In this document: piece after piece, positions 1 through 64,000 of the stretch
Layout of the letters: every line of letters begins with the position of its first letter
Numbering within the stretch: the first letter of the stretch is position 1
NCBI GenBank assembly: GCA_903960915.1
Contig: CAJCCO010000043.1
Coordinates: 6,574 to 70,573 of the forward strand
Direction: 5' to 3'
Length of the DNA: 64,000 nt
Source of the DNA: an uncultured beta proteobacterium
Lineage (GTDB): Bacteria > Pseudomonadota > Gammaproteobacteria > Burkholderiales > Burkholderiaceae_C
Program-made: the position numbers and the translations under genes
The notes under the pieces: model-generated
Databases searched by the model: none
Seen by the model: only the letters and a program-made list of their open reading frames with translations
What the model was told of the DNA's origin: nothing

Positions 1-465
1 CTGCGCGGTGTCCGGCCCAATGGTGATGCGAAAGTCGTGCGACGCCAGTTGGGTGGGCGCCATCGAGTGGTTCATCCACTCATAGCCCTCGCTGTAGACG
101 GCCAGTTGCGTGCCAAACGGGCGCTTGTCAGACTCCCCCTTGGCGCGTTGGTACACCAGCGAGCGCTGGGCACGCGAGAACGGCGTGGCCTCGCTGTCAC
201 TTTCAATAAAGTACTGGCGAATTTCCGGACGGATGAACTCCAGTATGAAGCGCAGGTGCCCAATGATGGGGTAGTTGCGCAGGATGGAACGCTTGTTTTG
301 GCGCAAGTCGTACACGCCCGTGGCCAGCAGCCCGGCAAACAGCACCAACCAAAGCCCGCCCGAGCCAAAAACCACCAGGGCAAACAGGCTCAGCAGCAAG
401 CCGAAACCGCAGGCCGCCAAGGGCATAAAGCGAACAGGAAAAATGGAATCGAGGAATTTCAGCAT
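1..465 (-). CDS. FMN-binding glutamate synthase family protein (GltB domain-2-like), N-terminal part; gene runs off the left edge
   Basis: Own minus-strand translation from the ATG at 465-463 gives MLKFLDSIFPVRFMPLAACGFGLLLSLFALVVF...RNYPIIGHLRFILEFIRPEIRQYFIESDSEATPFSRAQRSLVYQRAKG. Two hydrophobic N-terminal helices are followed by the conserved RNYP..GH.R...E..RPE.RQYF block of this family. It is absent from the ORF track because it is open at the window edge. Confidence 0.7.
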   Translation of the reverse strand, partial: MLKFLDSIFPVRFMPLAACGFGLLLSLFALVVFGSGGLWLVLFAGLLATGVYDLRQNKRSILRNYPIIGHLRFILEFIRPEIRQYFIESDSEATPFSRAQRSLVYQRAKGESDKRPFGTQLAVYSEGYEWMNHSMAPTQLASHDFRITIGPDTAQ

Positions 466-553
466 CAAGGGTCTCCGGCGCAAGGCGCGTGAATAGGTAT
501 CGGATGCACAGGGCAAGGCAAAATGGGGGTATTCCCGTATCACAAAGACACGT

Positions 554-1378
554 ATGACCAGCCCCGAGACTCTCGCCCCCTTAAGCCCTGAAGCGTTTGA
601 CGAGATCGACGCCATTCTCGACGACTTGCGCACCCGCTACGACGAAACCCCGCAGTGGGAGTTTTGCGAAGGCTTCATGGCCGCCCTGGTTTGCTGCCGC
701 CGCCCCATCCCCCCGTCGGAATACCTGCCGGTGTTGCTGGGCATCGCAGCTGATGAGGCGCCAGCCTCGGATGACGAGGCTGATGACGAGGCAGTTGACG
801 ACGAAGGCTCATTTGCCGACGCCGCGCAGGCCAGCCGCTTCATGGCGCTGTGGACCCAGCGCTGGAACGAAGTGGCCGCTGCCCTGAATGTGTCCATCGA
901 GTCGCTGGACGACGACAACGCCTACCACCCCGAGGTGATGGACGTGCGCGGCGCCATTGCCGCGCTGCCCGAGGACGAGCGCGCCACCATGGCGGGCGAA
1001 GATATTCCATCGTTCGGCCAGGTCTGGGGCTTGGGCTTCATGTTTGCGGTAGAGGCCTGGCCCGACGAATGGGCGGCACCGCGTGACAAGGAAGCGGTTA
1101 AGTGGCTGGACGCCGCACTGGAGTCCATCGTGGCCCTGACCGAAGACGACACCGGCGAGCCCACGCTGTCGGTGTTTGACGACGACGGCCCACCCAGCGT
1201 CAGCACCCAGCGCATCAACGCCTTTGCCGACGCACTGTGGGCCGTGTACGACCTGCGCGAACTGTGGCGCAACTTTGGCCCGCGGGTGCACACCGTGCAT
1301 GCCGTGGCTACGCCCGGGCGCAACGATGCTTGCAGCTGCGGCAGCGGTAAAAAATACAAAAAGTGCTGCGGCGCCTGA
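554..1378 (+). CDS. YecA/UPF0149-like protein with C-terminal SEC-C metal-binding motif
   Basis: 274-aa ORF with an acidic N-terminal region. The C-terminus CSCGSGKKYKKCCG is the SEC-C zinc-binding motif. Confidence 0.75.
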   Translation: MTSPETLAPLSPEAFDEIDAILDDLRTRYDETPQWEFCEGFMAALVCCRRPIPPSEYLPVLLGIAADEAPASDDEADDEAVDDEGSFADAAQASRFMALWTQRWNEVAAALNVSIESLDDDNAYHPEVMDVRGAIAALPEDERATMAGEDIPSFGQVWGLGFMFAVEAWPDEWAAPRDKEAVKWLDAALESIVALTEDDTGEPTLSVFDDDGPPSVSTQRINAFADALWAVYDLRELWRNFGPRVHTVHAVATPGRNDACSCGSGKKYKKCCGA

Positions 1379-1459
1379 GCTGCAACGCAACGGCCTTCAC
1401 TTCATAACGAATCAACCCCCGGCGCCACCGCGCGCCACAACACCAAGGAAACACAGCAC

Positions 1460-2173
1460 ATGGGCGCGCAATGGAAAGCTAAAGGCAAAGAACTGGCGGC
1501 CAACGCCAAGGGCAAATTGTTTGGCCGCTTGGCCAAGGACATCATGATTGCCGCGCGCAGCGGCGCCGACCCGGCCTCCAACTCCCGACTGCGTCTGGTG
1601 GTGGAGCAGGCGCGCAAAGTCTCCATGCCCAAAGAAACGCTGGAGCGCGCCATCAAGAAGGGCGCAGGCCTGACCGGTGAAACGGTCAACTTTGAGCACG
1701 TGATTTACGAAGGCTTTGCGCCGCACCGCGTGCCCGTCATGATTGAATGCCTGACCGACAACGTGAATCGCACCGCGCCTGAAATGCGCGTGCTGTTTCG
1801 CAAGGGGCAGATGGGCACGTCTGGTTCGGTGTCCTGGGACTTTGACCACCTCGGCATGATTGAAGCCGAGCCCGCCGTGGCCGGCGCCGACCCCGAGCTG
1901 GCCGCCATCGAAGCCGGCGCGCAAGACTTTGAGCCGGGCGAAGACGAGGGCAATACCCTGTTCCTCACCGACCCCGCCGACCTCGACCTGGTCAGCCGCG
2001 CGCTGCCCGCCCACGGCTTCACCGTGCTGTCCACCAAACTCGGCTACCAAGCCAAGAACCCGGTCGACCCGGCCAACCTGACACCAGAACAACTGGAAGA
2101 AGTTGAAGCCTTCCTCGCCGCCATCGACGGCAACGAGGACGTGCAAAACGTTTATGCCGGCTTGGGTGCGTAA
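1460..2173 (+). CDS. YebC/PmpR family DNA-binding transcriptional regulator
   Basis: 237-aa ORF. The N-terminus [41 protein letters not shown] and the size are typical of the YebC family. Confidence 0.9.
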
Positions 2174-2214
2174 GCCGAAGTGGCTGGCGGTCCACAAGCC
2201 TGAACCGCCCGTCA

Positions 2215-2997
2215 CTAGCCGTTCAAACGAAGATCTAGACACACACCGGAATGGTCGCTGGGCAATACCCCTGTGCATGCATCGACGTGGTTCAGCACCA
2301 CGCGAGCGCCTGCCCATTGAACCGGGCGTCGTCCAGCAAACAAGAGGTGGTCCAGGTCTGAGTCCGCGCCGTCTGTGCTGCGGTGTGTAACCTTCACAGC
2401 CCCGCCAGCGGCTTGGTAAGCGTCCTGCCAGGGCGCAAATGGGCTTGCCAAAGTGTGCAGGTCTAGCTCGGGTAGGGCCGCGTTGAAGTCACCACAGATA
2501 AATTGCAAGTCAGTGTCAGTGTGGCCGGCCAGGGTTTTCGACAGGGCGTGTAATTGCTGCTGCCGCAGCGCAGCGCCGCCTGCAAGGGGCGACAAATGCG
2601 ACAGGTGCACATTGGCGATCAGCAGCCTCACGCCGGCCACTTCCATGCGGCACAGTTGGGCGCTGCGGCCACCGTCTTCCAGGCTGGACGGCAGTGCAAG
2701 GGCTTGGCTGTCATCAAACGAGAACCGTGACAGCATCGCCAGTGACGAATAGCTATCGACGTTACAGCCCTCGACTTGACGCACTTTACGGCGTTCATGG
2801 ACCAGTGCCACGTTCATGTGCAGTGCTGATGCCAAATAACCTGCAGTGCAGCGCTGGCCGTCGGCACTGTGAAAAGACTCTTGCAGCGCAACGATATCGG
2901 GCTTGAGCACCTGCAGTTGCCCACGCAGCGCCAACAATCGCTGGCTGTAGGGGCCATCACACTTCCAGGTGTTGATGGTGATCAGTCGCAGGTTCAC
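2215..2997 (-). CDS. Endonuclease/exonuclease/phosphatase (EEP) family protein, last gene of the phn transcription unit
   Basis: 260-aa ORF with the EEP-fold motifs LITINTWKC...DIVALQE and a C-terminal SDHSGV. Its GTG start overlaps the stop of the upstream transferase gene (GTGA at 2994-2997). Confidence 0.75.
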   Translation of the reverse strand: MNLRLITINTWKCDGPYSQRLLALRGQLQVLKPDIVALQESFHSADGQRCTAGYLASALHMNVALVHERRKVRQVEGCNVDSYSSLAMLSRFSFDDSQALALPSSLEDGGRSAQLCRMEVAGVRLLIANVHLSHLSPLAGGAALRQQQLHALSKTLAGHTDTDLQFICGDFNAALPELDLHTLASPFAPWQDAYQAAGGAVKVTHRSTDGADSDLDHLLFAGRRPVQWAGARVVLNHVDACTGVLPSDHSGVCLDLRLNG

Positions 2998-3653
2998 AGC
3001 GTGGTGCGTGGACCGTACTTGGCTAGAAAGTTCCGTACATCGTAAAAATCGCCCAGCCGGTTGGCCAGCGTTTCATGGTCCCAGTCCCACCAAGCGGTGG
3101 CTTCCAGGGCTTGCGCGATATCTTTGGGAAAGCGCATGCGCAATACGCGCGCAGGGGTGCCGGCCACAATGGCATAAGCGGGGACATCTTTGGTGACGAC
3201 GGCATTGCTGCCGACCACGGCACCATTACCGATGCGTATTCCGGGCATGATGACCGCGCCATGACCGATCCAGGTGTCGTGTCCGATGTATACCCGTTGA
3301 CGCCGCCGCCATTCAAAGAAGGCGGTGTCGTCGTCTGGCGCTAATGCGTATTGCGTTCTTCGATAGGTGAAGTGATGCAGGCTGGGTCGTTCAATCGGAT
3401 GAAAGCCTGGATTGATACGGACCATGGCGGCAATATTGGAGAACTTGCCAATGTCGGTGGACATCACCTCGCAATTGCGTTGCAGGTAAGAATAATCACC
3501 CAGCACGCTGTCTGTCAGGCGGACATAGTCATCCACTTCGGTGTAACGCCCAAACCGGCAGTCACGCACTTGGCAAGTAGGCGAGAGCGTAGGCGCAAGC
3601 CCCAGTGTCTGGCTTTCTGGGACGTTGTGGTTTTGAATGTGTGTGTAGTGCAT
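2994..3653 (-). CDS. Phosphonate-metabolism-associated hexapeptide-repeat transferase (LbH/XAT-type acyltransferase)
   Basis: Left-handed beta-helix repeats are present (IGHDTWIGHGAVIMPGIRIGNGAVVGSNAVV). The gene lies directly after phnE. Start chosen at the ATG at 3653 (MHYTHIQN), downstream of the phnE stop; the ORF track allows 3695. Confidence 0.75.
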   Translation of the reverse strand: MHYTHIQNHNVPESQTLGLAPTLSPTCQVRDCRFGRYTEVDDYVRLTDSVLGDYSYLQRNCEVMSTDIGKFSNIAAMVRINPGFHPIERPSLHHFTYRRTQYALAPDDDTAFFEWRRRQRVYIGHDTWIGHGAVIMPGIRIGNGAVVGSNAVVTKDVPAYAIVAGTPARVLRMRFPKDIAQALEATAWWDWDHETLANRLGDFYDVRNFLAKYGPRTTL

Positions 3654-3675
3654 GACGGGATGGCGGAAAAATTCT

Positions 3676-4512
3676 TTAGTGCGCCTTGGGACCAATCAGC
3701 GCGGTACGCAGCTTGGTGCTAAGCATGTCAATCAACATGACGGTTACCAACACCAGCAAGATGACAAAAGCCAGTGGCTGAAATTCAAGCATGCGAATTT
3801 GTTCTGAAAGAATCAAGCCAATGCCACCCGCACCAATGATGCCGATGATGGTTGCGCTGCGCGTGTTGGACTCGAAAAAGTACAGCACTTGGCTGAGCAT
3901 GACGGGTAATACCTGCGGGAGGATGCCAAAGCGAATTTGTTGTAAACGGTTGCCTCCTGTGGACGCCACACCGTCAACGGCCTTGCGGTCTGCCGTCTCA
4001 ATGGCTTCGGAATAAAGTTTTCCAAAGCTGCCAATATCTGCGCAGATGATGGCCATCACCCCTGCAAAAGGCCCCAAACCGACCACGTTGATCCAAATTA
4101 GTGCCCAGATAAGCATGTCTACACTGCGCAGCGTATCGCAGCTGCGGCGAGCGACCAACAGCACCAGCCGATGTACGGTGGTGTTGCGTGCCGCCAGAAA
4201 TCCCAGCGGAAAGGCCAGCAAGGCGGCAATCAGGGTGCCCAAAAAAGCAATGGCGACGGTTTCCACCATGGCCACCATATAGTCCCTAAAGGGCCCATGC
4301 CAACCTGGATCTGGAGGCAGCATCAAGACCAGTATTTCTCCCAGCTTGTTCAGACCCTTGAAGATGCGAAATAGCGAAAAGTCAATATGGTACAAACCGA
4401 AAATAAACACCGCCAGTGCCAGCAGCAAGAGGGCGATCAACTTGAGACGCGTCGCCAAGGGCGCTCCAAATTGCTGGGGGTAGCGGTATTTGAAATGTTC
4501 TATGCGGCTCAT
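3676..4512 (-). CDS. phnE: Phosphonate ABC transporter permease PhnE (copy 2)
   Basis: 278-aa polytopic membrane ORF with an ABC permease EAA-like loop (LYSEAIETADRKAVDGVASTGGNRLQQIRFGILPQV). It lies adjacent to phnC/D. Confidence 0.85.
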   Translation of the reverse strand: MSRIEHFKYRYPQQFGAPLATRLKLIALLLLALAVFIFGLYHIDFSLFRIFKGLNKLGEILVLMLPPDPGWHGPFRDYMVAMVETVAIAFLGTLIAALLAFPLGFLAARNTTVHRLVLLVARRSCDTLRSVDMLIWALIWINVVGLGPFAGVMAIICADIGSFGKLYSEAIETADRKAVDGVASTGGNRLQQIRFGILPQVLPVMLSQVLYFFESNTRSATIIGIIGAGGIGLILSEQIRMLEFQPLAFVILLVLVTVMLIDMLSTKLRTALIGPKAH

Positions 4513-5390
4513 AAGCTGGTGTCTCCATGCAGAATCCGCGTGCGAATGCGCTGGGTCAGTTGGTCAATCAGCATGACGGTGACAATGATGAGCAACAAAA
4601 TGGCACTGACGTCGGCGTAGTAAAACTTGCGAATCGCCTCCAGCAGGGTCTGGCCTATTCCGCCCGCCCCTACAAAGCCCAACACCGCAGCGCTGCGCAC
4701 ATTGACTTCAAAGCGCAACAAGGTGTAACTGACAAAATTGGACAGCACTTGGGGAAGCGCAGCAAAGCGCACTTTGTCGAGCCAGTTGCCGCCCGTGGAA
4801 AGTACGCCTTCAACAGGTTTCATCTCAATGTTTTCCACCACCTCCGAAAACAGTTTGCCCAAAGAGCCCATGGTGTGTATGGCGAGCGCCAGCACACCAG
4901 GCAGAGGTCCAAGACTGAAGGCAATGATGAAAATCAGCGCAAAGACCAATTCGGGGACAGTCCTTGCAACTTCCAGAAAACGCCGTGCAGAAAAAACAAG
5001 CCAGCGCTGGGCGGTGATGTTCTTGCTGGCTAAAAAACACATCGGCAGTGCACCCAACGCGCCCAGCAGCGTGCCCATGTAGGCCATCAGCAGCGTCTCT
5101 GCCATCTGTGCCAGCCAGGTCTTCCAACCCCAAAACCATTCCATCGGGTTGGTGTAGACCCGTGCGCCGCTATCCAGGTTGAAGAGGCGGTCAATATAGC
5201 TGGTGAAGTTGCCGATGTTGCTGAAAAATTTATAGGCATTTATCTCTGTCAACCAGGCAGAGATGATGATCAACAGCAACAACAGAAAAAAGCCCAAGGT
5301 GCTTTTTTTCCGTTTTTCAGCCTTTGCCTGCGCATAAGCCTCCTGCAAATGGAGCAGTCGTACAACAGGCAAAGGGCTGACATTAGACAT
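4509..5390 (-). CDS. phnE: Phosphonate ABC transporter permease PhnE (copy 1)
   Basis: 293-aa polytopic membrane ORF, a paralogue of the next gene (LFSEVVENIEMKPVEGVLSTGGNWLDKVRFAALPQV). It has a 4-nt overlap with the downstream phnE. Confidence 0.85.
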   Translation of the reverse strand: MSNVSPLPVVRLLHLQEAYAQAKAEKRKKSTLGFFLLLLLIIISAWLTEINAYKFFSNIGNFTSYIDRLFNLDSGARVYTNPMEWFWGWKTWLAQMAETLLMAYMGTLLGALGALPMCFLASKNITAQRWLVFSARRFLEVARTVPELVFALIFIIAFSLGPLPGVLALAIHTMGSLGKLFSEVVENIEMKPVEGVLSTGGNWLDKVRFAALPQVLSNFVSYTLLRFEVNVRSAAVLGFVGAGGIGQTLLEAIRKFYYADVSAILLLIIVTVMLIDQLTQRIRTRILHGDTSL

Positions 5391-5401
5391 GAGGAATTAC
5401 T

Positions 5402-6301
5402 TTATTTCTTACGCAGTGCGTCGACAAACTTGTTGAGTTCAACGATGGGCTCGTAAGCCGCATGGTCCACAGTTTGAAAGGGTTCGTTCTTGCCATCAGA
5501 GAGCTTGTCAAAAGCCGCCTTGGCTTTGACGGGCGAGTCCATCAGCGCCTTGGCAATGCGTTGTTTGAGTTCAGCGGGCAAACTGTCCAGGTAGGCATAA
5601 GGCGAATTAACAATGATGTCCGACTTGTAGATCATGCGGAAGTCTTCCTTCTTGACCATCTTTTTGTCGACCATGCGCTGCAGCTCTGAATCGGTCTCGT
5701 TGTTCCACCAGTTGGCAGCCACGTCCACGGTGCCTTGGTTCAAAGCGGTGATCGCGTTGATGTGGGTGCCTGTGTAGATGACCTTGCCAAAGAAATCTTC
5801 GGGCTTGATATTCATCTTGCTAAGGGCGTAACGCGGCACGTTGTTGCCTGACGTGGAATTCGGATCGACTAGACCGATATTTTTACCTTTGAGGTCCTGA
5901 ATGCTTTTGTAAGGGGAGTCGGCTTTGACATAGAAAACAGAGTAATAGCCTTTGACGCCGCCTGCTGAGACTTCAATGGCGAATGGTGTGATCTTTGCGC
6001 CCGTCATGCGCGCGCGGGCATAGGAGGCCGGGCCATAGTAAGCCACATGCACTTGTTCAGCCCGCTGAGCTTCAATCACAGCCGCGTAATCAGAGGCAAT
6101 GCGCAATTTGAAGGGGATGCCCACTTCTTTGGAAAGGTACGCCAAGAAGTCTTTGTAGCGCTCGGTCACGATGGCTGCGTTTTCTGCAGGGGCGGCTGAG
6201 AAAATGAGTTCAGGGTACTTGCTTTTCCAGTCCTGTGCTTGTGCTTGGGTGGTCAGTGCAACGGCGGCCGCCAGGGCCAAAATGTGTCTACGGTTCATCA
6301 T
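5402..6301 (-). CDS. phnD: Phosphonate ABC transporter substrate-binding protein PhnD
   Basis: 299 aa with signal peptide MMNRRHILALAAAVALTTQAQA. It has a periplasmic binding-protein fold and sits between phnC and phnE. Confidence 0.85.
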   Translation of the reverse strand: MMNRRHILALAAAVALTTQAQAQDWKSKYPELIFSAAPAENAAIVTERYKDFLAYLSKEVGIPFKLRIASDYAAVIEAQRAEQVHVAYYGPASYARARMTGAKITPFAIEVSAGGVKGYYSVFYVKADSPYKSIQDLKGKNIGLVDPNSTSGNNVPRYALSKMNIKPEDFFGKVIYTGTHINAITALNQGTVDVAANWWNNETDSELQRMVDKKMVKKEDFRMIYKSDIIVNSPYAYLDSLPAELKQRIAKALMDSPVKAKAAFDKLSDGKNEPFQTVDHAAYEPIVELNKFVDALRKK

Positions 6302-6337
6302 GAAAAAATCCTTGCGTATTAAAGGTAGGTTAAAAAA

Positions 6338-7147
6338 TCAGGCGAAGGCTTGTACAGCTTTCTTCTCCCCTGAAAGGTCGGTGGCATAGGCGTGACCAGC
6401 ATCAATTTGCTGTGCGCCCAGTCCATACAGACGGGTCACCAAAGCATCGGTTAAAGCATCAGGCGGGCCATCGAAAACCACCTCGCCATCGGTCAGACCG
6501 ATCAAGCGGGTGCAGTAATCGCGGGCAATGTCGAGTGAGTGCAAATTGCAGATAACGGTGATTCCCAGATCACGGTTGATGGCGCGCAGTGAATCCATCA
6601 CGGTTTTGGTGTTGCGTGGGTCAAGCGAGGCAATCGGTTCGTCAGCCAAAATAATGCGAGGTTCTTGCACCAGGGCACGACAAATGGCGACACGCTGCTG
6701 TTGACCGCCAGAGAGTTGGTCGCAGCGTTGCGCTGCAAACTCACCCATGTCAAAGCGCTCCAATACGGCCAGTGCACGCACGCGGTCTTCATCGCTCCAG
6801 AGTTGCAACAAGGAGCGCCAGTTGGGCACCGAGGTCAAGCGCCCCATCAGCACATTGGTGAGCACATCCATGCGCCCTACCAGATTGAACTGTTGAAACA
6901 CCATGGCGCAAGCGCGGCGCCATTGACGCAGCTCACGGCCTTCCAGGCGGGTGATGTCCAAGTCGCCAAAGCAAATGCTGCCGCTACTGGGTTCTTCCAG
7001 TCGATTGATCATGCGAAGCAGTGTGGATTTGCCTGCGCCCGAACGGCCGATAACGCCGACAAAGCTGCCAGACGAAACGGACAGACTGACATTTTTGACA
7101 GCGTGATTGCTGCCGTAGGACTTACTCAGATTTGCGATGTTCAGCAT
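6338..7147 (-). CDS. phnC: Phosphonate ABC transporter ATP-binding protein PhnC
   Basis: Walker [10 protein letters not shown], signature LSGGQQQRV and Walker B ILADEP. It heads the phnCDEE sub-cluster. Confidence 0.9.
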
Positions 7148-7228
7148 GAAAACTCCAGTTTCGAAGCAGGTATGTTGAATAAGATTTGTGACAACAGCAT
7201 GTAAATAAGAGGGGGTGAAAGCAATTTC

Positions 7229-8383
7229 TTAAAGAACGCGCTGGCCTTGCCGCCAAACGGCCCGAACAACACCGTGATGCGACCCATCTGGCATGACGAC
7301 GCGATGAACACGAATCAGATCAGCACGTAAACCGGCCTTGATTTCGCCCCGATCTGTAAAGCCAGATGATTGCGCTGGGTTGCGGGAGACCATGGCGACA
7401 GCTTCTGGCAGGCTCAACAATTGATCGTCAACAAGGCGCCACACCGCAGTGAGTAAACTGCCTGGTACGTAGTCAGATGACAAAATATCAAGCAAGCCCA
7501 GGCGTGCTAATTCGGACGCGGCGACGTTGCCAGAATGCGAGCCTCCACGCACTACGTTGGGCCCACCCATAACGGTTTTCAACCCGCGCTGGTGCGCCTC
7601 ACGCGCCGCATTCACGGTGGTCGGAAACTCGGAGATGGAAGCGCCTTCGAGGGCGGCTTGCACCACATGCTCTATGGTGGTGTCATCATGGCTGGCCAAG
7701 GCGATGCCATGGGTTCGGCAGTAGTCCACAAAATAGGCCCGATGAGGTTCGGCATACTGTGACTGCAACCTGGCTGAATGCAAAACTTGTTGCTCAAATT
7801 TTTCTTCGCTCCAGCCTTTCTTACCCGTGTAGTACACCCGAGCATGGTCGATGTTTTCCCATTGACGTTGACCGGGCGTGTGGTCCATCAGTGAGATCAA
7901 GGACAAACGTTGATGCCCATGGAAAGGTTTGAAGAGCTCAATCGTGTTGGCCGCGGGTAATTCACAGCGCACATGCAAGTGATGATCGGCGCGAAGAATG
8001 TTGCGTTGGGTGCAGTCGTCAATGACGGAGATGACCTTGCCCATATCGCCACCACGCAGGCTGTCGTGCTCTACATCACCCACCCCCATGGCATCAAAGA
8101 CGGTAGTGATGCCAGAGGCACAAATTTCTGCATCATGGGCCAACAAGGCTGGCAGTTCACCCCAATGCACTTTAGGGCGGGGGATGAGGTGGCGTTCGAA
8201 GTTATCGGTGTGAATTTCAACAAAGCCTGGCATCAGGTAGTCGTCTTCCAGGTCGATGGCTTCTGCTAAACCGGTCGAGCCTGCGCTCACAGTCGCTATG
8301 TTGCCGTTTTGCACTTGCAGCGTGCCCTTGAGTACCTCTTGCCCCAAGACCAGACGGGCATTTTTAAAAACAGGGTTCATCAT
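7229..8383 (-). CDS. phnM: Alpha-D-ribose 1-methylphosphonate 5-triphosphate diphosphatase PhnM
   Basis: 384-aa amidohydrolase-fold ORF (VEIHTDNFERH metal motif). It follows phnL with a 4-nt overlap. Confidence 0.85.
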   Translation of the reverse strand: MMNPVFKNARLVLGQEVLKGTLQVQNGNIATVSAGSTGLAEAIDLEDDYLMPGFVEIHTDNFERHLIPRPKVHWGELPALLAHDAEICASGITTVFDAMGVGDVEHDSLRGGDMGKVISVIDDCTQRNILRADHHLHVRCELPAANTIELFKPFHGHQRLSLISLMDHTPGQRQWENIDHARVYYTGKKGWSEEKFEQQVLHSARLQSQYAEPHRAYFVDYCRTHGIALASHDDTTIEHVVQAALEGASISEFPTTVNAAREAHQRGLKTVMGGPNVVRGGSHSGNVAASELARLGLLDILSSDYVPGSLLTAVWRLVDDQLLSLPEAVAMVSRNPAQSSGFTDRGEIKAGLRADLIRVHRVVMPDGSHHGVVRAVWRQGQRVL

Positions 8384-9099
8384 GATGTGAGCTCTCTGAA
8401 ATTTGCAACCGAGACATGCCGTGTTGCGACCGCTTGGCCAACATGCACATCATGAAAAATACCGACGATGGCGGCCCCTCGCGTGCGTGCCTCGTGAATC
8501 AGTTCAATAACTGTTTGGGTATTGGCGGCATCCAGGGACGCCGTCGGCTCGTCGAGCAACAACAAGGGCCTTGGCTTGATCATGTTGCGTGCAATATTGA
8601 TGCGTTGCTGCTCACCCCCAGAAAACGTGGCAGGAGGCAAAAGCCAGAGACGCTCTGGAATGCGCAGACGCTCCAGCCACTGCTTCGCTTCGTTGCGTGA
8701 ACTTTCCCACAACTGGGGGTCAGCGATACCCTCATCCATGAGGGATTCGGCCACAATGTCCAGGGCGCTAACGCGCGGAATAACGCGTAAGAATTGGCTG
8801 ACATAGCCGATGGTTTGCTGACGCAGTGCAATCAATTCGCGCGGTGTCGCTTGCGTCACATCTACATCCACGCCATCGGCACCTGTGACCAAAATTTGGC
8901 CGGAGTTGCTACGGTAGTTCGCATAAATGAGTTTGAGCAAGGTGCTTTTCCCCATGCCGGAGGGTCCGTCCAGCACGACGCATTCACCGGCGCTTACCGT
9001 CAGATTCACATGGTCAAAAACGGGAATTTCCAAACTGTTTTGGTTATGCAGCGTAAATACCTTGGCCACGCCAGTGAGTTGCAAGAGAGGTTTATTCAT
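8380..9099 (-). CDS. phnL: C-P lyase system ATP-binding protein PhnL
   Basis: 239-aa ABC-type ATPase (GPSGMGKST, FSGGEQQRINIAR) in the phnK-phnL-phnM order. Confidence 0.85.
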   Translation of the reverse strand: MNKPLLQLTGVAKVFTLHNQNSLEIPVFDHVNLTVSAGECVVLDGPSGMGKSTLLKLIYANYRSNSGQILVTGADGVDVDVTQATPRELIALRQQTIGYVSQFLRVIPRVSALDIVAESLMDEGIADPQLWESSRNEAKQWLERLRIPERLWLLPPATFSGGEQQRINIARNMIKPRPLLLLDEPTASLDAANTQTVIELIHEARTRGAAIVGIFHDVHVGQAVATRHVSVANFRELTS

Positions 9100-9884
9100 G
9101 GCTGTAGTACCGAGGAAACGAGTAGTTGGGTATAGGGATGTTGGGGGTCGTCTAGCAGCTGATCGGTGAGGCCTGACTCGACCACGGAACCTCGGTGCAT
9201 CACCACCATTCGGTGCGCTAATAGGCGGGCCACGGCCAGGTCGTGGGTGACGATGACCACAGCCAATTGCATGTGCCGGTTCAGCTGGCGCAACAGGTCT
9301 AACAAGCGCGCTTGCACGGACACATCTAGCCCTGAAGTGGGTTCATCCATGAAGACCAGACGCGGTTGCGTGACCAGGTTGCGGGCAATTTGCAGGCGCT
9401 GGCGCATGCCGCCTGAAAACATCTGCGGTGTGTCGTCAATGCGGTTGGCATCTATTTCCACACGTTCTAACCAGTCAGCCGCTGTGGCACGCAATTTTCC
9501 GTAATGGCGATGCCCCAGGCCCATTAACCGTTCGCCCACATTGGCGCCGGCTGAAACGTCCATGCGCAAACCATCCGCCGGGTTTTGGTGCACAAACCCC
9601 CAGTCAGTCCGAGCCAGCAACCGTTGTTGCGCCTGGCTCATGGCATAGATGTCCTGTAGCCCGACATCACGTACGGCAAACTCAACGCGACCTTGATCGG
9701 GCCGACTGCGAGCAGCAATGGTGTTGAGCAAGGTGGTTTTGCCTGAGCCTGATTCACCCACCACGGCCAGTACTTCGCCAGGCCACAGGTCAAAACTGGC
9801 TGACTGCAAGGCCACATGGTGGCCGTAACTTTTGCTGACACTATGAACGCGCAACAAAGGCGTTGACGATGCGTGCGTGCTCAT
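9096..9884 (-). CDS. phnK: C-P lyase system ATP-binding protein PhnK
   Basis: 262-aa ABC-type ATPase (GESGSGKTT, FSGGMRQRLQIAR) immediately after phnJ. Confidence 0.85.
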   Translation of the reverse strand: MSTHASSTPLLRVHSVSKSYGHHVALQSASFDLWPGEVLAVVGESGSGKTTLLNTIAARSRPDQGRVEFAVRDVGLQDIYAMSQAQQRLLARTDWGFVHQNPADGLRMDVSAGANVGERLMGLGHRHYGKLRATAADWLERVEIDANRIDDTPQMFSGGMRQRLQIARNLVTQPRLVFMDEPTSGLDVSVQARLLDLLRQLNRHMQLAVVIVTHDLAVARLLAHRMVVMHRGSVVESGLTDQLLDDPQHPYTQLLVSSVLQP

Positions 9885-10786
9885 GGCGTGACTCCTGCCG
9901 CGTTTTGGCGTGTTTCACAATGGTCTGAGTCAGAACACATATGCAGTCGGGTACCTGCATCGTCGGTAATGACTTCGTCCAAAAACGTGTCACTTGCACC
10001 GCATAACGCGCAGGGTATGTTCCAGCTTTGTATTTCAAAGGGATAGTCCTCAAACCCCAGGTTTTCAACCTTGGTGTAGGGCGGCACGGCATAAATACGT
10101 TTTTCACGGCCAGCACCGAACAGCTGCAGCGCTGGATTGAGGTGCATCTTGGGGTTGTCAAACTTCGGGATGGGCGAGGGCGACATGATGTAACGGTGGT
10201 TCACCAGCACGGGGTAGTCATAGGTGCTGGCAATGTGGCCGTGTTTGGCAATGTCTTCATACAACTTGACGTGCATCAGCCCGTATTCGGCCAGGCTATG
10301 CAGCACGCGAGTTTCAGCTTCACGCGGCTCCAATCGCTGCATGGGCTCAGGCACCGGCACCTGGTACACCAGAACCTGACCTTCGGTTAGGGGGTGCTCG
10401 GGGATGCGGTGGCGGGTCTGAATGAGCGTGGCTTGTGCGGTGTGGGTGGTGATTTGTACGCCCGTGGTCCGCTCAAAAAAGCGCCGGATATTGACGGCAT
10501 TGACAGTGTCGTCGGCACCTTGGTCAATCACTTTGAGCACGTCATCAGGCCCAATCACGGACGCAGTCACCTGAATGCCGCCCGTTCCCCACCCATAGGG
10601 CAAAGGCATTTCGCGCGAGCCGAATGGCACCTGGTAGCCGGGTATCGCAATCGCCTTGAGAATGGCGCGTCGAATCATGCGTTTGGTGCGCTCATCGAGG
10701 TAGGCGAAGTTAAAGTTCTCACCGACTGCAAGCGTCTCGTGCAGGGCGGCGTCGCCGGTATCGGCGATCAGCATAGGCTCAGTCAT
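9881..10786 (-). CDS. phnJ: C-P lyase catalytic subunit PhnJ (alpha-D-ribose 1-methylphosphonate 5-phosphate C-P lyase)
   Basis: 301 aa. The C-terminal Cys cluster CALCGASDTFLDEV...MCSDSDHC and the block YQVPFGSREMPLPYGWGTGG are typical of PhnJ. Confidence 0.9.
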   Translation of the reverse strand: MTEPMLIADTGDAALHETLAVGENFNFAYLDERTKRMIRRAILKAIAIPGYQVPFGSREMPLPYGWGTGGIQVTASVIGPDDVLKVIDQGADDTVNAVNIRRFFERTTGVQITTHTAQATLIQTRHRIPEHPLTEGQVLVYQVPVPEPMQRLEPREAETRVLHSLAEYGLMHVKLYEDIAKHGHIASTYDYPVLVNHRYIMSPSPIPKFDNPKMHLNPALQLFGAGREKRIYAVPPYTKVENLGFEDYPFEIQSWNIPCALCGASDTFLDEVITDDAGTRLHMCSDSDHCETRQNAAGVTP

Positions 10787-11907
10787 GGCTTGCTTTCAAT
10801 GTTGGCAGGAGCGGTGGGCTGCTGGGCTGAGAAGCGCATCTTGCGCACCAGATCCAGCTCGGCCTGAAAGTCCACGTAGTGGGGCAACTTCAAATGCTGA
10901 ATAAAGCCAGAGGCTTCCAGACTGTCGCTGTGCGACAGCACAAACTCCTGCATTTGGGCCGGCGACTGTACGGCGTCGCCGAACTCGTCGACGCGCAGTG
11001 CGCGGTCCACCAGACTCATGGACATGGCCTTTCTTTCGCTGTGTCCAAACGCCAGTCCATAACCGCGGGTGAACTGAGGCGGTTCGGTTTTACTGCCGGC
11101 AAATTGGTTGACCATCTCGCACTCGGTGAGATCAAGCTCGCCGATGGAAATGGCAAAACCCAATTCTTCAGGCGCAATCTCCAGCGACACAGCGCCGACA
11201 CGTATCTCACCCACAAAGGGATGGGTGTAGGAGTAGCCGCGCTGGGTTGAATAGGCCATGGCCAACAAAAAACCCTCGTCACTGCGCGCCAGATTCTGTA
11301 GCCGAGTGGCGCGGTCCGCAGGAAAGCGCAAGGGTTCGCGTGTTAAATCCATGGGTGCCGGGTCGCCCGGAGGAATCGGGGCTTGCTCTATCAAGCCTTC
11401 CTGATTGAGCATATCGACGACGCGTGGCATCGGCTCTGGGGCTTGCAGGTCGGGCACCAGGGCTTTTCCTTCGGCCACATCATGCGCTTCGCTGGCGGCT
11501 TGGGCCAAGAGGGTGAAGTCGAGCAGGCGCTGTGTGTAGTCATACGTTGCGCCCAACACCTGGCCACCCGGCATGTCTTTGAAAGTGGCAGAGACCCGGC
11601 GCTGAACCTGCATTTTGGCGGTATCTAGCGGGACACTGGTGCCCAAGCGTGGCAAGGTGGTGCGGTAAGCCCGTAGCAAAAAGATAGCCTCGACCAGATC
11701 GCCGGCGGCTTGTTTAATGGCCAGTGCGGCTAGCTCTGGGTCGTACACCGAGCCTTCTGTCATGACGCGGTCAACCGCCAAGCGCAGCTGCTGTTGAATT
11801 TGTTCAACGCTCAGCTCGGCAAGCGTAGCGTCACCACGCCTGCGCTGATCGAGTAAGCGGTAACTGTTGAGAATGGCCGCTTCGCCACCTTTTACTGCAA
11901 CATACAT
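10783..11907 (-). CDS. phnI: C-P lyase core complex subunit PhnI
   Basis: 374 aa. MYVAVKGGEAAI is the typical PhnI N-terminus, and the gene lies between phnH and phnJ. Confidence 0.85.
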   Translation of the reverse strand: MYVAVKGGEAAILNSYRLLDQRRRGDATLAELSVEQIQQQLRLAVDRVMTEGSVYDPELAALAIKQAAGDLVEAIFLLRAYRTTLPRLGTSVPLDTAKMQVQRRVSATFKDMPGGQVLGATYDYTQRLLDFTLLAQAASEAHDVAEGKALVPDLQAPEPMPRVVDMLNQEGLIEQAPIPPGDPAPMDLTREPLRFPADRATRLQNLARSDEGFLLAMAYSTQRGYSYTHPFVGEIRVGAVSLEIAPEELGFAISIGELDLTECEMVNQFAGSKTEPPQFTRGYGLAFGHSERKAMSMSLVDRALRVDEFGDAVQSPAQMQEFVLSHSDSLEASGFIQHLKLPHYVDFQAELDLVRKMRFSAQQPTAPANIESKP

Positions 11908-11909
11908 GG

Positions 11910-12542
11910 TCAGACTCCAGAAGGTGAAATTTGTGTGGTGCGGGGCAATCCCACAATGCCATGCGAGGTGGCCAGAACAATGTCGACCCCGCGTGGAAAC
12001 AGGGCCTGGCGGGCATGTTGCTGCTGCAAAAACCGCGCGCGGCTTGAGGGCATGACCGCCTCAATCGTCAAGTAGGCTTTGTCTTGGATACCCGGGCCTG
12101 TGAGCTCCCAGGCCAGGTCCTGGGCGACCGTACTCAGAGCGGGCACATCGATCAAGCAGGTAACCGATAGCTCGGGGCTGATATCCGTGCCCGTGCACAG
12201 TTGGGCTAAGTCGGGCAATTCATCTAGATGGGCAACCCACATAAATTGCGCTTGCTCGGGGGAATCCACCACAGTACAACCGGTGTGAAAGCGCAGCCAA
12301 TGTGCAGCGCTGGTTCCGGCCAGACCCGGTGATAACCACAACGAAGTTTCTGCATCAAGCAGCGCCAGCAAAACAAGCGCTGATGCGCTGCGTGCCGTAT
12401 CGGGCACCTCAGCATCTGACGCCACCTTGACACAGGTTCCTGGGTACGAAAAAGCGGATAAAACACTTCTGAAAACTGCTTGGCTACCGCGCGCCAAATC
12501 GCTAAATCCCGCACCCAGCGTGGCTAAATTCATGGCACTCAT
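11910..12542 (-). CDS. phnH: C-P lyase core complex subunit PhnH
   Basis: Size (210 aa) and position between phnG and phnI fit. The N-terminal SQAVFRSVLSAFSYPG motif is PhnH-like. Confidence 0.8.
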   Translation of the reverse strand: MSAMNLATLGAGFSDLARGSQAVFRSVLSAFSYPGTCVKVASDAEVPDTARSASALVLLALLDAETSLWLSPGLAGTSAAHWLRFHTGCTVVDSPEQAQFMWVAHLDELPDLAQLCTGTDISPELSVTCLIDVPALSTVAQDLAWELTGPGIQDKAYLTIEAVMPSSRARFLQQQHARQALFPRGVDIVLATSHGIVGLPRTTQISPSGV

Positions 12543-13060
12543 TCCTCGTCTCCTTCAGCACCACTGCCGGCTTCACGTGCTACCGTAAAAAATTCAACTT
12601 TGGTGGTGGCCACGTCGGCACTGCGTTGCGCTTCCAACTGTCCCAGATGCAGGCGCAGTGGCTCGAGCAATTGGCTTTGTACCCAACGGGTTTGGGCCGG
12701 GTCTTGAAGTAGCGCGTCCGCTATAGCGGCCAGCTTGGCTTGCTTGGCGATGCGTCCCATCACGTAAGCCACGCCCACGACACCGTTGTCGGTGCTGGTT
12801 TGGCCGTTGGCTTCGGGCAAGCGTAAAGCGCATCGTGTCACGGTGACTTCGCCCAGATTAAAGCGCTGGCCAGTTCCGCCGGTTCGCGCCTCCACCATCA
12901 TCAAACCCGTTTCAGGTCGACGCAACCAAATAGGCGTCAGCTGCCCATGGGCTCCCAAGGCTTGCTCCAACATGGCTATTGGTGCACGAGCGAGCAATGC
13001 CATCCAGCGCGGGCGCGTCAACGGGGGTGCCGAAAATGAGTTGTCAAATGCTTGCAACAT
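12539..13060 (-). CDS. phnG: C-P lyase core complex subunit PhnG
   Basis: 173 aa and first gene of the phnGHIJKLM run. The RPRWMALLA...LRRPETGLMMV block is PhnG-like. Confidence 0.8.
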   Translation of the reverse strand: MLQAFDNSFSAPPLTRPRWMALLARAPIAMLEQALGAHGQLTPIWLRRPETGLMMVEARTGGTGQRFNLGEVTVTRCALRLPEANGQTSTDNGVVGVAYVMGRIAKQAKLAAIADALLQDPAQTRWVQSQLLEPLRLHLGQLEAQRSADVATTKVEFFTVAREAGSGAEGDEE

Positions 13061-13079
13061 TAAAATGCTATCCTAAAAG

Positions 13080-13091
13080 TTGTGTAGACAA
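13080..13091. promoter_or_regulatory. Candidate PhnF (HutC/GntR) operator in the phnG/phnF divergent region
   Basis: TTGTGTAGACAA is a TTGT-N-TA-N-ACAA palindrome, the GT.TA.AC core typical of HutC-subfamily operators. It lies 20 nt upstream of the phnG ATG and 46 nt upstream of the phnF ATG. Confidence 0.45.
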
Positions 13092-13136
13092 ATTTATTCA
13101 TCTAGGCAAATCTTAGAGTTCTTCTGTGTAGGTTTC

Positions 13137-13889
13137 ATGACATTCACCACCATCTCATCCACAAAGTCGCATGCTTCAGAAAGAGAAAGTTTCTGGGAGC
13201 AAATTGCGACCGAAATCACCGCAGCGATTTCGAATGGCACCTACCTGCCGGGGCAGCGTCTGCCCACTGAGCATTCGCTGGCTAATCAATTTGGTGTTAA
13301 CCGCCATACCATTCGCCGATCGCTGTCCAACCTGTGCAATCAGGGTTTGTTGCGTGTCATTCAGGGCAGCGGTACGTATGTGGAGGAATTTGCTGTTGAC
13401 CTGTTGCTGACCAAGCGCACGCGTTTGCACCAAAGTCTGGAACAGGCGGGACTCAAAGGGGGCTTGCAGGTGCTGAAGAGCCAAACGGTGGTGGCTAGTG
13501 CAGATCTCGCGCACAAATTGAAGGTTCCGGTGCGCACCAAACTTTTGCTAATGCAAACCATTGGCGAAGCTTCGAATTTTCCGCTCAGCGTGAGCGAGCG
13601 CTACTTTCCTTTGCCGCGCTTTTCTGGGCTCGAGGCCAGCGTGCTACAGACCGGCTCCATCACGGCCGCCTTCAGTGCCTGTGGCGTGGCAGATTACACC
13701 CGCCTAACCAGTCGCATCACGGCCGATATGCCCAAGGTCGAATTGGCGGGCCTGTTGAAGCAGCCGGCTACCCGCCCGGTGCTGCTGGTGGAAAGTGTCA
13801 ATATCGACGCGCAAGGCGTGCCCATCGAATTTGCAACAACTTGGTTTGCGGGCGACCGCGTGAGCCTCACTGTCAATACCCATGAATAA
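13137..13889 (+). CDS. phnF: Phosphonate metabolism transcriptional regulator PhnF (GntR/HutC family)
   Basis: wHTH LPTEHSLANQFGVNRHTIRRSLSNLCNQGLLRVIQGSGTYV plus a UTRA-like C-terminal domain. Start moved to the ATG at 13137, because the track start at 13080 is a TTG inside the operator-like palindrome. Confidence 0.85.
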   Translation: MTFTTISSTKSHASERESFWEQIATEITAAISNGTYLPGQRLPTEHSLANQFGVNRHTIRRSLSNLCNQGLLRVIQGSGTYVEEFAVDLLLTKRTRLHQSLEQAGLKGGLQVLKSQTVVASADLAHKLKVPVRTKLLLMQTIGEASNFPLSVSERYFPLPRFSGLEASVLQTGSITAAFSACGVADYTRLTSRITADMPKVELAGLLKQPATRPVLLVESVNIDAQGVPIEFATTWFAGDRVSLTVNTHE

Positions 13890-14616
13890 ATCACATCTAC
13901 CCATGTGGGTTTCCAATGCTTCGGCGTTTCATCGCTTTGCCGCGTATTTCGCGCCAGCCCAGGAAAGTGCCTTGTGGCAAGCGGGCCACCACTGGTTAGG
14001 CCTGGACCCGAACAGCGGACAGGCCCTTTTGCCCACAACGACAGGGCGACTGTCCGGGCCTTTGAACGGTGTGATGGATGCACCACGACGCTATGGCTGG
14101 CACGCCACCCTGAAGGCGCCGTTTTCACTGGCGCCAGGCCTCACAGGGGCTGACTTGCACGAGGCCATGCAGGCCCTATGTTCTTTGCACTGCACTTTTG
14201 TCATGCCTTCGCTTAAGGTGCTGCAAGTCGATAATTTTTTAGCCTTGGTGCCAGTGCAAGTGTCGCCAGAAATTCAGGGTGTTGCCGATGCCTGCGTGAT
14301 GACCTTGCACCCTTTGGCGCAAGCACTACCGCCATCAGAGGTGCAACGACGACGGGGCCGTGGTTTGTCGGATGAACAGGAGCGTATGTTGCAGCAATGG
14401 GGTTACCCCTACGTACTGAAACAGTTTCAATTTCACATGTCGTTGACCGGTTCTCTGACAGGCGTTTCTGCCCAGGACGTGCAACTTTTGATGGCGCAGG
14501 CGCAGTCCATTTTTGAAGGGCTTGCGCCCACTCGGTTTGATGGCGTTGCCCTGGTGGGCGAGCCCTTGGCTGGCGCCGCTTTTAAGCTGCTCCACCGTTA
14601 CCCGTTCAGCGCATGA
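13882..14616 (+). CDS. DUF1045 putative phosphonate metabolism protein (2H-phosphoesterase-like; likely functional substitute for PhnP)
   Basis: 244 aa. FHRFAAYFAP...GWHATLKAPF...FHMSLTG contains two H-x-T/S-like motifs of the 2H fold. It overlaps phnF by 8 nt and phnN by 4 nt. Confidence 0.7.
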   Translation: MNKSHLPMWVSNASAFHRFAAYFAPAQESALWQAGHHWLGLDPNSGQALLPTTTGRLSGPLNGVMDAPRRYGWHATLKAPFSLAPGLTGADLHEAMQALCSLHCTFVMPSLKVLQVDNFLALVPVQVSPEIQGVADACVMTLHPLAQALPPSEVQRRRGRGLSDEQERMLQQWGYPYVLKQFQFHMSLTGSLTGVSAQDVQLLMAQAQSIFEGLAPTRFDGVALVGEPLAGAAFKLLHRYPFSA

Positions 14617-15185
14617 GCGCCCGCCTGATCTACGTGCTGGGCCCCTCGGGGGCGGGTAAAGACAGCGTTCTGGATTGGCTCAAGACCCACATTGCGGGCC
14701 ATCCAGAAGTCAATGCGCAGGTTCACTGGACGCAACGTTCCATCACCCGAGCTGCGGTGGTAGGCGGCGAGGCCCACGAGTCTCTCTCTGTGGAAACTTT
14801 TGAACAATTGGAATTGGCGGGCGCCTTTGCACTGTCCTGGCAAGCCAATGGATTGAGCTACGCGATTCGCCGCGAAGAGCTCAGTCCCCTGCTCCAGGGT
14901 GGCTGGGTTTTTGTGAATGGTTCGCGCGCCTATTTGCCAATAGCCAGTCGATTATTTCCAGACCTCACAGTGCTGCACATCACGGCCAGTATGCAAAGCT
15001 TGCGTCAGCGTCTGTTGGCGCGCGGGCGCGAGTCCCATGAACGTATCGACGCGCGTTTGGCCCGAACGGCAGAGATGGGTCCCTTGCATCACCCGCGCAT
15101 GATGGAGGTGAGCAATGACCTGACCTTGGAGGAAACAGGGCAAGCCGTTCTGGCCCAGCTCAAGCAATTGCCAGGATGGCCGTAA
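14613..15185 (+). CDS. phnN: Ribose 1,5-bisphosphokinase PhnN
   Basis: 190 aa with P-loop LIYVLGPSGAGKDSVL. It has a guanylate-kinase-like size and phn context. Confidence 0.85.
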   Translation: MSARLIYVLGPSGAGKDSVLDWLKTHIAGHPEVNAQVHWTQRSITRAAVVGGEAHESLSVETFEQLELAGAFALSWQANGLSYAIRREELSPLLQGGWVFVNGSRAYLPIASRLFPDLTVLHITASMQSLRQRLLARGRESHERIDARLARTAEMGPLHHPRMMEVSNDLTLEETGQAVLAQLKQLPGWP

Positions 15186-15249
15186 ACCGCCTAAGGTGTG
15201 CCAAATTTTTCCATCATGGTGCCGGTTTACTGAAAAATACCGGACTTTG

Positions 15250-15420
15250 ATGAGACCCATTGCCATGCATTCCGGCTGCCCCCTCATCTACCGCACCGCC
15301 GACCAATGCCACGGCCCCAATTTTGGTTTTCACCCGCATTCGGGCATTGCCACCTTGACCTATCCGCTGTCGTTTGTGGTGTGGCCTGGGTGTTTGCGCA
15401 GTCGGTCCAATTGCAGGTGA
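15250..15420 (+). pseudogene. Possible remnant of a pirin-family gene
   Basis: A short ORF contains HGPNFGFHPHSGIATLTYP, resembling the pirin N-terminal metal motif GF..HPHRG.ET.TY. There is no full-length reading frame, and it sits in a 280-bp gap. Confidence 0.3.
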
Positions 15421-15465
15421 GCGGCAAAACGCTGGTGCGCGAGCTGGCGGTGTTTGAAGAAGGGT

Positions 15466-16377
15466 TTAGGTTCGCGCCAGTTGCTGGCGAATAAATTGCG
15501 CGGTGACCTGCAGTGCGTCGCGTGCTTCCGGCAGGAGCCGGGCAAACACAGGAAAAGCATGCGGGGTCTTGGGCCAGGCCCGGATCTGCACTTGACCGCC
15601 TTGTGTCTGTATTTTTTGGTGCAGGCGTTGGGCATCGTCCAACAGAATTTCGGTCGTGCTGGCGATGATCAGGCCGGGCGGCAACCCGGCCACATTGCCC
15701 AACAGCGGGGAGAGTCGCACATCGTCGGGGGCGCGTCCGGGTGCATACAGGGCCACCGCTTCATGCAGCACTTGTTGGGTCAGCATCACATCGGTCTTGG
15801 CATTGGCGGTGTAGCTGGGGCCTTGGTTGTTCAGATCGAGCCAGGGCGAGAACAGGAAAAATGCTTGCGGCAGCGGCAGACCGGCGTCGCGAATGGCTTG
15901 TAGCGTGGCCAAGGTGATGTTGCCACCGGCGCTGTCACCGCCCATCACGATCTGCGTGGCGGCGGTGCCTTGCAGCAGTAGCGCGCGGTACACGGCCAAC
16001 GCGTCATCCAGCGCCGCTGGAAACGGGTGTTCTGGGGCCAGCCGGTAGTCCACCATCAGCAGGCGAAGGCCGGCTTTCTCCGCCAGGTGCGCCGCCATGT
16101 CGCGGTGGCTGTTAGGCCCGCCCATGACAAAAGCTCCGCCATGAAAATACACACAGACCGGGCCATTACCCGTGTTGGCCAGGGCTTGCGGCATGACCCA
16201 TTCAACCGGCACGCCCGCCAGTTCACTGGACTGAACGTGGGTGCGTGCGTTGACCCGGCTGAGGTCTTTCGCCATGAATCGGCGCTGGCGTTTGAAGCGG
16301 TGCTCGGGGCTGAGCTTTCTGAGCGAGCGTTGATTCCATTGAATCAAGGCTTGGAGGAAAAAATTTTGCAGGCTCAC
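15466..16377 (-). CDS. Alpha/beta hydrolase, HSL-type esterase/lipase
   Basis: Oxyanion motif VYFHGGAFVMGG and nucleophile elbow GDSAGG. The preferred GTG start at 16377 forms a GTGA overlap with the stop of the upstream monooxygenase; the track's ATG at 16449 is an alternative. Confidence 0.85.
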   Translation of the reverse strand: MSLQNFFLQALIQWNQRSLRKLSPEHRFKRQRRFMAKDLSRVNARTHVQSSELAGVPVEWVMPQALANTGNGPVCVYFHGGAFVMGGPNSHRDMAAHLAEKAGLRLLMVDYRLAPEHPFPAALDDALAVYRALLLQGTAATQIVMGGDSAGGNITLATLQAIRDAGLPLPQAFFLFSPWLDLNNQGPSYTANAKTDVMLTQQVLHEAVALYAPGRAPDDVRLSPLLGNVAGLPPGLIIASTTEILLDDAQRLHQKIQTQGGQVQIRAWPKTPHAFPVFARLLPEARDALQVTAQFIRQQLART

Positions 16378-17864
16378 CGGTTGCCCTCCGTCAGGTAGTC
16401 GTTGGCGTTGAAGCGGGCCAACCGCCAGCGCATGTAATAGGTGGTCCACGGCCAGTTGGTGCTGTTGCGGCCATTCTTGTCAATGAAGTAGCTGCTGCAG
16501 CCACTGTTCCAGACGCTGCGCTGCAAGGACTGTTGAAGCAACAGGTTGTAACGCGCCGATTTCACCGGGTCCACCGCGATGGTGGCCAAGGATTTTTTGC
16601 GGGCGGTGAGCACGGCAGAGCCAATGAACTTCAATTGCGCCTCAAGAATCACAAACGCCGAGGTGAAGCTGTAAAGGTTGGGGCCAAAGGTCAGAAAGAG
16701 GTTGGGGCAGTCTGGCGTCATGGTGCCAAAGTAGGCCTGCGGAGAACCTTGCCATTGCGTGCTGAGCAGTTGTCCGCTGGCGCCCACAATGTGATGCGCA
16801 ATGGGCGGGTTGGCCACCTCAAAGCCGGTGGCGAAAATGAGGGCGTCCACTTCAGCACGGGCACCGTTGCTGGCGACCACCGTTTGGCCTTGAATACGGG
16901 CAACGCCCGGCAGCACCTCCACCTGCTTATGCGCCAGCGCGCGGTACCAGGTGTTGGACATCAGAATGCGTTTGCAGCCAATAGAAAAGTCAGGGGTCAC
17001 CTGGGCCTTGAGCGCGGGGTCTTGAATACTGCGTTGAATATGTCGCAGCCCAACGCCTTGCAGGCGCTTGAGCAGGGCCGGGTACTTCAGGCAGACGTTG
17101 AGCAATTCAAACTGCTGGTAAAGCAGCCAGCGCAGCCCCGACTGAACCACCGGCAAGCGTTTGAAAATGGTCTGCCAGCGGGGCGAAATGGCGGCATCCA
17201 TTTTGGGTAAAACCCAGGGCGCGGTACGTTGAAAAAGTGACAGCCGCTGGACCTGCCTATGAATTTTGGGAACGAATTGAATGGCCGAAGCCCCGGAGCC
17301 AATCACTGCCACCCGTTGCTGGGTCAAGTCGTAGGCATGGTTCCACTGGGCTGAGTGAAAGCGCGTGCCGGTGAAGGTGTCCAGCCCCGGTATATCGGGG
17401 ACGATGGGCGTGTGCATGGGGCCGCAAGCCATCACCACGAACTTGGCGGTGTAGGTGCCTGCAGAGGTCTCCAGCTGCCAATGTTTTTTGTCCACCAGCC
17501 AGCGGGCCATAAGCAGCTCGGTCTGCAGACGAACCAAGGGCAGCACGCCAAAACGGCGTGCCGTGTCCACGGTGTACTGTTTGATTTCTGCCTGCGTGGC
17601 GAACCACCGGCTCCAGTGGGGGTTGGGGGCGAACGAATAAGAGTAAAGCGCCGAGGGAATGTCGCAGCCGCAGCCGGGGTAGTTGTTGTCACGCCAGACG
17701 CCGCCAATGGCCGCGGCTTTTTCCAGCACCAGCAGGTCAATGCCCTGCGCCCGCAGCTGAATGGCCGCACCGAGTCCGGCAAACCCGGCGCCCACGATGA
17801 TGACTTCGTGGTGGGCCAGCGCGGTTGCGGACTCAGCAGCGGGTGGCGTTGAAGACCTGGGCAT
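16374..17864 (-). CDS. Flavin-dependent (Baeyer-Villiger-type) monooxygenase
   Basis: 496 aa with an FAD Rossmann VIIVGAGFAGLGAA. The BVMO fingerprint FxGxxxHxxxW is present as FTGTRFHSAQW, plus a second dinucleotide motif VAVIGSGASA. Confidence 0.85.
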   Translation of the reverse strand: MPRSSTPPAAESATALAHHEVIIVGAGFAGLGAAIQLRAQGIDLLVLEKAAAIGGVWRDNNYPGCGCDIPSALYSYSFAPNPHWSRWFATQAEIKQYTVDTARRFGVLPLVRLQTELLMARWLVDKKHWQLETSAGTYTAKFVVMACGPMHTPIVPDIPGLDTFTGTRFHSAQWNHAYDLTQQRVAVIGSGASAIQFVPKIHRQVQRLSLFQRTAPWVLPKMDAAISPRWQTIFKRLPVVQSGLRWLLYQQFELLNVCLKYPALLKRLQGVGLRHIQRSIQDPALKAQVTPDFSIGCKRILMSNTWYRALAHKQVEVLPGVARIQGQTVVASNGARAEVDALIFATGFEVANPPIAHHIVGASGQLLSTQWQGSPQAYFGTMTPDCPNLFLTFGPNLYSFTSAFVILEAQLKFIGSAVLTARKKSLATIAVDPVKSARYNLLLQQSLQRSVWNSGCSSYFIDKNGRNSTNWPWTTYYMRWRLARFNANDYLTEGNR

Positions 17865-18044
17865 GGATGGAGCGGTTGATGTAATTGCTGAATTGCAGAA
17901 GAACGTAGGCTGTCAAAGGCAGCAGCTTAAATCATAGGCAGCAGTCAGCCGCTCGCCTAACGCCTTAGTCACGTGGGTGACCTGCGCGTTTAATAGGCCG
18001 CTGGCTATACCGCCACGGCCTTGTGGTTTTTTTGGAGCGAAGAC

Positions 18045-18200
18045 ATGAAGCAAGCCCATGAAGCGCAGTCACTGCTGTGGGTGCCTGGACTGATGTGTGA
18101 TCAAGCCGTCTGGGCGCCGCTGCAGGGCGTGGCCTTGCTGTGCGAGAGGGTAACCTTGGCTATCATTGAAGACGCACCAGCCCCGAACCCGGCGGCTTAG
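18045..18200 (+). pseudogene. Possible N-terminal fragment of an alpha/beta-hydrolase gene
   Basis: Own translation gives MKQAHEAQSLLWVPGLMCDQAVWAPLQGVALLCERVTLAIIEDAPAPNPAA*. The PG..CD..(V/L)WAP motif resembles the first strand/loop of a hydrolase family. Only 51 codons remain. Confidence 0.3.
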
Positions 18201-18231
18201 CCGAATTTTTCAGTAACCCATGGATTGAAGG

Positions 18232-19272
18232 ATGGTCATGTTTGCAAAAAACGCCTGGTATGTTGCCGCTACGTCAGCCGAGCTGCAGGCCAAGCCCTTG
18301 GGACGAATGGTCTGCAGCGAGCGCATCGTTTTTTACCGGGGTGAAGAAAACCGCGTGGCGGCCCTGGAAGATTTTTGCCCGCACCGGGGGGCGCCCTTGT
18401 CGCTGGGCACCGTCTGCGAAGGCAAGCTGGTGTGTGGCTACCACGGCCTGGAGATGGGCTGCGATGGCAAGACAGTGGCCATGCCCGGTCAACGCGTGGG
18501 TGGGTTCCCGGCCATTCGCAGCTATCCGGTGGCCGAGCGCTACGGCTTTATCTGGGTCTGGCCAGGCCAGGCCGATCTGGCCGACCCCGGCACCATTCCG
18601 GTCCAGGCATGGCACAAACACCCGGAGTGGGCTTTTGGTGGCGGCCTGTACCACATCCATTGCGGATACCGGCTGATGGTGGACAACCTGATGGACCTGA
18701 CGCATGAAACCTATGTGCACGCCAGCAGCATCGGACAAAAGGAAATTGACGACACGCCCTGCAAAACCACGGTGGAAGGCGACATGGTGGTGACCAGTCG
18801 TTTCATGAACGGCATTGAAGCCCCGCCGTTTTGGAAGCAGGCCCTGCGCGGGCACGGACTGGCCGATGACGTGCCGGTGGACCGCTGGCAAATCTGCCGC
18901 TTCACGCCGCCCAGCCACGTGATGATTGAAGTGGGCGTGGCGCACGCTGGCAAGGGCGGCTACGACGCGCCCAACGAGCACAAGGTGTACAGCGTGGTGG
19001 TGGATTTCATCACCCCTGAAACTGAAACTTCTATCTGGTATTTCTGGGGCATGGCGCGCAAGTTCAACCCCCAGGATCAGAACCTGACGGCGGCCATTCG
19101 TGAAGGGCAAGGCAACATCTTCAGCGAAGACCGGCAAATGCTGGAGCGCCAGCAACAAAATATGCTGGCCTGGCCCGGACGTGCGCTGCTCAAGCTCAAC
19201 ATTGATGCTGGTGGCATACAGGCCAGAAAAATCATGGACCGCCAGGTGGCGCTAGAGACGAAGGTTGCATGA
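18232..19272 (+). CDS. Rieske [2Fe-2S] non-heme-iron oxygenase, VanA/phthalate-family oxygenase component
   Basis: Rieske motif CPHRGAPLSLG...CGYHG and a mononuclear iron region NLMDLTHETYVH. Size is 346 aa, with a 4-nt overlap with the reductase gene. Confidence 0.85.
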   Translation: MVMFAKNAWYVAATSAELQAKPLGRMVCSERIVFYRGEENRVAALEDFCPHRGAPLSLGTVCEGKLVCGYHGLEMGCDGKTVAMPGQRVGGFPAIRSYPVAERYGFIWVWPGQADLADPGTIPVQAWHKHPEWAFGGGLYHIHCGYRLMVDNLMDLTHETYVHASSIGQKEIDDTPCKTTVEGDMVVTSRFMNGIEAPPFWKQALRGHGLADDVPVDRWQICRFTPPSHVMIEVGVAHAGKGGYDAPNEHKVYSVVVDFITPETETSIWYFWGMARKFNPQDQNLTAAIREGQGNIFSEDRQMLERQQQNMLAWPGRALLKLNIDAGGIQARKIMDRQVALETKVA

Positions 19273-20237
19273 GCCACCCCTCTACCCTGACCGTGCGCGT
19301 GGCGCGCAAGCAGCGCGAAGCGCTTGACATTGACAGTTTTGAACTGGTCGCTGCCAATGGCGAACCCTTGCCTGTGTTCACCGCCGGCGCCCACGTGGAC
19401 GTGCATCTGCCCGGGGGCCTGCTGCGGCAATATTCCTTATGCAACCCACCGGGCGAAACGCACCGTTACCAGATTGCCGTCTTGCGCGATGCCCATTCGC
19501 GCGGCGGCTCGCAAGCCATGCATGACCTGGTGAAGGCGGGCGACACGCTGCAGATCAGCTCGCCGCGCAACCACTTTGAGCTGGTGCCAGATGCGCAGCG
19601 CCATGTGCTGTTGGCCGGGGGTATTGGCGTTACGCCCCTTTTGTGCATGGCTGAGCAACTGGTCAGCACGGCTGCCAACTTTGAGCTGCATTACTGCGTC
19701 CGCTCGCGCGAGCGCACTGCGTTTGAGGCGCGCATTGCCAACTCCAGGCTTGCCCCGCACGTCAAATTTCATTGGGACGACGGCCCGGCGTAAGACCGGT
19801 TGGCGCTTGACGTCTTGCTGTCGCAGCCGCAAGCCGGCGTGCATGTGTATGTCTGTGGCCCCAAGGGTTTCATGGACGCGGTGCTGGGCGCTGCCCGTGG
19901 CAAGGGCTGGCCTGAGCAGCAGCTCCACTGCGAGTTTTTTACTGGTGAGGCCGTGCGCCCAGGAGACGCCAACAGCTTTGAAGTGCAGTTGGCCAGCAGC
20001 GGCCGCGTGGTGCGCGTCCCCGCAGACCAAACCGTGGTGCAGGCCCTGGCTGCCTGTGGCATTGAGATCCAGACCTCGTGTGAGCAGGGCGTGTGTGGCA
20101 CTTGTTTGACGCGCGTACTCGAAGGCGAGCCTGACCACAAAGACCTGTACCTGACGCCCGAAGAGCACGCCGCCAACGACCAGTTCCTGCCCTGTTGCTC
20201 CAGAGCCCAGTCAGCGCGTCTGGTGCTTGACCTTTAA
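19269..20237 (+). pseudogene. VanB/PDR-type oxidoreductase (FMN/NAD-binding + plant-type 2Fe-2S ferredoxin) interrupted by an in-frame TAA
   Basis: ORFs 19269-19793 and 19800-20237 are in the same frame. The sequence reads GAC GAC GGC CCG GCG TAA GAC CGG TTG GCG CTT GAC. The N-part carries RQYSLCN and LLAGGIGVTPL; the C-part carries VYVCGP and CEQGVCGTC. Confidence 0.7.
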
Positions 20238-20334
20238 CGGCCCCGAGTAATTGTTGGTGCCGAGCCTGCGCCAGTAAATACAAATCAGGCCAAGTTTTTT
20301 ATGTGCCCACGTCGCAAGGTGGGCTCAATGCTAT

Positions 20335-20829
20335 TCAGTCCACTTGGGCTAAAGCAAACTTCACCACTTGGTCGCTCAGCCAGATGCCTTGGTTTTGCAT
20401 ACGCTGCAAGGCCTGCGCAATTGACACCTCAAAACCCAGCTGCCGGGCCTTGAGCAAGATGCCCACGGAGCCAGTTACATCAAGCCCACACAGGCGCGCA
20501 ACACGTCTGCCCGCTGCTTCGTCAATGCAGGCCAGTGGCAGGCCCATATTCATGGCGGTTTGAATGACCGACGCTTCGCCCCGGTCAAGGGAATTTCTCA
20601 AAAAAGGTTGCAACGAAACTTCCGCCATTTGGATGTCCAGCCACTCGGCACCATTGAAAACGTCCAGCCCAAACGACTGCTTGCCACCCACGCGCACCTC
20701 TTCGGCAACTTCCAGCGGAACGACGACGCGCGCATACAAGTAATTCAGAATGTCTAAATTACCGGTGGCTGCGGTTAACGCAATCAGCGGCGTGGTGTTG
20801 GTAACCAGTACCGGCTTGGGCTCACGCAT
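20335..20829 (-). CDS. DUF3368 PIN-like toxin
   Basis: VLVTNTTPLIALTAATGNLDILNYLY...VVVPLEVAEEV is the DUF3368/PIN-like N-terminus. Start chosen at the ATG at 20829, overlapping the antitoxin stop by 8 nt. Confidence 0.7.
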   Translation of the reverse strand: MREPKPVLVTNTTPLIALTAATGNLDILNYLYARVVVPLEVAEEVRVGGKQSFGLDVFNGAEWLDIQMAEVSLQPFLRNSLDRGEASVIQTAMNMGLPLACIDEAAGRRVARLCGLDVTGSVGILLKARQLGFEVSIAQALQRMQNQGIWLSDQVVKFALAQVD

Positions 20830-21070
20830 GGCCGATGTCCTGCGCCAGCTCATCCGCATCCAGATCGATCATGGGCACGCCAAATCGCTGAAGTTGTGCC
20901 AAAAAAGTCACCCGGTCCATACCAATCAGGCTGGCGGCCATGCCGGAGGACAGGCGTTTCATTTCAAACAGCTTGGAGGCCATGGCCAGTTTGGCCTCTT
21001 GCGCAAAGTCGTCTGGCCCGCGGTGCATGGCATCGAGGTAACTATTAGGGACATCAACAATGATTTGCAT
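20822..21070 (-). CDS. UPF0175 family antitoxin
   Basis: 82 aa. The sequence ...AKLAMASKLFEMKRLSSGMAASLIGMDRVTFLAQLQRFGVPMIDLD is typical of UPF0175. It lies upstream of and overlaps the DUF3368 gene. Confidence 0.7.
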   Translation of the reverse strand: MQIIVDVPNSYLDAMHRGPDDFAQEAKLAMASKLFEMKRLSSGMAASLIGMDRVTFLAQLQRFGVPMIDLDADELAQDIGHA

Positions 21071-21283
21071 GGTGGCTCCATTGAATGTAGGGCTGCATGA
21101 TTACCCTTCCGGAAAAGATCGAGCGCATAAACGGTATTTTGCCTGCTAATGCTAGTCTGCTCTAAGGTGGTGGCGTTACAGGGCGTCTAGGTGAGCAAAA
21201 CAATTCATTCGGTCAAAAAAAGCTGCGCGGTATTGAAGTGGCAGACGATCAGGCCACGCGTCTGCAGCAAGCCAACCTATGCC

Positions 21284-21991
21284 TCACCAAGGCAGCGCCG
21301 CCCCATCGTGGTTGAAGAAGCCGCCTGAGTCGGCGGGTTGCAGTTGCGCCAGCACGGCCAGCAGGCGTTGCGCGGCCACTTGCGGCGAGACCACGGACAA
21401 GCCGGTTTTTGCAAAGGGCGCAGACAGGTCGCTGTGTACCGTGCCGGGGTGCAGCGCCACGCACAAGGCGTGCGGCTGGCGGCGCTGGAGTTCGATGGCG
21501 GCGGTGCGCACCAACTGGTTGAGCGCGGCCTTGCTGGCGCGGTAGCTGTACCAGCCACCCAGGCGGTTGTCGCCAATGCTGCCCACTTTGGCAGACAGGG
21601 TGGCCAGCACGCTGGGGCCTGACGCGTCGAGCAGCGGTAAAAAATATTTCATCAACAGGGCCGGGCCAATGGCGTTGAGGGCGAAGACGCGGGCCATCTG
21701 GCTGGGGTCTATCTGGCGCCAGCTTTTTTCGGGCTGGTGCTGGCTGTCGTGCAAAAAACCGGTGGCGTCTATGACCAGTCGCAGCGGCAGTTTTGTGCTG
21801 GCCACATAGGCGGCCGCCGCAGCGATGCTGGCCTCGTCCAGCAAATCCAGCGCGGGTTGCGATTGGCGCGACAAACCCAGTACCTGAGTAAAGCGTGTGT
21901 CGGTTTGCAGTTGCTGCACCAGGGCTGCACCGAGCGCGCCGCTGGCGCCAATCACCACGGCCAGGCCATCACTTGACGCGTTGGTGTTCAA
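21284..21991 (-). CDS. SDR family oxidoreductase
   Basis: 235 aa with cofactor motif [11 protein letters not shown] and catalytic YSYRASK (YxxxK). Confidence 0.8.
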   Translation of the reverse strand: MNTNASSDGLAVVIGASGALGAALVQQLQTDTRFTQVLGLSRQSQPALDLLDEASIAAAAAYVASTKLPLRLVIDATGFLHDSQHQPEKSWRQIDPSQMARVFALNAIGPALLMKYFLPLLDASGPSVLATLSAKVGSIGDNRLGGWYSYRASKAALNQLVRTAAIELQRRQPHALCVALHPGTVHSDLSAPFAKTGLSVVSPQVAAQRLLAVLAQLQPADSGGFFNHDGAALPW

Positions 21992-21994
21992 GGT

Positions 21995-22933
21995 TCAGTG
22001 CCCGATTGACGTTGGCATGAAAAACGCTGCCAGTTGCGCCGCCGTGTCTTGTGGCAACTCTTCGGGAATGAAATGCCCGGCAGGCAGGGCATGGCCGGTG
22101 ACCTGCGCAGCGCACTGCGCCTGCCACAGCGCCAGAGGCTGAAACAGCCGTTGCACCACACCGCGTTCGCCCCACAGCACCAGGGTGTCGCACATGATCT
22201 TGCCTAGGCCGTTGGCTTGGGCCGCGCGGCTGTCACGGTCGTGCACCAGGTCGATGCTGGCACTGGCCCGGTAGTCCTCGCACAGGGCGTGAATGGTGGC
22301 GCTTTGGCAAAAGCAGCGCTCGTACTCAGCCAGCGCAGCAGGCTCAAATGTGGTGGCGCCCTGGTATCCCCAGGCCCCTAGCGTGGCGTGCAAGTAGGCC
22401 TTGGGGTTGCCGCCAATCATGTTCTCGGGCAGAGGCTGGGGTTGGATCAAATGGAACCAGTGGTAGTAGGCTTTGGCAAATTCAAAGTCGGTGGCGGCGT
22501 ACATGTCCAACGTGGGCGCAATGTCGATCACGCACAGGCGCTGCACGCGGGTGGGGTGGTCCAGCGCCAGTCGGTGCGCCACGCGGCCTCCCCGGTCGTG
22601 GCCACACACGCCAAATTGCGGCACGCCCAGGGCGTCCATCAGCGCCACCATGTCTTGAGCCAGTGCGCGCTTGCTGTAGTTGCTGTGGTCGGGCAAGCCC
22701 GGTGCTTTGCTGGAGTCGCCGTAGCCGCGCAGGTCGGGCATGACCAGATAAAAGTCCTGCTGCAGGCGCTGCGCCACCCGGTGCCACATCACATGGGTTT
22801 GCGGAAAGCCGTGCAGGAGCAACAGCACGGGGCGGCCGTCTGGCTGACCCTGGGCGATGCGGGCATTGATTTGCACGCCGTTGACGTCAAAGCGGCGTTG
22901 TTCAAAGTGCTCAAACCAGGGGATCGTCTTCAT
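21995..22933 (-). CDS. Alpha/beta hydrolase, haloacetate dehalogenase/epoxide-hydrolase-like
   Basis: 312 aa. LLLLHGFPQTHVMWHRV and the nucleophile region VCGHDRGGRVAHRLA resemble Asp-nucleophile haloacetate dehalogenase H-1-type enzymes. Confidence 0.7.
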   Translation of the reverse strand: MKTIPWFEHFEQRRFDVNGVQINARIAQGQPDGRPVLLLLHGFPQTHVMWHRVAQRLQQDFYLVMPDLRGYGDSSKAPGLPDHSNYSKRALAQDMVALMDALGVPQFGVCGHDRGGRVAHRLALDHPTRVQRLCVIDIAPTLDMYAATDFEFAKAYYHWFHLIQPQPLPENMIGGNPKAYLHATLGAWGYQGATTFEPAALAEYERCFCQSATIHALCEDYRASASIDLVHDRDSRAAQANGLGKIMCDTLVLWGERGVVQRLFQPLALWQAQCAAQVTGHALPAGHFIPEELPQDTAAQLAAFFMPTSIGH

Positions 22934-22967
22934 GCCAGGTCTTTCTTTGGGGTGGGGCGGCGGTTGG

Positions 22968-23570
22968 CTAGTTGGCCAGCAGCAAGCCGGCCAGGCTCAG
23001 CATGGTCAGCGCGATCAGGCTGTCAAGCACGCGCCAGGCGGTCACGGTCTGGAACAGGGGGGCCAGCCAGCGCGAGCCAAACCCGAGTGCGCCAAACCAG
23101 CACAGGCTGGCCGTGCAGGCGCCCCAGCCAAACAGCCAGCGCCCGGCTTCTGGCCGCTGGTTGGCGAGGGTACCCAGCAGCACCACGGTGTCCAGGTAGA
23201 CGTGGGGGTTCAAAAAGGTGAAGCCAAAACAGGTCAGCAAGGCTGCGAACAAGGTCACGCTTTGACCCGCTTCCAACTGCAGTTGTTGGCCGCGCCAGGC
23301 GCGCAGTGCCGCCTGCACGCCGTACGCCCCCAGAAACAGGGCGCCGCCCCAGCGCGTGAGGCTGAGCAGCAAGGCGTTGCCCTGCACCAGCGCGCCGGCG
23401 CCGCTGATGCCGGCCCAAATCAGCAGGGCATCAGACAAGGCGCAAAACAGCACCACAGCCAGCACATGCTCGCGCCGTATGCCTTGGCGCAGCACAAAAG
23501 CGTTTTGTGACCCAATGGCCACGATCAGCGCCAGTCCGCTGGCAAAGCCAGCTGCCAGGTCGGCACTCAT
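22968..23570 (-). CDS. LysE/ArgO family amino acid exporter
   Basis: From the internal ATG at 23570: MSADLAAGFASGLALIVAIGSQNAFVLRQGIRREH, the canonical ArgO/LysE N-terminus. About six hydrophobic segments follow. The upstream Cys/Arg-rich extension in the track is implausible. Confidence 0.8.
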   Translation of the reverse strand: MSADLAAGFASGLALIVAIGSQNAFVLRQGIRREHVLAVVLFCALSDALLIWAGISGAGALVQGNALLLSLTRWGGALFLGAYGVQAALRAWRGQQLQLEAGQSVTLFAALLTCFGFTFLNPHVYLDTVVLLGTLANQRPEAGRWLFGWGACTASLCWFGALGFGSRWLAPLFQTVTAWRVLDSLIALTMLSLAGLLLAN

Positions 23571-24094
23571 GCCGCAGGCTGCGTCTGTGGGGTGAGCAAT
23601 TGCACCAGCCGTGTCAGGGCATGCTGCACGGTGGCATCGCGCACAGCCGCACGGTCGCCGGCAAACCAGCATTTTTCGGTGACGACTTGCCCTGGCAGCG
23701 CAAAGCCAAACCACACGGTGCCCACGGGTTTGGCCGGACTGCCGCCTGTGGGGCCGGCCACGCCGGTCACGGCGACGGCCACCTGCGCCTTGGCATGCGC
23801 CAGCGCACCTTGCGCCATGGCGCGTGCCACGCCTTCGCAGACGGCGCCAGCGCGGCGCAGCAAGCGCTCCTCCACGCCCAGCAGTTCCATCTTGGCGTCG
23901 TTTGAGTAGGTGACAAAACCACGCTCAAACCAGGCGCTGGAGCCGGCCAGGTCGGTACAGGCCGCTGCAATCATGCCGCCGGTACAACTCTCGGCGGTGA
24001 CCAGGCGCAAGCCTTGCTGCAGCAGTGCCGTGGCGAGCTGCCCGGTCAGCACGGGCAGGGTAGGTGGGGTTGAGTTCATGTCACGTATCTCCAA
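23567..24094 (-). CDS. CinA-family protein (nicotinamide-nucleotide amidohydrolase PncC-type domain)
   Basis: LRLVTAESCTGGMIAAACTDLAGSSAWFERGFVTYSNDAK is the CinA C-terminal domain signature. The true start may be the ATG at 24079. Confidence 0.8.
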   Translation of the reverse strand: MEIRDMNSTPPTLPVLTGQLATALLQQGLRLVTAESCTGGMIAAACTDLAGSSAWFERGFVTYSNDAKMELLGVEERLLRRAGAVCEGVARAMAQGALAHAKAQVAVAVTGVAGPTGGSPAKPVGTVWFGFALPGQVVTEKCWFAGDRAAVRDATVQHALTRLVQLLTPQTQPAA

Positions 24095-24666
24095 AGTGCG
24101 ATGACCAGCAGCGTGCAGGCGGCAGCCACCACGTCATCGAGCATGATGCCAAAGCCGGCCTTGCGCCAGGCGGCGGGGTCGGTGTCAGGTTGGACGTCAT
24201 GAAACAACTGGTCGGCCCAGCCCACCGGGCCGGGTTTGACGGCATCAAAAAACCGAAACAGCGCAAAGGCGGCCAGCTGGCCCCACCAGCCGGTGGGGGT
24301 GACCAGCCACAGCACCAGCCAGAAGGCCACCACTTCGTCCCACACCACGCAGCTCGGGTCGAGCACGCGCAGGTTGCGGGCGGTGACGGTGCTGGCCCAC
24401 CAGCCCAAGGGCAGCGAGAGGCCAATGAGCAGCGCCCAGCGGGTGTCGTTCATCCAGGGTTGCAAGGCCAAAAAAGCCAGCCAGGCCCACAGGGTGCCCG
24501 CCGTGCCGGGCGCCAGCGGGCTCAGGCCCGAGCCAAAGCCCAGGGCAATGAAGTGCGCGGGGTGCGAACGCATGAAACGCGAGTTGGGGCGCACTGGGGG
24601 CGTCAGCACGGGCGCCGTTGGTGGCGCCGGAGCCGGGGTAGCTGAGGGGGCGTCGTGTTCAAGCAT
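24076..24666 (-). CDS. pgpA: Phosphatidylglycerophosphatase A
   Basis: FIALGFGSGLSPLAPGTAGTLWAWL...GWWASTVTARNL...DPSCVVWDEVVAFW is PgpA-like. It follows thiL as usual. Start chosen at the ATG at 24666. Confidence 0.8.
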   Translation of the reverse strand: MLEHDAPSATPAPAPPTAPVLTPPVRPNSRFMRSHPAHFIALGFGSGLSPLAPGTAGTLWAWLAFLALQPWMNDTRWALLIGLSLPLGWWASTVTARNLRVLDPSCVVWDEVVAFWLVLWLVTPTGWWGQLAAFALFRFFDAVKPGPVGWADQLFHDVQPDTDPAAWRKAGFGIMLDDVVAAACTLLVIALWRYVT

Positions 24667-24723
24667 CAGGGGATTATCCGGGGGCGGCGGGAGTCCATGG
24701 GGGCAGCCGCGGCGCATCCTGGT

Positions 24724-25731
24724 TTAGGCAAAGTGGTCAAACGAGGCGAAGGTGTTGGGCAGCGGCTGGCCATGTTCGTCCAACAGCCGCAAGCCGCGTT
24801 CGGCTTCAATCTGGCCAATGCGGGTCACGGGGGTTTGGGCACGCAGCGCCGCCTGCGCCACCTGCGCACGCTGGGCAGGCGCGGCGGTAAACAGCAGTTC
24901 GTAATCGTCGCCCCCGGCCAAGGTCCAGCCCAGCAGACGGGCTTTGGAGAGTGGGGTATCTGGTTCGCTAAGCCAAGGCACCAAGGCACGCCAGCTGGCC
25001 AAGCGCTGCAGCACCACGTCGGTGTGCACCACGGCGCCTACGCCAGACTGTTGCAGCACATGGCCCAAGTCGCCCAGTAGGCCGTCGCTTACGTCAATGG
25101 CCGCTGTGGCCACGCCGCGCAGGGCCAGGCCCAGGGCCACGCGCGGGGTGGGTGCTTGCAGCCGGGTGCGGGCTGCTTTCAGCACAGCGGGTGGCACGCT
25201 GAGCTGGCCTTGCAAGACCTCCAGCGCCAAGCGGGCATCGCCCAGGGTGCCGCTGACGTACAGGTCGTCACCGGCCTGGGCGCCCGAGCGCAGCAGGGCT
25301 AGCGTGCGCCCGTTGATCACCGGCACTTCGCCAAACACGGTGATGCAGATGTTGAGCGGACCTTGCGTGGTGTCACCGCCCACCAGCTCGCAGCCGTGCA
25401 GGTCAGCCAGTGCCAGCAAGCCTTGCGCAAACGGCGCCAGCCAGGCTTCGCGGGCTTCAGGCAGGGCCAGCGCCAGGGTGAAGGCGACGGGTTGGGCGCC
25501 ACAGGCCGCCAGGTCGCTCAGGTTGACGGCCAGGGCTTTGTGGCCGAGTTGGCCGGGGTCGGTGTCGGGAAAGAAATGGCGGCCAGCCACCAGCATGTCG
25601 GTGGAGATGGCCCACTGGGTGCCGGGGCGGGGCTGCAAGACAGCGCAGTCGTCGCCTACACCCACCACCGCGTGCGGCGTGGGGCGCTTGAAGAAGCGTG
25701 CAATCAGGTCAAACTCGCCCAGCGGCTGCAT
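24724..25731 (-). CDS. thiL: Thiamine-monophosphate kinase
   Basis: 335 aa. GEFDLIARFF...VGVGDDCAVL...ISTDMLVAGRHF is the ThiL N-terminal signature. Confidence 0.9.
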   Translation of the reverse strand: MQPLGEFDLIARFFKRPTPHAVVGVGDDCAVLQPRPGTQWAISTDMLVAGRHFFPDTDPGQLGHKALAVNLSDLAACGAQPVAFTLALALPEAREAWLAPFAQGLLALADLHGCELVGGDTTQGPLNICITVFGEVPVINGRTLALLRSGAQAGDDLYVSGTLGDARLALEVLQGQLSVPPAVLKAARTRLQAPTPRVALGLALRGVATAAIDVSDGLLGDLGHVLQQSGVGAVVHTDVVLQRLASWRALVPWLSEPDTPLSKARLLGWTLAGGDDYELLFTAAPAQRAQVAQAALRAQTPVTRIGQIEAERGLRLLDEHGQPLPNTFASFDHFA

Positions 25732-25738
25732 GCCGGGC

Positions 25739-26131
25739 TCAGTGCAGGGTGCGGGTGCCGCCGCTGGGGCTCAGGGCGTCGAGCACAAACATGGGGATGT
25801 CGGTGTCAAATTTTTCGCCATCTTCAGCCATGCAGAAAAAGCTGCCGTGCATGGTGCCGGTGGGCGTGCGCAGGCGCGTGCCACTGGTGTACTCAAAGGC
25901 CTGGCCGGGCTTGAGCAGCGGCTGCTGGCCCACCACACCCAGGCCGCGCACGCGCTCGGTGTGGCCGTTGGCGTCGTTGACATTCCAGGTGCGCGAAATC
26001 AGTTGCGCCGCCACCTGGCCTGTATTGGTGATGGTGATGGTGTACGAGAAGACATACAGCGCCTGCTCCGGTGAGGATTGCTCGGTGATGTAACTGGGCG
26101 TGACTTCCACGCGAAATTGATATTTGGACAT
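25739..26131 (-). CDS. apaG: ApaG protein
   Basis: 130 aa. [13 protein letters not shown]...[42 protein letters not shown] matches the ApaG/DUF525 fold. Confidence 0.9.
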
Positions 26132-26217
26132 GCTTGAATGCTACCTGCGAAAATACCTGGGTTCATCGACCCCGGTTGATTCCCTTTGATCCCCTACGAA
26201 TTAATAAGTCTGACCCC

Positions 26218-26895
26218 ATGACCTACCGTATTGCCCCTTCTATTTTGTCCGCCGATTTTGCCCGTCTGGGCGATGAAGTCAAAAACGTGATTGCCGCCGG
26301 CAGCGACTGGATTCACTTTGACGTGATGGACAACCACTACGTGCCCAACCTGACCTTCGGGCCCATGATTTGCAGCGCCCTCAAACCGCACGCCAAAACT
26401 GCCGCAGGCGTGGCCGTGCCCATTGACGTGCACCTGATGGTGCAGCCGGTAGATGCGCTGGCCAGCGCCTTTGCCGACGCCGGTGCCGACCTCATCAGCT
26501 TTCACCCGGACGCCTCGGGCCATGTGCACCGCAGTATTCAGGTCATCAAGAGCAAGGGCTGCAAGGTGGGACTGGCTTTCAACCCGGCTGAGCCGCTGGA
26601 TGTGCTGGACTGGGTGATTGACGACCTGGACATGGTGCTGATCATGAGCGTCAACCCCGGCTTTGGTGGCCAGAGTTTCATCGACTCGGCACTGCGCAAA
26701 ATTGAAGATGTGCGAAAACGCATCACCGCGACTGGCCGCGATATTCGGCTGGAGGTGGACGGGGGCATCAAGGTGGACAACATTCGCCGCGTGGCCAGCG
26801 CTGGAGCCGACACCTTCGTGGCCGGCAGCGCCATTTTTGGCAAACCCGATTACCAGGCCGTGGTGAACGCCATGCGCCGCGAACTGGCGAGCTGA
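26218..26895 (+). CDS. rpe: Ribulose-phosphate 3-epimerase
   Basis: From the ATG at 26218: [21 protein letters not shown]...[17 protein letters not shown]...[10 protein letters not shown]. The upstream extension in the track is not conserved-looking. Confidence 0.9.
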
Positions 26896-26901
26896 CCCAA
26901 C

Positions 26902-27372
26902 TCAGGGCTTGTCAAGCGGCTTGTCCAGGGGCGGCAGTTCCAGCGTGACCGCCGCAGGCCCCTTGCGACTGGCGCCCAGCACGGCGCTGCGCGCGCTGAC
27001 GGACTGCAACACCAACCCTTGGGCGACCAAGCTGCCCACCCCAAAGGGCTGGGCACTTTGACCATCGACTGCAATCACCGCATACCCGCGGTGGGCGCGG
27101 TCGGCCACGACCCCGGTCAGCTTGAAGCGGCTACTGAGACTTTCTGGCGCGCTTGCCGCAAGCCCTGCTTCGGCTGCACCAGCTCCCAGCAGCCGGGCAA
27201 TGGCCGGCGTATCGGTAGGCGCTGTGCTGGAGGCTACGGGCGCCGCACTGCTCTGCCAGGGGGCGGGTACGCTCCACTTCAGCGCCCAGAACGTCGCGCT
27301 GCCAGCTGCCAGGGCAGCGAGCGCCAAGGTGCTGAGTCGAAGCGGCCAAGGGCCGGAGGGGCGGGAGTGCAT
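26902..27372 (-). CDS. Short GspC-like protein (membrane anchor + HR/secretin-interaction-like domain, no PDZ)
   Basis: 156 aa with N-terminal anchor LSTLALAALAAGSATFWAL. FKLTGVVADRAHRGYAVIAVDGQSAQPFGVGSLVAQGLVLQSVSARSAVL resembles the GspC HR domain pattern (L.L.G.v....aii...g....y.vG..l.....l..i....V.L). Confidence 0.5.
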   Translation of the reverse strand: MHSRPSGPWPLRLSTLALAALAAGSATFWALKWSVPAPWQSSAAPVASSTAPTDTPAIARLLGAGAAEAGLAASAPESLSSRFKLTGVVADRAHRGYAVIAVDGQSAQPFGVGSLVAQGLVLQSVSARSAVLGASRKGPAAVTLELPPLDKPLDKP

Positions 27373-27547
27373 GGCGCGATTATGCCGCCCTTGAGGCCAG
27401 GTTAAAACGCCAGTTTCAAAGGCTGGCGTTTGCGCTGGGACTGGGCTAAAGTCGGGCCTAGTTTTGCACGGACCTGACGCTACGCCGCGCTAAACAGACC
27501 CCCAGAAAAGTTCCGAAGTTTGATACAGAAGTTGGAGAGAAACGCCC

Positions 27548-28975
27548 ATGAACGCCCCCACAATCCACGACCACCTGGCCCCGTTGGTGTCCCAACGCGA
27601 GGTGCCCCAGGCCCTGCTTGACGCCCTGTCCCAACGCTTCGGCGCTAACTGCTCCACCGCGCTGGTGGTGCGTGAGCAGCATGGCCGGGACGAGTCGGCG
27701 TTCACCAGCGTGCCACCGCCTGCCGCCGTGGTCTATGCTGAAAGCACCCAAGACGTCGCAGATGCCGTGGCGCTGGCGGCGCGCTACAAAGCGCCGGTAA
27801 TTCCGTTTGGCGTGGGCTCCTCGTTGGAAGGGCATTTGTTGGCGGTGCAAGGCGGCATCAGCTTGGACGTGGGTCGCATGAACAAGGTGTTGCGTATCAA
27901 CGCAGAAGATTTGACCGTGACCGTGCAACCCGGCGTGACCCGCAAGCAACTCAACGAAGAGGTCAAAAGTACCGGCCTGTTTTTTCCGATTGACCCCGGC
28001 GCCGACGCCAGCATTGGGGGCATGTGCGCCACCCGCGCCAGTGGCACCAACGCGGTGCGCTACGGCACCATGCGCGAGAACGTGCTGGCCCTGGAAGTGG
28101 TGACCGCCAGCGCTGAGGTGATACGCACTGGCACGCGCGCCAAGAAATCGAGCGCAGGCTACGACCTGACGCGCTTGATGGTGGGCAGCGAGGGCACGCT
28201 GGGCGTGATCACCGAGGTCACCCTGCGCCTGTACCCCTTGCCAGAAGCGGTGTCGGCTGCCGTGTGTTCGTTCCCCAGCATTGAGGCGGCTGTACAAACC
28301 ACCATTGCCATCATTCAGATGGGCGTACCCATTGCCCGGGTTGAGTTGATCGACCCCAATGCGGTGCGCATGGTCAACGCCTATGCCAAGCTGGGGCTCA
28401 GCGAGTCGCCCATGTTGTTGATGGAGTTTCACGGCTCGCCCAACGGCGTGCAGGAGCAGGCGCAGACCGTGCAGGAGATTGCCTCCGACCACGGGGGCCA
28501 ATCGTTTGAATGGGCCACCACCCCCGAAGAGCGCACGCGCTTATGGACAGCGCGGCACAACACGTACTTCGCGGCGATTCAAACCAAACCGGGTTGTCGT
28601 GTCATCAGCACCGACACCTGCGTGCCCATCAGCCGACTGGCCGACTGTTTGCTGGACTCGGTAGCCGAAGCCGATGCCTCAGGCATGCCGTATTTTTTGG
28701 TGGGCCATGTGGGCGATGGCAACTTTCACTTTGGCTACTTGATTGACCCCAACCTGCCTGCCGAACGTGAAATCGCCGAAAAGCTGAACCACCAACTGGT
28801 GCAACGCGCCTTGGCCCTGGAAGGCACCTGTTCTGGCGAGCACGGTATTGGCTTGCACAAAATGGATTTTTTACTGACCGAAACAGGCCACGGTGCCGTG
28901 GACATGATGCGCACCATCAAACGCGCGCTGGACCCGCACAACATCATGAATCCCGGCAAGATTTTCAGCAGCTGA
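27548..28975 (+). CDS. FAD-linked oxidase (GlcD/D-lactate or D-2-hydroxyacid dehydrogenase family)
   Basis: 475 aa with an FAD-binding PCMH-type N-domain (VIPFGVGSSLEGH). The C-terminus EGTCSGEHGIGLHKMDFL...KRALDPHNIMNPGKIF is typical of the family. Confidence 0.85.
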   Translation: MNAPTIHDHLAPLVSQREVPQALLDALSQRFGANCSTALVVREQHGRDESAFTSVPPPAAVVYAESTQDVADAVALAARYKAPVIPFGVGSSLEGHLLAVQGGISLDVGRMNKVLRINAEDLTVTVQPGVTRKQLNEEVKSTGLFFPIDPGADASIGGMCATRASGTNAVRYGTMRENVLALEVVTASAEVIRTGTRAKKSSAGYDLTRLMVGSEGTLGVITEVTLRLYPLPEAVSAAVCSFPSIEAAVQTTIAIIQMGVPIARVELIDPNAVRMVNAYAKLGLSESPMLLMEFHGSPNGVQEQAQTVQEIASDHGGQSFEWATTPEERTRLWTARHNTYFAAIQTKPGCRVISTDTCVPISRLADCLLDSVAEADASGMPYFLVGHVGDGNFHFGYLIDPNLPAEREIAEKLNHQLVQRALALEGTCSGEHGIGLHKMDFLLTETGHGAVDMMRTIKRALDPHNIMNPGKIFSS

Positions 28976-29091
28976 ACATTCAGACGAGCGCCTGTTCGGT
29001 GGGTAGGGAGCCTTACTTGGGGCTGCAATTACACTCCCAGCTACAAAAATGAAAGCTGGAAATGGCGAGTAAAAAAAATTTACAAGTAGGC

Positions 29092-30117
29092 ATGAAATCG
29101 TCCAACGTCAGTCATCACACGGCGGTCACCCTGGAGATGGTCGCCCAGAGGGCGGGGGTGTCCCCCAGCACGGTGTCACGTATTCTGAATGGCACGGCGG
29201 TCGTCAGTGATGTCAAAAAGCAAGCGGTTGATGAAGCCATTGCCACCTTGGGTTACGTGCCCAATCCGGTCGCCCGTGGCTTGGCGGGTGGCCGAACCTT
29301 GAGTATTGGCGTGATAACCCAGGCGATAGACAGCCCCTTTTATGGCGCCTCCTTGCGCGGTATCGAAGATGAGTTGGACCCTGCGGGGTACAGCCCCTTG
29401 TTTGTGAGTGCCCACTGGAACGCCGACCTGGAGGTGCGCCATATCGACATGCTGCGGTCGCGCCGTGTAGACGGCATCATTGTCTTGACCGGGCGGCTCA
29501 ATGACCAAGCGCTTAAAGCCTATGCCAAGAGCCTGCCATTTGTGGTGACGGGTCGGGCGATTAAGGGCCCAGGTCTCTTTGCACTGAATTTTGACAACTT
29601 CAAGGGTGGCCTGTTGGCAACCCGCCACCTTATTGAGTTGGGACACCAGCACATTGCTTTCATTGCCGGTGACCCTGAGCACCCTGATGCCATGGAGCGG
29701 TTGCAGGGTTATCAGGCGGCGCTCAAAGAGGCCGGTCTGGTGTTCGATCCGGCTTTGGTTATTCCCGGGCAGTACCACGAAGAAAGCGGCCTTCTGGCGA
29801 TCGATGCCTTGTTGGCAACGGGCAAGCGATTCACCGCCATCTTTGCTGCCAACGACCAGATGGCCGTTGGTGCCGCCCTGGGACTGCATCGCCATGGCCT
29901 GCGGGTGCCGCATGATGTGTCTTTGATTGGCTTTGATGATTTGCCAGCCTCCCTCTACTCGGTTCCGCCTTTGAGTTCCATCCATCACCCGGCTTATGAA
30001 ATTGGCCGCCAGGCGGCCTCTGCCATGCTGCAACTGGTGTCGGGCAAAAAACCCGACTTGGCAGTGAGCGAGCCGGTTCTGGTGGCGCGCGAATCAAGCC
30101 GCCGCCTGCCTACCTAA
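29092..30117 (+). CDS. LacI family transcriptional regulator (candidate regulator of the beta-glucan locus)
   Basis: HTH VTLEMVAQRAGVSPSTVSRILNG plus a periplasmic-binding-protein-like sugar domain. Start uncertain (ATG at 29062 or 29092). Confidence 0.85.
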   Translation: MKSSNVSHHTAVTLEMVAQRAGVSPSTVSRILNGTAVVSDVKKQAVDEAIATLGYVPNPVARGLAGGRTLSIGVITQAIDSPFYGASLRGIEDELDPAGYSPLFVSAHWNADLEVRHIDMLRSRRVDGIIVLTGRLNDQALKAYAKSLPFVVTGRAIKGPGLFALNFDNFKGGLLATRHLIELGHQHIAFIAGDPEHPDAMERLQGYQAALKEAGLVFDPALVIPGQYHEESGLLAIDALLATGKRFTAIFAANDQMAVGAALGLHRHGLRVPHDVSLIGFDDLPASLYSVPPLSSIHHPAYEIGRQAASAMLQLVSGKKPDLAVSEPVLVARESSRRLPT

Positions 30118-30211
30118 AGCCCAGACTACGGGCCTTTCCCAGGGCCTGCGCGCATTTTCCTACGGGATTTCCCTTGGGTAAATTCCTATTTTGCTAACCT
30201 ATAATAAATTT

Positions 30212-30225
30212 TGAAAGCGCTTTCA
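30212..30225. promoter_or_regulatory. LacI-type operator palindrome TGAAAGCGCTTTCA upstream of the ABC transporter operon
   Basis: Perfect 14-bp palindrome 82 nt upstream of the substrate-binding-protein ATG (30307). The same 14-mer recurs at 40644, 40798 and 45449. Confidence 0.7.
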
Positions 30226-30306
30226 TGCCATTGCTTCTGCCCATTGGCAAGATCTTGGCCAGCGTCACGGGCGCGACGTTTATATTGGTGTTCATCTGGG
30301 GCAAAA

Positions 30307-31584
30307 ATGAAATTTTCAAGCCACAAAGCACGCGCTGTTGTGCAAGCGCTGCGCATAAGCGTCTGCTTGCTCGCAGGAGCCCTGCTAGGGAGCGCAGCCA
30401 TGGCGCAACAAACCTTGACCGTGGCCGCTTTCCCGGCGATTGATGACATCGTCAAAGCTGCACTGCCGCAGTGGAAGAAAAAGCACCCCAACGTCGAAAT
30501 CAAGGTGGTCAGCCGGGCCTACGCCGATCACCACACAGCCATGACCACCGCGTTGTCAACGTCGTCCAATCTGCCCGATGTCATGGCGCTTGAATTTGGC
30601 TATGTCGCCCGATTTTCTGAAGGCGGTGGCTTGGAAGATCTGTCCCAAGCGCCCTACAAGGTCAAAGAGCAGCAAAGCCGTTTTGTCCCCTATGCCTTCC
30701 GCCAGGGAACGGCCATCTCGGGTGCCGTGATGGCAGTACCCACCGACATAGGCCCGGGCACACTGCTTTACCGCACAGACATTCTCAAAAAAGCCGGCAT
30801 CGCTGAGGCGGATCTGACCAAGTCCTGGGAGTCTTACATCAACGCGGGTATCAAGATCAAGGCCACAACCGGTGCGTACCTGATGCCCCACGCGCGTGAT
30901 ATCAAAGATATTTTGATTCGGACCGGTGTGCAAAACGGGGAGGGCCTGTACCTGGACGCCAAGGGCAAAGTGCTGGTGGATTCGCCTCGCTTTGTGCGTG
31001 CCTTTGAGTTGGCCAAAAAAGTGCGCGAGAACAAGCTCGACGGCAAGATCAACGCCTGGTCCAACGAATGGTCTGAAGGGTTCAAGCGCGGCACGATTGC
31101 AACGCAGATGTCGGGTGCTTGGTTGGCCGGCCATTTGAACAACTGGTTGGCCCCCAGCACCAAAGGCCAGTGGCAGGCCGCGCAGCTGCCAGAGGGCGCC
31201 TTTGGCTCGTGGGGGGGGAGTTTTTATGCCATTCCCAAGACTGGCAAAAACAAGGCCTTGGCCTGGGAATTCGTCCAAATGATGACCTTGACGCCAGAGC
31301 TCCAGTTGCAGGCCTTCAAGTCGCAAGACGCTTTTCCAGCCCTGGTTGCCGTGCACAACGACGCCTTCTTTGACCAGCCCATTGAGTTTCTGGCCAACCA
31401 AAAAGCCCGGCTGCTGTGGCGCCAGGCTGCAGCCCGTATTACGGCGGTAGATGTGCACAAGCTCGATCCGATAGCCGAGGAAATCATCAACACAGAAATG
31501 GACAAAGTGCTCGACCAGGGTAAGGACGTGCGCCAAGCCTTGGCAGATGCCAAGTCCCTGCTGGAACGGCGTGTGCGGCGCTAG
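30307..31584 (+). CDS. Sugar ABC transporter substrate-binding protein (family 1 solute-binding protein)
   Basis: From the ATG at 30307: MKFSSHKARAVVQALRISVCLLAGALLGSAAMAQQ (signal peptide). Size is about 425 aa, and two permease genes follow. Confidence 0.85.
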   Translation: MKFSSHKARAVVQALRISVCLLAGALLGSAAMAQQTLTVAAFPAIDDIVKAALPQWKKKHPNVEIKVVSRAYADHHTAMTTALSTSSNLPDVMALEFGYVARFSEGGGLEDLSQAPYKVKEQQSRFVPYAFRQGTAISGAVMAVPTDIGPGTLLYRTDILKKAGIAEADLTKSWESYINAGIKIKATTGAYLMPHARDIKDILIRTGVQNGEGLYLDAKGKVLVDSPRFVRAFELAKKVRENKLDGKINAWSNEWSEGFKRGTIATQMSGAWLAGHLNNWLAPSTKGQWQAAQLPEGAFGSWGGSFYAIPKTGKNKALAWEFVQMMTLTPELQLQAFKSQDAFPALVAVHNDAFFDQPIEFLANQKARLLWRQAAARITAVDVHKLDPIAEEIINTEMDKVLDQGKDVRQALADAKSLLERRVRR

Positions 31585-31605
31585 GCCGCGCTGACTCCTG
31601 AAGCG

Positions 31606-32541
31606 ATGAAACTCTTACACAAACTGCAACCCGGTCCGGACGTGGTCCCCTACGTCCTGTTGGCGCCCTTTGTGTTGCTGTTTCTGGTGTTTGGGGTGTT
31701 CCCCCTGGGCTTCTCGTTTTATCTGGCGTTTCAAAGCTGGGAGCCGACTGCGGGCCTGACGTCCATGAAATTTGTTGGCCTGGATAATTTTGCTTTCGCC
31801 ATCACGGACGAATGGTTTTGGAAATCGCTGAAAAACACCGCCTGGTTGGCCGTGGCCTCCGGGGTGCCGCAACATGTGGTGGCGATACCGTTGGCGGTGT
31901 TTATTCACAGCGCCTTCAAACGTGGCCGCAACAGCGTGGTGGGCGCGTATTTCCTGCCCTACATCACCTCCACCGTGGCCATTGCCATGATGTTCAGCAC
32001 CCTGTTCTCCACCGACTACGGGCTCATCAATATTGCCCTGCAGGCCATGGGCCAGTTGCCTGGGCTGGCTTGGTTGTTTCCTGCAGCGCCTATTGACTGG
32101 CTCAACCGGGCCGAAAACGTGAAGCCTGCTATTGCCCTGGTGGTGTTCTGGCGCTACGTGGGCTTCAACACCGTGCTGTACCTGGCTGCCTTGCAGACCA
32201 TTCCCAAAGACATGTACGAGGCCGCCACCATGGATGGCGCGGGGCGTTGGCAGCAGTTTTGGTTCATCACCCTGCCCAGCCTGAAGCCCATGATTTATTT
32301 TGGCGTCACGCTCAGTGTGGTGGGCGGCTTGCAGTTGTTCGAAGAGCCCTTCATTCTGACCGGGGGACGCGGCGGTACCGACCAGGCCGGCATGACCACC
32401 GCCATGTACATGTACCGCACGGCCTTCGAGTTCAATGATTTTGGTGGCGCCAGTGCCTTGTCGTGGCTGCTGTTTGTGTTTGTGGCCCTGTTGACCTGGT
32501 TGACCAACCGGGCCTTCAAGCCACGTGGCCCGGCCGCCTGA
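31606..32541 (+). CDS. Carbohydrate ABC transporter permease (MalF/UgpA-like)
   Basis: 311-aa polytopic protein with EAA loop YEAATMDGAGRWQQFWFITLPSLKP. Confidence 0.85.
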   Translation: MKLLHKLQPGPDVVPYVLLAPFVLLFLVFGVFPLGFSFYLAFQSWEPTAGLTSMKFVGLDNFAFAITDEWFWKSLKNTAWLAVASGVPQHVVAIPLAVFIHSAFKRGRNSVVGAYFLPYITSTVAIAMMFSTLFSTDYGLINIALQAMGQLPGLAWLFPAAPIDWLNRAENVKPAIALVVFWRYVGFNTVLYLAALQTIPKDMYEAATMDGAGRWQQFWFITLPSLKPMIYFGVTLSVVGGLQLFEEPFILTGGRGGTDQAGMTTAMYMYRTAFEFNDFGGASALSWLLFVFVALLTWLTNRAFKPRGPAA

Positions 32542-32548
32542 GGACAGG

Positions 32549-33379
32549 ATGATGATCAAGACCGATCGCATGGCGCCCCTTGCCGCCTACCTGTTGGTAG
32601 GGGTGGGTAGCTTGCTCATGCTGGCGCCCTTTTATTTCATGTTCGTGTTTGCCACCCATTCACGCACTGAAATTTTCAATTTGCCGCCGCCCTTGTTTTT
32701 TGGCAATGAATTTTTCAACAACCTGGCCCTCCTGACCAGCAAAATTCCATTCTGGCGCAGCCTGGGCTGGAGCTTGTATGTCGCCCTGGCCTCCACCGGG
32801 CTGACGCTGTTGTTTTGCTCCATGGGCGGGTATGCCTTTGCCCTGTTTGAGTTTCGCTTCAAGAAGCCTCTCTTCATGCTGGTGATGGGCACCATGTTGA
32901 TCCCCTCATTTCTCGGCATGATTCCGACGTTCATGATCATGGACGCTTTTGGCTGGATCGATCAACCCCGCGCGCTCTACATTCCGGGCGCGGCCAGTGC
33001 GTTTGGCATTTTCATGATGCGCCAGTTTGTGGCCTCCGCCATACCGCGTGATCTGATTGAAGCCGCACGCATGGACGGCTGCAGTGAGCTGGGCATTTAC
33101 TGGCGCATTGTGCTGCCCTTGCTGAGCCCGGCCATGGGAACTTTAGGCCTGATTACTTTCATTGCCTCCTGGAACAACTTCATTGGGCCTTTGATCGTGA
33201 TGCGCTCGCCCGAGATGTACACCTTGCCCTTGGCTTTGCGCAGCATGCAAAGCCCGGTCAATACCGAATGGGGTGCCGTGATGGCCGGTGCGGCTATTGC
33301 CACCTTGCCACTGCTGGTGTTGTTTGCCATTTCCTCTCGCCGTCTTATTGATGGACTGACCGCGGGTGCCGTGAAATGA
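32549..33379 (+). CDS. Carbohydrate ABC transporter permease (MalG/UgpE-like)
   Basis: Polytopic protein with EAA loop IEAARMDGCSELGIYWRIVLPLLSP. The ATG at 32549 is preceded by AGGACAGG; the track start at 32525 is a GTG. Confidence 0.85.
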   Translation: MMIKTDRMAPLAAYLLVGVGSLLMLAPFYFMFVFATHSRTEIFNLPPPLFFGNEFFNNLALLTSKIPFWRSLGWSLYVALASTGLTLLFCSMGGYAFALFEFRFKKPLFMLVMGTMLIPSFLGMIPTFMIMDAFGWIDQPRALYIPGAASAFGIFMMRQFVASAIPRDLIEAARMDGCSELGIYWRIVLPLLSPAMGTLGLITFIASWNNFIGPLIVMRSPEMYTLPLALRSMQSPVNTEWGAVMAGAAIATLPLLVLFAISSRRLIDGLTAGAVK

Positions 33380-33448
33380 GTCCACGCGGGGCAACATCGC
33401 AGCGCACTGTATTGACCACTGTTGAATTTAGATTGACCTGAAACATCC

Positions 33449-34822
33449 ATGAACATGACTGAGCTACCTACTTTGCACGAGCGCTTTCCGCCCCATTTTG
33501 TGTGGGGCGTAGCCACCAGCTCTTTTCAAATTGAAGGTGCACCTGAGCAAGATGGCAAGGGTCTTTCGATCTGGGACCAGTTTTGTCGCGTGCCCGGCGC
33601 CATTGCCGATGCCAGCAATGGCGATGTAGCCTGTGCGCACTACAGCCGCTGGCAGGAAGACCTCGATCTGATTGCTTCTTTGGGCGTGGATGCTTACCGC
33701 TTTTCCATTGCCTGGCCGCGCGTGCGCCCTGGTGGCTCCGGGGCCTGGAACGAGAAAGGGCTTGATTTTTACGAGCGCTTGGTGGACGGCATGCTGGCGC
33801 GCGGCGTTAAGCCCTATGTCACCTTGAACCATTGGGACCTTCCCCTGGAACTGCAAGCGACAGGCGGCTGGGCCAACCGCGATACGGTCCCTTTGTTTGT
33901 GGAATACGCCCGCAAAGTAGCAACGCGCCTGGGCGACCGGGTGCCCTCCATCACCACCCACAATGAACCTTGGGTGATGTCGGTTCTGGGCCATGAAAGC
34001 GGCGTATTCGCCCCGGGTCTGAAGAACCGTGCCATGGCCATGCAGGTGGCGCACCATTTGCTGCTCAGCCATGGCCTGTCGCTGCAAGCCCTGCGCGCAG
34101 ACGGCTGCCAGGCCGATCTGGGCATTGTGCTCAACCTGTCGCCCATGAGTGCCGCCACCGACAGCGCGGCTGACCAGGCCAAGAAGGTGCTGGAAGATGG
34201 TCGCTTGGTGCGCTGGTACATGGACCCACTGTTCAAGTCGGCTTACCCTGAGGATGTGCTGGCCTATCTGGGGCAGGACGCGCCCCAAGTACAAGCCGGC
34301 GATATGCAGGCCATTGCCACGCCCCTGGACTTTTTGGGCATCAACTACTACACCCGCTCCGTGGTGAGCGCTGATGATTCCTGGAAATCCAGCCAGAGTG
34401 GCTTGCCACTGACCGACATGGGGTGGGAAATTTACCCAGAAGGCCTGACCGAGCTGTTGCTGCGCGTGCACCAAGACTATGAATTGCCTGTTATTTTTGT
34501 GACCGAAAACGGCGGCGCTTTTCCGGACGTGTTGGATAACGGGCAAGTGCATGATGCCGCGCGCACCGAGTACATTGCTAAGCACATAGAAGCTATTGCA
34601 CAGGCGATGGACCAGGGTGTTCCGTTAGGGGGCTACATGGTGTGGAGCCTGCTGGATAATTTTGAATGGGCGTCGGGCTACGAGAAGCGTTTTGGCATCG
34701 TGCATGTCGACTTCGCCAGCCAACAACGAACGCCCAAGGACAGTGCGCTGTGGTACCAGGATTACCTGCGCTGTGTGCATGCGCACCGCGCCAGTCTGGC
34801 ACAGGCCACCACCGGAGCTTGA
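33449..34822 (+). CDS. GH1 beta-glucosidase (cytoplasmic)
   Basis: 457 aa with FVWGVATSSFQIEG, TLNHWDLP, acid/base TTHNEPW and nucleophile VTENG. No signal peptide. Confidence 0.9.
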   Translation: MNMTELPTLHERFPPHFVWGVATSSFQIEGAPEQDGKGLSIWDQFCRVPGAIADASNGDVACAHYSRWQEDLDLIASLGVDAYRFSIAWPRVRPGGSGAWNEKGLDFYERLVDGMLARGVKPYVTLNHWDLPLELQATGGWANRDTVPLFVEYARKVATRLGDRVPSITTHNEPWVMSVLGHESGVFAPGLKNRAMAMQVAHHLLLSHGLSLQALRADGCQADLGIVLNLSPMSAATDSAADQAKKVLEDGRLVRWYMDPLFKSAYPEDVLAYLGQDAPQVQAGDMQAIATPLDFLGINYYTRSVVSADDSWKSSQSGLPLTDMGWEIYPEGLTELLLRVHQDYELPVIFVTENGGAFPDVLDNGQVHDAARTEYIAKHIEAIAQAMDQGVPLGGYMVWSLLDNFEWASGYEKRFGIVHVDFASQQRTPKDSALWYQDYLRCVHAHRASLAQATTGA

Positions 34823-34823
34823 A

Positions 34824-35879
34824 ATGGGCCAAGTAGAACTGCAAGGTGTGCGTAAAAGTTTTGGCGAGCAGGAGGTCATCAAAGGCATTGACTTGACGGT
34901 ACGTGCCGGCGAGTTCATGGTTTTTGTGGGGCCCTCGGGGTGCGGCAAGTCCACCACCTTGCGCATGATCGCCGGGCTTGAAAGTATCAGCGCCGGCACC
35001 CTGTTGATCGATGGGGTGAAAGCCAACGGTCTGCGCCCGGCTGACCGGGGTGCGGCCATGGTGTTTCAAAGCTATGCGCTCTACCCGCACATGACGGTGG
35101 CAGAGAACATGGGCTTCTCGCTCAAGATGGCGGGTGTGGGTAAAAGTGAGCGCGAGACACAGGTTAGACGCACCGCCGATATCTTGCGCATGACCGAGCT
35201 GCTGGACCGCTTTCCCAAAGAGTTGTCGGGCGGGCAGCGCCAGCGCGTGGCCATTGGTCGGGCCATTGTGCGCAAGCCCAAAGTGTTTTTGTTTGACGAG
35301 CCCTTGTCCAACCTGGACGCGGCCTTGCGGGTGAACATGCGCATTGAACTCTCGCGCCTGCACCAGGAGCTGGGGACCACCATGATTTATGTCACCCACG
35401 ACCAGGTGGAGGCCATGACCATGGGTGACCGCATTGCCGTTTTCAACCAAGGAAAAATTGAGCAGCTCGGGGCGCCCATGGATTTGTACAACCGCCCCGC
35501 TAACCAATTTGTGGCCACTTTTTTAGGCGCGCCACGCATCAACCTCATCCACCAACCTGCTGCCGATGCCACCCCCGCGCACCGCCAGTTATGGGCATTG
35601 CTGCAGTTAAAGCCCGAGCCTTTGGCGCAGCACATGGGACTGCGCCCCGAGCACTTGCACGTTGATCTGCAAGGCCAGGGTATTCCTGCCACCGTGGTAC
35701 TGGCTGAGCATTTGGGCGACACCTCGGTGCTGTATCTGCGCGTGGACGGTGTGAGTGACTTGCTCAATGCCAAAGTGGGTGCGCAGTTCAGTGCCTGTGC
35801 CAAGGGGCAGGTGGTGGGGCTGGTGCCTGATGCGCAGGCCGCGCTGGCGTTTGACGCACAGGGCCAATTGCTGGCTTGA
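34824..35879 (+). CDS. Sugar ABC transporter ATP-binding protein (MalK/UgpC/MsiK-like)
   Basis: From the ATG at 34824: MGQVELQGVRKSFGEQEVIKGIDL. Walker A GPSGCGKST, LSGGQRQRVAIGRA, FDEPLSNLD and a C-terminal regulatory/TOBE-like domain are present. Confidence 0.9.
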   Translation: MGQVELQGVRKSFGEQEVIKGIDLTVRAGEFMVFVGPSGCGKSTTLRMIAGLESISAGTLLIDGVKANGLRPADRGAAMVFQSYALYPHMTVAENMGFSLKMAGVGKSERETQVRRTADILRMTELLDRFPKELSGGQRQRVAIGRAIVRKPKVFLFDEPLSNLDAALRVNMRIELSRLHQELGTTMIYVTHDQVEAMTMGDRIAVFNQGKIEQLGAPMDLYNRPANQFVATFLGAPRINLIHQPAADATPAHRQLWALLQLKPEPLAQHMGLRPEHLHVDLQGQGIPATVVLAEHLGDTSVLYLRVDGVSDLLNAKVGAQFSACAKGQVVGLVPDAQAALAFDAQGQLLA

Positions 35880-35899
35880 GCTGGCTTGCCCCAAGCGGC

Positions 35900-37255
35900 C
35901 TACAGCGCACTCAGTGGACGTAAGTGGACGTAAGTGGCAATGGCGCGGGCGGGTAGCTCGGTGGCCCAGCGCTGGCCATCCACGACCAGCTCAAAAGATT
36001 GGGCGCTGCTGCTGGCATTCATCACCACCACGGCCGTGCTGCCATCGGTGTTAATAAAGGCGGCGGCCTCCAGCTGCGGGCGGGCGCTGCTGCACAGCAC
36101 GCGGCGTGCGCCGGGCCGTACAAAGCGAGAAAAATGGCCTATGTAGTAGTAAGAGCTTTGCAGCAACAAGCGGTCGTTGTGGGTGTCAACCAAAATGGGG
36201 GCGCTGCATAAATTGCCCACATGGTTGGGGCCACCGGTTTCATCCAGCACCAGGTTCCAGTCAATCCAGCCCACGGTCCACCGGTTCAGGTCCTTGATCA
36301 TGGAGCGCGCGTAGCGTTCACCCAGATCCCATGAACCCAGGTGCGGACCGCCTTCCTGGCAGCCTTCGGTAAACAGCAGGTGCTTGTCGGGCCAGGCATC
36401 GTGCGTGAGTTGCACATGGTCAAAGCACGACTCGCCATACCAGTGAAAGCCCGTGCCCCAGACATAGCGCGCGGCCTGCGGGTCTGAATACACCACGCTG
36501 GCTCGCTCCACCATGCGGTCCCGGTTGTGGTCCCAGATGATGATCTTGACATGGCCCAGGCCGGCCTTGGCCAACTCGGGGCCGAGAAAATCGCGCACAA
36601 AATCACGCTCTTCTTCTGCGGTGTACAAGCAGGAGTCCCAAACCTGATGGGCTTCAGGCTCGTTCTGCACGGACACGCCCCACACCGGTAGGCCTTGCGC
36701 TTCGTAGGCCTGAATGAATTTCACAAAGCACAACGCCCAGGTTTGACGGTAGGCCGGCAACAAATGCCCGCCCTGGTTCATTTGTGCATTGCTTTTCATC
36801 CACGCTGGCGGGCTCCAGGGCGATACCAACAGTTGCAGGGGCTGGCCCGCTACCTGTTGCGCCGCTTGTATGAAGGGCAGCAAAGCGAGTTGGTCCCGTG
36901 CAATGCTGAAGTCCTGAAGCGTGAGGTCGCCCGGCGTGGCGGCATGGGCGTAATTGCCCAATGAAAAATCGCAACTGTTCATGTGCACGCGGCACAGGGT
37001 GTAGCCGTGGCCGGTTGCACGGTCAAAGTACAGGCGCAGCACTTCATCGCGTTGCGCCGGGCTGAGCTTGAGCCAGTTGTGTGCGCTGGACTCGGTAAAA
37101 GCGCCGCCAAAACCCAGCACGGTCTGAAAGCGCCTTTCGGTGTTGACCCACACCGTCGTGGGGCTGGGCGGCATGGCGCTGGCAAGGGCTTGAAGGGCGG
37201 GCGCGGCCTGCAGGCGTTGGTCGGTTGCACAGACGGTTAAATAAGGCTGAATCAT
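35900..37255 (-). CDS. GH30 glycoside hydrolase (glucosylceramidase/beta-1,6-glucanase-like), no signal peptide
   Basis: 451 aa. LGFGGAFTESSA, the acid/base region GVSVQNEPE and the nucleophile region LLFTEGCQ are GH30 hallmarks. Confidence 0.8.
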   Translation of the reverse strand: MIQPYLTVCATDQRLQAAPALQALASAMPPSPTTVWVNTERRFQTVLGFGGAFTESSAHNWLKLSPAQRDEVLRLYFDRATGHGYTLCRVHMNSCDFSLGNYAHAATPGDLTLQDFSIARDQLALLPFIQAAQQVAGQPLQLLVSPWSPPAWMKSNAQMNQGGHLLPAYRQTWALCFVKFIQAYEAQGLPVWGVSVQNEPEAHQVWDSCLYTAEEERDFVRDFLGPELAKAGLGHVKIIIWDHNRDRMVERASVVYSDPQAARYVWGTGFHWYGESCFDHVQLTHDAWPDKHLLFTEGCQEGGPHLGSWDLGERYARSMIKDLNRWTVGWIDWNLVLDETGGPNHVGNLCSAPILVDTHNDRLLLQSSYYYIGHFSRFVRPGARRVLCSSARPQLEAAAFINTDGSTAVVVMNASSSAQSFELVVDGQRWATELPARAIATYVHLRPLSAL

Positions 37256-37278
37256 GCGGCAAGGCTCTCGCTTGGCGA

Positions 37279-37308
37279 ATAAAAAAGGCGCAGCAAATGC
37301 TGCGCCTT
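37279..37308 (-). terminator. Rho-independent terminator after the GH17 gene (minus strand)
   Basis: 10-bp perfect stem AAGGCGCAGC/GCTGCGCCTT (37285-37294/37299-37308) with a 4-nt loop. On the minus strand it is followed by TTTTTTATT. Confidence 0.75.
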
Positions 37309-37324
37309 GTGTGAACGGCCCAGG

Positions 37325-39280
37325 TTATTTGGACCAGTAAATGTTGTCGACGTAAATCTTGGTGTTGGTGGCTGCGCCCTGCGTATTACCGGTCTTTTCG
37401 AAGCGGTCGGCGATCACAAAGGGGTTGGTCACCATGGTGAGGTCAAAGTACGACTTGGTCGGATCATAGTTTCCGTCCGCCCTGAATGCCATGGCGCCGT
37501 TTTTCTTCAATTCACTGATTGGAACTGAAACTTGATGCCAATTGCCATCACTGATGTAGCCATAGCCATCCGCATTGTTATTGCTGATTTTCATATAGAC
37601 ATCGTAGGCGGACGGGGTGAGGCCCTTACCAGTCAGGAACCCGACTTCAATCGGCCCGGGATAGGTGGTCATGATGCTGAAATTAAGCTTACCCGACTCG
37701 TAAGCACTGAGATCTGCGGTCACAGTGCCGTCGCCTGGCGCCACCACAATACCCCACCCCCAGGATACCGGCTGAGGTTTGATCACGATGCCGTGTGGAC
37801 TGTCGCCAGGTTCTCCTGTGACTGGCACGCCCGAGTCCTCTTCACCGCCAAAAGCCGTGGCCGGCGCGTCCCAGCCGAACCAGTTGGCGCCTGTGGCCAC
37901 GGCGGGCGAGGCGCCTGCGGGCACGGTGTCAGCGTAAACGGTGAAGCGGTTGCCTGTGACCACGGCATTCGTCACATCGGGCGCGTATACGGCATTGGCT
38001 TCGGTGTAGGTGCCGGCTTCATGGGTGTAGCCCTGCGCCTTCGGGTAGAGCGCCTGCACGACGTATCGAGCCTGGCGGTCTTTGTTGAACAGGCCCCACT
38101 TGTCGTCAGAGCCCTTCCACTGCTCGTCAAATGCTGCAAAGTAAAAGATGGACTTGGGGCCACCTTTGCCGGCCCGCGACTCGCTGGTCCAAGTGTTAAG
38201 GCGCTCTAAGTACATCTTCTGATTGACCGGATGGGCGCGGTTGCTCTCGCCGTTGGATGCCACGGCCTTCCAGCCGGTCTCTCCGATCACGATCGGCATG
38301 TTGGGAAAGCCCACACTGTCGAGGTGGGCGCGCACTGCCCCGTACTGCAGACGTGCAGCGGCAATCGATGCATCCATCATGGCAGTGGCTCGCAGAGGGC
38401 CTGCTTCTTCCCCAAACTGCTCCCAAACCCAAGTTGCTGGCGGATGAATGGTCTCTGCGAGCGGGTAGGTGTGCATGGCCACAAAGTCGATCACATCCAG
38501 CACGGCGCGCGGGTTCTTCTCCTTGGCGCCGGATTGTGCAAAAAACGCCCAGTTGTCGTCGGTGGTCACCGGCTGGGTCACTTGGCTGCGCACGCTCTTG
38601 ATGTAAGCAGCCATTTGCGACACTGACAGGGGGTTGAAAGACCAACTGACCATGGTCTCGTTACCGACGCTGAGGGCTACCACAATGTCGCTGTACTGCT
38701 TCGCCAGCGCGACACCGCGGGCAATTTCTGCCTTATTAAAGGCATCGTTACCACTGGCGATCCACACACCGAGCATCACCTTAATGTCCAGGTTGTTGTC
38801 GCGGATGATCCTCAGGATTTGTTTGCTCACTTTATCTGAGCTGTCGAAAAGCCTAATCAGGCGAAAATTGCCAGCAACCATCAAGTCCAAATCTTCCTTG
38901 ATATGCGCCGCAAAATTAGCACTGTCAGGTTCTTCTAGTGTCGGAGGCTCGCCGGTGGGAATGGCCACTTGGTTGTTTGATAAGGCCCTCAAAATATTGT
39001 TTGAATCATAGGCGCATTGACCTACGTAAACGTAAACTTTTGGTCTTATCTCGACTTTGCATTCAAGCGTACGGAAAGGCGCGTAGTTGACTGCGTTACG
39101 CGAGGCCACTTCTGCGCTGAGCGCGCGTGGCGAGGCGACCCCTGTTACCACGGAGCCACCTCCCCCGCAGGACGCAAGAACAAGCGCTGCTGACAGCGCC
39201 AGGGCTGCGCGCGCTAGTAGGTTGGATATTGGGAGAATTTGCAATAATTTCATGAGACTAACCTTTGCCATGGGCATCAA
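37325..39280 (-). CDS. GH17 beta-1,3-glucan hydrolase/transglycosylase lipoprotein with C-terminal CBM-like domain
   Basis: 651 aa with lipobox LVLASC|GGGG. GH17 catalytic motifs LSVGNETMVSW and VIGETGWKAV are present. The C-terminal ~190 aa beta-rich module ends IYVDNIYWSK. Confidence 0.8.
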   Translation of the reverse strand: MMPMAKVSLMKLLQILPISNLLARAALALSAALVLASCGGGGSVVTGVASPRALSAEVASRNAVNYAPFRTLECKVEIRPKVYVYVGQCAYDSNNILRALSNNQVAIPTGEPPTLEEPDSANFAAHIKEDLDLMVAGNFRLIRLFDSSDKVSKQILRIIRDNNLDIKVMLGVWIASGNDAFNKAEIARGVALAKQYSDIVVALSVGNETMVSWSFNPLSVSQMAAYIKSVRSQVTQPVTTDDNWAFFAQSGAKEKNPRAVLDVIDFVAMHTYPLAETIHPPATWVWEQFGEEAGPLRATAMMDASIAAARLQYGAVRAHLDSVGFPNMPIVIGETGWKAVASNGESNRAHPVNQKMYLERLNTWTSESRAGKGGPKSIFYFAAFDEQWKGSDDKWGLFNKDRQARYVVQALYPKAQGYTHEAGTYTEANAVYAPDVTNAVVTGNRFTVYADTVPAGASPAVATGANWFGWDAPATAFGGEEDSGVPVTGEPGDSPHGIVIKPQPVSWGWGIVVAPGDGTVTADLSAYESGKLNFSIMTTYPGPIEVGFLTGKGLTPSAYDVYMKISNNNADGYGYISDGNWHQVSVPISELKKNGAMAFRADGNYDPTKSYFDLTMVTNPFVIADRFEKTGNTQGAATNTKIYVDNIYWSK

Positions 39281-40626
39281 AACGAATACACCACGCCTAC
39301 TGTGAACCAGTTGCCTTGGTCGGTGACGCGCGAATCTATCTTGGTGAACGATTCGTTGTCTGGTGCTGACATGGGCGAGAGTCCCACCCGGCCGTAATGC
39401 ACCATGCCGGCTTGAACGTTGAATTGCACGCCCTGACCGTAGTCGTACTTCAGTCCGGCGGTGTTGATCAGGGCCGAGTTGCTCTGGCCGCGTTCGCTAG
39501 GGTTAGCGGTCTTGGCCTTGCCCAGGTAGACCATGCCGGTAGAGGCTGTCCATTGGCCCATGCGGTAAAGCACACCCAACATGAGGTCTGTGGAGCGCGC
39601 TGAATAGCCAGGGTTGCCAATGCCGCTGCGCACGCCGTCCCAGTCCACGTTGAACATCTCGTTCCAAGTATTGCCACCGGTCATAACGGCATTGGCACCA
39701 CTCCAGAAATTTCGCCGAATGCCACCCGACACCTCCCACTGGCTGGTGACCTGGTAGCGCGCCATCAGCATGGCTATGCCCTGGTCAGAGCCGGTGAGCT
39801 TGCTGTCGTCTTGCGCAAACGGTGTCAAGCCGGTGAATGGGCCATGCGACCAGGCCATGGGCGTGCCGTTTTTGCCGTGCTGCAGAGTGGCGTCCATCAC
39901 CAGGTCACCCTTGTGGAACTGGGTGTACAGCTCCATGAAGCTGGGTTTGTTGATCTTGAAAGCGGTATTGCCCTGGTCGTACGTGCCTTCCACCACCAAG
40001 TCGCCATCGGCCACATCAAACATGCGCGAGGTGTAGCGCACCGCGCCCGTCAACATGCCGTAGCCCGCGCCGCTGGAGCCCCAGGCGCTGGCTACCCCGA
40101 CGTTGGTGCCGTAGGGGTAATCGGCCACGCTCCAGCCGCGTGTGGTCATGGCGCCAATGCGCAGGCTGCCAAAATCTTCGTGGCTAACCGCCACATTTTT
40201 TTCGTACCAGAAGTCCTTCACGTCCACCTCGCCATCGCGCCAGCGTTGGCTCAGCAGGCCTGACAACTTGACGCCTTTGCCCAGGTCGTACTTGAAACCC
40301 AGGTAAGGTTGTATCTGGGAGAAGGCGCTGGTCTGCGTGTCGAACTTGGCCCCTTGAACCAACTCGTCGGCCCAGATGCGCTGCTTGTTCTCGGTGGGGA
40401 AGAGCTGGCAGTCCTTGCATTGGTTGCTGCCAGCGCCCACGGACACTTCGGCAAACCCGGTCAGGCTGAACATGCCATTGGGGCCGAAGTCCAGGGCCTG
40501 GCCTAGGCTGGGTAGGCCAGCCAGGCAAAGAGCTGCGTACAGCCGGCCCAGCCTCGCCCCCGAGCGGGGTGCCAAAGACAGGGCGGATGAAGTACGCTGG
40601 GAAAGAGGAGGAGGTTTACAAATCAT
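39277..40626 (-). CDS. Outer-membrane beta-barrel porin (candidate glucan-oligosaccharide channel)
   Basis: 449 aa with signal peptide ...LCLAGLPSLGQA|LDF. It is Gly/aromatic-rich with alternating strands and a C-terminal VGVVYSF. It has a 4-nt overlap with the GH17 gene and a LacI-type operator 18 nt upstream of its start. Confidence 0.7.
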   Translation of the reverse strand: MICKPPPLSQRTSSALSLAPRSGARLGRLYAALCLAGLPSLGQALDFGPNGMFSLTGFAEVSVGAGSNQCKDCQLFPTENKQRIWADELVQGAKFDTQTSAFSQIQPYLGFKYDLGKGVKLSGLLSQRWRDGEVDVKDFWYEKNVAVSHEDFGSLRIGAMTTRGWSVADYPYGTNVGVASAWGSSGAGYGMLTGAVRYTSRMFDVADGDLVVEGTYDQGNTAFKINKPSFMELYTQFHKGDLVMDATLQHGKNGTPMAWSHGPFTGLTPFAQDDSKLTGSDQGIAMLMARYQVTSQWEVSGGIRRNFWSGANAVMTGGNTWNEMFNVDWDGVRSGIGNPGYSARSTDLMLGVLYRMGQWTASTGMVYLGKAKTANPSERGQSNSALINTAGLKYDYGQGVQFNVQAGMVHYGRVGLSPMSAPDNESFTKIDSRVTDQGNWFTVGVVYSF

Positions 40627-40643
40627 GGATAGGCCTGAAATTT

Positions 40644-40657
40644 TGAAAGCGCTTTCA
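40644..40657. promoter_or_regulatory. LacI-type operator palindrome upstream of the porin-GH17 operon
   Basis: Perfect TGAAAGCGCTTTCA, 18 nt upstream of the porin start codon (40626, minus strand). Confidence 0.7.
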
Positions 40658-40797
40658 AGCTTAGAATTTTAGAGAGAATTTGCGCCAGGTGTCAATCAGA
40701 AGTCGTCCGTGTTTACCCTCGATAGGCTCAATTCAAGGTCACTCTTGGGCGTTTGCTTTGCCTGCCAATCAAGTTAGGGTAAACCATTCCTGCTTTT

Positions 40798-40811
40798 TGA
40801 AAGCGCTTTCA
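40798..40811. promoter_or_regulatory. LacI-type operator palindrome upstream of the GH81-GH16 operon
   Basis: Perfect TGAAAGCGCTTTCA, 47 nt upstream of the GH81 ATG (40858). Confidence 0.7.
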
Positions 40812-40857
40812 TTATGATGCCAGCCTTACCGTAAATAATATTTTTAAGAGCATCTTC

Positions 40858-43122
40858 ATGAAGTTAAACCCCGGCTGGCTTTTGTTTTTGGGTCTGGCCT
40901 GCACCCCCGGTTCCCCGCTCTACGCGCAGCCGGTAAAAGCGGGAGCGGGTAATTATTTTCAAGCCCCCAAGGGCGCAGACCGCGTGGTGCCCAAGGCCCC
41001 TTACCGCACCCCCGCCATGCTGGCCAAGGCAGCCCCCACCAACCAATGGTATTCAGCGTTGATTTTTAGCGCCGAGCCTGAAGTGCTGTTTGCGCACCCG
41101 CTCACCGTGCGTGCCACCAAGACCGGGCTGGAGTTGGCCCTGCCGAGCAAAGAGGTGGTGCCCACGGAACGCAAAGACGTTGAAATTCACTACCCGCACC
41201 GCGACCCGCTGCTGATTTCTTCTACCGCCATGGCGGCGGCTCAACCGCTGCTGGCCAAAGCCGGTGACTGGTCCATTGACATTGCGCTGGGTGGCGCGCA
41301 AGCGCCCTTGCTGGCTACCGTGGCGCATGGCAGTCCGTATGTGTATTTTCAGTTCAAGCAGGGCGACCTGAGGCTGCAGTTGCCGGCAACCGCGCAGCGT
41401 ATTGAGCAGGCCGATGCGCGGGTGTTGGCCTTGCGCGTCAAGAACAAGTCTTACGCCTTGTTTGGCCCCAGCGGTGTGCGCTGGGAGCAGGTGTCTGCTA
41501 CCGAGTGGCTGGGCCGTCTGCCCCCCGGTAAGGGGTATGTCTCGGTTGCTGCATTGCCTGACGAGCAGCCGGCCACACTGGCCTTGCTGGCACGCCATGC
41601 CTACGCCTATTTGCAAGACACCCGGGTAGATTGGCGGGTGGACAGTGAGAGCAGCGAAGTGGAGACCACGTTCAAAGCCAGCACCCAGGTTATGGAAGGT
41701 GAAGATGCAGGCCCGCTCTTGGGCCTTTACCCGCACCACTGGAACGGCAATGCCCAGGTACAGCCTAAATTAGGCCCCGCCTTTGACACCTTGCGCGGCG
41801 CCATTCGGCTACTGGCTGCGCCTGAGTTCAAAACGCGCACCGCTTACAACGGCTTTGTGCCGTATTGGCCTGGGGTGAAAGCATCGCCACGCCAAGATGA
41901 ACTCAAAACCCTCATGACTGCCGACAAGCGCAACGCGCGCCGAATGATGTTGGAGTTGGGCAACGGGCCGTACTGGCAAGGAAAAGGCTTGCAGCGCATC
42001 ACCAAGTTGATGGACGTGGTGGAGCAGCAAGGCGACCTGGAAGGGCGCGACCAGTTGCTCAAAACGCTCAAGACCCGCATCGAATCCTGGTTCTCGGGGG
42101 ACAGCAGCAAAACCTATTTTCACTACGACAAACAGCTCGGCACGGTGGTGGCGTATCCAGAAGAATATTTCAGCATTGAGCAGATGAACGACCACCACTT
42201 TCACTACGGCTACTGGATTCGTGCCATGGCCGATATCGCCCTGCGTGACCCCCAGTGGGCCGCCCAAGACAAGTGGGGCGGTATGGTTGATTTGCTGGTG
42301 GCAGATATTGCCACGGGCAAACGTGGCGGCGCAGACTTTCCCTTTGTGCGTAACTTTGACCCCTATGAAGGCCACTCCTGGGCCTCGGGTGTGGGCTTGG
42401 GCGCATTCGGCAACAACCAGGAATCCTCCTCGGAGGCCATCAATGCCTGGGCAGGCTTGATCATGTGGGGCGAGATCACCGGTAACCGCCAGTTGCGCGA
42501 CCTTGGCATGTACCTCTACACCAGCGAGATTGAGGCCATCAACTACTACTGGTTCGATATTCATGGCAAGGTTTTCCCGCCCGAGTACAAACATGTAGAA
42601 ACCAGCATGCTGTTTGGCGGCAAGTACGCCCACAACACCTGGTGGACCGACGAGCCACGGCAAATCAAGGGCATCAACTTATTGCCCATCACCACCTCAT
42701 CCACCTACCTGGGGGCTAACCCCCAGTTTGTGCAGCGCAGCCTAAACACACTCAAGCCCGATACCGCCATCTTCAACGGCCGGGGCAAGTACGCCGAGCC
42801 TAAAGACATTTGGCAAGACATCTTCGCCAAGTACCTGGGCCTGGCCGACCCGGTGCAAGCGCTGAACCAGTGGGACCGCTGGGGCTCGGTGGAGCTGGGC
42901 GACACCCGCTCACACGCCTTGCACTGGTTGCTGAACCTGCAAGACATGGGCCCACCAGACCTGAGCACGCGTGCCAACACCACTTTTTACAGCGTCTTCA
43001 AGCGGGCTGATGGCCGCAAAACTTACCTGGCTTACAACGCGGGAAAGACGCCCTTGCTGGTCAAGTTTTCAGACGGCAAGGAAATGAAGGTTGAACCCGG
43101 CACGCTGGGTCAAGCGCAGTAA
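40858..43122 (+). CDS. GH81 endo-beta-1,3-glucanase (secreted)
   Basis: 754 aa with signal peptide MKLNPGWLLFLGLACTPGSPLYA|QP. GH81 hallmark blocks are MNDHHFHYGYWIRAMADIA, RNFDPYEGHSWASG and ESSSEAINAWAG. Confidence 0.85.
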   Translation: MKLNPGWLLFLGLACTPGSPLYAQPVKAGAGNYFQAPKGADRVVPKAPYRTPAMLAKAAPTNQWYSALIFSAEPEVLFAHPLTVRATKTGLELALPSKEVVPTERKDVEIHYPHRDPLLISSTAMAAAQPLLAKAGDWSIDIALGGAQAPLLATVAHGSPYVYFQFKQGDLRLQLPATAQRIEQADARVLALRVKNKSYALFGPSGVRWEQVSATEWLGRLPPGKGYVSVAALPDEQPATLALLARHAYAYLQDTRVDWRVDSESSEVETTFKASTQVMEGEDAGPLLGLYPHHWNGNAQVQPKLGPAFDTLRGAIRLLAAPEFKTRTAYNGFVPYWPGVKASPRQDELKTLMTADKRNARRMMLELGNGPYWQGKGLQRITKLMDVVEQQGDLEGRDQLLKTLKTRIESWFSGDSSKTYFHYDKQLGTVVAYPEEYFSIEQMNDHHFHYGYWIRAMADIALRDPQWAAQDKWGGMVDLLVADIATGKRGGADFPFVRNFDPYEGHSWASGVGLGAFGNNQESSSEAINAWAGLIMWGEITGNRQLRDLGMYLYTSEIEAINYYWFDIHGKVFPPEYKHVETSMLFGGKYAHNTWWTDEPRQIKGINLLPITTSSTYLGANPQFVQRSLNTLKPDTAIFNGRGKYAEPKDIWQDIFAKYLGLADPVQALNQWDRWGSVELGDTRSHALHWLLNLQDMGPPDLSTRANTTFYSVFKRADGRKTYLAYNAGKTPLLVKFSDGKEMKVEPGTLGQAQ

Positions 43123-43146
43123 TTCACAAGCCAACCAACTGAGTCA

Positions 43147-45330
43147 ATGATGTCATTTTTTCTTTTCCCGCTGGGGTCCAAGTGGCGTCTGGCTCACGCC
43201 TTTGCACTCGTTTGCCTTGCACTGTCGGCATGCGGTGGGGGTGAAAAGGTCGCAGACAGCGTAGCGCCCACATTGGTCGTATCCGACGCATCGCCTGGGG
43301 CAAGTGCAACAGGGGCATGGACCGTGTTGTTTGCTTTTAGCGAAAGTGTGGGAACGAGCTTTAGCGCGGAGGATATCGCCCTCACCGGGAGTATCGCGGT
43401 AGGGGCGTTGGAAAAAATTGATGAAAAAAACTACAGCCTGCGGCTAACACCAGACGCCAACAGCAGTGGTGTACTGACCCTGAGCGTGGCCGCCAATAAG
43501 TTCAGCGACGTGGCGCTCAACAACAACGCACAAGCCAGTAGTTACAGTAAAAATTACAACACCCAAACCGTCACTTCGGACTGGGTAATGGACTGGAGTG
43601 AAGAGTTCAATGGAACGCAGCTCAACACCAACGTCTGGAGTTTTGATACCGGTTCAGGTGGCTGGGGAAACAATGAATCACAGTACTACCAAGCCAGCAA
43701 CGCCACCGTGAAAGATGGATTTCTAACGATCACGGCCAAGCAAGAGCGGGTTGGAGACGCCGATTACACCTCGACGCGTATCCAGTCCTCGCGCAAAAAA
43801 AGTTTTACCTATGGGCGCTTTGAAATGCGCGCCAAGTTACCCGCCACCCAAGGTATGTGGCCTGCGTTTTGGTTGCTGGGCGATGCCTGTAACTCGTTTA
43901 ATTTGTATGGTGGCACGGTCAACTGGCCCGACTGTGGCGAAATTGACATCATGGAAATGATTGGCGGCCTAACCGACCGAACCGGCGACTACACATCCTA
44001 CGGCACCTTGCATTACCGCAATGCCTTGAACTTCAACCCGGCCCCGTCTTTCTCGAACAGAAATGCCAAGCCACTGTCTGAAGATTTTCATGTCTACACC
44101 ATGGACTGGACGCCCCAAGGCTTTACCTGGTATGTCGATGGCATCGCCTTCGGTACCAAATTGATCAGCGCTGACATGGCGGCTTTTCACAAACCCTATT
44201 TCATGCTGCTGAATCTGGCCGTAGGGGGTAATTGGGGTGGTTGGGTTGACAGCTCCACGCGCTTCCCTCAGACCTTCGTGATTGACTATGTACGCCACTA
44301 CACCCGCCCTTGGCCGGCCAAGAACAGCACGGCTGGTTTACCTTCAAGCTGGCACCTGGCCAGCGACCCCCACCTGAACGTGGCGGGCGGCACGCAAACG
44401 GGTGCGCAGCCGGTGGTCTCGCTGGGTGAGACAGCCATTTCTTGGTACAGCCCATTTCTCACCGGCAGCTACGATGCGGGGGCCTGGACCGCCAGCATCT
44501 GGACCCTGGCCAGTTCAGGCAGTTCACCTGTTCGCGCCCGCATTTACAGGCGATCGGCCACGACCGGGTTCGAGTCGATGCTTGGAGAAACCACCGTAGA
44601 CCCAGCCACCACGGGCAGCGGCAACCATGTCACTCGCTTCACGTTCAAGGCCATGCCAGCTATGGTGCTGAGCAACGAAAGTATTCGCCTTGAATTAAGC
44701 AAGCTCAGCGGCCCCATCTTGAAACTGGTTGTCAACGGCAATGATTTCGACTCCAACCTGACCATGCCCTGGAGTACGGCGGGCACTTACGGCGCTTACC
44801 CCTCGGCTGCATCGTTGGCATTTCCCGCCGCCACTGCATCAACAAATGCCGGCAACACCAGCACCGCCGCTGCAACCTTGGGCGTCTACGCTGATACCGC
44901 CCTGCTGTCGAGTTGGCCTGGTTTGAAAGCTCCAGACGCCTACGCCAGAGGACAGGTTCAAGACACCCTGCTCCTGCCTTTTGAAGGCAGCCACAGCCTC
45001 AGTGTTAACTTGAACTTTGATGGCAGTGGCTGGCAGTTTGTGGGTGAGCCCCTGGACATTACCCCCTACGCCAAGCTGCGTTTCATGATCAAGACCAGCT
45101 CAGCCCCTCAGTACGTGCGCGTGCGCCTGGCCGGCACGGGGCAGGTGGGCAGCGTGCCCTTGTCGGCTTACCTGGCTTCTACGTCTGAATGGCAAGAGAT
45201 TGTGATCCCCCTGTCGGCCTTTGGCACAGCTGCGCTGGGCGCTGTTTCGGTGCCTTTCAGTCTTGAATCAGTGGGCGGTGCTGCCAGCTTTAGCGCCCAG
45301 GTGGACAAGGTTTACTACTCGAAAAATTGA
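43147..45330 (+). CDS. GH16 laminarinase-type beta-1,3(4)-glucanase lipoprotein (Ig-like stalk + GH16 + extra domain + CBM-like C-terminus)
   Basis: 727 aa with lipobox LALSAC|GGG. An N-terminal Ig-like module carries FSESVGTSFSAEDIALTG. GH16 motifs are GWGNNESQYY, GMWPAFWLLG and catalytic GEIDIMEM. Confidence 0.85.
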   Translation: MMSFFLFPLGSKWRLAHAFALVCLALSACGGGEKVADSVAPTLVVSDASPGASATGAWTVLFAFSESVGTSFSAEDIALTGSIAVGALEKIDEKNYSLRLTPDANSSGVLTLSVAANKFSDVALNNNAQASSYSKNYNTQTVTSDWVMDWSEEFNGTQLNTNVWSFDTGSGGWGNNESQYYQASNATVKDGFLTITAKQERVGDADYTSTRIQSSRKKSFTYGRFEMRAKLPATQGMWPAFWLLGDACNSFNLYGGTVNWPDCGEIDIMEMIGGLTDRTGDYTSYGTLHYRNALNFNPAPSFSNRNAKPLSEDFHVYTMDWTPQGFTWYVDGIAFGTKLISADMAAFHKPYFMLLNLAVGGNWGGWVDSSTRFPQTFVIDYVRHYTRPWPAKNSTAGLPSSWHLASDPHLNVAGGTQTGAQPVVSLGETAISWYSPFLTGSYDAGAWTASIWTLASSGSSPVRARIYRRSATTGFESMLGETTVDPATTGSGNHVTRFTFKAMPAMVLSNESIRLELSKLSGPILKLVVNGNDFDSNLTMPWSTAGTYGAYPSAASLAFPAATASTNAGNTSTAAATLGVYADTALLSSWPGLKAPDAYARGQVQDTLLLPFEGSHSLSVNLNFDGSGWQFVGEPLDITPYAKLRFMIKTSSAPQYVRVRLAGTGQVGSVPLSAYLASTSEWQEIVIPLSAFGTAALGAVSVPFSLESVGGAASFSAQVDKVYYSKN

Positions 45331-45448
45331 AGGCCTGTTGAAGCTCTGTTGAAGGCAGGGCCCCTCTAGGTACAAGCCCTAGTGGGCAACCTAGGGAAAG
45401 CCCTAGTTCTTCGGCATTGTTTTAATCACCCTGCTGCCGTACTATTCA

Positions 45449-45476
45449 TGAAAGCGCTTTCATGAATGCGCTTTCA
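45449..45476. promoter_or_regulatory. Tandem LacI-type operators upstream of the glycan-binding lipoprotein gene
   Basis: Perfect TGAAAGCGCTTTCA (45449-45462) is directly followed by the imperfect copy TGAATGCGCTTTCA (45463-45476). They lie 48 nt upstream of the ATG at 45524. Confidence 0.7.
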
Positions 45477-45523
45477 TTTCGAAGTTCTGAGATCAATCAT
45501 CATTACCAGCCAGGAGTTAACCC

Positions 45524-47380
45524 ATGAAACAACTTACAAAACAATTTGCCCTGTCGGCTAGCGCCCTGGCTGCGGCCCTACTGATTACCGCCTGCGGCGG
45601 TGGTGCCTCAACAGATGACACAACGGCACCAACAGTGACCATTACCGATAGCGTGGCTGATACTACGGCAACTGGCAATGTGACGTTTACGTTCACCTTC
45701 AGCGAAAGTGTGGGTGCCAGTTTTACAGTGGATGACATCACGGTTACCGGCGGTGTTAAATCTACTTTCACCATGGCTGACACTGGTTTGAGTGCCACCT
45801 TGTTGGTGGTGCCAACGGCCAATACCACGGGTACGATTTCAGTCGCGGTAGCGGCAGACAAATTCAAGGACGCAGCAAACGTCGTCAATACTCTGTCAGC
45901 CACAGCAACCCAGGCTTACAACACGGTGACGGAAGGTACCGCGCTCAACTTTGAGACGGGCGGAAAAGGCGCTGCATTTACCTGGAAAACTTTTGAGAAT
46001 GATACGAACCCTGCCGTTGAAATTGTGGCGAACCCCAATACAACAGGTATCAATTCATCAACCAAGGTGGCTAAATTCACGACATTGGCAACGGGGGCTC
46101 CCTACGCTGGGTTTGAAAGCAAGCATGGTACAGATTTGGGGACTGTGAAACTGAGTGCTGCTAACGCCCTTGTGAAGATCATGGTCTACAAAACGGTTAT
46201 CAGTGATGTGGGCATTAAATTTGCCAACGCTACAGATGGTTCTACTGGTGAGATCAAAGTGCCCAATACAAAAGTTAATGAATGGGAAGAATTAACTTTT
46301 GACTTCTCTGCTGTGATTGGTGGTGTGAATGATGCAATTGATCAAATCATATTCATGCCGGATTTCAAAGCGCGAAGTGCTGACAATATTATCTACATTG
46401 ACAACATAACCTTCTCAGCCAAGCCAGTAGCTGCGACATTTCCTGTCTCTTTTGATGAGGCAACTCCGCCAAAATTTGCGGGGTTTAATGGAGCCGAGGA
46501 CACATCTATTAAACCTGGGCCAACCGGTGGTACCGGTGATGCCTTGAAGATCATTCGCAACACTGGTGATACTTGGGCTGGCGCCAAGTTGACGGAAATG
46601 AGCGTGGGTATCACGACAACAAACAACACGGTATCCGCAAAGGTTTACTCACCCACAGCGGGGATTCCTTTCGAACTTAAATTAGAGGGCAGCAAAAGTG
46701 ATACTGGAGAAATCGCTGCAAATGAGGCGGTTGTTGTTGGTTGGCAAACCCTCACCTGGACGGTGCCTAGCGGCAAGATTGGGCCAGTTCGGGATGTTGT
46801 TGTCTTTTTACCCAATAATCGGACGGTGGGTGCCGGCGAAATTTATTACATCGACGATATCAAGATAGTCGCTGGCGCGGTTGCTCCCGTTGTGGTCTCC
46901 ACATTGCCGGTTACCTTTGATGGTGTCGGTGTCACATATAAATTTACTGGCTTTGGTGGTACATCCGCGGAACTGGCGGCGGATCCAGCGGGTGGCGCCA
47001 ATAAGGTGGCTAAGGCCATTAAATCGGCAACTGCAGAATCTTGGGCGGGCGTCACTTTCTCCACAGGTGCGAGCGATTCAATAGCCACGGTTCCATTCAC
47101 TTCCACCGCTAAGTCGATGACCTTGCGTGTGTATTCGCCTGCTTCTGGTATCCCAGTTCTTTTGAAGCTTGAGGATGCGTCGAATAAAGATAAGAATACA
47201 GAGGTCCAGGTAAACACGACAGCGGCTAATGCGTGGCAAACCCTGACCTTTACTTTTGCCGGTGCAGACGTGACTACAACCTACAACAAGGCCTCGGTGT
47301 TCTATAACTTTGGGACGACTGGTGCAACGGGTGGCGGTGGCACCTTCTACTTTGACGATCTGACCTTTGTGGCGCCCTAA
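45524..47380 (+). CDS. Lipoprotein with Ig-like stalk and three CBM-like repeats (candidate surface glycan-binding protein)
   Basis: 618 aa with lipobox LLITAC|GGG and an Ig-like module FSESVGASFTVDDITVTGG, as in the GH16 protein. Three ~150-aa modules follow, each ending in a Y(I/Y/F)DD/N(I/L)(T/K)F/I motif (IYIDNITFS, IYYIDDIKIV, FYFDDLTFV). Confidence 0.65.
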   Translation: MKQLTKQFALSASALAAALLITACGGGASTDDTTAPTVTITDSVADTTATGNVTFTFTFSESVGASFTVDDITVTGGVKSTFTMADTGLSATLLVVPTANTTGTISVAVAADKFKDAANVVNTLSATATQAYNTVTEGTALNFETGGKGAAFTWKTFENDTNPAVEIVANPNTTGINSSTKVAKFTTLATGAPYAGFESKHGTDLGTVKLSAANALVKIMVYKTVISDVGIKFANATDGSTGEIKVPNTKVNEWEELTFDFSAVIGGVNDAIDQIIFMPDFKARSADNIIYIDNITFSAKPVAATFPVSFDEATPPKFAGFNGAEDTSIKPGPTGGTGDALKIIRNTGDTWAGAKLTEMSVGITTTNNTVSAKVYSPTAGIPFELKLEGSKSDTGEIAANEAVVVGWQTLTWTVPSGKIGPVRDVVVFLPNNRTVGAGEIYYIDDIKIVAGAVAPVVVSTLPVTFDGVGVTYKFTGFGGTSAELAADPAGGANKVAKAIKSATAESWAGVTFSTGASDSIATVPFTSTAKSMTLRVYSPASGIPVLLKLEDASNKDKNTEVQVNTTAANAWQTLTFTFAGADVTTTYNKASVFYNFGTTGATGGGGTFYFDDLTFVAP

Positions 47381-47465
47381 GTAATCAACCATGAAAAGCC
47401 TTTCGGAATGGATTTCAATGGATGGCTGCGGGAATGACGCGCATACAAATTATTTGGGGTGAAAC

Positions 47466-49139
47466 ATGAAACAAAAAGTTAGATTGATACCAGCAGCTGC
47501 GTTGCTCATGCTCGCCGCCTGCGGCGGCGGTAACAGCGGGTCATCGGATACCCCTGCCGTAACGCCGACCAGTGGCCTCGCGGTGGACGGTTACCTGAAA
47601 CAGGCCAACGTCACCTGCGATGCCAACGGCAACGGCTTGGTGGACAGCGGAGAAGTGAAGGTCACCACAGATGCTGTGGGCGCCTTCAGCTTTCCAAGTG
47701 GGTGTAGCTACGGGATCATCGTCACAGGCGGTATCAACGTCGACACGAACCAGGCCTTTACCGGTGTCTTGAAAGCCCCGGCTGGCGCTAAGGTGGCAAC
47801 CCCGTTGACCACCTTGCTGGTGGGCGGCATGACCCCGGCTGAGCTCAAGACCTCTTTGGGGCTTGATGCCAACATGGATTTGTTGACGCTTGACCCAGCC
47901 GCTAAGAGTGGCGGCACCTACACCAATTTGGCGTTGTTTCAGAAGACGTTGGCTGTTCAGCAGCTGATGCAAAAAACTGCCGAATCTTTGGGTGGGTTGG
48001 CTTCAGCAACGGGTAGCGATGCGCTGCAGCCCATTTACACCGAAGTGGCTAAAGCCTTTGCGACCGCCATGAAGAGTTCTTCAAGCGGAAACCTTGCCAG
48101 CAGCACGGCTTTGAATCAAACCCTGGTGGAGTCGCTGGTGAGTGCTGCAACCACCCGTGTGGCCGCCTCTGATACGGTTAGCCCCAGTGTGAGAACCGCC
48201 TTGGTTTCGGTTAATTCCGCCACGTTTGCGGCGGTGATTGGGTCCTCTCTCAAGGTGCAGGCAGACGCTATTTTGCAGTCCAGCGACAGCACCTTGGTGT
48301 CGGTCACCACCACGCAGCAAGGCGATGACAAGGTTTCTGCGTTTGCCCTAGAGAAAAAATCATCGCTGAATTTGTTGCCTACTTCAACCGAAATTGCGGT
48401 GTTGAAAACTACCCTTTCAGAAACGGTGGCGGCTCCAAGCACGCCGGTTGTGGCTAACAACTACATCAAGCTGGTGGACAACACCATCAGCCTGACGTCG
48501 GGTACTGCCAGCACCGCTTACACCGCTGCAGCCTTTCAATCGGCTGCAGGTATATCGGTTGCTTGGCCGCTGTCAACGTCTTCGATGCTCGATCTGTCTT
48601 TGGCCGAGGTGGGCACTTTCACAATCGAAGAGGGTAAGAAACTGAGTGCTGCTTTCAAGGTGACGGATGAGTCGGGAAGTTCTGCTGAAGTGCGCGGCTT
48701 CATTGACAACATCTCAATCGCTAAAACCAGCAGTGGCTTGGTCTTGCGGGTGGCCAACACGGCAACTGCCAAGGTCTATGGCGTCTCCAGCGATGGTAAG
48801 AAAAAGGCAGTCGTCAACTTCTCTAGCAGCGTGGCTGGCATTACCAATACGCTCAAAGCGACAGGCAGCAACAGCATTATTTTGGGTGAAGTGGTGAATT
48901 ACGCCATTACCAGCCTGAGCAATGACTTCACGGGCATCAGCGAGTTGAGTGGTAAATACAAGGTGACCTTGGTCATCAGTGATTTGCCCTTGCGCAAGGC
49001 GGATGGCACTAAATTCGAGCTCATGGGAGTTGATGTGCCCACTGGCCTGAGCAGTGTGGGCGCTACCACCAGCTCGAGCGCCGTGGTGGGCTATGGATTG
49101 ACCGGCTACATTACATTGACAAATACCAATGAACGATGA
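47466..49139 (+). CDS. Lipoprotein of unknown function
   Basis: 557 aa with lipobox LMLAAC|GGGNSGSS. The N-terminal VDGYLKQANVTCDANGNGLVDSGE is a Ca-binding-like DxNxNGxxD loop. An Ala/Ser/Thr/Leu-rich middle and a beta-rich C-terminus follow. I recognise no family. Confidence 0.6.
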   Translation: MKQKVRLIPAAALLMLAACGGGNSGSSDTPAVTPTSGLAVDGYLKQANVTCDANGNGLVDSGEVKVTTDAVGAFSFPSGCSYGIIVTGGINVDTNQAFTGVLKAPAGAKVATPLTTLLVGGMTPAELKTSLGLDANMDLLTLDPAAKSGGTYTNLALFQKTLAVQQLMQKTAESLGGLASATGSDALQPIYTEVAKAFATAMKSSSSGNLASSTALNQTLVESLVSAATTRVAASDTVSPSVRTALVSVNSATFAAVIGSSLKVQADAILQSSDSTLVSVTTTQQGDDKVSAFALEKKSSLNLLPTSTEIAVLKTTLSETVAAPSTPVVANNYIKLVDNTISLTSGTASTAYTAAAFQSAAGISVAWPLSTSSMLDLSLAEVGTFTIEEGKKLSAAFKVTDESGSSAEVRGFIDNISIAKTSSGLVLRVANTATAKVYGVSSDGKKKAVVNFSSSVAGITNTLKATGSNSIILGEVVNYAITSLSNDFTGISELSGKYKVTLVISDLPLRKADGTKFELMGVDVPTGLSSVGATTSSSAVVGYGLTGYITLTNTNER

Positions 49140-50278
49140 CCGCTCCTGAACCTTTCAAATCAGCCGCTGCGCAGCGAAAGTTGCGGGGGGGCTGGCTTGT
49201 AGGGGGGGGGCTGTGGATGGTGGCGGCATGGTGCGGTCAAGCAGTGGCGGCGCCTCTCGATGGGCTGCTGACGGCTGCACCTGATACGGGTGCCTCTACG
49301 TTTTCCCTGGCCTTGGCCACGGACCACATGAATAGCAGTCTTGATATTTTCAAGGTGCGCAGCAACGACGCCAGCCTTGAGTCGGCCAACACGGGTGATT
49401 ACTCGGGCCAGCACCTCACGGCCATTTGGCAGGCGGCGCCTGATGTCTGGTTGTCGGGCAGTTGGTGGCGGCGGGCTGTCATCAGCGCGGCCGACACCTA
49501 CCGTTACAACAGTTGGCAAGTGTCTGGTCAATACCGTTTTCTCCAAGCCAGGGACGCCTGGCCTGCCATGGCGGTTCGTCTGTCTTCCTGGGGCAATGAG
49601 GCCAGCGCAACGGAGACCACCTCGCCTGTGCGCGTGCCGGGTGCGATTTTGAACACGGTGAAGATCACTCAACCGGCGGACCAGCAGGTGCAGCTTGATC
49701 TGGTGGGTAGCTGGCAGCTGACGCCCGCCTCCGAGCTGAGTTTGTTTGCCAGTGGCGGTGTCTCACGCTTGTCGTATGGCGGCTTGTCGGCCACCACGAC
49801 ACAGAACGGCTGCAACTACCAACTTCAGTTCACGGGCAATTCTATTTACGGCAGTCTTGCCCCGTCCTGTAGCGGCTCTTCAGGGGTCATAGAACAGTTC
49901 TTTGACAGCAGTGGCGACTACGGCGTCGATGTAGCCAAAGAGATTGCCTGGCGCGGCAAGTTCATTCAACTTGGGGTGAATGGCAACTGGCGCAACGGCC
50001 CCTGGAAGCTGGCGGCTGGGTACCACGTGAATGTTATTTCGCGCTCGGATGTGGACCAAATTCTCAGAGCCCGCAGCAAAACGCCTTACACCAGCAACAA
50101 GGCGTTGGTGCTTCAGGCGAATTACCGTTTCAACAACACCTTCAGCACCTTTGCCCAAGCCCAGTACAACACCAATTTGTTTTTCAATGACCTGCCAGTC
50201 ACTTACAACAGCAGTACGTCAGAGCGTTTTTCGCGAAGTTACTCGCTCTACACCGTGGGTGTACGGGCCGACTTTTAA
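49136..50278 (+). CDS. Putative outer-membrane beta-barrel protein of unknown family
   Basis: 380 aa. Its ATGA start/stop overlap with the preceding lipoprotein gene indicates coupling. The signal-like N-terminus is ...WLVGGGLWMVAAWCGQAVA|AP. It has aromatic-rich alternating segments and a terminal YTVGVRADF (C-terminal Phe beta-signal). Confidence 0.55.
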   Translation: MTAPEPFKSAAAQRKLRGGWLVGGGLWMVAAWCGQAVAAPLDGLLTAAPDTGASTFSLALATDHMNSSLDIFKVRSNDASLESANTGDYSGQHLTAIWQAAPDVWLSGSWWRRAVISAADTYRYNSWQVSGQYRFLQARDAWPAMAVRLSSWGNEASATETTSPVRVPGAILNTVKITQPADQQVQLDLVGSWQLTPASELSLFASGGVSRLSYGGLSATTTQNGCNYQLQFTGNSIYGSLAPSCSGSSGVIEQFFDSSGDYGVDVAKEIAWRGKFIQLGVNGNWRNGPWKLAAGYHVNVISRSDVDQILRARSKTPYTSNKALVLQANYRFNNTFSTFAQAQYNTNLFFNDLPVTYNSSTSERFSRSYSLYTVGVRADF

Positions 50279-50344
50279 AGCCTCAGTCCGTGGCGGGCTG
50301 CGTGTATTATCAAAAGCGTCATGATCCTTGCAAAGCTTTATTCA

Positions 50345-50788
50345 ATGCCTACCTCGCGTAATTCCTTCCACCGCAGAATCCAACGCGGCTTCACCCTGAT
50401 CGAGCTCATGGTGGTGCTGCTCATCATTGGTGTGCTGGCGGCCTTGATCGTGCCCAATGTGCTGGACCGGGCAGATGATGCGCGCGGTACAGCGGCCAAG
50501 ACCGATGTCAGCAACCTGATGCAGGCGCTCAAGCTCTACAAGCTGGACAACCAGCGCTACCCCAGCACCGCGCAAGGGTTGCAGGCCTTGCGCGTTAAAC
50601 CTACGGCAGACCCGGTACCGGGCAACTGGAAGCCCTACCTGGACCAGTTGCCCAACGACCCTTGGGGTCGACCCTATATTTACCTTAATCCGGGCGTCAA
50701 GGGCGAGGTCGATGTGATGTCTTTTGGCGCCGACGGCCAGTCTGGCGGCGAGGGTAAAAATGCCGATGTTGGCAGCTGGCAGCCCTGA
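50345..50788 (+). CDS. gspG: Type II secretion system major pseudopilin GspG
   Basis: Prepilin leader ...RRIQRG|FTLIELMVVLLIIGVLAALIVP. DPWGRPYIYLNPG...DVMSFGADGQSGGEGKNADV is canonical GspG. Confidence 0.9.
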   Translation: MPTSRNSFHRRIQRGFTLIELMVVLLIIGVLAALIVPNVLDRADDARGTAAKTDVSNLMQALKLYKLDNQRYPSTAQGLQALRVKPTADPVPGNWKPYLDQLPNDPWGRPYIYLNPGVKGEVDVMSFGADGQSGGEGKNADVGSWQP

Positions 50789-51209
50789 GCGCGCCTCAGG
50801 TTTCACCCTGCTGGAGTTGCTGGTGGTGTTGGCCATAGTGGCCATTGCCTCCGCTGGCGTCAGCCTGTCACTGCGTGACACCAGCCAGACCGCCTTGGCG
50901 GCAGATGCGCAACGCCTGGCTGCCGCGCTTGATGCGGCCCGCGCGCGCTCACAAGTCAGCGGCGTGCCGGTGCGTTTTGTGGCCGACGACAAACAAACCC
51001 GCTTTGAAGGACTGGCCCAGGCCGATGCGCCTGCCCTGGCCTGGGGCCCGAACACCCGCGTGGTGGGCCCGGTAAATCTGCTGCTGGGCCCCGAGCCGGT
51101 GATTGACCCGCAGCAACTGCAACTTCAATCCATCAACCCACCGGGCCAGCGACTGACCCTGGCCACCGATGGCGTGCGTCCGTTTGCCGTGCAAACCGCG
51201 GCGCCGTGA
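50760..51209 (+). CDS. gspH: Type II secretion system minor pseudopilin GspH
   Basis: MPMLAAGSPERASG|FTLLELLVVLAIVAIASAG prepilin N-terminus. Position is after gspG. The ATG at 50760 is preceded by GAGGG. Confidence 0.8.
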   Translation: MPMLAAGSPERASGFTLLELLVVLAIVAIASAGVSLSLRDTSQTALAADAQRLAAALDAARARSQVSGVPVRFVADDKQTRFEGLAQADAPALAWGPNTRVVGPVNLLLGPEPVIDPQQLQLQSINPPGQRLTLATDGVRPFAVQTAAP

Positions 51210-51219
51210 ATTTGTCCTT

Positions 51220-51585
51220 ATGAAAACGGCCATGCCTGCAAAGGGCTTCACGCTGATTGAGGTGCTGGTGGCGCTGGGCATTGTGGCCATTGCGCTGATG
51301 GCCGGTTTGCAGGCTACCGGCGCCTTAAGCAACCACGCGCAGCGCCAGGTGGACGTGTTGCTGGCGCAAACCTGCGCAGAAAATGAATTGATCAAGTTGC
51401 GCCTGGCCAAACAAATGCCCGGCGTGGGCGACAGCGTGGTGGACTGCCCGCAAGCGGGGCAAACGTTCACGGTGAAGCTGGTGGTGCGGCCTACGCCCAA
51501 CCCGAGTTTCATGCGCGTGGAGGCGCAGGTCAGTACGCCGCAATACCCGGTACTGCAAGTGATGACGGTGTTGGGGCGTTACTGA
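51220..51585 (+). CDS. gspI: Type II secretion system minor pseudopilin GspI
   Basis: MKTAMPAKG|FTLIEVLVALGIVAIAL. About 121 aa, in the conserved position. Confidence 0.8.
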   Translation: MKTAMPAKGFTLIEVLVALGIVAIALMAGLQATGALSNHAQRQVDVLLAQTCAENELIKLRLAKQMPGVGDSVVDCPQAGQTFTVKLVVRPTPNPSFMRVEAQVSTPQYPVLQVMTVLGRY

Positions 51586-52367
51586 TGCGCGCCCGTTCTT
51601 GGCCCTTAGTGGCCCCACAACGCGGCTTCACCCTGATTGAGTTGCTGGTGGCGATCAGCCTGATGGCGGTGATGTCGGTGTTGAGCTGGCGCGGGCTTGA
51701 TGGCATGACCCGCTCGCAGAGCCGCTTGCAACAGCATGGCAACGAGGTGCAGGCCCTGCAGGCCGCGTTGGCGCAATGGGGCGTTGACCTGGATGCGATG
51801 GCGATTCAACCCCAAACGCCTAGCCTGGACTGGGATGGCCGGGCCCTGCGTATCGTGCGCCAGGGTGTGCTGCCAGGCGAGGGGCTGCGCGTGGTGGCCT
51901 GGACGCGGCGCAATGTGGGCTTGACGAGTTCAAATGACCCAACTGGCCAGTGGCTGCGCTGGCAGTCGCCCCCGCTAACCACGCGCGTGGCCCTGTTGCA
52001 GGCCTGGCAACAGGCGGCCGACTGGGGGCAATACGTCAGTGCTGCGGACGCCCAGCGCGAGGTGCGCCTGGTGCCGCTGTCGCAGTGGCAAATTTTTTAT
52101 TACCGGCAAGACGCCTGGAGCAACCCTTTGTCCAGCGCGGGTACCCCTGCCACCACACCTACACCCGAACCCGCTCCTGCACCTGCACCTGCACCCGCAC
52201 CTTCCCCCCCACAAGGACAAGGGCAGGGCGCCCAAGCCCCGGTTCAGGGCAAGCCCGAAGCACTGCCTGACGGTATTCGGCTGGTGCTGCAATTGGCCCC
52301 GGGACAGGCGGTGAGCGGCCAGCTCACGCGCGACTGGATTCGCCCCGGCGTGGGAGGTGGCAAATGA
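51585..52367 (+). CDS. gspJ: Type II secretion system minor pseudopilin GspJ (with Pro/Ala/Gln-rich insertion)
   Basis: ...PQRG|FTLIELLVAISLMAVMSVLSWRGLDGM. TGATG overlap with gspI. A low-complexity TPATTPTPEPAPAPAPAPAPSPPQGQGQGAQAPVQGKPEA segment lies near the C-terminus. Confidence 0.8.
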   Translation: MRARSWPLVAPQRGFTLIELLVAISLMAVMSVLSWRGLDGMTRSQSRLQQHGNEVQALQAALAQWGVDLDAMAIQPQTPSLDWDGRALRIVRQGVLPGEGLRVVAWTRRNVGLTSSNDPTGQWLRWQSPPLTTRVALLQAWQQAADWGQYVSAADAQREVRLVPLSQWQIFYYRQDAWSNPLSSAGTPATTPTPEPAPAPAPAPAPSPPQGQGQGAQAPVQGKPEALPDGIRLVLQLAPGQAVSGQLTRDWIRPGVGGGK

Positions 52368-53347
52368 CACGGCTGCGTAGGCATGCCAGGCCACAAAGTG
52401 GTGCGGCCATTTTGAGCGCCATGCTGACGGTTGTGCTGGTGGCCTCTTTGGCCGCCAGCATGCTGTGGCAGCAATGGCGCAACGTCGAGGTAGAAGCGGC
52501 ACAACGCACCCGAACGCAGTCTGCCTGGGTGCTGTTTGGCGCACTGGACTGGGCGCGGTTAATTTTGCGTGAAGACGCCCGCAAAGGCGGCGCCGACCAC
52601 CTGGGCGAACCCTGGGCGGTGCCGCTGGCGCAAACCCGGTTGTCCACCTTTTTGTCGAACGACCGCAGCGATGCCCTGGCGGCGCAGGCCGAGCAAGCCT
52701 CGTTTGTATCGGGGCAGGTGCAAGACCTGCAAGCGCGCCTCAATGTCACCAACCTGTTGCAGGACGGCAAGATTCATTCGCCCAGCCAACTGGCTTTTGC
52801 CCGCCTCTTTGCGCAACTGAACCTGCCTGAATCGGAGTTGAAGGGCTTGACCGAGCAACTGCTGGCCGCCCACGGCGCCACGCTGGTAGCCAAGCCCAAT
52901 ATGGCGGCCCCTTTGTGGCCGCAAGAGGTGGCGCAACTCGCCTGGTTGGGCTTGTCCAACCGCAGCCTGCGGCGCTTGCAGCCCTTCATCACGCTGTTGC
53001 CCGAGCGCACGCCGGTTAACCTCAACACCGCCTCGGCCGAGGTGCTGTATGCCTGCGTGCCAGGCATTGAAATGGCGGACGCCCAGCGCCTGGTGCAGGC
53101 GCGCAGCCAGTCGCCCTTAACCACGTTGGAGGACGCCCGCAAAGCGCTGGGGCTCAATAAATCGCCTTTCAATGACTTGGCGCACAGCGTGGCTACGCGT
53201 TACTTTGAAGTCAGCGGCCTGTTGCAAATAGACCAGAGCACGGTCCATGAGTTGTCGCTGTTGCGCCGCGACGGGGCGGAGGTCAAAGTTTTGTCCCGTC
53301 AACGTGGTGCCAGCGGGCTGCCAGCCCAGGCAGTCGCCCTACAATGA
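52364..53347 (+). CDS. gspK: Type II secretion system minor pseudopilin GspK
   Basis: 327 aa. N-terminal GAAILSAMLTVVLVASLAASMLW. The size, the HhH-like region LNTASAEVLYACVPGIEMADAQRLVQAR and the position fit. Confidence 0.8.
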   Translation: MTRLRRHARPQSGAAILSAMLTVVLVASLAASMLWQQWRNVEVEAAQRTRTQSAWVLFGALDWARLILREDARKGGADHLGEPWAVPLAQTRLSTFLSNDRSDALAAQAEQASFVSGQVQDLQARLNVTNLLQDGKIHSPSQLAFARLFAQLNLPESELKGLTEQLLAAHGATLVAKPNMAAPLWPQEVAQLAWLGLSNRSLRRLQPFITLLPERTPVNLNTASAEVLYACVPGIEMADAQRLVQARSQSPLTTLEDARKALGLNKSPFNDLAHSVATRYFEVSGLLQIDQSTVHELSLLRRDGAEVKVLSRQRGASGLPAQAVALQ

Positions 53348-53366
53348 TTCGAGAGACCTGCCGCGC

Positions 53367-54608
53367 ATGACCACCCTGATCGTTACCCCGCCAACCGACC
53401 CCACTGACCCGCACGCGTTGTGGGACTACCTGCTCTCGTCGGATGGACGAGTGGTGGGTGAACACGCCAGTGTCAGCCTGCTTCAACTGCCTAAGCGCAA
53501 CGCTTCCGGCGACCAGGTGGTGGCGCTGGTGCCGGCAGCGCGTTTGTCCTGGCATGCGGTGCAGTTGCCCGCCGGTTCTTTGAGTCAGCGCCTGTTTCAG
53601 GACCGCGCAGCACCGCGTTTGCGCGCCATTCTGGAAGGGCTGCTGGAAGACCATTTGCTGGACGACCCCGCCCAGCTTCATTTCGCGCTGGAGCCGCAAG
53701 CGCGCAACGATGCGCCGGTGTGGGTGGCCGTCTGTGACCGCACCTGGCTGCGCGCGGCTTTGCAGGCGTTGGCGCAGTCGGGCCACGTGGTGAGCCGTGT
53801 CGTGCCCGAGTTCACCCCGGGTGAGCCTGCGTTGTTGCAAGTGGTGACGGCGCCCCAGGAGAGCGCTGCCGGCACGGCGCAGCTGGTGGCTGCCAATGCA
53901 CAAGGTGTATCTGTCTGGCCCTTGTCCAGCGCCTCACTCGCTGCGTTGGACTGGCCACCAGAGACGCCGGTGCTGTCCGAGCCTGCGTGGGCGCAGCAGG
54001 CAGAAGCGCTTTTGGAAAAACCTGTGACCCTGCAAGCCAGCACCGAGCGGCGTGTGTTGGCGCTGCAATCAGCCTGGGACTTGGCGCAGTTTGACTTGCT
54101 CAGCTCGCCGCAGCGCCGCATCTGGGCGCGCTGGCGCGATGCCGCTGCCACGCTGCTGCAGGCGCCGCGCTGGCGACCCGCCCGGTTGGCTTTGATGACC
54201 GTGGTGGTGGTCAACTTGCTGGGGCTGAATGCCTGGGCCTGGCGCGAGCAGGCACAACTGCAAGAGCAAACAGCGGCCATTCGCCATGTGTTGACCAGCA
54301 GCTTCCCCCAGGTCGTGGTGGTGGTCGATGCGCCTGTGCAAATGGCGCGCGAAGTGGCTGCCTTGCAGCAAGCCAGTGGCGCGCTGTCGCCGCGCGATCT
54401 GGAGAGTCTGCTCAGTGCCGTGGGTGCGGCAAGCCCCGCCCCGGCACAGCCCAAAACATTGGACTATGCCGCGGGTGCCTTGCGTCTGCAAGGTCTGACG
54501 CTCAATGCTGAGCAACTCAGGCTGCTCAGTGGCCGGCTCCAGCCTCTGGGTTACAGCGCCAATGCCGTGGGCGATTCGCTTAGCGTGCAACCTAAGGGCA
54601 CGCCATGA
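53367..54608 (+). CDS. gspL: Type II secretion system protein GspL
   Basis: About 413 aa from the ATG at 53367 (MTTLIVTPP). A cytoplasmic domain, a single TM (LALMTVVVVNLLGLNAWAW) and a periplasmic domain are present. Position is between gspK and gspM. Confidence 0.75.
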   Translation: MTTLIVTPPTDPTDPHALWDYLLSSDGRVVGEHASVSLLQLPKRNASGDQVVALVPAARLSWHAVQLPAGSLSQRLFQDRAAPRLRAILEGLLEDHLLDDPAQLHFALEPQARNDAPVWVAVCDRTWLRAALQALAQSGHVVSRVVPEFTPGEPALLQVVTAPQESAAGTAQLVAANAQGVSVWPLSSASLAALDWPPETPVLSEPAWAQQAEALLEKPVTLQASTERRVLALQSAWDLAQFDLLSSPQRRIWARWRDAAATLLQAPRWRPARLALMTVVVVNLLGLNAWAWREQAQLQEQTAAIRHVLTSSFPQVVVVVDAPVQMAREVAALQQASGALSPRDLESLLSAVGAASPAPAQPKTLDYAAGALRLQGLTLNAEQLRLLSGRLQPLGYSANAVGDSLSVQPKGTP

Positions 54609-55108
54609 ACCCTACGAGTTTTATGAGTTTTAGGCCGCTGTGGCAAGCCCGTTGGCGCGCCTTGTCGGGCCGTGAGCAAACCCTGCTGTTGTCTGCGCTG
54701 GCTTTGGTGCTGGGCGCTGCGCTCTGGTGGCTGGCCCTGGCGCCCGCTTTGACGGTGTTGCGCACGGTGGACAGCCAGCGCACCGCGCTCGATGCGCAGT
54801 GGCAGCAAATGCAAAGCCTGCAGGCGCAAGCCAGCAGCTTGCAGGCCCAGGCCCGCCTGGCGCCTGAAGAAGAGCGCCGTTTGCTGGAGGCTTCACTCAA
54901 ACCACTGGGGGCAGGCAGCGTGCTCAAGGTGGACGGTGAACGCGCCACCATCAACCTGCGGGCGGTACCGGCCCAGGCGCTGGCGCTGTGGCTCACGCAA
55001 GTGCGCCAAAACGTGCGCCGCACCCCTGTTGAGGCGCATCTGGTGCGCAACGCCGCAGGCAGTTGGGACGGTACCGTGGTGCTGTCGCTGGCTCCGGGCG
55101 TGCGCTGA
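54605..55108 (+). CDS. gspM: Type II secretion system protein GspM
   Basis: 167 aa. WQARWRALSGREQTLLLSALALVLGAALWWLAL has the single N-terminal TM typical of GspM. ATGA overlap with gspL. Confidence 0.75.
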   Translation: MNPTSFMSFRPLWQARWRALSGREQTLLLSALALVLGAALWWLALAPALTVLRTVDSQRTALDAQWQQMQSLQAQASSLQAQARLAPEEERRLLEASLKPLGAGSVLKVDGERATINLRAVPAQALALWLTQVRQNVRRTPVEAHLVRNAAGSWDGTVVLSLAPGVR

Positions 55109-55117
55109 CCGCGCTAT

Positions 55118-55160
55118 ACAAAGATAGACAAAGATAGACAAAGATAAACGAAGATAAACC
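55118..55160. repeat. 10-bp tandem repeat (about 4.3 copies) filling the gspM-gspN spacer
   Basis: ACAAAGATAG ACAAAGATAG ACAAAGATAA ACGAAGATAA ACC, directly abutting the gspN ATG at 55161. Confidence 0.9.
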
Positions 55161-55979
55161 ATGGCCCGCCCCTCCTTTTTTCAGTCGACTGCCCGCACCC
55201 GCAGCACGCTGCCGTCAGCGCCGTGGGCCTGGGCGGTGGGCGGCCTGCTGCTGGGCTGTTTGCTGATGTTGCTGTGGCAAGCCCCGGCCCGCTGGCTGGC
55301 CAGTGGGGTGCACACGGTCACCCAAGGGCGTGTGGTCTTGCAGGACGCACGCGGCACAGTCTGGCAGGGCTCGGCCCGGCTGCAGCTGAACGGTGGAGCC
55401 GGTAGCTTGGACGCCGCCGCCCTGCCGGGTCGTCTGAGCTGGCAGCTGCGCCGTGACGGCACCGCACTGCAAGCCCACTTATTGGCCGACTGTTGCATGC
55501 AGCAGGCCCTGCAGGTGCAGGGGTCGCTGGGTTGGGGTGGCTTGCAATTGGCCGTGTCAGACAGCCAGTCGCAGTGGCCGGCCGCGTTGCTCATTGGCTT
55601 GGGTGCGCCCTGGAACACGGTGCTGCCCGAGGGGCAGTTGAGCCTGTCCACACAAGGTCTGGCAGTACAGCTGCAGCAGGGCCGCAGCAGTGTGCGCGGC
55701 AGTGTTCGGCTGGAAGCGCAAGCCCTGTCGTCGCGCCTGTCCACCCTCAAGCCCATGGGCAGTTACCGCTTCACGCTGACCGGCGGCGCGCTGCCGAGTT
55801 GCGCCCTGGAAACCTTGGACGGCAGCTTGCGCTTGTCGGGCAAGGGCCAGTGGGTGGCCGGACGCTTGCGTTTTGACGGCGAGGCCAGCGCCACCCCCGA
55901 GCGGCAAGAGGCACTGTCGAATCTGTTGAACATCATTGGTCGACGCGATGGCGCACGGGCCATCATCAAAGTAGGTTGA
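55161..55979 (+). CDS. gspN: Type II secretion system protein GspN
   Basis: 272 aa with an N-terminal TM WAWAVGGLLLGCLLMLLW, then VVLQDARGTVWQGSARL... The pattern and position are typical of GspN. Confidence 0.7.
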   Translation: MARPSFFQSTARTRSTLPSAPWAWAVGGLLLGCLLMLLWQAPARWLASGVHTVTQGRVVLQDARGTVWQGSARLQLNGGAGSLDAAALPGRLSWQLRRDGTALQAHLLADCCMQQALQVQGSLGWGGLQLAVSDSQSQWPAALLIGLGAPWNTVLPEGQLSLSTQGLAVQLQQGRSSVRGSVRLEAQALSSRLSTLKPMGSYRFTLTGGALPSCALETLDGSLRLSGKGQWVAGRLRFDGEASATPERQEALSNLLNIIGRRDGARAIIKVG

Positions 55980-55985
55980 ACGTAT

Positions 55986-58106
55986 ATGACAACTCCAAAC
56001 TTTTACCGACCCGCCTGGGCGCTACGGACTGCCACCCAGCAGTTGCTGTTGGCCTCTGCGCTGGCCTTGCTCGCTTGGCCTGTGGGTGCCCAGACCACGC
56101 CAGTGTCCAAGCCCGGCGAACCCGCCACGCTGAATTTCAGCAACGCGGATATTGAGTCGGTGGCGCGCACCATGGCGGTTATCACTGGGTACAACCTGGT
56201 GGTCGACCCGCGCGTCAAGGGCACCCTCACGCTGGTGACTGAAAAACCGGTGAGCCGTGAGACAGCCATGAACCAGTTTTTGGCGGCCCTGCGCTTGCAG
56301 GGGTTCACCATGGTCGAGTCAGCCGGTTTGTACAAGGTGATTCCAGAGGCCGACGCCAAACTGCAAAGTGGCGCCCTTAATCTGGGCGACGGTGTCCCAA
56401 GCAAGGTGGTGGGCAACCAGATCACCACGCAAATTTTCAAACTCAACTTTGAGCAGGCCGCCAACCTGGTACCTGTGCTGCGCCCGCTCATCAGCCCCAA
56501 CAACACCATCAATGCCAACGCGGGCAATAACTCGCTGGTGATTACCGACTACGCAGACAACCTGCGTCGTTTGGCCCGCATCATTGCGGCCATGGATGTG
56601 TCCAACGCCAGCGAAGTTGAGGTGCTGCCGCTGAAGCACGCCATTGCGGTAGACCTGGCGCCCTTGGTGCTGCGTCTGGTGGAGTCGGGCAGCGCCCCTG
56701 CAGCAGGTGCGGGCCAAGCCGACAGCACTTTCAAAACCTTGCTGATTGCCGAGCCGCGCTCCAATTCGCTGTTGCTGCGTGCGGCCAATGCGGCCCGGGT
56801 GGCGTTGGTGAAGTCACTGGTGGAGAAGCTGGACCAACCCGAAGCACAGGGCAGCACCGACCCGGCGGGCAACATTCATGTGGTGTACCTGAAGAATGCC
56901 GATGCCACCAAATTGGCGGCCACCTTGCGTGCCGCTATGAGTGGCGAAGTGCGCACGCCAACCAGCTCGCAGTCGGGCGCACCCGCTGGCGCCTCGACCG
57001 CTGCAGCGGCTTCCAGCACCGGCGGCCAAGTGCAAGCCGATGCGGCCACCAACTCACTCATCATCACCGCGCCCGACCCGCAGTACCGCCAGTTGCGCGC
57101 CGTCATTGACAAGCTCGATGCCCGACGCGCCCAGGTGTTTGTGGAGAGCCTGATTGCCGAGGTCAGCGTCGACAAGGCGGCCGAATTTGGCGTGCAATGG
57201 CAGGGCGCCTTGGGTAAAAGCGGCGACTCTCTGATTGGCCTGTTGGGCTCCAACTTTGGCAGCGGTGGCAGCAACATCATCAACCTGGCCACTGGCGCAG
57301 CCAGCAGCACGGTGGCGCCGTCGCGCGGCCTCAACGTGGGCGCGCTCAAGCAGACCAATGGCGTGTATGTGCTGGGATTTCTGGCACGTTTTCTGGAAGA
57401 GTCGGGCAGCGGCAATGTGCTGTCCACGCCCAACTTGCTGACGCTGGACAATGAAGAGGCCAAGATTGTTATTGGGCAGAACGTGCCCTTTGTCACGGGT
57501 CAATTCACCAACACGGGGGCGGGCAGTGGCAGCTCGGTTAATCCGTTTCAGACGATTGAGCGCAAGGATGTGGGGCTCACGCTCAAAGTGAAGCCGCAAA
57601 TCAGCGAGAACGGTACCGTCAAGCTGGCCATTTACCAGGAGGTCTCTAGCGTGCAGGCCTCCACGCTGAACGCCAGCAATGGCCCCACCACCAACAAGCG
57701 AACCATTGAGTCCAACGTATTGGTGGACGACGGCGCCATTGTGGTGCTGGGCGGTTTGTTGCAAGACGAGTACTCGGGCAGCCAGGAGAAAGTGCCCGGT
57801 CTGGGTGATGTGTCCTTTTTTGGCAACCTGTTCAAAAGCGAAACCCGCAGCCGCAAGAAAACCAACCTGATGGTGTTTTTGCGACCCGTGGTGGTGCGCG
57901 ACGCTGCGGCCAGCGACCGCCTGTCGATGGACCGCTACGACCAGATGCGCTCGGGCCTGAAAGAGGCCCAGCCGCTGCCCAACCAGGTACTGCCCATCAA
58001 TGAAGCCGCCGTTTTGCCGCCGCTCGCCCCGGCCTCAATAGCTGCACCTAAAGCAGCGCCTGAAGCGCCTAAGGCACCGCTGGCGCCTCTCGCGAACAAG
58101 CCCTGA
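55986..58106 (+). CDS. gspD: Type II secretion system secretin GspD
   Basis: 706 aa with a signal peptide and N0-N3 domains ([31 protein letters not shown]). The secretin core is [28 protein letters not shown]...[17 protein letters not shown]. Confidence 0.9.
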
Positions 58107-58137
58107 GTTTTTCTGGCCACCCCCACACCTCACCACC

Positions 58138-59589
58138 ATGGCCATGCGCTACCCGCTACCTTACGCCTTTGCCCGAAGCCACCAACTGCTGCTGGAAGAG
58201 CAGGCCGGTGCGCTAACCCTGTTGACCCACCCGCAGTCGCTGGCTTCAGGCGTGAGCGAGGTGATGCGCAAGTACCCGTCCTGCCAACGCCAGCCCATGG
58301 CGCAGGCGCTGTTGGTGCAACGCATCAGCACGGCCTATGCGCAGGGTGAATCGAGTGCGGCGGCGGTGGTCAGCGAGGTGGAGAGCGATGTCGACCTGTC
58401 GCGCATGATGCAGGAGCTGCCGGCCATTGAAGATCTGCTGGAAACCTCGGACGACGCGCCCATCATCCGCATGCTCAACGCCTTGCTCACGCAAGCCGTG
58501 CGCGACGGCGCCAGTGACATTCACATCGAGCCCTATGAGCGCCACTCCAGCGTGCGCTTTCGGGTGGACGGCGGTCTGCGCGAAGTGGTGCAACCCAACC
58601 GTGCCTTGCATGCCGCGTTGATCTCGCGTCTCAAAATCATGGCCGAGCTGGATATTGCAGAACGTCGCTTGCCGCAAGACGGCCGTATTTCGCTGCGCAT
58701 CGGCACGCGTGCGGTGGACGTGCGCGTGAGCACGCTGCCCAGCGCGCACGGCGAGCGCGCAGTGTTGCGTCTGCTGGACAAGTCGGAGGGCCGCATGAGC
58801 CTGGAAGCGCTGGGCATGCAGGGCGAGGTGCTGGCCCGCTTTGAGCAGCTGATTGCGCAACCGCACGGCATCATTTTGGTCACCGGCCCCACCGGCTCGG
58901 GCAAAACCACCACGCTGTACGCCGCGTTGAGCCGGCTCGATACGCAACACAGCAACATCATGACGGTGGAAGACCCGGTGGAGTACGAGCTGGCCGGAAT
59001 TGGCCAGACCCAGGTGAACGCCCGGATTGACCTGACCTTTGCCAAGGCCCTGCGCGCCATTTTGCGGCAGGACCCCGACATCATCATGATTGGCGAAATT
59101 CGTGATTTTGAGACCGCGCAGATTGCCATTCAGGCCTCGCTCACCGGTCACCTGGTGCTGGCAACCCTGCACACCAATGACGCCGTCAGCGCGGTGACGC
59201 GTTTGACCGACATGGGGGTGGAGCCGTTTTTACTCAGCTCTTCTTTGCTGGGTGTGCTGGCGCAGCGCCTGGTGCGCAAATTGTGTGTGACGTGCAAGCG
59301 CGAGGTGGCGCCGGCTGCTTTGGCGAACCCGACGCGGCCTTCCATGGCCTACGCCCCTGTGGGCTGCGCGGCCTGCGGCCACACCGGCTATGCCGGCCGC
59401 AACGGCGTGTTTGAACTGCTGGTGACCGACGAGGCGATTCGCGCCCAGATTCACAACCGCGCCTCAGAGGCCGATATCCGCACAGCCGCTCTGGCCGCCG
59501 GTATGACGCTGATGCGTGACGATGGCGAGCGCCTGGTGCAAAGTGGTGTGACCTCCCGTGAAGAGCTGCTGCGCGTTACCCGTGATTGA
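58138..59589 (+). CDS. gspE: Type II secretion system ATPase GspE
   Basis: 483 aa with Walker [10 protein letters not shown], Asp/His boxes and a tetracysteine C..C...C..C (CVTCKRE...[10 protein letters not shown]). Confidence 0.9.
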
Positions 59590-59642
59590 GCGCAGGCATG
59601 CTGCCGCCTCGCTTGCCTTGACCGACTGATAAAGCCCCAGCC

Positions 59643-60869
59643 ATGCCTGCCTATTCCTACCAAGCCCTCAACGCCGAAGGCCAGAGCCGAAAGGGCCTGA
59701 TCGAGGCCGACTCGGCACGTGCCGCGCGCAGCCTGCTGCGCGCCCAGGCCTTGGTGCCGCTGCGTGTGGAGCTTGCGGGCCAAAGCGCCGATGCCGGCAC
59801 TGGCTCGCTGAGCTGGGGTTGGGGTGAGCGCCGGGTGTTCAGCGCCCATGCGCTGGCCGTCTGGACGCGCCAACTCGCCGGCTTGGTGGGCGCGGGTCTG
59901 CCGCTGGAGCGGGCCTTGTTTTCTCTGAGCGAAGAGGTCGAGCTGGAAGGGCAGCGCCAACTGGTGGCTGTGTTGCGTGCCGAAGTGAATGCGGGCAGCC
60001 CCTTTGCCCGTGCGCTGGCGCAGCATCCCAAGCAGTTCTCAGCGATTTTTATTGCGGTCATTGGTGCTGGCGAGCAAAGCGGCAACCTGGGCTTGGTGCT
60101 GGAGCGCCTGGCCGACGACCTGGAGGAGCAGCAGGCCCTCAAGTCCAAGCTGCTAGGCGCTGCGCTGTACCCGGCCATTGTGTCCTTGGTGGCCCTGGGC
60201 ATCGTGCTGTTTTTGGTGGCCTACGTGGTGCCGCAAGTGGCCCATGTGTTTGCCGGCAGCAAGCGAGCCTTGCCGTTCTTGACGGTGTTGATGATGGGCA
60301 TCAGTGACCTGGTGCGCAGCTACGGCTGGCTGCTGCTGGTCTTGCTGTTTGTGGGCGGGGTGTTGGGGCGCCTGGCACTGGCCCGGCCGGCGCTGCGGCT
60401 GCGCTTTGATGCCTGGTTTTTGCTGCTGCCGGTGCTGGGCAAGCTCTCGCGCAGTTACAACACGGCGCGCTTTGCCGGCACGCTGGCCATGCTGGCGGCT
60501 GCGGGGGTGCCCATATTAAAAGCCTTGCAAGCGGCCGCAGAAACTTTGTCCAACCAGGCCATGCGGGCGGATGCCCTGGACGCCTTGGTGCTGGTGCGTG
60601 AGGGCGCGCCGCTGGCCTCGGCCTTGGCGCAGAAAAAACGGTTCCCGGGCTTGCTGGTGATGTTTGCGCGCCTAGGTGAGCAAACCGGCCAGTTGCCGTT
60701 GATGCTGCAACGCGCCGCCCGCCAACTCAGTGCTGAAGTGCAGCGCCGCGCCATGGCACTGGCCACGCTGCTGGAGCCCCTGCTGATTGTGGCCATGGGC
60801 GGCGTGGTGATGCTGATTGTGCTGGCCGTTTTGCTGCCCATCATTCAGATGAACCAGCTGGTCAAGTAG
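59643..60869 (+). CDS. gspF: Type II secretion system inner-membrane platform protein GspF
   Basis: 408 aa. MPAYSYQALNAEGQSRKGLIEADSARAARSLLRAQALVP. It has duplicated GspF domains and three TM segments. Confidence 0.9.
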   Translation: MPAYSYQALNAEGQSRKGLIEADSARAARSLLRAQALVPLRVELAGQSADAGTGSLSWGWGERRVFSAHALAVWTRQLAGLVGAGLPLERALFSLSEEVELEGQRQLVAVLRAEVNAGSPFARALAQHPKQFSAIFIAVIGAGEQSGNLGLVLERLADDLEEQQALKSKLLGAALYPAIVSLVALGIVLFLVAYVVPQVAHVFAGSKRALPFLTVLMMGISDLVRSYGWLLLVLLFVGGVLGRLALARPALRLRFDAWFLLLPVLGKLSRSYNTARFAGTLAMLAAAGVPILKALQAAAETLSNQAMRADALDALVLVREGAPLASALAQKKRFPGLLVMFARLGEQTGQLPLMLQRAARQLSAEVQRRAMALATLLEPLLIVAMGGVVMLIVLAVLLPIIQMNQLVK

Positions 60870-60949
60870 CCTCGGGGCTTGGCCGGCGTCTCAGGGACAG
60901 GCTTGTTACAGTTCGCCCTTCTCCACCACTTTGCCTGGATTTCTTTCTG

Positions 60950-61405
60950 ATGAGTGTGCAATCCGTTCGCGACTTTTTTTTGGCCCAGCAGCTTGACCTG
61001 CCCATTCTGGAGCTTGACGTCAGCACCGCTACGGTGGCGTTGGCGGCGCAGGCGCACGGCGTAGAGCCCGGGCGCATTGCCAAGACGCTGGCGTTTCGCC
61101 TGGCAGAGGGCCAGGTGATTCTGGTGGTGTCCAGTGGCGACGCCCGCATGGACAACCGCAAGTTCAAAGAGACGTTTGGCAAAAGCAAAATGCTGCCCGT
61201 TGACGAGGTGGCCGTGTTGACCGGGCATCCGGTGGGCGGCGTCTGCCCGTTTGGCTTGGCGCAGCCTCTGCCGGTCTACCTGGACAAGTCGCTACAAAAG
61301 TATGACGAGGTATTGCCTGCTGCAGGTTCCACCCGCAGCGCCGTGCGCATCAGCCTGGCGCAGCTGGCAGCGGTGACGCAAGGGCAGTGGGTGGACGTGT
61401 GTTGA
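60950..61405 (+). CDS. YbaK/EbsC-family aminoacyl-tRNA deacylase-like protein
   Basis: 151 aa. GRIAKTLAFRL...VILVVSSGDARMDNRKFKETFG...LTGHPVGGVCPFG is the YbaK/ProRS-associated editing domain pattern. Confidence 0.75.
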   Translation: MSVQSVRDFFLAQQLDLPILELDVSTATVALAAQAHGVEPGRIAKTLAFRLAEGQVILVVSSGDARMDNRKFKETFGKSKMLPVDEVAVLTGHPVGGVCPFGLAQPLPVYLDKSLQKYDEVLPAAGSTRSAVRISLAQLAAVTQGQWVDVC

Positions 61406-62106
61406 CAGGTCGTACGGTGAACCTGGCCGAGCTGGATGCAGTGATCGTCGACCTGGACGGTACCCTGGTCGATACCCTGGGCGACTTTGTGGTGGCGCTG
61501 AACTTGATGCTGGCCGACTTACCTGCTCCGTTTAACCAACGCCGGGTGGAGCGCCCTACGGTGGAGACCCTGGTCGGAAAGGGCTCCGAGCATCTGGTTA
61601 ACAGTGTGCTGACCCTGTGGGACAGCGCATTGGGTACGGTGGGTTCAGAAGTGCATCCGCTGTTTGCGCAAGCCTTGGCGCACTACCAGCGCCATTACCT
61701 GCGCATCAATGGCCAGCATGCCACGGTGTATCCCGGCGTCTTTGAAGGGTTGCAACAACTGCAAGGCCGTGGCCTGCGACTGGCTTGTCTGACCAACAAG
61801 CCCACCCGGTTTGCGCTGGCGCTGCTGGCGGCCAAGGGGCTGGACATTTTTTTTGAATTCACCCGGGGTGGCGACGCCTTTGCGTTCAAAAAACCGCACC
61901 CGCTGCCTTTGCTTGAAACCTGCGCTGCGCTGGGGACGGTGCCGGCCCGCACCCTGATGGTGGGCGACTCCAGCAATGATGCGCAGGCGGCGCGCGCCGC
62001 CGGTTGCCCGGTGCTGCTGGTGACGTATGGCTACAACCATGGCCAACCCATTCGCGCGGTAGACGCAGATGCCTATACCGACTCGCTGGCCCGCCTGGGC
62101 ATTTGA
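61387..62106 (+). CDS. gph: Phosphoglycolate phosphatase (HAD superfamily)
   Basis: HAD motifs VIVDLDGTLVDT, LTNKP and MVGDSSNDAQAARAAGC. Position is directly upstream of trpE. The start is uncertain (GTG at 61387 from the track). Confidence 0.8.
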   Translation: MGGRVLTGRTVNLAELDAVIVDLDGTLVDTLGDFVVALNLMLADLPAPFNQRRVERPTVETLVGKGSEHLVNSVLTLWDSALGTVGSEVHPLFAQALAHYQRHYLRINGQHATVYPGVFEGLQQLQGRGLRLACLTNKPTRFALALLAAKGLDIFFEFTRGGDAFAFKKPHPLPLLETCAALGTVPARTLMVGDSSNDAQAARAAGCPVLLVTYGYNHGQPIRAVDADAYTDSLARLGI

Positions 62107-62308
62107 CGTTTGATACACTGGGCGCATGTTCATTCACCGTCTGCACATCACAGGGTCAAGCGACCGGGGAGCCTGGCTTTGGCGCCCCTTGGCCGCCAGG
62201 TCGGCTCGCGCCTGACTTGTCCCTCTGGTTGAATGGACTGCAGCCTCCCTGGCTGCCCGCTGATCCTGCCGTGCGCTGGGCTCAGCCTTGAAGTGAAAGA
62301 ATTTTCCC

Positions 62309-63835
62309 GTGATCTCTGAACTCGAATTCAAAAGCCTGAGTGCCCAAGGCTATAACCGCATCCCTCTGATGGCCGAGGCATTTGCGGACCTGGAAACGCC
62401 GCTGTCTTTGTACCTGAAGCTGGCGCACTCCAAAGATGGGGGCAAATTCAGTTTCTTGCTGGAGTCGGTGGTGGGCGGAGAGCGCTTTGGCCGCTACAGC
62501 TTTATTGGCCTGCCCGCGCATACGCTGGTGCGCGCCATGGGTTTTGGCGCAGAGGTGCGCACCGAGGTGGTGACTGACGGCGTGGTGGTGGAAACCTCTT
62601 CCATGAATCCGCTGGATTTCATTGCGGCGTATCAAAAGCGCTTCAAAGTGGCGCTGCGGCCTGGTTTGCCACGTTTTTGTGGCGGCTTGGCCGGTTATTT
62701 TGGTTACGACGCCGTACGTTACATCGAGAAAAAGCTTGAAACCACGTGCCCGCCCGACACCCTGGGCTGCCCCGACATTCTGCTGTTGCAATGCGAGGAG
62801 TTGGCAGTTATCGACAACCTGTCGGGCAAGCTCTACCTGATCGTCTACGCGGACCCCACCCAGCCGGAGGCTTATGCCAACGCCAAGAAGCGTTTGCGCG
62901 AACTCAAGGAACAGCTGCGCTATTCGGTCAGCGCGCCGGTCGTCAAGCCCACGCAAAGTTACCCGGCCGAGCGCGACTTTGCCAAGGCCGACTACATTGC
63001 CGCCGTGGAGCGCGCCAAAGCCTTGATTGCCGGTGGCGACTTCATGCAGGTACAGGTGGGCCAGCGCATCAAGAAACGCTACACCGAGTCGCCCTTGAGC
63101 CTGTACCGAGCCCTGCGCGCGCTCAACCCCAGCCCGTATATGTATTACTACCACTTTGGCGACTTCCATGTGGTGGGCGCCTCGCCCGAAATTTTGGTGC
63201 GCCAGGAGCAGGTAGAGCTGAACGGCAAGACCGAGCAAAAAATCACCATTCGCCCGCTGGCCGGCACCCGGCCGCGCGGTGCGAGCCAGGCCTTGGACAA
63301 GGTGGCCGAGGCCGAGCTGATCAACGACCCGAAAGAGCGCGCCGAGCACGTGATGCTGATTGACCTGGCGCGCAACGACATTGGCCGTATTGCCCAGGTC
63401 GGCAGCGTGCAGGTGACCGAGGCCTTCAGTGTGGAGCGTTACAGCCATGTCATGCATATCGTGAGCAATGTGGAAGGCCTGCTGGTCAGCGGCCCGAACG
63501 GCCAGCCGCTGGGCAGCATGGATGTGCTCAAAGCCACCTTTCCGGCCGGTACGCTCACCGGCGCCCCCAAGGTGCATGCCATGGAGTTAATAGACCAGCT
63601 AGAGCCGACCAAGCGCGGCCTGTATGGTGGCGCCTGCGGCTACCTCAGTTATGCCGGTGACATGGATGTGGCCATTGCCATTCGCACCGGCATCATCAAA
63701 GACCAGACCCTGTACGTGCAGGCCGCCGCCGGTGTGGTGGCCGACTCGGTGCCCGAGCTGGAATGGCGCGAAACCGAGGCCAAGGCCCGAGCCTTGCTTC
63801 GCGCTGCCGAGCTGGTGGAAGAAGGCCTGGAGTGA
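62309..63835 (+). CDS. trpE: Anthranilate synthase component I
   Basis: 508 aa. [39 protein letters not shown] and [19 protein letters not shown] are canonical TrpE blocks. Confidence 0.95.
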
Positions 63836-63840
63836 ACGCC

Positions 63841-64000
63841 ATGAACAAAACAGACAAGTCCGCTATGGCTAAAAAAATCCGGCTGTTGATGATCGACAAC
63901 TACGACTCTTTCACCTACAACATCGTGCAGTACTTTGGCGAGTTGGGGGCCGAGGTGGAGGTGTTTCGCAACGACGAGATCACGCTGGACGATCTGGAGG
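63841..64000 (+). CDS. trpG: Anthranilate synthase component II / glutamine amidotransferase (N-terminal part; runs off the right edge)
   Basis: Own translation gives [64 protein letters not shown] is the TrpG/PabA N-terminus. The start may be the ATG at 63865. Confidence 0.85.

Follow-up and report, generated by a model that had tools for sequence, protein, structure and literature searches.

In the chitin system of Vibrio, secreted chitinases are combined with the chitoporin ChiP and an ABC importer of chitobiose; in the maltose system of E. coli and Klebsiella, LamB and MalEFGK are accompanied by a pullulanase lipoprotein and by its exporter, the Pul type II secretion system. The locus described here resembles both systems in having an extracellular or surface depolymerase, a dedicated porin, a binding-protein-dependent ABC importer and cytoplasmic glycosidases: its porin model matches the fold of VhChiP (PDB 5mdo, E 8.3e-20), its ATPase is MalK/UgpC-like and, as with pullulanase, a type II secretion cluster adjoins lipoprotein glycanases. 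It differs from them in its substrate and enzyme families, as well as in its regulator, a presumed LacI repressor instead of MalT or ChiS. Moreover, its porin has about 13% identity with Vibrio ChiP and matched no porin Pfam model.

The locus also has much in common with the laminarin PULs of marine Bacteroidota (Formosa, Christiangramia forsetii), in which laminarinase-type GH16, GH17, GH30 and sometimes GH81 occur (PMC6246565). Further likenesses are a GH16 lipoprotein of the outer membrane that bears an Ig-like module at its N-terminus, and a non-catalytic lipoprotein in which an Ig-like module is followed by repeated CBMs of the 8qx6 family. In contrast to them, the present locus shows no SusC-like TonB-dependent transporter and no SusD among the ORFs scanned with Pfam, and would rely on a porin in the outer membrane and a CUT1 ABC system in the inner membrane; its GH30 is predicted to be cytoplasmic, its regulator is of the LacI type and its hosts are freshwater Burkholderiales. 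The PUL-like laminarin clusters of marine Gammaproteobacteria are similar in that they unite GH3, GH16, GH17 and GH30 (now and then GH5 and GH81 too) and have no SusD, but TonB-dependent transporters take the SusC role there (PMC8371827), where the present locus has a porin and an ABC importer.

Literature searches gave no description of this locus. The stretch of DNA analysed (the window, 64,000 nucleotides) probably contains a catabolic regulon under LacI repression, in a planktonic freshwater Comamonadaceae host. Its substrate would be soluble, branched beta-1,3-glucan, such as algal laminarin or chrysolaminarin and perhaps also glucan of fungi or oomycetes.

Gene content and predicted locations

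The genes of the locus and its flanks are as follows:

26902..27372, minus strand: GspC-like gene on the opposite flank of the locus (PF11356, 30.5 bits, cut-off 27)
29062..30117, plus strand: LacI-family transcriptional regulator (PF00356 HTH, 52.5 bits; PF00532/PF13377 sugar-binding domain)
30307..31584, plus strand: periplasmic solute-binding protein of a CUT1-type sugar ABC importer (PF01547, 91.6 bits)
31606..32541, plus strand: ABC permease, MalF/UgpA-like (PF00528; similarity to NCBIfam UgpA and GlcT below cut-offs)
32525..33379, plus strand: ABC permease, MalG/UgpE-like (PF00528)
33449..34822, plus strand: GH1 beta-glucosidase, predicted cytoplasmic (PF00232, 509 bits; TIGR03356)
34824..35879, plus strand: ABC ATPase of MalK/UgpC type with TOBE_2 domain (PF00005, PF08402)
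35900..37255, minus strand: GH30, SrfJ/glucocerebrosidase-like, predicted cytoplasmic (PF02055, 276.6 bits, and PF17189)
37285..37308, minus strand: terminator-like hairpin in the GH17-GH30 gap (stem of 10 pairs followed by TTTTATT)
37325..39280, minus strand: GH17 beta-1,3-glucanase, predicted lipoprotein, with a C-terminal extension of about 235 aa (PF00332)
39277..40626, minus strand: outer-membrane porin, predicted 16-stranded barrel, 449 aa (AF2 model and Foldseek)
40858..43122, plus strand: GH81 endo-beta-1,3-glucanase, predicted secreted (PF17652, 186 bits)
43147..45330, plus strand: GH16 lipoprotein with Big_12 Ig-like domain, GH16 laminarinase domain and a C-terminal extension of about 340 aa (PF19078, PF00722)
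45524..47380, plus strand: predicted lipoprotein of surface-glycan-binding type (lipobox ITAC; Big_12; three CBM modules)
47466..50278, plus strand: two overlapping genes, for a lipoprotein (557 aa) and a beta-barrel (380 aa), with no Pfam or NCBIfam family found
50321..60869, plus strand: type II secretion cluster gspG-H-I-J-K-L-M-N-D-E-F (Pfam T2SS families)

An earlier note on this DNA had recognised the five GH families (GH1, GH16, GH17, GH30 and GH81), and profile and solved-structure searches agree on all of them at these coordinates, GH16 being of the laminarinase type. The other parts are equally present: the regulator of the LacI family, a binding protein of family SBP_bac_1, both permeases, the MalK/UgpC-type ATPase, the porin and the multi-module lipoprotein. 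Its remark that SusC/SusD and TonB-dependent receptors are missing holds for the window, where the Pfam scan of 59 distinct ORFs gave neither a TonB-dependent receptor nor a SusD family.

Among the enzymes predicted to be exported, GH81 matched PDB entry 6fop across residues 27-750 (E 1.2e-166) as well as entries for BH0236 (E about 4e-110), with its N-terminal model PF03639 slightly below the cut-off (23.2 against 25.6 bits); the orthologue N-termini inspected share the signal-peptidase-I type and the mature start Q-x-VKAGAG. The best 20 PDB matches of GH16 (PF00722, 79.2 bits) are all laminarinases or beta-1,3-glucanases, headed by 3azx (E 6.7e-53), with which its GEIDIME motif was aligned; its lipobox is LSAC, all 12 of 12 orthologues have a lipobox, and the C-terminal extension gave sub-threshold hints only. 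Of the solved structures, 6fcg ('Glycoside hydrolase, GH17 family') is the best match of GH17 (PF00332, 40.9 bits, cut-off 28.2), at E 1.2e-28 and with GNE and GETGW in the aligned part. The lipobox of GH17 is LASC, a lipobox is found in 51 of 62 orthologues (start codons as set by script) and its C-terminal extension had no sequence match in the PDB. Since bacterial GH17 enzymes include transglycosylases (PMC11005184), hydrolysis by GH17 is not certain.

GH1, predicted to be cytoplasmic, reached 610.9 bits with TIGR03356 ('GH1 family beta-glucosidase', cut-off 478.5) and its translation contains the NEP and TENG motifs; a lipobox-like motif is absent in 28 of 28 orthologues, and the 14 N-termini inspected have no signal peptide. 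The solved relatives of GH30 are 2wnw (E 2e-95), human GBA (about 4e-88) and 5ngk (8.2e-64), with the QNEP/TEGC catalytic segments seen in the alignments, and none of its 33 orthologues shows a lipobox-like motif. On sequence grounds it is closer to SrfJ and glucocerebrosidase than to endo-1,6-glucanases; with 275 bits it stays under the cut-off of 700 set for the BT3312 endo-1,6-glucanase model, and the solved structures nearest to it are those of SrfJ and of glucosylceramidases, so that its substrate could differ. The locations proposed earlier (GH81 secreted, GH16 and GH17 lipoproteins, GH1 and GH30 without signal peptide) are thus in agreement with the orthologues.

The 449-aa porin matched no Pfam or NCBIfam family, and the earlier claim is backed by its predicted fold: the AF2 model (pLDDT 89.3) has 16 strands and Foldseek matches 8jto (E 2.7e-20) and Omp32 (2fgq, E 3.2e-19) in addition to chitoporin 5mdo, which supports a 16-stranded porin fold resembling Omp32 and the Vibrio chitoporin. 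Its stop codon overlaps the start of the GH17 ORF. As regards the importer, the binding protein most likely starts at ATG 30307, from which a signal peptide ending AMA/QQ is read, rather than at TTG 30211 of the listed ORF, which falls within an operator. The ATPase start was corrected to 34824, the match to NF008653 (433.9 bits, cut-off 432) beginning at residue 55 of the listed ORF. The best solved relative of the binding protein is 8bfy (molecule name 'putative secreted cellobiose-binding', E 2.3e-34); going by this name and by 5ysb, a solved relative which we take to bind beta-linked gluco-oligosaccharides, its nearest solved relatives would be binders of such sugars.

The regulator, its operators and the extent of the unit

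The LacI-family regulator, which reached no NCBIfam equivalog cut-off, is presumed to be the repressor of the locus. A LacI-type operator palindrome of 14 bp, TGAAAGCGCTTTCA, has five matches in the window against 0.23 expected, and these are the only ones (with at most one mismatch) in the whole genome of 3,723,683 bases (3.7 Mb, 98.8% complete), in which a control pattern had none:

30212..30225: operator O1, TGAAAGCGCTTTCA, 6 bases past TATAAT (30200-30205), upstream of the binding-protein gene
40644..40657: operator O2, immediately 3' of a near-consensus promoter reading into the porin gene
40798..40811: operator O3, 47 bases ahead of the start codon of GH81
45449..45476: two operators in tandem ahead of the CBM lipoprotein gene, O4 being a perfect match and O5 having one mismatch

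The palindrome precedes the ABC/GH1, porin-GH17, GH81-GH16 and CBM-lipoprotein units, and both O1 and O2 lie directly downstream of -10 elements, that of the porin belonging to a TTGACA-18-TAAAAT promoter (40695-40666, minus strand). In 80 related loci (1.27 Mb) the palindrome was matched 252 times and the reversed motif never; at least two matches lie in the divergent region between porin and GH81 in 68 of the 70 loci having both genes, and the LacI-SBP intergenic region has a match in all 12 loci where both genes exist. The earlier proposal of one regulon is therefore strengthened by a palindrome that is confined genome-wide to the locus, precedes four units and keeps its positions in relatives. 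GH30 lacks a separate operator and sits beyond the strong terminator-like hairpin; in many relatives the GH17-GH30 gap is just 1-46 nt, without a T run.

The content given in the earlier note for 29062..47380 stands, but its 3' limit probably does not: the genes at 47466..50278 are probably the tail of the CBM-lipoprotein transcription unit, the functional unit extending to 50278. The 85-nt gap between the CBM gene and the 557-aa lipoprotein gene contains no operator and, among 19 loci with a homologue of this lipoprotein, an operator match lies directly ahead of it in 13 and ahead of the preceding CBM gene in five more. The barrel gene is separated from the gspG cluster by 42 nt with a weak hairpin only, and gspG lies downstream of the locus in 16 of the 80 related loci.

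Binding modules, distribution and alternative readings

In the CBM lipoprotein (AF2 model, pLDDT 81.8), a Big_12 domain (residues 32-125) is followed by beta-sandwich modules at about 139-298, 304-452 and 460-618. Comparison by VIA-align with 8qx6, 'Novel laminarin-binding CBM X584', gave Z 17.1 and rmsd 2.4 over 146 residues at 26% identity, modules 2 and 3 match CBM22, CBM27 and CBM15 folds (Z 11-14), and the sole PDB match of the family profile was 8qx6 (E 4.9e-11). By profile and predicted fold, the three modules are related to a proven laminarin-binding CBM, that of 8qx6, which binds laminarin and was crystallised with laminaritriose, according to 10.1101/2023.09.07.556657. The multi-CBM lipoprotein claimed earlier is in this way borne out and, while the substrate had been assigned from family membership only, the assignment now goes beyond the GH families, which stand, because of the homology between these modules and the CBM of 8qx6, whose crystals contain laminaritriose.

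GH17, porin and GH81 are adjacent in 63 of the 80 related loci, and the porin is next to GH81 in 70. The carriers, mostly lake plankton genomes, include Rhodoferax, Limnohabitans, Ideonella, Rubrivivax, Hydrogenophaga, Polaromonas and others; cultured strains among them include Limnohabitans planktonicus II-D5, Limnohabitans sp. Rim11 and Ideonella paludis KCTC 32238. In a sample of 300 genomes from the family, only 18 have the locus, which suits an accessory nutritional trait. In RNA libraries, which possibly contain DNA, traces were limited to short contigs that belong to relatives and are 90-99% identical.

The locus might instead serve mainly to lyse eukaryotic cells with walls of beta-1,3/1,6-glucan (chytrid fungi, oomycetes and yeasts, or algae with callose), which GH81, GH16 and GH17 would open, the import genes just salvaging the products. 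The solved relatives of GH81 are endo-beta-1,3-glucanases, a Paenibacillus GH81 came from a yeast-cell-wall screen (PMC9609564) and a type II secretion cluster adjoins the locus; nevertheless, this reading is improbable, as the CBM homologue binds soluble laminarin, two of the three endo-enzymes are predicted to be cell-anchored lipoproteins and not freely released, the carriers come chiefly from lake plankton, and repressor, porin, ABC importer and cytoplasmic glucosidases together have the design of a nutrient pathway. Wall lysis and feeding involve the same chemistry with a different source of substrate, and may coexist.

That other beta-glucans are targeted (cello-oligosaccharides, mixed-linkage beta-1,3/1,4-glucan or beta-glucosides in general) is less probable still. 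The cellobiose annotation of 8bfy, the breadth of GH1 as a beta-glucosidase family and the ability of laminarinase-type GH16 to cleave mixed-linkage glucan also (PMC7961093) speak for it; against it, the solved relatives of GH81 and GH17 are annotated as beta-1,3-glucanases, laminarinases or beta-1,3-glucanosyltransferases, the Pfam scan of the 16 ORFs between 27548 and 50788 gave no family of cellulases such as GH5 or GH9, and the CBM homologue is a laminarin binder. Finally, there is very little chance that the locus remodels beta-glucan made by the cell itself (cyclic glucans of the periplasm, or an exopolysaccharide similar to curdlan), GH17 being the transglycosylase, an activity known in bacterial GH17 (PMC11005184) and compatible with a predicted membrane anchor beside a porin, since no glucan synthase family was found among the 59 window ORFs scanned, the sugar-responsive repressor, importer and cytoplasmic glucosidases indicate catabolism, and the 18 carriers among 300 genomes fit a nutritional accessory.

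Proposed route of glucan use

For the preferred reading, a feeding regulon for beta-1,3-glucan, we infer the order of steps, the outer-membrane face that carries the lipoproteins, the inducer and the export route, as well as the substrate. GH81, once secreted, and the GH16 laminarinase anchored in the outer membrane would cleave the polymer, kept at the cell surface by the three-module CBM lipoprotein; a candidate for the export of both GH81 and the lipoproteins is the adjoining type II secretion cluster. The oligosaccharides would then pass the outer membrane via the dedicated 16-stranded porin, with no TonB-dependent transporter, and be shortened further by the GH17 lipoprotein, which may be co-translated with the porin, before the periplasmic binding protein and the CUT1 importer bring short beta-gluco-oligosaccharides into the cytoplasm. 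There, the targets of GH1 would be glucosides with beta-1,3 (or other beta) linkages and those of GH30 beta-1,6 branches or gentiobiose, both yielding glucose. In the Formosa precedent (PMC6246565), FbGH30 strips laminarin of its beta-1,6 branches and FbGH17A cleaves the backbone; because GH30 is predicted to be cytoplasmic here, debranching would target imported oligosaccharides and not the polymer. An imported di- or oligosaccharide would free the LacI repressor from its palindromic operators.

A lake bacterium of the Rhodoferax group should therefore possess a candidate feeding locus for laminarin-type beta-1,3-glucan under a single predicted repressor, with degradation that should take place outside the cell and uptake that should proceed via a porin and an ABC pump, in contrast to the TonB-dependent machinery of marine Bacteroidota.

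Gene order and glycoside hydrolases

The predicted laminarin-type beta-1,3-glucan utilisation locus occupies positions 29062-50278 of the window, and its gene order, together with the neighbouring features, is as follows.

Features of the locus and its flanks
2215-15185: C-P lyase phosphonate utilisation cluster (phnG, phnH, phnI, phnJ, ABC ATPases, phosphonate-binding protein, permeases, GntR-type regulator, DUF1045)
18232-19272: Rieske/VanA-type oxygenase gene (vanillate O-demethylase-like), beside flavin monooxygenase and alpha/beta-hydrolase genes
26902-27372: GspC-like gene, on the other side of the locus from the gsp genes
27548-28975: GlcD-like FAD-linked oxidase gene, between the GspC-like and LacI genes
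29062-50278, first gene: LacI-family regulator
29062-50278, after the LacI gene, plus strand: binding protein, two permeases, GH1 and MalK/UgpC-type ATPase, in that order
29062-50278, after the ATPase gene, minus strand: GH30, GH17 and a 449-aa protein without family
29062-50278, up to 50278, plus strand: GH81, GH16, a 618-aa lipoprotein (the CBM lipoprotein) and an overlapping gene pair for a 557-aa lipoprotein and a 380-aa barrel (47466-50278)
50321-60869: gspG-H-I-J-K-L-M-N-D-E-F, complete type II secretion cluster, behind a 42-nt gap and a weak hairpin after the barrel gene

The phosphonate cluster appears to have no connection with the glucan genes. Four relatives that lack GH81 carry both the FAD-oxidase gene and gspG, at a great distance from each other or on separate contigs, so that the oxidase gene is probably outside the locus; a simple insertion between these two genes as fixed neighbours was rejected on the same grounds.

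The earlier note had recognised five glycoside hydrolase families (GH1, GH16, GH17, GH30 and GH81), and all five assignments pass profile searches. GH1 attains the curated beta-glucosidase equivalog TIGR03356 (610.9 bits, with 478.5 required). GH81 scores 186 bits against PF17652 (cut-off 25.6) and aligns end to end, over residues 27-750, with the solved enzyme 6fop (E 1.2e-166), keeping the segments HHFHYGY, DPYEGHSWASG and ESSSEAINAW, which we take to carry the catalytic residues. The best 20 PDB matches of the GH16 domain are laminarinases or beta-1,3-glucanases, its E-x-D-x-x-E catalytic motif is present as GEIDIME, aligned with 3azx, and these laminarinase relatives point to subfamily GH16_3. 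GH17 (PF00332, 40.9 bits, cut-off 28.2) has as its closest solved relative 6fcg (E 1.2e-28), presumably the Formosa endo-laminarinase FbGH17A, with both glutamate-bearing segments (VGNE and IGETGW) aligned; its sequence is compatible with either a hydrolase or a transglycosylase. The crystal structure of FbGH17A is reported in PMC6246565.

Membership of GH30 in its family is clear (PF02055, 276.6 bits), and among solved structures the protein is closest to SrfJ (2wnw, E 2e-95) and human glucosylceramidase, with 5ngk (E 8.2e-64) more distant; as an endo-beta-1,6-glucanase of the BT3312 type it scores 275.4 bits with NF053856, far under the cut-off of 700. For the extensions at the C-termini of GH16 and GH17, PDB sequence searches yielded no meaningful match, and their homology with the modules of the CBM lipoprotein is unsupported (hhalign probabilities of 0.2 and 1.1); sub-threshold hints were Exop_C (21.4 bits), SGBP_B_XBD (17.6 bits) and Atlas scores of 0.82.

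With regard to predicted location, GH81 has an N-terminus of the signal-peptidase-I type, and the mature start Q-x-VKAGAG is common to the orthologues inspected. Its LGLAC string had made it a candidate lipoprotein, which was rejected, since a lipobox-like string occurs in just 13 of 74 orthologues and those inspected have in common a signal-peptidase-I type end in front of Q-x-VKAGAG. A lipobox followed by glycines is found in all 12 GH16 orthologues and in 51 of the 62 GH17 orthologues as started by the script, several of the remainder visibly carrying the same CGGGG behind a mis-called long N-terminus. No lipobox-like motif was found among 33 GH30 and 28 GH1 orthologues, and a start at the ATG at 30307 would give the binding protein a signal peptide of the ordinary kind.

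A predicted LacI-type regulon and the neighbouring type II secretion cluster

The regulator combines a LacI-family HTH domain (PF00356, 52.5 bits) with a periplasmic-binding-protein-like effector domain (PF00532, 134.4 bits). Scanning of the intergenic regions revealed a perfect 14-bp palindrome, TGAAAGCGCTTTCA, with five copies in the window against 0.23 expected. One copy lies upstream of the binding-protein gene, 6 bases past a TATAAT; two are found within the 231 bp that separate the divergent porin (449-aa protein) and GH81 genes, one of them directly after a near-consensus promoter reading into the porin gene; and a tandem pair, one copy with one mismatch, precedes the 618-aa lipoprotein gene. 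The assembly as a whole (3.72 Mb, 98.8% complete) has no further match at up to one mismatch, and a control pattern gave none. Moreover, a set of 80 related loci contains 252 matches, compared with 0 for the reversed motif, including at least two in 68 of 70 porin-GH81 regions and one in each of 12 gaps between the LacI and binding-protein genes.

Since the palindrome copies sit at promoters and their positions are conserved in relatives, four operator-controlled units are proposed. The first would comprise the binding protein, both permeases, GH1 and the ATPase; the second, the porin and GH17, perhaps with GH30; the third, GH81 and GH16; and the fourth, the CBM lipoprotein, perhaps with the lipoprotein/barrel pair. 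The LacI domains and the regulon-specific palindromes at the promoters are those of a LacI-family repressor regulon, with binding of the regulator to these sites being predicted. The weak point of the assignment is GH30, which is without an operator of its own and is preceded by a 10-pair hairpin and a T run; in many relatives the gap between GH17 and GH30 is 1-46 nt and without a T run, and co-transcription of the two genes would thus fit there.

No family was matched by either member of the lipoprotein/barrel pair. Downstream of GH81, homologues of the 557-aa lipoprotein occur in 19 of the 80 related loci and those of the barrel in 10, sometimes duplicated. An operator match stands directly before the lipoprotein homologue in 13 of these 19 loci, and before a preceding CBM gene in 5 more; in the window, the pair sits behind the operator-controlled CBM gene. 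The operator maps thus agree in part with a co-regulation of the pair with the glucan genes.

As for expression, the four runs consist of contigs, not reads, mostly from relatives 90-99% identical, from which no levels, starts or co-transcription are readable, and two of them (X17 and X18) are probably DNA. The other two (X19 and X20) stem from RNA libraries in which some DNA may be present; their short contigs cover parts of the permG, GH1, ATPase, GH30, porin, CBM lipoprotein, 557-aa lipoprotein and barrel genes.

The gspG gene follows the glucan genes in 16 of the 80 related loci, and at least one operator-preceded gene lies between both in all 13 loci inspected. Four secretin genes are present in the genome. 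It is attractive to suppose that the type II system would export GH81, and perhaps the lipoproteins too; pullulanase provides a precedent for type II secretion of a lipoprotein glycanase.

Predicted glucan binding and uptake

The CBM lipoprotein shares 35% identity over its residues 1-136 (lipobox and Big_12) with the N-terminus of the GH16 lipoprotein. Its structure model (42 relatives, pLDDT 81.8) contains three more beta-sandwich modules past Big_12; these three CBM modules were recognised through the model only, and a BLASTP self-comparison detected no internal repeats. Module 1 matches PDB 8qx6, 'Novel laminarin-binding CBM X584' (Z 17.1, rmsd 2.4 Å, 146 of 164 residues, 26% identity), a score that exceeds those of the following single-domain matches (CBM30, CBM29, CBM11 and CBM22) by about 3-4 Z units, and modules 2 and 3 resemble CBM22, CBM27 and CBM15 folds (Z 11-14). 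Further, a profile of 42 family members had 8qx6 as its sole PDB match (E 4.9e-11), through its second module.

According to the preprint 10.1101/2023.09.07.556657, 8qx6 derives from Cf-SGBP, an outer-membrane lipoprotein of a laminarin PUL, in which Ig-like modules are followed by four CBMs of the same family ('CBMxx'); Cf-SGBP binds laminarin, was crystallised with laminaritriose, and belongs by its CBMs to a family that the authors also know from Proteobacteria and non-marine sources. By sequence and modelled fold, the CBM lipoprotein belongs to this laminarin-binding family, and laminarin binding is predicted for it. Its architecture, an Ig-like part and then CBMs, is that of Cf-SGBP, so that homology and common architecture support the substrate assignment independently of the glycoside hydrolase families.

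As for uptake, searches of Pfam (its porin models included) and NCBIfam with the 449-aa protein were without a match up to an E of 5, and a protein atlas groups it with clusters named porin. Its AlphaFold2 model (53 orthologues, pLDDT 89.3) has 16 long strands, with helices at 163-183 in the third loop. Foldseek retrieved BpsOmp38, Vibrio harveyi chitoporin, Omp32 and PorB (E 1e-17 to 1e-20, identity of about 13%), with probability 1.00 and target TM of 0.73-0.76 against 8jto, 5mdo and 2fgq. The modelled barrel and inward-folded loop 3 are those of the 16-stranded trimeric porins (class of Omp32, OmpF and ChiP), which the protein is predicted to join. Its stop overlaps the start of the GH17 ORF, and it adjoins GH81 in 70 of the 80 related loci. 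The importer has the parts of a CUT1-type sugar ABC system: an SBP_bac_1 binding protein, a pair of BPD_transp_1 permeases and a TOBE-containing ATPase that is MalK-like (NF008653, 433.9 bits, cut-off 432).

A Pfam scan of 59 distinct ORFs in the window gave no match to TonB_dep_Rec, Plug or SusD (E up to 0.001, and 1e-5 for part of them). As these ORFs include neither a TonB-dependent transporter of the SusC type nor a SusD-like lipoprotein next to the glucan genes, the locus is not a Bacteroidota-type PUL, although its predicted function parallels that of the laminarin PULs of Bacteroidota. Its transport logic parallels that of the chitoporin and ABC importer of Vibrio and of the enterobacterial LamB/MalEFGK system.

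Distribution and significance

The closest related locus, L001, belongs to a lake Rhodoferax MAG (94-97.5% nucleotide identity), and further loci come from Limnohabitans, Ideonella, Rubrivivax, Rhizobacter, Hydrogenophaga, Polaromonas, Roseateles/Paucibacter and unnamed Burkholderiales, mostly in lake metagenomes. Because contig ends cut many of the 80 loci, the counts that follow are lower bounds: GH17, porin and GH81 are adjacent in at least 63, the ABC genes, GH1, porin and GH81 occur together in at least 22, GH30 in at least 33, GH16 in at least 13, and all five families in at least 6. Among 300 genomes sampled from the same family, 18 yielded a GH81 orthologue (17 of 201 genera, genome G000 included), whereas none was detected in the single other genome of the same genus. 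Several studies of lake, freshwater and river metagenomes contain DNA of the window.

When compared with L001, the bodies of GH17 (37443-39279) and of the CBM lipoprotein (45637-47493) are divergent alleles between flanks 94-97.5% identical. Their nucleotides are 68-76% identical or unalignable and their proteins 53% and 40% identical, against 96-100% protein identity for the genes beside them, which looks like an allele swapping of cell-surface parts.

The consumption of laminarin-type glucans, a major algal carbon flux, has mostly been elucidated for marine Bacteroidota (SusC/D) and the TonB-dependent clusters of marine Gammaproteobacteria. Laminarin clusters of the latter are described with TonB-dependent transporters in PMC8371827. 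Full-text searches of openly accessible papers gave no account of the locus, operator or porin in Comamonadaceae.

A joint reading may be ventured, as a speculation that we consider rather doubtful in its entirety. Freshwater Comamonadaceae and Sphaerotilaceae would have in common a TonB-independent class of polysaccharide utilisation, in which a single LacI operator code governs secreted and surface glycanases, a lipoprotein that binds glycan at the surface, a porin of its own and an ABC importer, tied physically, and perhaps functionally, to a type II secretion cluster as pullulanase is to Pul. This class would be a main chrysolaminarin route for lake Betaproteobacteria (Limnohabitans, Rhodoferax), its CBM modules would be of common ancestry with those of marine Bacteroidota, and its surface parts (GH17 and the CBM lipoprotein) would be swapped between near-identical strains.

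The interest of the locus is chiefly ecological and mechanistic. It represents a different predicted solution, in which a simple repressor controls a porin and an ABC importer, and this arrangement is conserved in many genera of the Betaproteobacteria abundant in lakes. It offers handles on who consumes freshwater chrysolaminarin: a 14-bp operator by which the regulon can be traced in genomic and metagenomic data, a Pfam-less porin family, a surface binding protein whose CBMs are of the laminarin type, and cultured carriers, among them Limnohabitans planktonicus II-D5, Limnohabitans sp. Rim11 and Ideonella paludis KCTC 32238. In addition, it may serve as a compact model for the oligosaccharide size limit of porin-based uptake as opposed to 'selfish' TonB-dependent uptake.

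Follow-up and report, generated by a model that had tools for sequence, protein, structure and literature searches.

A beta-1,3-glucan (laminarin-type) utilisation locus in a freshwater, Rhodoferax-like Comamonadaceae bacterium is inserted into an ordinary type II secretion (gsp) cluster, and four lipoproteins that it encodes are, judging from their sequences, the best candidates for export by that T2SS and anchoring on the cell surface. Within the window (the whole stretch of DNA that was analysed, 64,000 nucleotides), this LacI-regulated glucan island occupies positions 27384-50305, or 22.9 kb, between gspC and gspG. Laminarin as the probable substrate is read from the glycoside hydrolase (GH) families only. 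The favored reading, held with somewhat more confidence than doubt, is that the island sits in a general GspN-containing gsp locus, and that its lipoproteins, which begin with Cys-Gly-Gly-Gly (CGGG), are surface-anchored through a shared T2SS. T2SS-dependent display is the best reading because the GGG is a published sorting motif, gspN is present, and 55 of 58 homologues retain the motif. An earlier note on this DNA had proposed a dedicated secretion and anchoring apparatus for glucan-degrading enzymes; its choice of the lipoproteins as T2SS surface cargo survives as the best candidate set, and the dedicated apparatus does not.

The first gene of the insert encodes a GlcD-like FAD-linked oxidase (27548-28975, plus strand; Pfam PF02913, PF01565), which is missing between gspC and gspG of relatives. 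It is followed by a LacI-family repressor (29062-30117, plus; PF00356, PF00532) and an ABC sugar importer made of a binding protein, two permeases and an ATPase (30307-35879, plus), with a GH1 beta-glucosidase gene amid them (33449-34822, plus). Pfam identified the binding protein and the ATPase, while the GH1 and the permeases were named using the Pfam matches of syntenic genes in related loci L139-L141, a tblastn comparison of the GH1 with that of L121 (67%), and the translations. In L139-L141, which came from a LacI homologue search for the left flank, the LacI-ABC-GH1 module adjoins mutL, a cbb operon or a pabB-like gene, an arrangement that does not bear on gspC in those lineages. Three minus-strand genes come next: a GH30 glycosidase (35900-37255; PF02055, E=3.6e-82), whose translated N-terminus has no evident signal peptide, a GH17 beta-1,3-glucanase lipoprotein (37325-39280; PF00332), and a porin-like outer-membrane protein of 449 aa ending in YSF (39277-40626). 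The last of these was named from its sequence as a candidate oligosaccharide channel; it had no match in the Pfam search, and its gene is conserved beside GH17 and GH81 in relatives.

The rest of the island is on the plus strand. It encodes a GH81 endo-beta-1,3-glucanase (40858-43122; PF17652), a GH16 glucanase lipoprotein with a Big_12 domain (43147-45330; PF00722, PF19078), a 618-aa lipoprotein with Big_12 and three repeats of about 150 aa (45524-47380; Pfam), a 557-aa lipoprotein called LP557 here (47466-49139), and finally P380, an outer-membrane beta-barrel (49136-50278; AlphaFold2 pLDDT 77) whose gene abuts gspG. GH81 has an ordinary SPI signal peptide and is not a lipoprotein; its homologues have a cleavage site between A and QPVK. 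Neither a SusC-like TonB-dependent transporter nor a SusD-like lipoprotein was found among the island proteins scanned, and a literature search returned nothing specific on a laminarin locus in Rhodoferax or the Comamonadaceae.

The separation of gspC from gspG arose by insertion of the island, because gspC is divergent from gspG and immediately upstream of it in about 55 relatives, because rpe-gspC-gspG synteny is seen in L012, L013, L016, L021, L026 and L031, and because of the junction sequences. Comparison of the junctions showed that ATTAT is duplicated, with one copy at each island flank. On the left, the copy at 27379-27383 comes straight after CATGGCGCG, whose CAT is, read on the other strand, the start codon of gspC; this junction was compared with island-free L016 and L021, which read CATGGCGCGATTATCATGG. 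On the right, a TATTAT -10-like box (50305-50310, plus) holds the other copy at 50306-50310, and ATTATC is kept upstream of gspG in relatives with and without the island. No convincing terminal inverted repeats or mobility genes were found at the island ends. A possible scar of the P380 3' end (TTCT[A/G]GCTAAACT) upstream of gspG in island-free L010, L014 and L015 was rejected: the likeness stops before the coding sequence, and the reading is also weakened by an lpxC or HAD gene upstream in these three loci.

The secretion genes themselves form a gspG-H-I-J-K-L-M-N-D-E-F operon (50345-60869, plus; Pfam, with NCBIfam for GspF and GspL), in which gspN lies at 55161-55979 (PF01203 T2SSN, E=3e-26), gspD at 55986-58106 (Pfam), gspE at 58138-59589 (Pfam) and gspF at 59643-60869 (Pfam and NCBIfam GspF). 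GspG, I, K, L, M, N, D, E and F have Pfam or NCBIfam matches; GspH and GspJ matched only the N_methyl prepilin motif and were identified from their position and from tblastn comparisons with relatives. The earlier note was right that all 16 genes from GH81 (40858) to gspF (60869) are on the plus strand, and had called the T2SS complete within that run, thereby overlooking gspC (26902-27372, minus; Pfam PF11356 T2SSC, E=3.6e-7). This gene encodes a short form of GspC, 156 aa without a PDZ domain, and once it is counted, some 23 kb upstream of gspG, the T2SS core set is present. No prepilin peptidase GspO/PilD was found among the window ORFs scanned, which lie outside roughly 9-13, 21-24 and 62-64 kb, and it is presumably encoded elsewhere in the genome, as is common.

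Comparison with relatives places the start of gspG most likely at 50345 rather than 50321; the P380 stop and the gspG start are 43-67 bp apart. A GC-rich hairpin follows P380 (50284-50300, plus; -11 kcal/mol) and is possibly a partial terminator. The earlier remark that no obvious terminator precedes gspG missed this hairpin and is correct in that the hairpins after P380 lack a clear U-tract, so that no canonical intrinsic terminator is seen there. Read-through from the P380 operon into gsp is possible, and gspG keeps its own -10-like box.

Operators of the LacI type mark the island promoters. A site TGAAAGCGCTTTCA lies upstream of the ABC transporter genes (30212-30225, by motif match), two lie in the divergent porin/GH81 promoter region (40644-40657 and 40798-40811) and are conserved in related loci, and two neighbouring motif matches upstream of the 618-aa lipoprotein gene (45449-45476) mark a separate promoter for it. 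The motif has 12 matches against 3.6 expected, a count that none of the shuffles reached; the island operators comprise four perfect sites and one with one mismatch. Their positions are conserved in relatives, and neither here nor in about 20 related loci do they occur outside island promoters. TGAAAGCGCTTTCA was missing from every gsp promoter examined, upstream of both gspG and gspC, in the window and in related T2SS loci. Judged by these promoter sequences, the gsp operon is outside the LacI regulon and retains its own promoter core, contrary to the possibility raised earlier that the regulon takes in the gsp genes.

The four lipoproteins read LASC-GGGG (GH17), LSAC-GGGE (GH16), ITAC-GGGA (the 618-aa protein) and LAAC-GGGN (LP557), exactly as first noticed: by sequence pattern, each has a lipobox with Cys at P1', and each has GGG at P2'-P4'. 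The 618-aa protein had been described as carrying multiple carbohydrate-binding modules. Pfam sees only Big_12 in it, and the three internal repeats do exist; residues 523-582 match PDB 8qx6, and the protein is a candidate surface glycan-binding protein. Across related loci, C-GGG is found in the 55 of 58 lipobox-bearing homologues mentioned above and in 6 of 38 other lipobox-like ORFs, the latter being a small, regex-based sample from L001-L138 and the window, and this difference indicates that the motif is more than chance. Three of the six background cases are the lipoprotein adjoining gspC, two are MtrC-like cytochromes, and the sixth seems to be a truncated GH17 homologue, judging by its position beside the porin gene. 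For LP557, 92 of the 120 homologues listed read C-GGG. Most of the others are regex errors in which an internal Cys was matched, and about four are true lipoboxes reading GSG, GGA, GGS or SGG.

The earlier note suggested that the CGGG start may be a sorting signal. This was right in spirit but not new: experiments on Acinetobacter baumannii showed that T2SS lipoproteins, InvL among them, need GGG at P2'-P4' to reach the surface through GspN and GspD (Roberts, Gura and Sandkvist, mBio 2025, PMC12802150). The same work defines the motif as GGG (Gly/Ser-rich) or ND(N/D) at P2'-P4', the second variant not being seen among the island lipoproteins, and describes a similar Gly/Asp-rich motif in T2SS-dependent lipoproteins of Burkholderia pseudomallei and Shewanella oneidensis. 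By analogy, GH17, GH16, the 618-aa Big_12 protein and LP557 would be acylated at the inner membrane, would avoid or bypass Lol sorting by virtue of the GGG motif, and would be handed by GspN to a T2SS shared with other cargo, which would anchor them on the cell surface. There they would bind and cut glucan, much like the surface glycan-binding protein (SGBP) and GH16 lipoproteins of Bacteroidota laminarin polysaccharide utilisation loci (PULs). The porin-like protein, and perhaps P380 too, would let oligosaccharides in; GH81 would trim them, the ABC transporter would import them, and GH1 and GH30 would complete hydrolysis.

The last two island genes form a cassette of their own, with an overlap of 4 nt between the LP557 stop and the P380 start. 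The LP557 model (AlphaFold2 pLDDT 87.5) consists of a tether, a small beta-sandwich, a helical bundle and a C-terminal beta-sandwich; Foldseek against the PDB returned no significant match, and sequence searches gave no match that indicates a function. P380 matched generic barrels only in Foldseek (TM at most 0.5), and its family comprises 191 cluster representatives in 1.84 billion. For the cassette as a whole, no Pfam family, annotated relative or structural match of known function was found. It always forms the island-gspG junction, it follows an MtrCAB-like cluster with an MtrC-like CGGGG lipoprotein in L114 and L115, and it stands on its own in L123. In Limnohabitans, the lipoprotein whose gene comes right after gspC shares the N-terminal module of LP557. 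All of this would be explained if the cassette were an unrecognised accessory of T2SS surface-lipoprotein display, with the barrel as a dock or anchor for GGG-tagged lipoproteins leaving the secretin, although such a role seems quite unlikely. A separate idea, that P380 is a small MtrB relative, was prompted by sub-threshold PF11854 matches in two distant members and was rejected when hhalign, run between the P380 family and the L115 MtrB-like protein, gave a probability of 0.3.

How the island is placed in relatives bears on whether the T2SS is dedicated to it. A Pul-like arrangement, in which the gsp operon would serve the glucan-degrading cargo specifically and be expressed together with it as a single unit, is suggested by the co-directional genes, by the short gap before gspG without a canonical terminator, by the P380-to-gspG junction, which recurs in 14 distinct loci, and by the CGGG lipoprotein genes that adjoin gspC in Limnohabitans and in L130, where the island lies on the other side of gspC. 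However, an orthologous operon with the same gspG-to-gspF order is found in 80 Comamonadaceae and Sphaerotilaceae species, and only one (L009) has the island upstream of it; in the window the island is clearly an insertion that splits gspC from gspG, and the retained -10-like box and the operator-free gsp promoters point the same way. Linkage to gsp also changed state at least five times on the P380 tree, and about 30 loci have the island elsewhere in the genome, or at any rate the LP557-P380 cassette that ends it. With so many loci away from a T2SS, the linkage carries little mechanistic weight. A dedicated Pul-like system is highly improbable.

The same roughly 30 loci away from a T2SS, and the absence of the operator from gsp promoters, are compatible with the adjacency being incidental, with lipoproteins that face the periplasm, oligosaccharides that arrive through the porin-like protein and P380, and no part for the T2SS. 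Two outer-membrane barrels in the island could admit such oligosaccharides, and in Pseudomonas the reported Lol-avoidance signals, for inner-membrane retention, include GGG and GDD (PMC12802150, discussion), so the GGG motif alone is no proof of export. Nevertheless, this periplasmic arrangement is unlikely: for a multi-repeat binder and endo-glucanases whose substrate is a polymer of several kDa, a place beyond the outer membrane is the most sensible one, proven T2SS surface lipoproteins share the motif, as does the MtrC-like cytochrome of L114 and L115, the linkage to gsp has changed repeatedly, and gspN is conserved in all related loci that extend far enough to include it, except L084, where GspM was below the reporting threshold. 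Surface display might also bypass the T2SS, with P380 exporting or flipping the CGGG lipoproteins in the manner of Slam. The translationally coupled cassette is invariably at the island end, it also accompanies the MtrC-like CGGG lipoprotein cluster, and P380 belongs to a small family without a Pfam match. Against this, P380 lacks a DUF560 match and a periplasmic TPR domain (by Pfam and a barrel-only model) and resembles only generic barrels, its family has no experimental precedent as an exporter, and GGG with GspN is a route already documented (PMC12802150); Slam-like export was rejected as a candidate function and is very unlikely as the route of display.

Display through the T2SS has its closest parallel in A. 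baumannii, where there is likewise a lipobox followed by GGG at P2'-P4', a T2SS with GspN, and several lipoprotein cargoes on one general system. The cargo here differs in that it is a full enzyme set for glycan utilisation, belongs to a freshwater betaproteobacterium, has its genes inside the gsp locus, and is known from sequence only. In the Klebsiella pul system (pulA with pulC-O), MalT controls pulA and the pul genes together, whereas LacI operators here are confined to the island and the T2SS is a family-wide general system. The two share a lipoprotein glycoside hydrolase, T2SS surface display (which would apply here) and a cargo gene that adjoins secretion genes at a divergent promoter region. 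PulN is required in the Klebsiella pullulanase system. PulA has Asp at +2, not GGG (PMC12802150).

The laminarin PUL of Christiangramia forsetii, with its lipoprotein SGBP and GH16_3 (bioRxiv 10.1101/2023.09.07.556657), likewise combines in one locus a surface lipoprotein with Ig-like and repeated binding modules and a GH16 lipoprotein with an Ig-like module. Unlike Bacteroidota PULs, the present island has no SusC/SusD pair; uptake here would rely on the porin-like protein and the ABC importer, and export on a T2SS instead of the Bacteroidota lipoprotein export signal. In Saccharophagus degradans, lipoboxes occur on many carbohydrases and CBM proteins, a laminarinase included (PMC2386152), and Cellvibrio japonicus needs its T2SS for polysaccharide use (Gardner and Keating 2010, as cited in PMC4285296). 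These two share the lipobox-anchored carbohydrases and CBM proteins, but are Gammaproteobacteria with dispersed genes rather than an island within a gsp locus, and the LP557-P380 cassette is not described there. In Shewanella, MtrC and OmcA are GspD-dependent surface lipoproteins with a Gly-rich start (PMC12802150), and an MtrC-like CGGGG lipoprotein stands beside LP557-P380 in L114 and L115; by the hhalign comparison above, no relation between P380 and MtrB was detectable, and the island serves glycan degradation rather than electron transfer.

The repeated placement of the island at gsp and the LP557-P380 cassette are concrete, testable leads on what becomes of acylated cargo at the outer membrane, which the mBio authors list as an open question (PMC12802150). 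If the favored reading is true, lipobox plus GGG would be a simple rule for predicting T2SS surface cargo in Burkholderiales, and the GspN/GGG lipoprotein pathway would extend from pathogens to environmental carbon cycling. Abundant freshwater Comamonadaceae would then hold a surface-anchored glycan harvester functionally equal to a Bacteroidota PUL, but its parts would be different ones: a general, GspN-containing T2SS, lipoproteins tagged with GGG, a porin and an ABC importer.

The window belongs to a Rhodoferax-like bacterium of the family Comamonadaceae, with a Rhodoferax MAG as its top GspG match (86% identity). Gene identities were assigned by translation and by Pfam/NCBIfam scans, which found all of the elements listed in the earlier note. 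The beta-1,3-glucan island carries a GH17 lipoprotein (37325-39280, minus strand, lipobox LASC-GGGG), a porin-like 449-aa protein (39277-40626, minus), GH81 (40858-43122, plus), a GH16 lipoprotein (43147-45330, plus, LSAC-GGGE), a 618-aa Big_12 lipoprotein that is a candidate glycan-binding protein (45524-47380, plus, ITAC-GGGA), the 557-aa lipoprotein LP557 (47466-49139, plus, LAAC-GGGN) and the 380-aa protein P380 (49136-50278, plus). The plus-strand genes gspG-H-I-J-K-L-M-N-D-E-F follow and end at 60869. Further upstream in the window, at lower coordinates, are an FAD-linked oxidase, a LacI regulator, an ABC sugar importer, GH1 and GH30; the family scans cover the oxidase, LacI, binding protein, ATPase and GH30, while GH1 and the permeases are named after their relatives.

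The 618-aa protein has three repeats that each close with a Y-(I/F)-D-(D/N)-(I/L)-x-(F/I) signature, and GH17 (KIYVDNIYW) and GH16 (QVDKVYY) have similar C-termini. This hints that the three proteins may share a type of binding module; BLAST similarity between the GH17 and GH16 modules was not significant. Elsewhere in the window, positions 2200-15200 hold ABC transporter genes, a phosphonate-binding protein, an amidohydrolase, a GntR/UTRA regulator and DUF1045, and resemble a phosphonate (C-P lyase) utilisation locus with no relation to the glucan finding.

A scan for GspG with one genome per species gave 80 Comamonadaceae/Sphaerotilaceae loci for comparison. The order from gspG to gspF, including gspN, is identical in all sufficiently long loci except L084, where GspM fell under the reporting threshold. 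LP557 and P380 lie upstream of gspG in one of the 80 (L009), and in about 55 the divergent upstream neighbour of gspG is a homologue of window ORF 26902-27372, which is GspC (PF11356). The T2SS had been called complete, and the components from gspG to gspF are indeed present, but that description left out gspC; none of the scanned window ORFs matched a prepilin peptidase. The order rpe-gspC-gspG is seen in the close relatives L012, L013, L016, L021, L026 and L031, and rpe adjoins gspC in the window as well, so about 22.9 kb (27384-50305) separates two gsp genes that are neighbours in those relatives. In two Rhodoferax MAG loci, L014 and L015 (8765-9715), the gsp operon follows apparent ftsA, ftsZ and lpxC, as judged by N-terminal sequences, and gspC is absent upstream; the gspC-gspG arrangement is thus not universal in the clade.

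The junction sequences agree with insertion of the island between gspC and gspG. Island-free relatives read CAT-GGCGCG-ATTATC, with the gspG ATG about 45 nt further on. The left junction in the window (27370-27383) reads CATGGCGCGATTAT followed by GCC, and the right junction reads GCGTGT followed by ATTATCAAAAG (50306-50311). The 5-bp ATTAT therefore stands at both ends of the insert, and a -10-like box remains before gspG. These two copies may reflect a target-site duplication or a stretch of microhomology; the island yielded no transposase, integrase or terminal inverted repeats. On the gspC strand, in the window (27373-27383) and in the same six close relatives, just about 6 nt separate a GATAAT or CATAAT box from the gspC start codon, which suggests that the gspC mRNA is leaderless or nearly so and that the divergent gspC and gspG promoters overlap.

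The putative LacI operator, TGAAAGCGCTTTCA, is a perfect palindrome present in four copies, plus one with a single mismatch. These copies occur only in island promoters: one before the ABC genes, two between the porin gene and GH81, and two before the 618-aa gene. Allowing up to three mismatches raises the count to 12, where 3.6 would be expected. The sites are kept in about 20 related loci, and across these no operator was ever found before gspG. Their positions divide the island into several LacI-controlled units (ABC genes; porin-GH17; GH81-GH16; 618-aa-LP557-P380), and by operator content the T2SS falls outside the LacI regulon. The proposal of a dedicated Pul-like system was rejected on this confinement of the operators and on the shared operon order across the 80 loci, one of which has LP557-P380 upstream; the window T2SS is the family's general system. 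The earlier note also saw no obvious terminator before gspG. A GC-rich hairpin (-11 kcal/mol) lies 3' of P380, but it lacks a U-tract; analogous hairpins follow P380 in related loci, and transcriptional read-through from P380 into gspG is possible.

The C-GGG start of the four lipoproteins was borne out by the translated lipoboxes of GH17, GH16, the 618-aa protein and LP557. In related loci it occurs in 55 of 58 lipobox-bearing homologues of these proteins, and it was read in 92 of 120 listed LP557 homologues, the others being mostly regex misreads at an internal Cys. Among other lipobox-like ORFs (L001-L138 and the window) only 6 of 38 have it. A large Limnohabitans lipoprotein whose gene directly follows gspC accounts for three of these and MtrC-like multihaem cytochromes for two; the sixth is, by position, an apparent truncated GH17 homologue. 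Roughly ten convincing housekeeping-type lipoproteins begin CAS, CAT, CSK and similar. CGGG is strongly conserved among the homologues, and the background sample, small and regex-based as it is, shows it to be no generic lipoprotein trait in the clade. A truncated lipoprotein about 9 kb from gspG in another related locus (L082:1-606, minus) begins CGGNDDDGQ, which resembles the hybrid Gly/Asp motif of Burkholderia T2SS lipoproteins.

In A. baumannii, T2SS-dependent lipoproteins require GspN and carry a P2'-P4' sorting motif of GGG (Gly/Ser-rich) or ND(N/D), and similar Gly/Asp-rich motifs occur on T2SS-dependent lipoproteins of B. pseudomallei and S. oneidensis (Roberts, Gura and Sandkvist, mBio 2025, PMC12802150). 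The same paper adds that PulA surface display needs PulN. The four window lipoproteins have the sequence features of this motif and the window T2SS has gspN, which together favour T2SS/GspN-dependent surface anchoring. The main rival is that the lipoproteins are retained in the periplasm, and it draws on the report, in the same paper, that GGG is a Lol-avoidance signal in Pseudomonas (PMC12802150). On balance, by analogy with A. baumannii, GH16, GH17, the binding protein and LP557 are somewhat likely to be surface-anchored via the T2SS and GspN. Display of CGGG lipoproteins by the T2SS stands as the best-supported mechanism, although a mechanism of this kind had been established before (PMC12802150). 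Oligosaccharides would then enter through the porin, be trimmed by GH81, be imported by the ABC transporter, and be hydrolysed in the cytoplasm by GH1 and GH30. Homologues of GH81 are not lipoproteins; their signal peptides are of the ordinary type. The architecture parallels the laminarin PUL of C. forsetii, where the SGBP (built of Ig-like and repeated CBM modules) and GH16 are both lipoproteins, and also the lipobox carbohydrases of S. degradans.

P380 was modelled as an outer-membrane barrel (pLDDT 77) whose structural matches are all generic barrels (TM at most 0.5); it matched no Pfam family, and its own family has just 191 cluster representatives among 1.84 billion. LP557 gave a confident model (pLDDT 87.5) of a tether, small beta-sandwich, helical bundle and beta-sandwich, with no match in the PDB. 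The two are always paired, and the pair always forms the gspG junction. In two related loci (L114:1-8784 and L115:1-11071) the cassette directly follows an MtrA-MtrB-MtrC-like cluster, whose MtrC-like lipoprotein (993-1054 aa, PF22113) begins C-GGGG, so the cassette is not glucan-specific; in L123 it stands alone. Immediately downstream of gspC in three Limnohabitans genomes (L023:6781-9411, minus; L066:6645-9503; L087:6764-9478) is a CGGGGG lipoprotein of 876-952 aa. Its first ~135 residues (115 aligned columns) match the N-terminal module of LP557 with an hhalign probability of 86% (E=5e-6), and the remainder has no Pfam match. This weakly suggests that the function of LP557-P380 is linked to T2SS surface lipoproteins at large.

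The linkage of T2SS and glycanases was partly conserved elsewhere. Among P380 homologue contexts, P380 lies 22-83 bp ahead of gspG in 14 distinct loci, and about 30 loci have unrelated neighbours (an HDOD-domain gene, acetyl-CoA synthetase, a pseudouridine synthase gene, clpS/clpA, dnaJ and others). In L130:1-2000, gspC (minus) begins 25 bp beyond P380 and gspG comes next, with the island on the other side of gspC; this T2SS is more distant (GspD 68% identical), and the arrangement looks like an independent juxtaposition. In one lineage (L104:1-12845 and L103), LP557 and P380 seem to be broken up by frameshifts and sit about 7 kb downstream of gspF, from which two large uncharacterised ORFs on the minus strand (441 and 505 aa) separate them; this could be a decayed copy, a relocated copy or an assembly error. 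In a concatenated Gsp tree the island-bearing loci all fall in one Rhodoferax-like clade, mixed among island-free loci, and the P380 tree needs at least 5 changes for the linked state (5-6 over 30 bootstrap replicates). Together with the locus contexts, this indicates that the linkage is neither obligatory nor one-off. It could stem from a hot spot for integration or recombination between gspC and gspG, from exchange of the island when its conserved gsp flanks recombine, or from selection for proximity.

Altogether, what is new is the island insertion within a gsp locus, a lipoprotein-barrel cassette without Pfam family or annotated relative, and a predicted member of the T2SS-displayed CGGG class that would be a complete laminarin-utilisation system in freshwater Comamonadaceae.

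Follow-up and report, generated by a model that had tools for sequence, protein, structure and literature searches.

It is still largely an open question how Proteobacteria deliver lipoproteins and proteins that bind glycans to the cell surface, and how bacteria outside the Bacteroidota, without Sus-like TonB-dependent machinery, capture soluble polysaccharides such as laminarin or chrysolaminarin, a major algal carbon pool. SusC-like transporters have a 22-strand barrel with a plug domain and a TonB box (Pfam Plug, TonB_dep_Rec). In MtrB-MtrC, a barrel of about 650-700 aa (MtrB) holds a surface lipoprotein, and the surface lipoprotein pullulanase (PulA) depends on a T2SS. The pilotins of the T2SS (PulS/OutS, AspS) are small lipoproteins of about 120-140 aa that co-occur with the secretin. 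Alginate export uses a lipoprotein and a barrel, AlgK being a TPR/Sel1-repeat protein and AlgE belonging to the Alginate_exp family. Wzi, an outer-membrane lectin that tethers group 1 capsule, consists of one 18-stranded barrel, has a Pfam family to itself and is encoded just upstream of wza-wzb-wzc. Slam proteins of the T11SS carry an N-terminal periplasmic (TPR-like) domain before the barrel. The T11SS outer-membrane protein is defined by its DUF560 barrel domain, and the surface lipoproteins of this system (TbpB, fHbp, NilC) join variable functional modules to conserved parts that serve for targeting or as a scaffold (PMC12282271).

Here, we describe a lipoprotein-barrel gene pair, LIPO and BARREL, in a window of 64,000 nucleotides (the whole stretch of DNA that was analysed) from an uncultured beta proteobacterium.

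47466-49139, + strand: LIPO, 557 aa lipoprotein of unrecognised family
49136-50278, + strand: BARREL, 380 aa outer-membrane beta-barrel of unrecognised family
49136-49139, + strand: ATGA overlap of the LIPO stop and the BARREL start, read directly from the sequence

The gene pair and its two proteins

The first-pass annotation had proposed a translationally coupled lipoprotein and beta-barrel pair with open reading frames of 557 and 380 aa on the plus strand. Both frames and the 4-nt overlap are present at these coordinates, and the pair is confirmed as real. The ATGA overlap is a translational coupling of LIPO and BARREL. No Shine-Dalgarno-like sequence was seen upstream of it, and a start codon lies -4 to +13 nt from the LIPO stop in 30 of the 37 evaluable related loci. 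JGI gene calls begin BARREL at Met28, giving a protein of 353 aa; since this start lacks a charged n-region for a signal peptide, we infer that the start at 49136 is to be favoured. The spacing of 85 nt between LIPO and the upstream lipoprotein gene was correctly given, and the 66 nt given for the gap between BARREL and gspG applies only with the gspG start at ATG 50345, the gap being 42 nt with ATG 50321.

The LIPO protein contains the following features.

aa 1-19: signal peptide and lipobox (LAAC/GGG), with Cys19
about aa 35-112 (35-104 in the AF2 model): N-terminal beta domain
aa 113-322: helical domain (AF2 model)
aa 323-332: linker where homologues have CBM modules inserted
aa 333-553: C-terminal beta domain, with the conserved terminal strand G-x-G-L-x-G-Y-I-T-L
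47619-47657, + strand (aa 52-64): EF-hand-type loop DANGNGLVDSGEV, which fits the PROSITE EF-hand loop pattern

LIPO has the signal peptide, lipobox and invariant Cys of a bacterial lipoprotein (Lgt/LspA substrate). Cys19, Gly20 and Gly21 are invariant among 43 homologues, and a lipobox-like motif is found in all 53 full-length ones. The AF2 model (pLDDT 88.7, pTM 0.82) consists of three domains, the C-terminal one with about 14 strands by DSSP, in agreement with the N-terminal module, helical middle and beta-rich C-terminus that had been read from the sequence. The same reading had called the N-terminal module Ca-binding-like. This stands for the loop DANGNGLVDSGEV itself, whose fit to the EF-hand pattern suggests Ca binding, and it does not stand for the family as a whole: the strict pattern is matched by 9 of 43 homologues and by none of the 4 distant ones, and the loop is deleted in the distant LIPO branch.

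The BARREL protein contains the following features.

aa 1-38: plausible signal peptide (...GQAVA/AP)
N-terminal extension AAPLDxLL: conserved
aa 156-169, 242-271 and 346-368: long loops, unusually conserved
Cys226 and Cys245: conserved pair on the extracellular side
50249-50275, + strand: C-terminal beta-signal YTVGVRADF, at the end of BARREL

The signal peptide and C-terminal beta-signal had already been recognised. Together with turn and loop lengths and face hydrophobicity they are those of a generic OMP (BAM substrate), and AF2 predicts a beta-barrel (pLDDT 79, pTM 0.76, with 290 of 380 residues at pLDDT >= 70). Topology and strand count, about 16 transmembrane strands, were taken from DSSP parity of this model, in which only an extension of about 17 residues separates the signal peptide from the first strand of a mature protein of about 340 aa. 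Conservation of the long extracellular loops equals or exceeds that of the strands (0.71 for loops and 0.69 for strands overall) and reaches 0.74-0.80 in three loops, which is unusual for exposed OMP loops and is a hint of a partner or of occlusion.

Neither protein could be assigned to a family, as the first-pass annotation had also concluded. Both are named "hypothetical protein" in every source, neither has a match above noise in Pfam or NCBIfam at E<=0.1, and neither has a relative among PDB sequences. The whole LIPO model found no fold match at E<0.01 in a Foldseek search of the PDB. The BARREL model gave 290 PDB OMP matches at E <= 0.001, all generic (TM <= 0.46) and including AlgE. Clustered at 50% identity, the BARREL family members among 1.84 billion proteins make up only 192 clusters.

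Comparison with described systems

As in the Slam/T11SS, the barrel gene adjoins its lipoprotein gene, and a conserved scaffold is combined with variable modules. However, BARREL cannot be classed as a Slam because it has no periplasmic N-terminal domain beyond the short extension and no DUF560 (none at E<=0.1 in Pfam and none in 43 distant members at E<=0.01). An eight-stranded barrel of the TbpBBD type was not recognised in LIPO, which has no Pfam match; TbpB, fHbp and HpuA structures were absent from the Foldseek matches of the whole three-domain model.

The resemblance to SusC/SusD and SusE/F lies in a barrel beside a lipoprotein of about 550 aa, in CBM-bearing surface lipoproteins and lipoprotein glycanases within a substrate-regulated locus, and in the presumed job, polymer capture at the surface. 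In contrast to the Bacteroidota systems, this pair comes from a betaproteobacterium and is found outside glycan loci as well, and BARREL, with its 380 aa and about 16 strands, shows no plug or TonB-dependent signature (no Plug or TonB_dep_Rec match in Pfam). SusD/RagB proteins have a TPR-containing helical fold and Pfam families of their own; LIPO was rejected as one of them, since it has no Pfam match and its model, although confident, retrieved no SusD structure from the PDB with Foldseek. Carbohydrate porins (OprB, LamB/ScrY, KdgM, CymA) were rejected for BARREL on the grounds of no Pfam match and generic fold matches; OprB appeared in 1 of 43 distant members at E 0.0085, which is noise level.

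A proposed role in holding polysaccharide at the surface is shared with Wzi, and in one locus (L051) the pair lies, like wzi, directly upstream of wza-wzc. Wzi is nevertheless one component where there are two here, the query and distant BARREL members have no Caps_assemb_Wzi match, and no Wzi structure is in the top Foldseek matches. MtrB-MtrC and PulA resemble this locus in that lipoprotein enzymes or effectors are encoded beside a T2SS and, in Mtr, a barrel holds a surface lipoprotein. They differ in that MtrB has about 700 aa against the 380 aa of BARREL and that the T2SS linkage is lineage-specific here. BARREL was rejected as MtrB/PioB by this size and because PF11854 reached only E 0.002-0.005 over about 50 residues in 2 of 43 distant members, again noise level. 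AlgK-AlgE is also a lipoprotein and barrel tied to polysaccharide loci, but Alginate_exp, TPR and Sel1 signatures are absent from our pair and the window locus is catabolic. No LptD/E signature was found in Pfam, among the fold matches of BARREL or in its distant members. The likeness to Slam, MtrB-MtrC and LptD-LptE drawn in the first-pass annotation is one of analogy.

Conservation of the pair and its glucan regulon

Among the loci examined there are 66 adjacent LIPO-BARREL pairs, which fall into three deep subfamilies and extend down to about 20% identity. The pairing is far above chance, and the two genes are conserved as neighbours. A LIPO homologue lies directly upstream of BARREL in 42 of 44 genome loci, the sole exceptions to pairing being IS-truncated or IS-disrupted loci. 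Pairing is kept in a subfamily with 30-36% barrel identity and in the branch at about 20%, whose upstream lipoprotein can be aligned over its full length with the LIPO profile (hhalign 98.7%, E 3e-16, 453 columns). One locus (L001) carries a tandem duplication of both genes as one unit. LIPO and BARREL represent two undescribed families without known relatives, for which the predicted structures are confident and the pairing is invariant across deep lineages.

The surroundings of the pair vary. In several lineages it lies amid housekeeping genes without glycan genes nearby (phaA/phaB, metE, mdh-nrdR-ndk), and in L065 it adjoins MtrB/MtrC-like genes, so its ancestral function is not glucan-specific. 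Another subfamily often flanks capsule/EPS genes, with Wza-Wzc-GT4-Ugd, KpsC-like/KdsB/KdsA, WbaP-like, and acetyltransferase plus GT1 proteins as polysaccharide neighbours; in L051 the wza-wzc genes immediately downstream are followed by GT4 and ugd. The best reading of this distribution is an old autonomous module recruited repeatedly to cell-surface polysaccharide loci.

In the window, which comes from a freshwater Rhodoferax-like member of the Comamonadaceae, the pair belongs to a glucan locus with the following elements.

29062-30117, + strand: LacI-family regulator gene (LacI and Peripla_BP domains)
30212-30225: operator before the sugar ABC transporter operon
39277-40626, - strand: second unrecognised OMP candidate, 449 aa, with signal peptide, ending ...VGVVYSF
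40644-40657 and 40798-40811: two perfect operator palindromes in the divergent promoter region between the porin-like OMP gene and GH81
45449-45476: tandem LacI-type operator palindromes, TGAAAGCGCTTTCA and a copy with 1 mismatch, 48-75 nt before the CBM-lipoprotein gene
45524-47380, + strand: Big_12 lipoprotein with three CBM-like modules, lipobox ITAC/GGG, first gene of a three-gene unit with LIPO and BARREL
50284-50300, + strand: weak terminator-like hairpin between BARREL and gspG
50321-60869, + strand: T2SS genes gspG-H-I-J-K-L-M-N-D-E-F, outside the module and given as context only

The locus is purely catabolic (LacI, ABC importer, GH1, GH30, GH17, GH81, GH16). Its annotated genes include no glycosyltransferase and no TonB-dependent transporter, and four of its lipoproteins (GH16, GH17, the CBM protein and LIPO) begin C/GGG. 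The window has 5 sites for the operator TGAAAGCGCTTTCA, compared with an expectation of 0.23, and each lies in an intergenic region of the glucan locus. Across several genera, 22 loci share these operator positions: those at 40644 and 40798 are both kept in related loci, and that at 45449-45476 recurs in about 20. The site at 45449-45476 is likely the control point of the CBM-lipoprotein-LIPO-BARREL transcription unit. Through this operator LIPO and BARREL share a regulon with the ABC transporter and the divergent porin-like OMP and GH81 genes, and the LacI-family protein encoded at 29062-30117 is its presumed regulator. Of the 20 loci with enough flank, 16 have GH81, the porin-like OMP and GH17 upstream. 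The three-gene unit stands alone in L019 and L037, and these minimal modules, as well as L020, lack the operator.

The OMP encoded at 39277-40626, a second unrecognised one that the first-pass annotation had overlooked, is present in every related locus having GH81. Divergent from GH81, it is a probable oligosaccharide porin and a more obvious candidate for that role than BARREL.

In many homologues of LIPO, CBM-like modules are inserted exactly between the helical and C-terminal domains, always at the same linker; the modules of these long forms are CBM35_2/CBM4_9-like. The LIPO of the window has none, and the modules of the Big_12 lipoprotein are homologous to the long-form inserts (E 6e-32 against the insert of P0161). 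A role in glycan capture, one of several suggested earlier, gains support in this lineage from these modules and from the shared LacI-type operator.

Possible functions of the pair

Our preferred reading, which we hold tentatively and at somewhat less than an even chance, is that LIPO and BARREL form an obligate outer-membrane complex capturing or tethering surface polysaccharide, here beta-glucan. The two proteins would be made from one translationally coupled message, as the last part of a three-gene unit under the same LacI-type operator as GH81, GH16, GH17, the porin-like OMP and the sugar ABC importer. BARREL would be the partner in the membrane, holding LIPO at the cell surface and perhaps exposing it there, and may act as anchor, translocon or channel. 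LIPO would be a rigid three-domain scaffold, with CBM modules at the fixed linker in many relatives and working beside a separate triple-CBM lipoprotein in the window; it may instead face the periplasm, as AlgK does. At the cell surface, the complex would capture or tether glucan of the laminarin type on behalf of the lipoprotein glucanases, and would divide the labour with the other OMP (39277-40626), through which the products would enter on their way to the ABC transporter. This is a testable model of a new outer-membrane device, for glycan capture or for surface display, in freshwater Burkholderiales, which are abundant. The LacI operator offers a clean regulatory handle for inducing the system, and the relatives with CBM passengers offer natural variants.

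More broadly, the pair could be a hitherto unrecognised, self-contained surface-display system of Proteobacteria, in which the barrel of about 16 strands translocates and/or anchors LIPO in the outer leaflet, with passenger modules (CBMs) at the fixed linker, and which has been recruited repeatedly to loci building or consuming surface polysaccharides. We regard this as conceivable but doubtful. If true, it would amount to a new way of exporting or anchoring lipoproteins that has no sequence relationship with Slam/T11SS, BAM-threaded RcsF or T2SS-dependent lipoproteins.

It is rather unlikely that BARREL is instead a TonB-independent pore for glucan oligosaccharides with LIPO as an extracellular lid or delivery cap, that is, an analogue of SusC-SusD without plug or TonB box. 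The pair belongs to a glucan regulon in which no TonB-dependent transporter is annotated, BARREL is porin-sized, its conserved loops could form a constriction, and its lumen-facing polar residues are more conserved than its lipid-facing ones (0.73 vs 0.65). However, the larger OMP of the same regulon, always beside GH81, is a simpler porin candidate, the capsule/EPS and housekeeping contexts have no importer nearby, and the resemblance of BARREL to sugar porins is limited to generic barrel matches.

BARREL could also be a translocon, Slam/T11SS-like although an unrelated barrel, that exports LIPO and perhaps the GH16, GH17 and CBM lipoproteins, the C-terminal domain or strand of LIPO being the targeting element. 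The adjacency of cargo and OMP genes and the conserved C-terminal domain with a variable insert mirror T11SS logic (PMC12282271), the C/GGG start is common to the four locus lipoproteins, and one locus has the pair beside genes of MtrB/MtrC-type surface lipoproteins. We nevertheless consider this improbable. Besides the lack of DUF560 and of a periplasmic domain in BARREL, the C-terminal domain of LIPO was not matched to TbpB-type eight-stranded barrels in Pfam or in the search with the whole model, LIPO is the only nearby lipoprotein in most contexts, and the T2SS of this genome is available as a possible export route for the locus lipoproteins. A translocon or anchor function of BARREL would add a new route to the few surface-lipoprotein pathways.

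Ranked just after this, and improbable too, is a general envelope pair with a structural or lipid-homeostasis function (like MlaA-OmpC or Pal-type) that merely lies at the edge of a glucan operon here. The housekeeping-gene contexts, the window LIPO without CBM and the lack of a PDB fold match for its scaffold domains would fit such a pair. The operator conserved before the three-gene unit in about 20 loci, the repeated insertion of CBMs into LIPO itself and the recurrence of polysaccharide genes as neighbours in another subfamily argue against it.

An exopolysaccharide export pore resembling AlgE-AlgK, with LIPO as its helper in the periplasm or outer membrane, is very unlikely: the Wza-Wzc, Kps-type, WbaP-type and glycosyltransferase neighbours and the generic fold match to AlgE speak for it, but the window locus is catabolic and without an annotated glycosyltransferase, the family signatures of AlgE and AlgK are absent, and CBM insertion suits binding more than export.

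Most improbable of all is a T2SS accessory, e.g., a pilotin-like or docking factor for the adjacent gsp system, as the first-pass annotation had suggested when it placed the pair at a junction. In favour of it, the pair precedes gspG on one strand, with 42-66 nt between the two, and this arrangement recurs in 11-12 related loci and in L063. The distribution largely refutes the accessory reading, because only 11 of 37 related loci have gspG after the pair; the Rubrivivax albus isolate and many others lack it there, as do the sampled loci of the two other subfamilies. Most loci have no adjacent T2SS, no operator was found before gspG in the window, and LIPO, with 557 aa against the small pilotins, has no PulS/OutS-type or other pilotin match in Pfam. 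The pair is better described as the 3' end of the glucan operon, with a lineage-specific T2SS adjacency. The weak hairpin at 50284-50300, of a kind no more frequent than shuffled expectation, may be where the glucan transcription unit stops.

A coupled lipoprotein and barrel of no known family

LIPO, a lipoprotein, and BARREL, an outer-membrane beta-barrel, form a real, well-conserved and previously undescribed two-gene outer-membrane module. Both reading frames lie where the first-pass annotation had placed them, and the ATGA in which the LIPO stop overlaps the BARREL start is read directly in the sequence.

47466-49139, + strand: LIPO, 557 aa
49136-49139: ATGA overlap
49136-50278, + strand: BARREL, 380 aa

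A Shine-Dalgarno-like sequence was sought upstream of the BARREL start and none was seen, which fits translational coupling. At its N-terminus LIPO carries a signal peptide with the lipobox LAAC/GGG, and BARREL has both the signal peptide (...GQAVA/AP) and the C-terminal YTVGVRADF attributed to it. The JGI gene calls start BARREL at Met28, which we disfavor because the n-region of the signal peptide would be missing. As to spacing, the 85 nt from the upstream lipoprotein gene is correct, whereas gspG lies at the proposed 66 nt only with one ATG and at 42 nt with the other.

It had been claimed that neither protein can be assigned to a family, and this remains so. LIPO and BARREL have no Pfam or NCBIfam match; scans with both and with 43 distant BARREL relatives returned only generic OMP matches at noise level, and these relatives have no Pfam family of their own. 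Profile searches of PDB sequences with the LIPO and BARREL alignments found nothing, all public sources checked annotate both as 'hypothetical protein', and our literature search found no paper describing the pair or this Burkholderiales beta-glucan locus. The BARREL family is small: when 1.84 billion representative proteins were searched exhaustively with its profile, only 192 clusters came up, nearly all of 350-390 aa. Its representatives split into several deep groups; a single-protein metagenome scan for a third group found no match.

The AlphaFold2 model of LIPO is confident (pLDDT 88.7, pTM 0.82) and reproduces the three parts described earlier: N-terminal beta (35-104), helical (113-322) and C-terminal beta (333-553). 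A fold search of the whole model against the PDB gave no match at E < 0.01. The 'Ca-binding-like' DANGNGLVDSGEV does fit the PROSITE EF-hand loop pattern, but the loop was rejected as a hallmark of the family, as the pattern holds in 9 of 43 homologues and in none of the distant ones. BARREL is modeled as a beta-barrel (45-sequence alignment; pLDDT 79, pTM 0.76) with, by DSSP parity, about 16 membrane strands joined by short turns on the periplasmic side and long loops on the external side, which also has the invariant Cys226/Cys245 pair. Foldseek matches in the PDB were generic OMPs only (OmpG, TodX/CymD, EstA, OmpF-type; TM ≤ 0.46). It is unusual for the external loops of an OMP to be as conserved as its strands or more so. 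Mean conservation in BARREL is 0.71 in the external loops versus 0.69 in the strands, reaching 0.74-0.80 in loops 156-169, 242-271 and 346-368, a pattern suggestive of loops packed inside the lumen or lying under a conserved partner.

Conservation of the pair and modules inserted in LIPO

Forty-four loci were collected from one-genome-per-species contigs, almost all from freshwater Burkholderiales MAGs and one from an isolate, Rubrivivax albus ICH-3. In 42 of them the gene immediately 5' of the barrel, in the same orientation, is a LIPO homologue, and the other two have no usable upstream sequence; a start codon falls -4 to +13 nt from the LIPO stop in 30 of 37 evaluable loci. One locus, from Rhodoferax sp. 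(L012), is 97% identical to the window. Another (L001, 8278-14222) carries two pairs in tandem, the second diverged (LIPO of 651 aa; barrel of 360 aa, about 46% identical to BARREL), so the two genes were duplicated together.

The arrangement extends to distant relatives. In 32 metagenome loci from the largest of the other subfamilies (30-36% identity), a LIPO-family ORF is found directly upstream wherever upstream sequence exists. In the most distant branch sampled (about 20% identity) a lipoprotein of 495-525 aa precedes the barrel and aligns with the LIPO profile over its full length (hhalign probability 98.7%, E 3e-16, 453 columns). A lipobox-like motif is present in all 53 full-length LIPO homologues. 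The pair is broken only in L058, L059 and L071, where an IS3-type transposase has cut the barrel gene short at its 5' end and the lipoprotein gene is lost; in L058 the insertion sequence (1183-2496) has two transposase ORFs. With 66 adjacent pairs over all sampled loci and IS-disrupted exceptions only, the two genes form an invariant unit, conserved as neighbors elsewhere. Compared across loci as a test of co-divergence, the HMM scores of LIPO and BARREL gave rho 0.25 (p 0.07), a value that mixed profiles and the inserts confound.

Lengths of 720-900 aa are common among LIPO homologues. In one of these proteins, P0161, residues 1-301 correspond to the same positions of LIPO and residues 675-899 to LIPO 332-553; its insert consists of two modules 31% identical (E 6e-32) to those of the CBM-lipoprotein encoded upstream of LIPO in the window. 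Inserts of some homologues are CBM35_2 or CBM4_9-like in Pfam. The insertion point is a low-conservation linker between the helical and C-terminal domains. On this evidence LIPO is a conserved scaffold able to carry glycan-binding passengers. LIPO of the window has no CBM insert, yet it neighbors a triple-CBM lipoprotein. The idea that its C-terminal domain is a diverged copy of the neighbor's modules was discarded, as no similarity was found. A metagenomic fragment, P0362 (437 aa), joins a patatin-like N-terminus, a LIPO-like helical motif (TDP...LLKQTVVVQQ) and, directly after it, the N-terminal part of a barrel; it represents either a chimera produced in assembly or a naturally occurring fusion of lipoprotein and barrel.

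A complete beta-glucan locus

The window holds a complete beta-glucan catabolic locus.

29062-30117: LacI-family regulator, presumed regulator of the palindrome sites
30211-33379: sugar ABC transporter
30212-30225: TGAAAGCGCTTTCA, before the ABC transporter operon
start 33449: GH1
35900-37255, - strand: GH30
37325-39280, - strand: GH17 lipoprotein
39277-40626, - strand: second OMP candidate, 449 aa, signal peptide and terminal ...NWFTVGVVYSF beta-signal
40644-40657 and 40798-40811: TGAAAGCGCTTTCA, between the divergent second OMP candidate and GH81
start 40858: GH81
43147-45330, + strand: GH16 lipoprotein
45449-45462 and 45463-45476: TGAAAGCGCTTTCA doubled (one exact copy, one with one mismatch), 48-75 nt upstream of the CBM-lipoprotein gene
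45524-47380, + strand: Big_12 lipoprotein with three CBM-like modules (the CBM-lipoprotein)
starts 47466 and 49136, + strand: LIPO, then BARREL

The operator TGAAAGCGCTTTCA, a perfect 14-bp palindrome of LacI/CcpA type, has five sites in the window against 0.23 expected, and all five are in intergenic regions of the locus. Across several Burkholderiales genera, 22 related loci keep the same three operator positions. This placement and conservation point to a transcription unit, CBM-lipoprotein-LIPO-BARREL, that is part of a beta-glucan regulon; from the conserved operators we infer its LacI-type control. In L019 and L037 the unit stands alone amid housekeeping genes and the operator is absent. 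GH81 and the second OMP candidate are upstream of the pair in 16 of the 20 loci with enough flank.

Wherever a related locus has GH81, the second OMP candidate is encoded divergently from it. Searches of Pfam, NCBIfam and the PDB, profile searches included, gave no match for this protein, which probably represents a further unrecognized family of oligosaccharide porins. A lipobox followed by Gly-Gly-Gly (C/GGG) is common to LIPO and the GH17, GH16 and Big_12 lipoproteins, and could be a flexible tether or a shared sorting signal. The three tandem modules of the Big_12 lipoprotein, each of about 150 aa, end in ...YYIDNITF, YYIDDIKI and FYFDDLTF. Homologous modules in relatives are recognized as CBM35_2, CBM4_9 or CBM11-like, and those of the window are likely a new or divergent type of beta-glucan-binding CBM. 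GH30 (N-terminus MIQPYLTVCATDQRL...) apparently has no signal peptide, a hint that it processes imported beta-1,6-branched oligosaccharides in the cytoplasm together with GH1.

Contexts in other lineages and the role of the pair

No GH81, GH16, GH17, CBM or T2SS genes are found near the pair in the larger subfamily, where its neighbors in several independent contexts are capsule or EPS genes. Other loci have housekeeping neighbors.

L051, 5402-16790: wza-wzc-GT4-ugd immediately downstream
L053, 1911-9979: KpsC-like, KdsB and KdsA adjoining
L058 group (L058, 2515-4860): WbaP-like neighbor
L070, 5986-14074: acetyltransferase and GT1 adjoining
L057: phaA/phaB
L080: metE/mdh/recQ
L047, L049: msrPQ/mdh/nrdR/ndk
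L065, 539-9092 (the window's subfamily): pair immediately 3' of an MtrB/PioB porin and an MtrC/OmcA-like multihaem lipoprotein/cytochrome

In L051 the pair takes the place that wzi has in group 1 capsule loci. L065 has no glycan genes near the pair; its MtrB/PioB and MtrC/OmcA-like proteins are another surface-lipoprotein system. Such varied contexts indicate an autonomous module whose ancestral role is not glucan-specific, surface polysaccharide being a recurrent but not universal theme. The earlier suggestion of glycan capture is supported for the window's lineage by conserved operators and CBM inserts.

The reading we tentatively prefer is an obligate outer-membrane LIPO-BARREL complex, used here for glucan capture. 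BARREL would hold, and perhaps expose, the LIPO scaffold, and the putative complex would capture laminarin-type glucan at the cell surface together with the CBM-lipoprotein and the lipoprotein glucanases. Oligosaccharides might then enter via the second OMP candidate and the ABC importer.

The pair is alike in logic to SusCD/SGBPs, Slam/T11SS with its cargo (as defined in PMC12282271), Wzi, MtrB-MtrC and AlgK-AlgE, but only the generic classes 'BAM-type OMP' (BARREL) and 'lipoprotein' (LIPO) apply. A TonB-independent channel capped by the lipoprotein is the least unlikely alternative. BARREL lacks the plug and TonB features of SusC and belongs to no sugar porin family, and LIPO lacks the features of SusD. 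A Slam-like translocon dedicated to the lipoprotein is rather improbable, DUF560 being absent from BARREL, and scarcely different in standing is an envelope pair with no relation to glycans, with housekeeping contexts on one side and the operators and CBM inserts on the other. Surface display by a dedicated translocon would be the most novel of these readings. BARREL also differs from MtrB in size and family and is not a member of the Wzi family. An AlgK/AlgE-type export pair, for all the EPS genes nearby in other lineages, seems quite improbable.

Least probable is a T2SS accessory, proposed from the gsp cluster (gspG-H-I-J-K-L-M-N-D-E-F, 50321-60869, + strand) 3' of BARREL and rejected because of the pair's distribution and the lack of an operator between BARREL and gspG; nor has LIPO the size of a T2SS pilotin. 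The adjacency is lineage-specific: among 37 related loci with sequence beyond the barrel, 11 have gspG there, and unrelated housekeeping genes take its place in Rubrivivax albus and L001. No gspC-type gene was recognized within the cluster, and the GspH and GspJ candidates are recognized by the prepilin N-methylation motif only.
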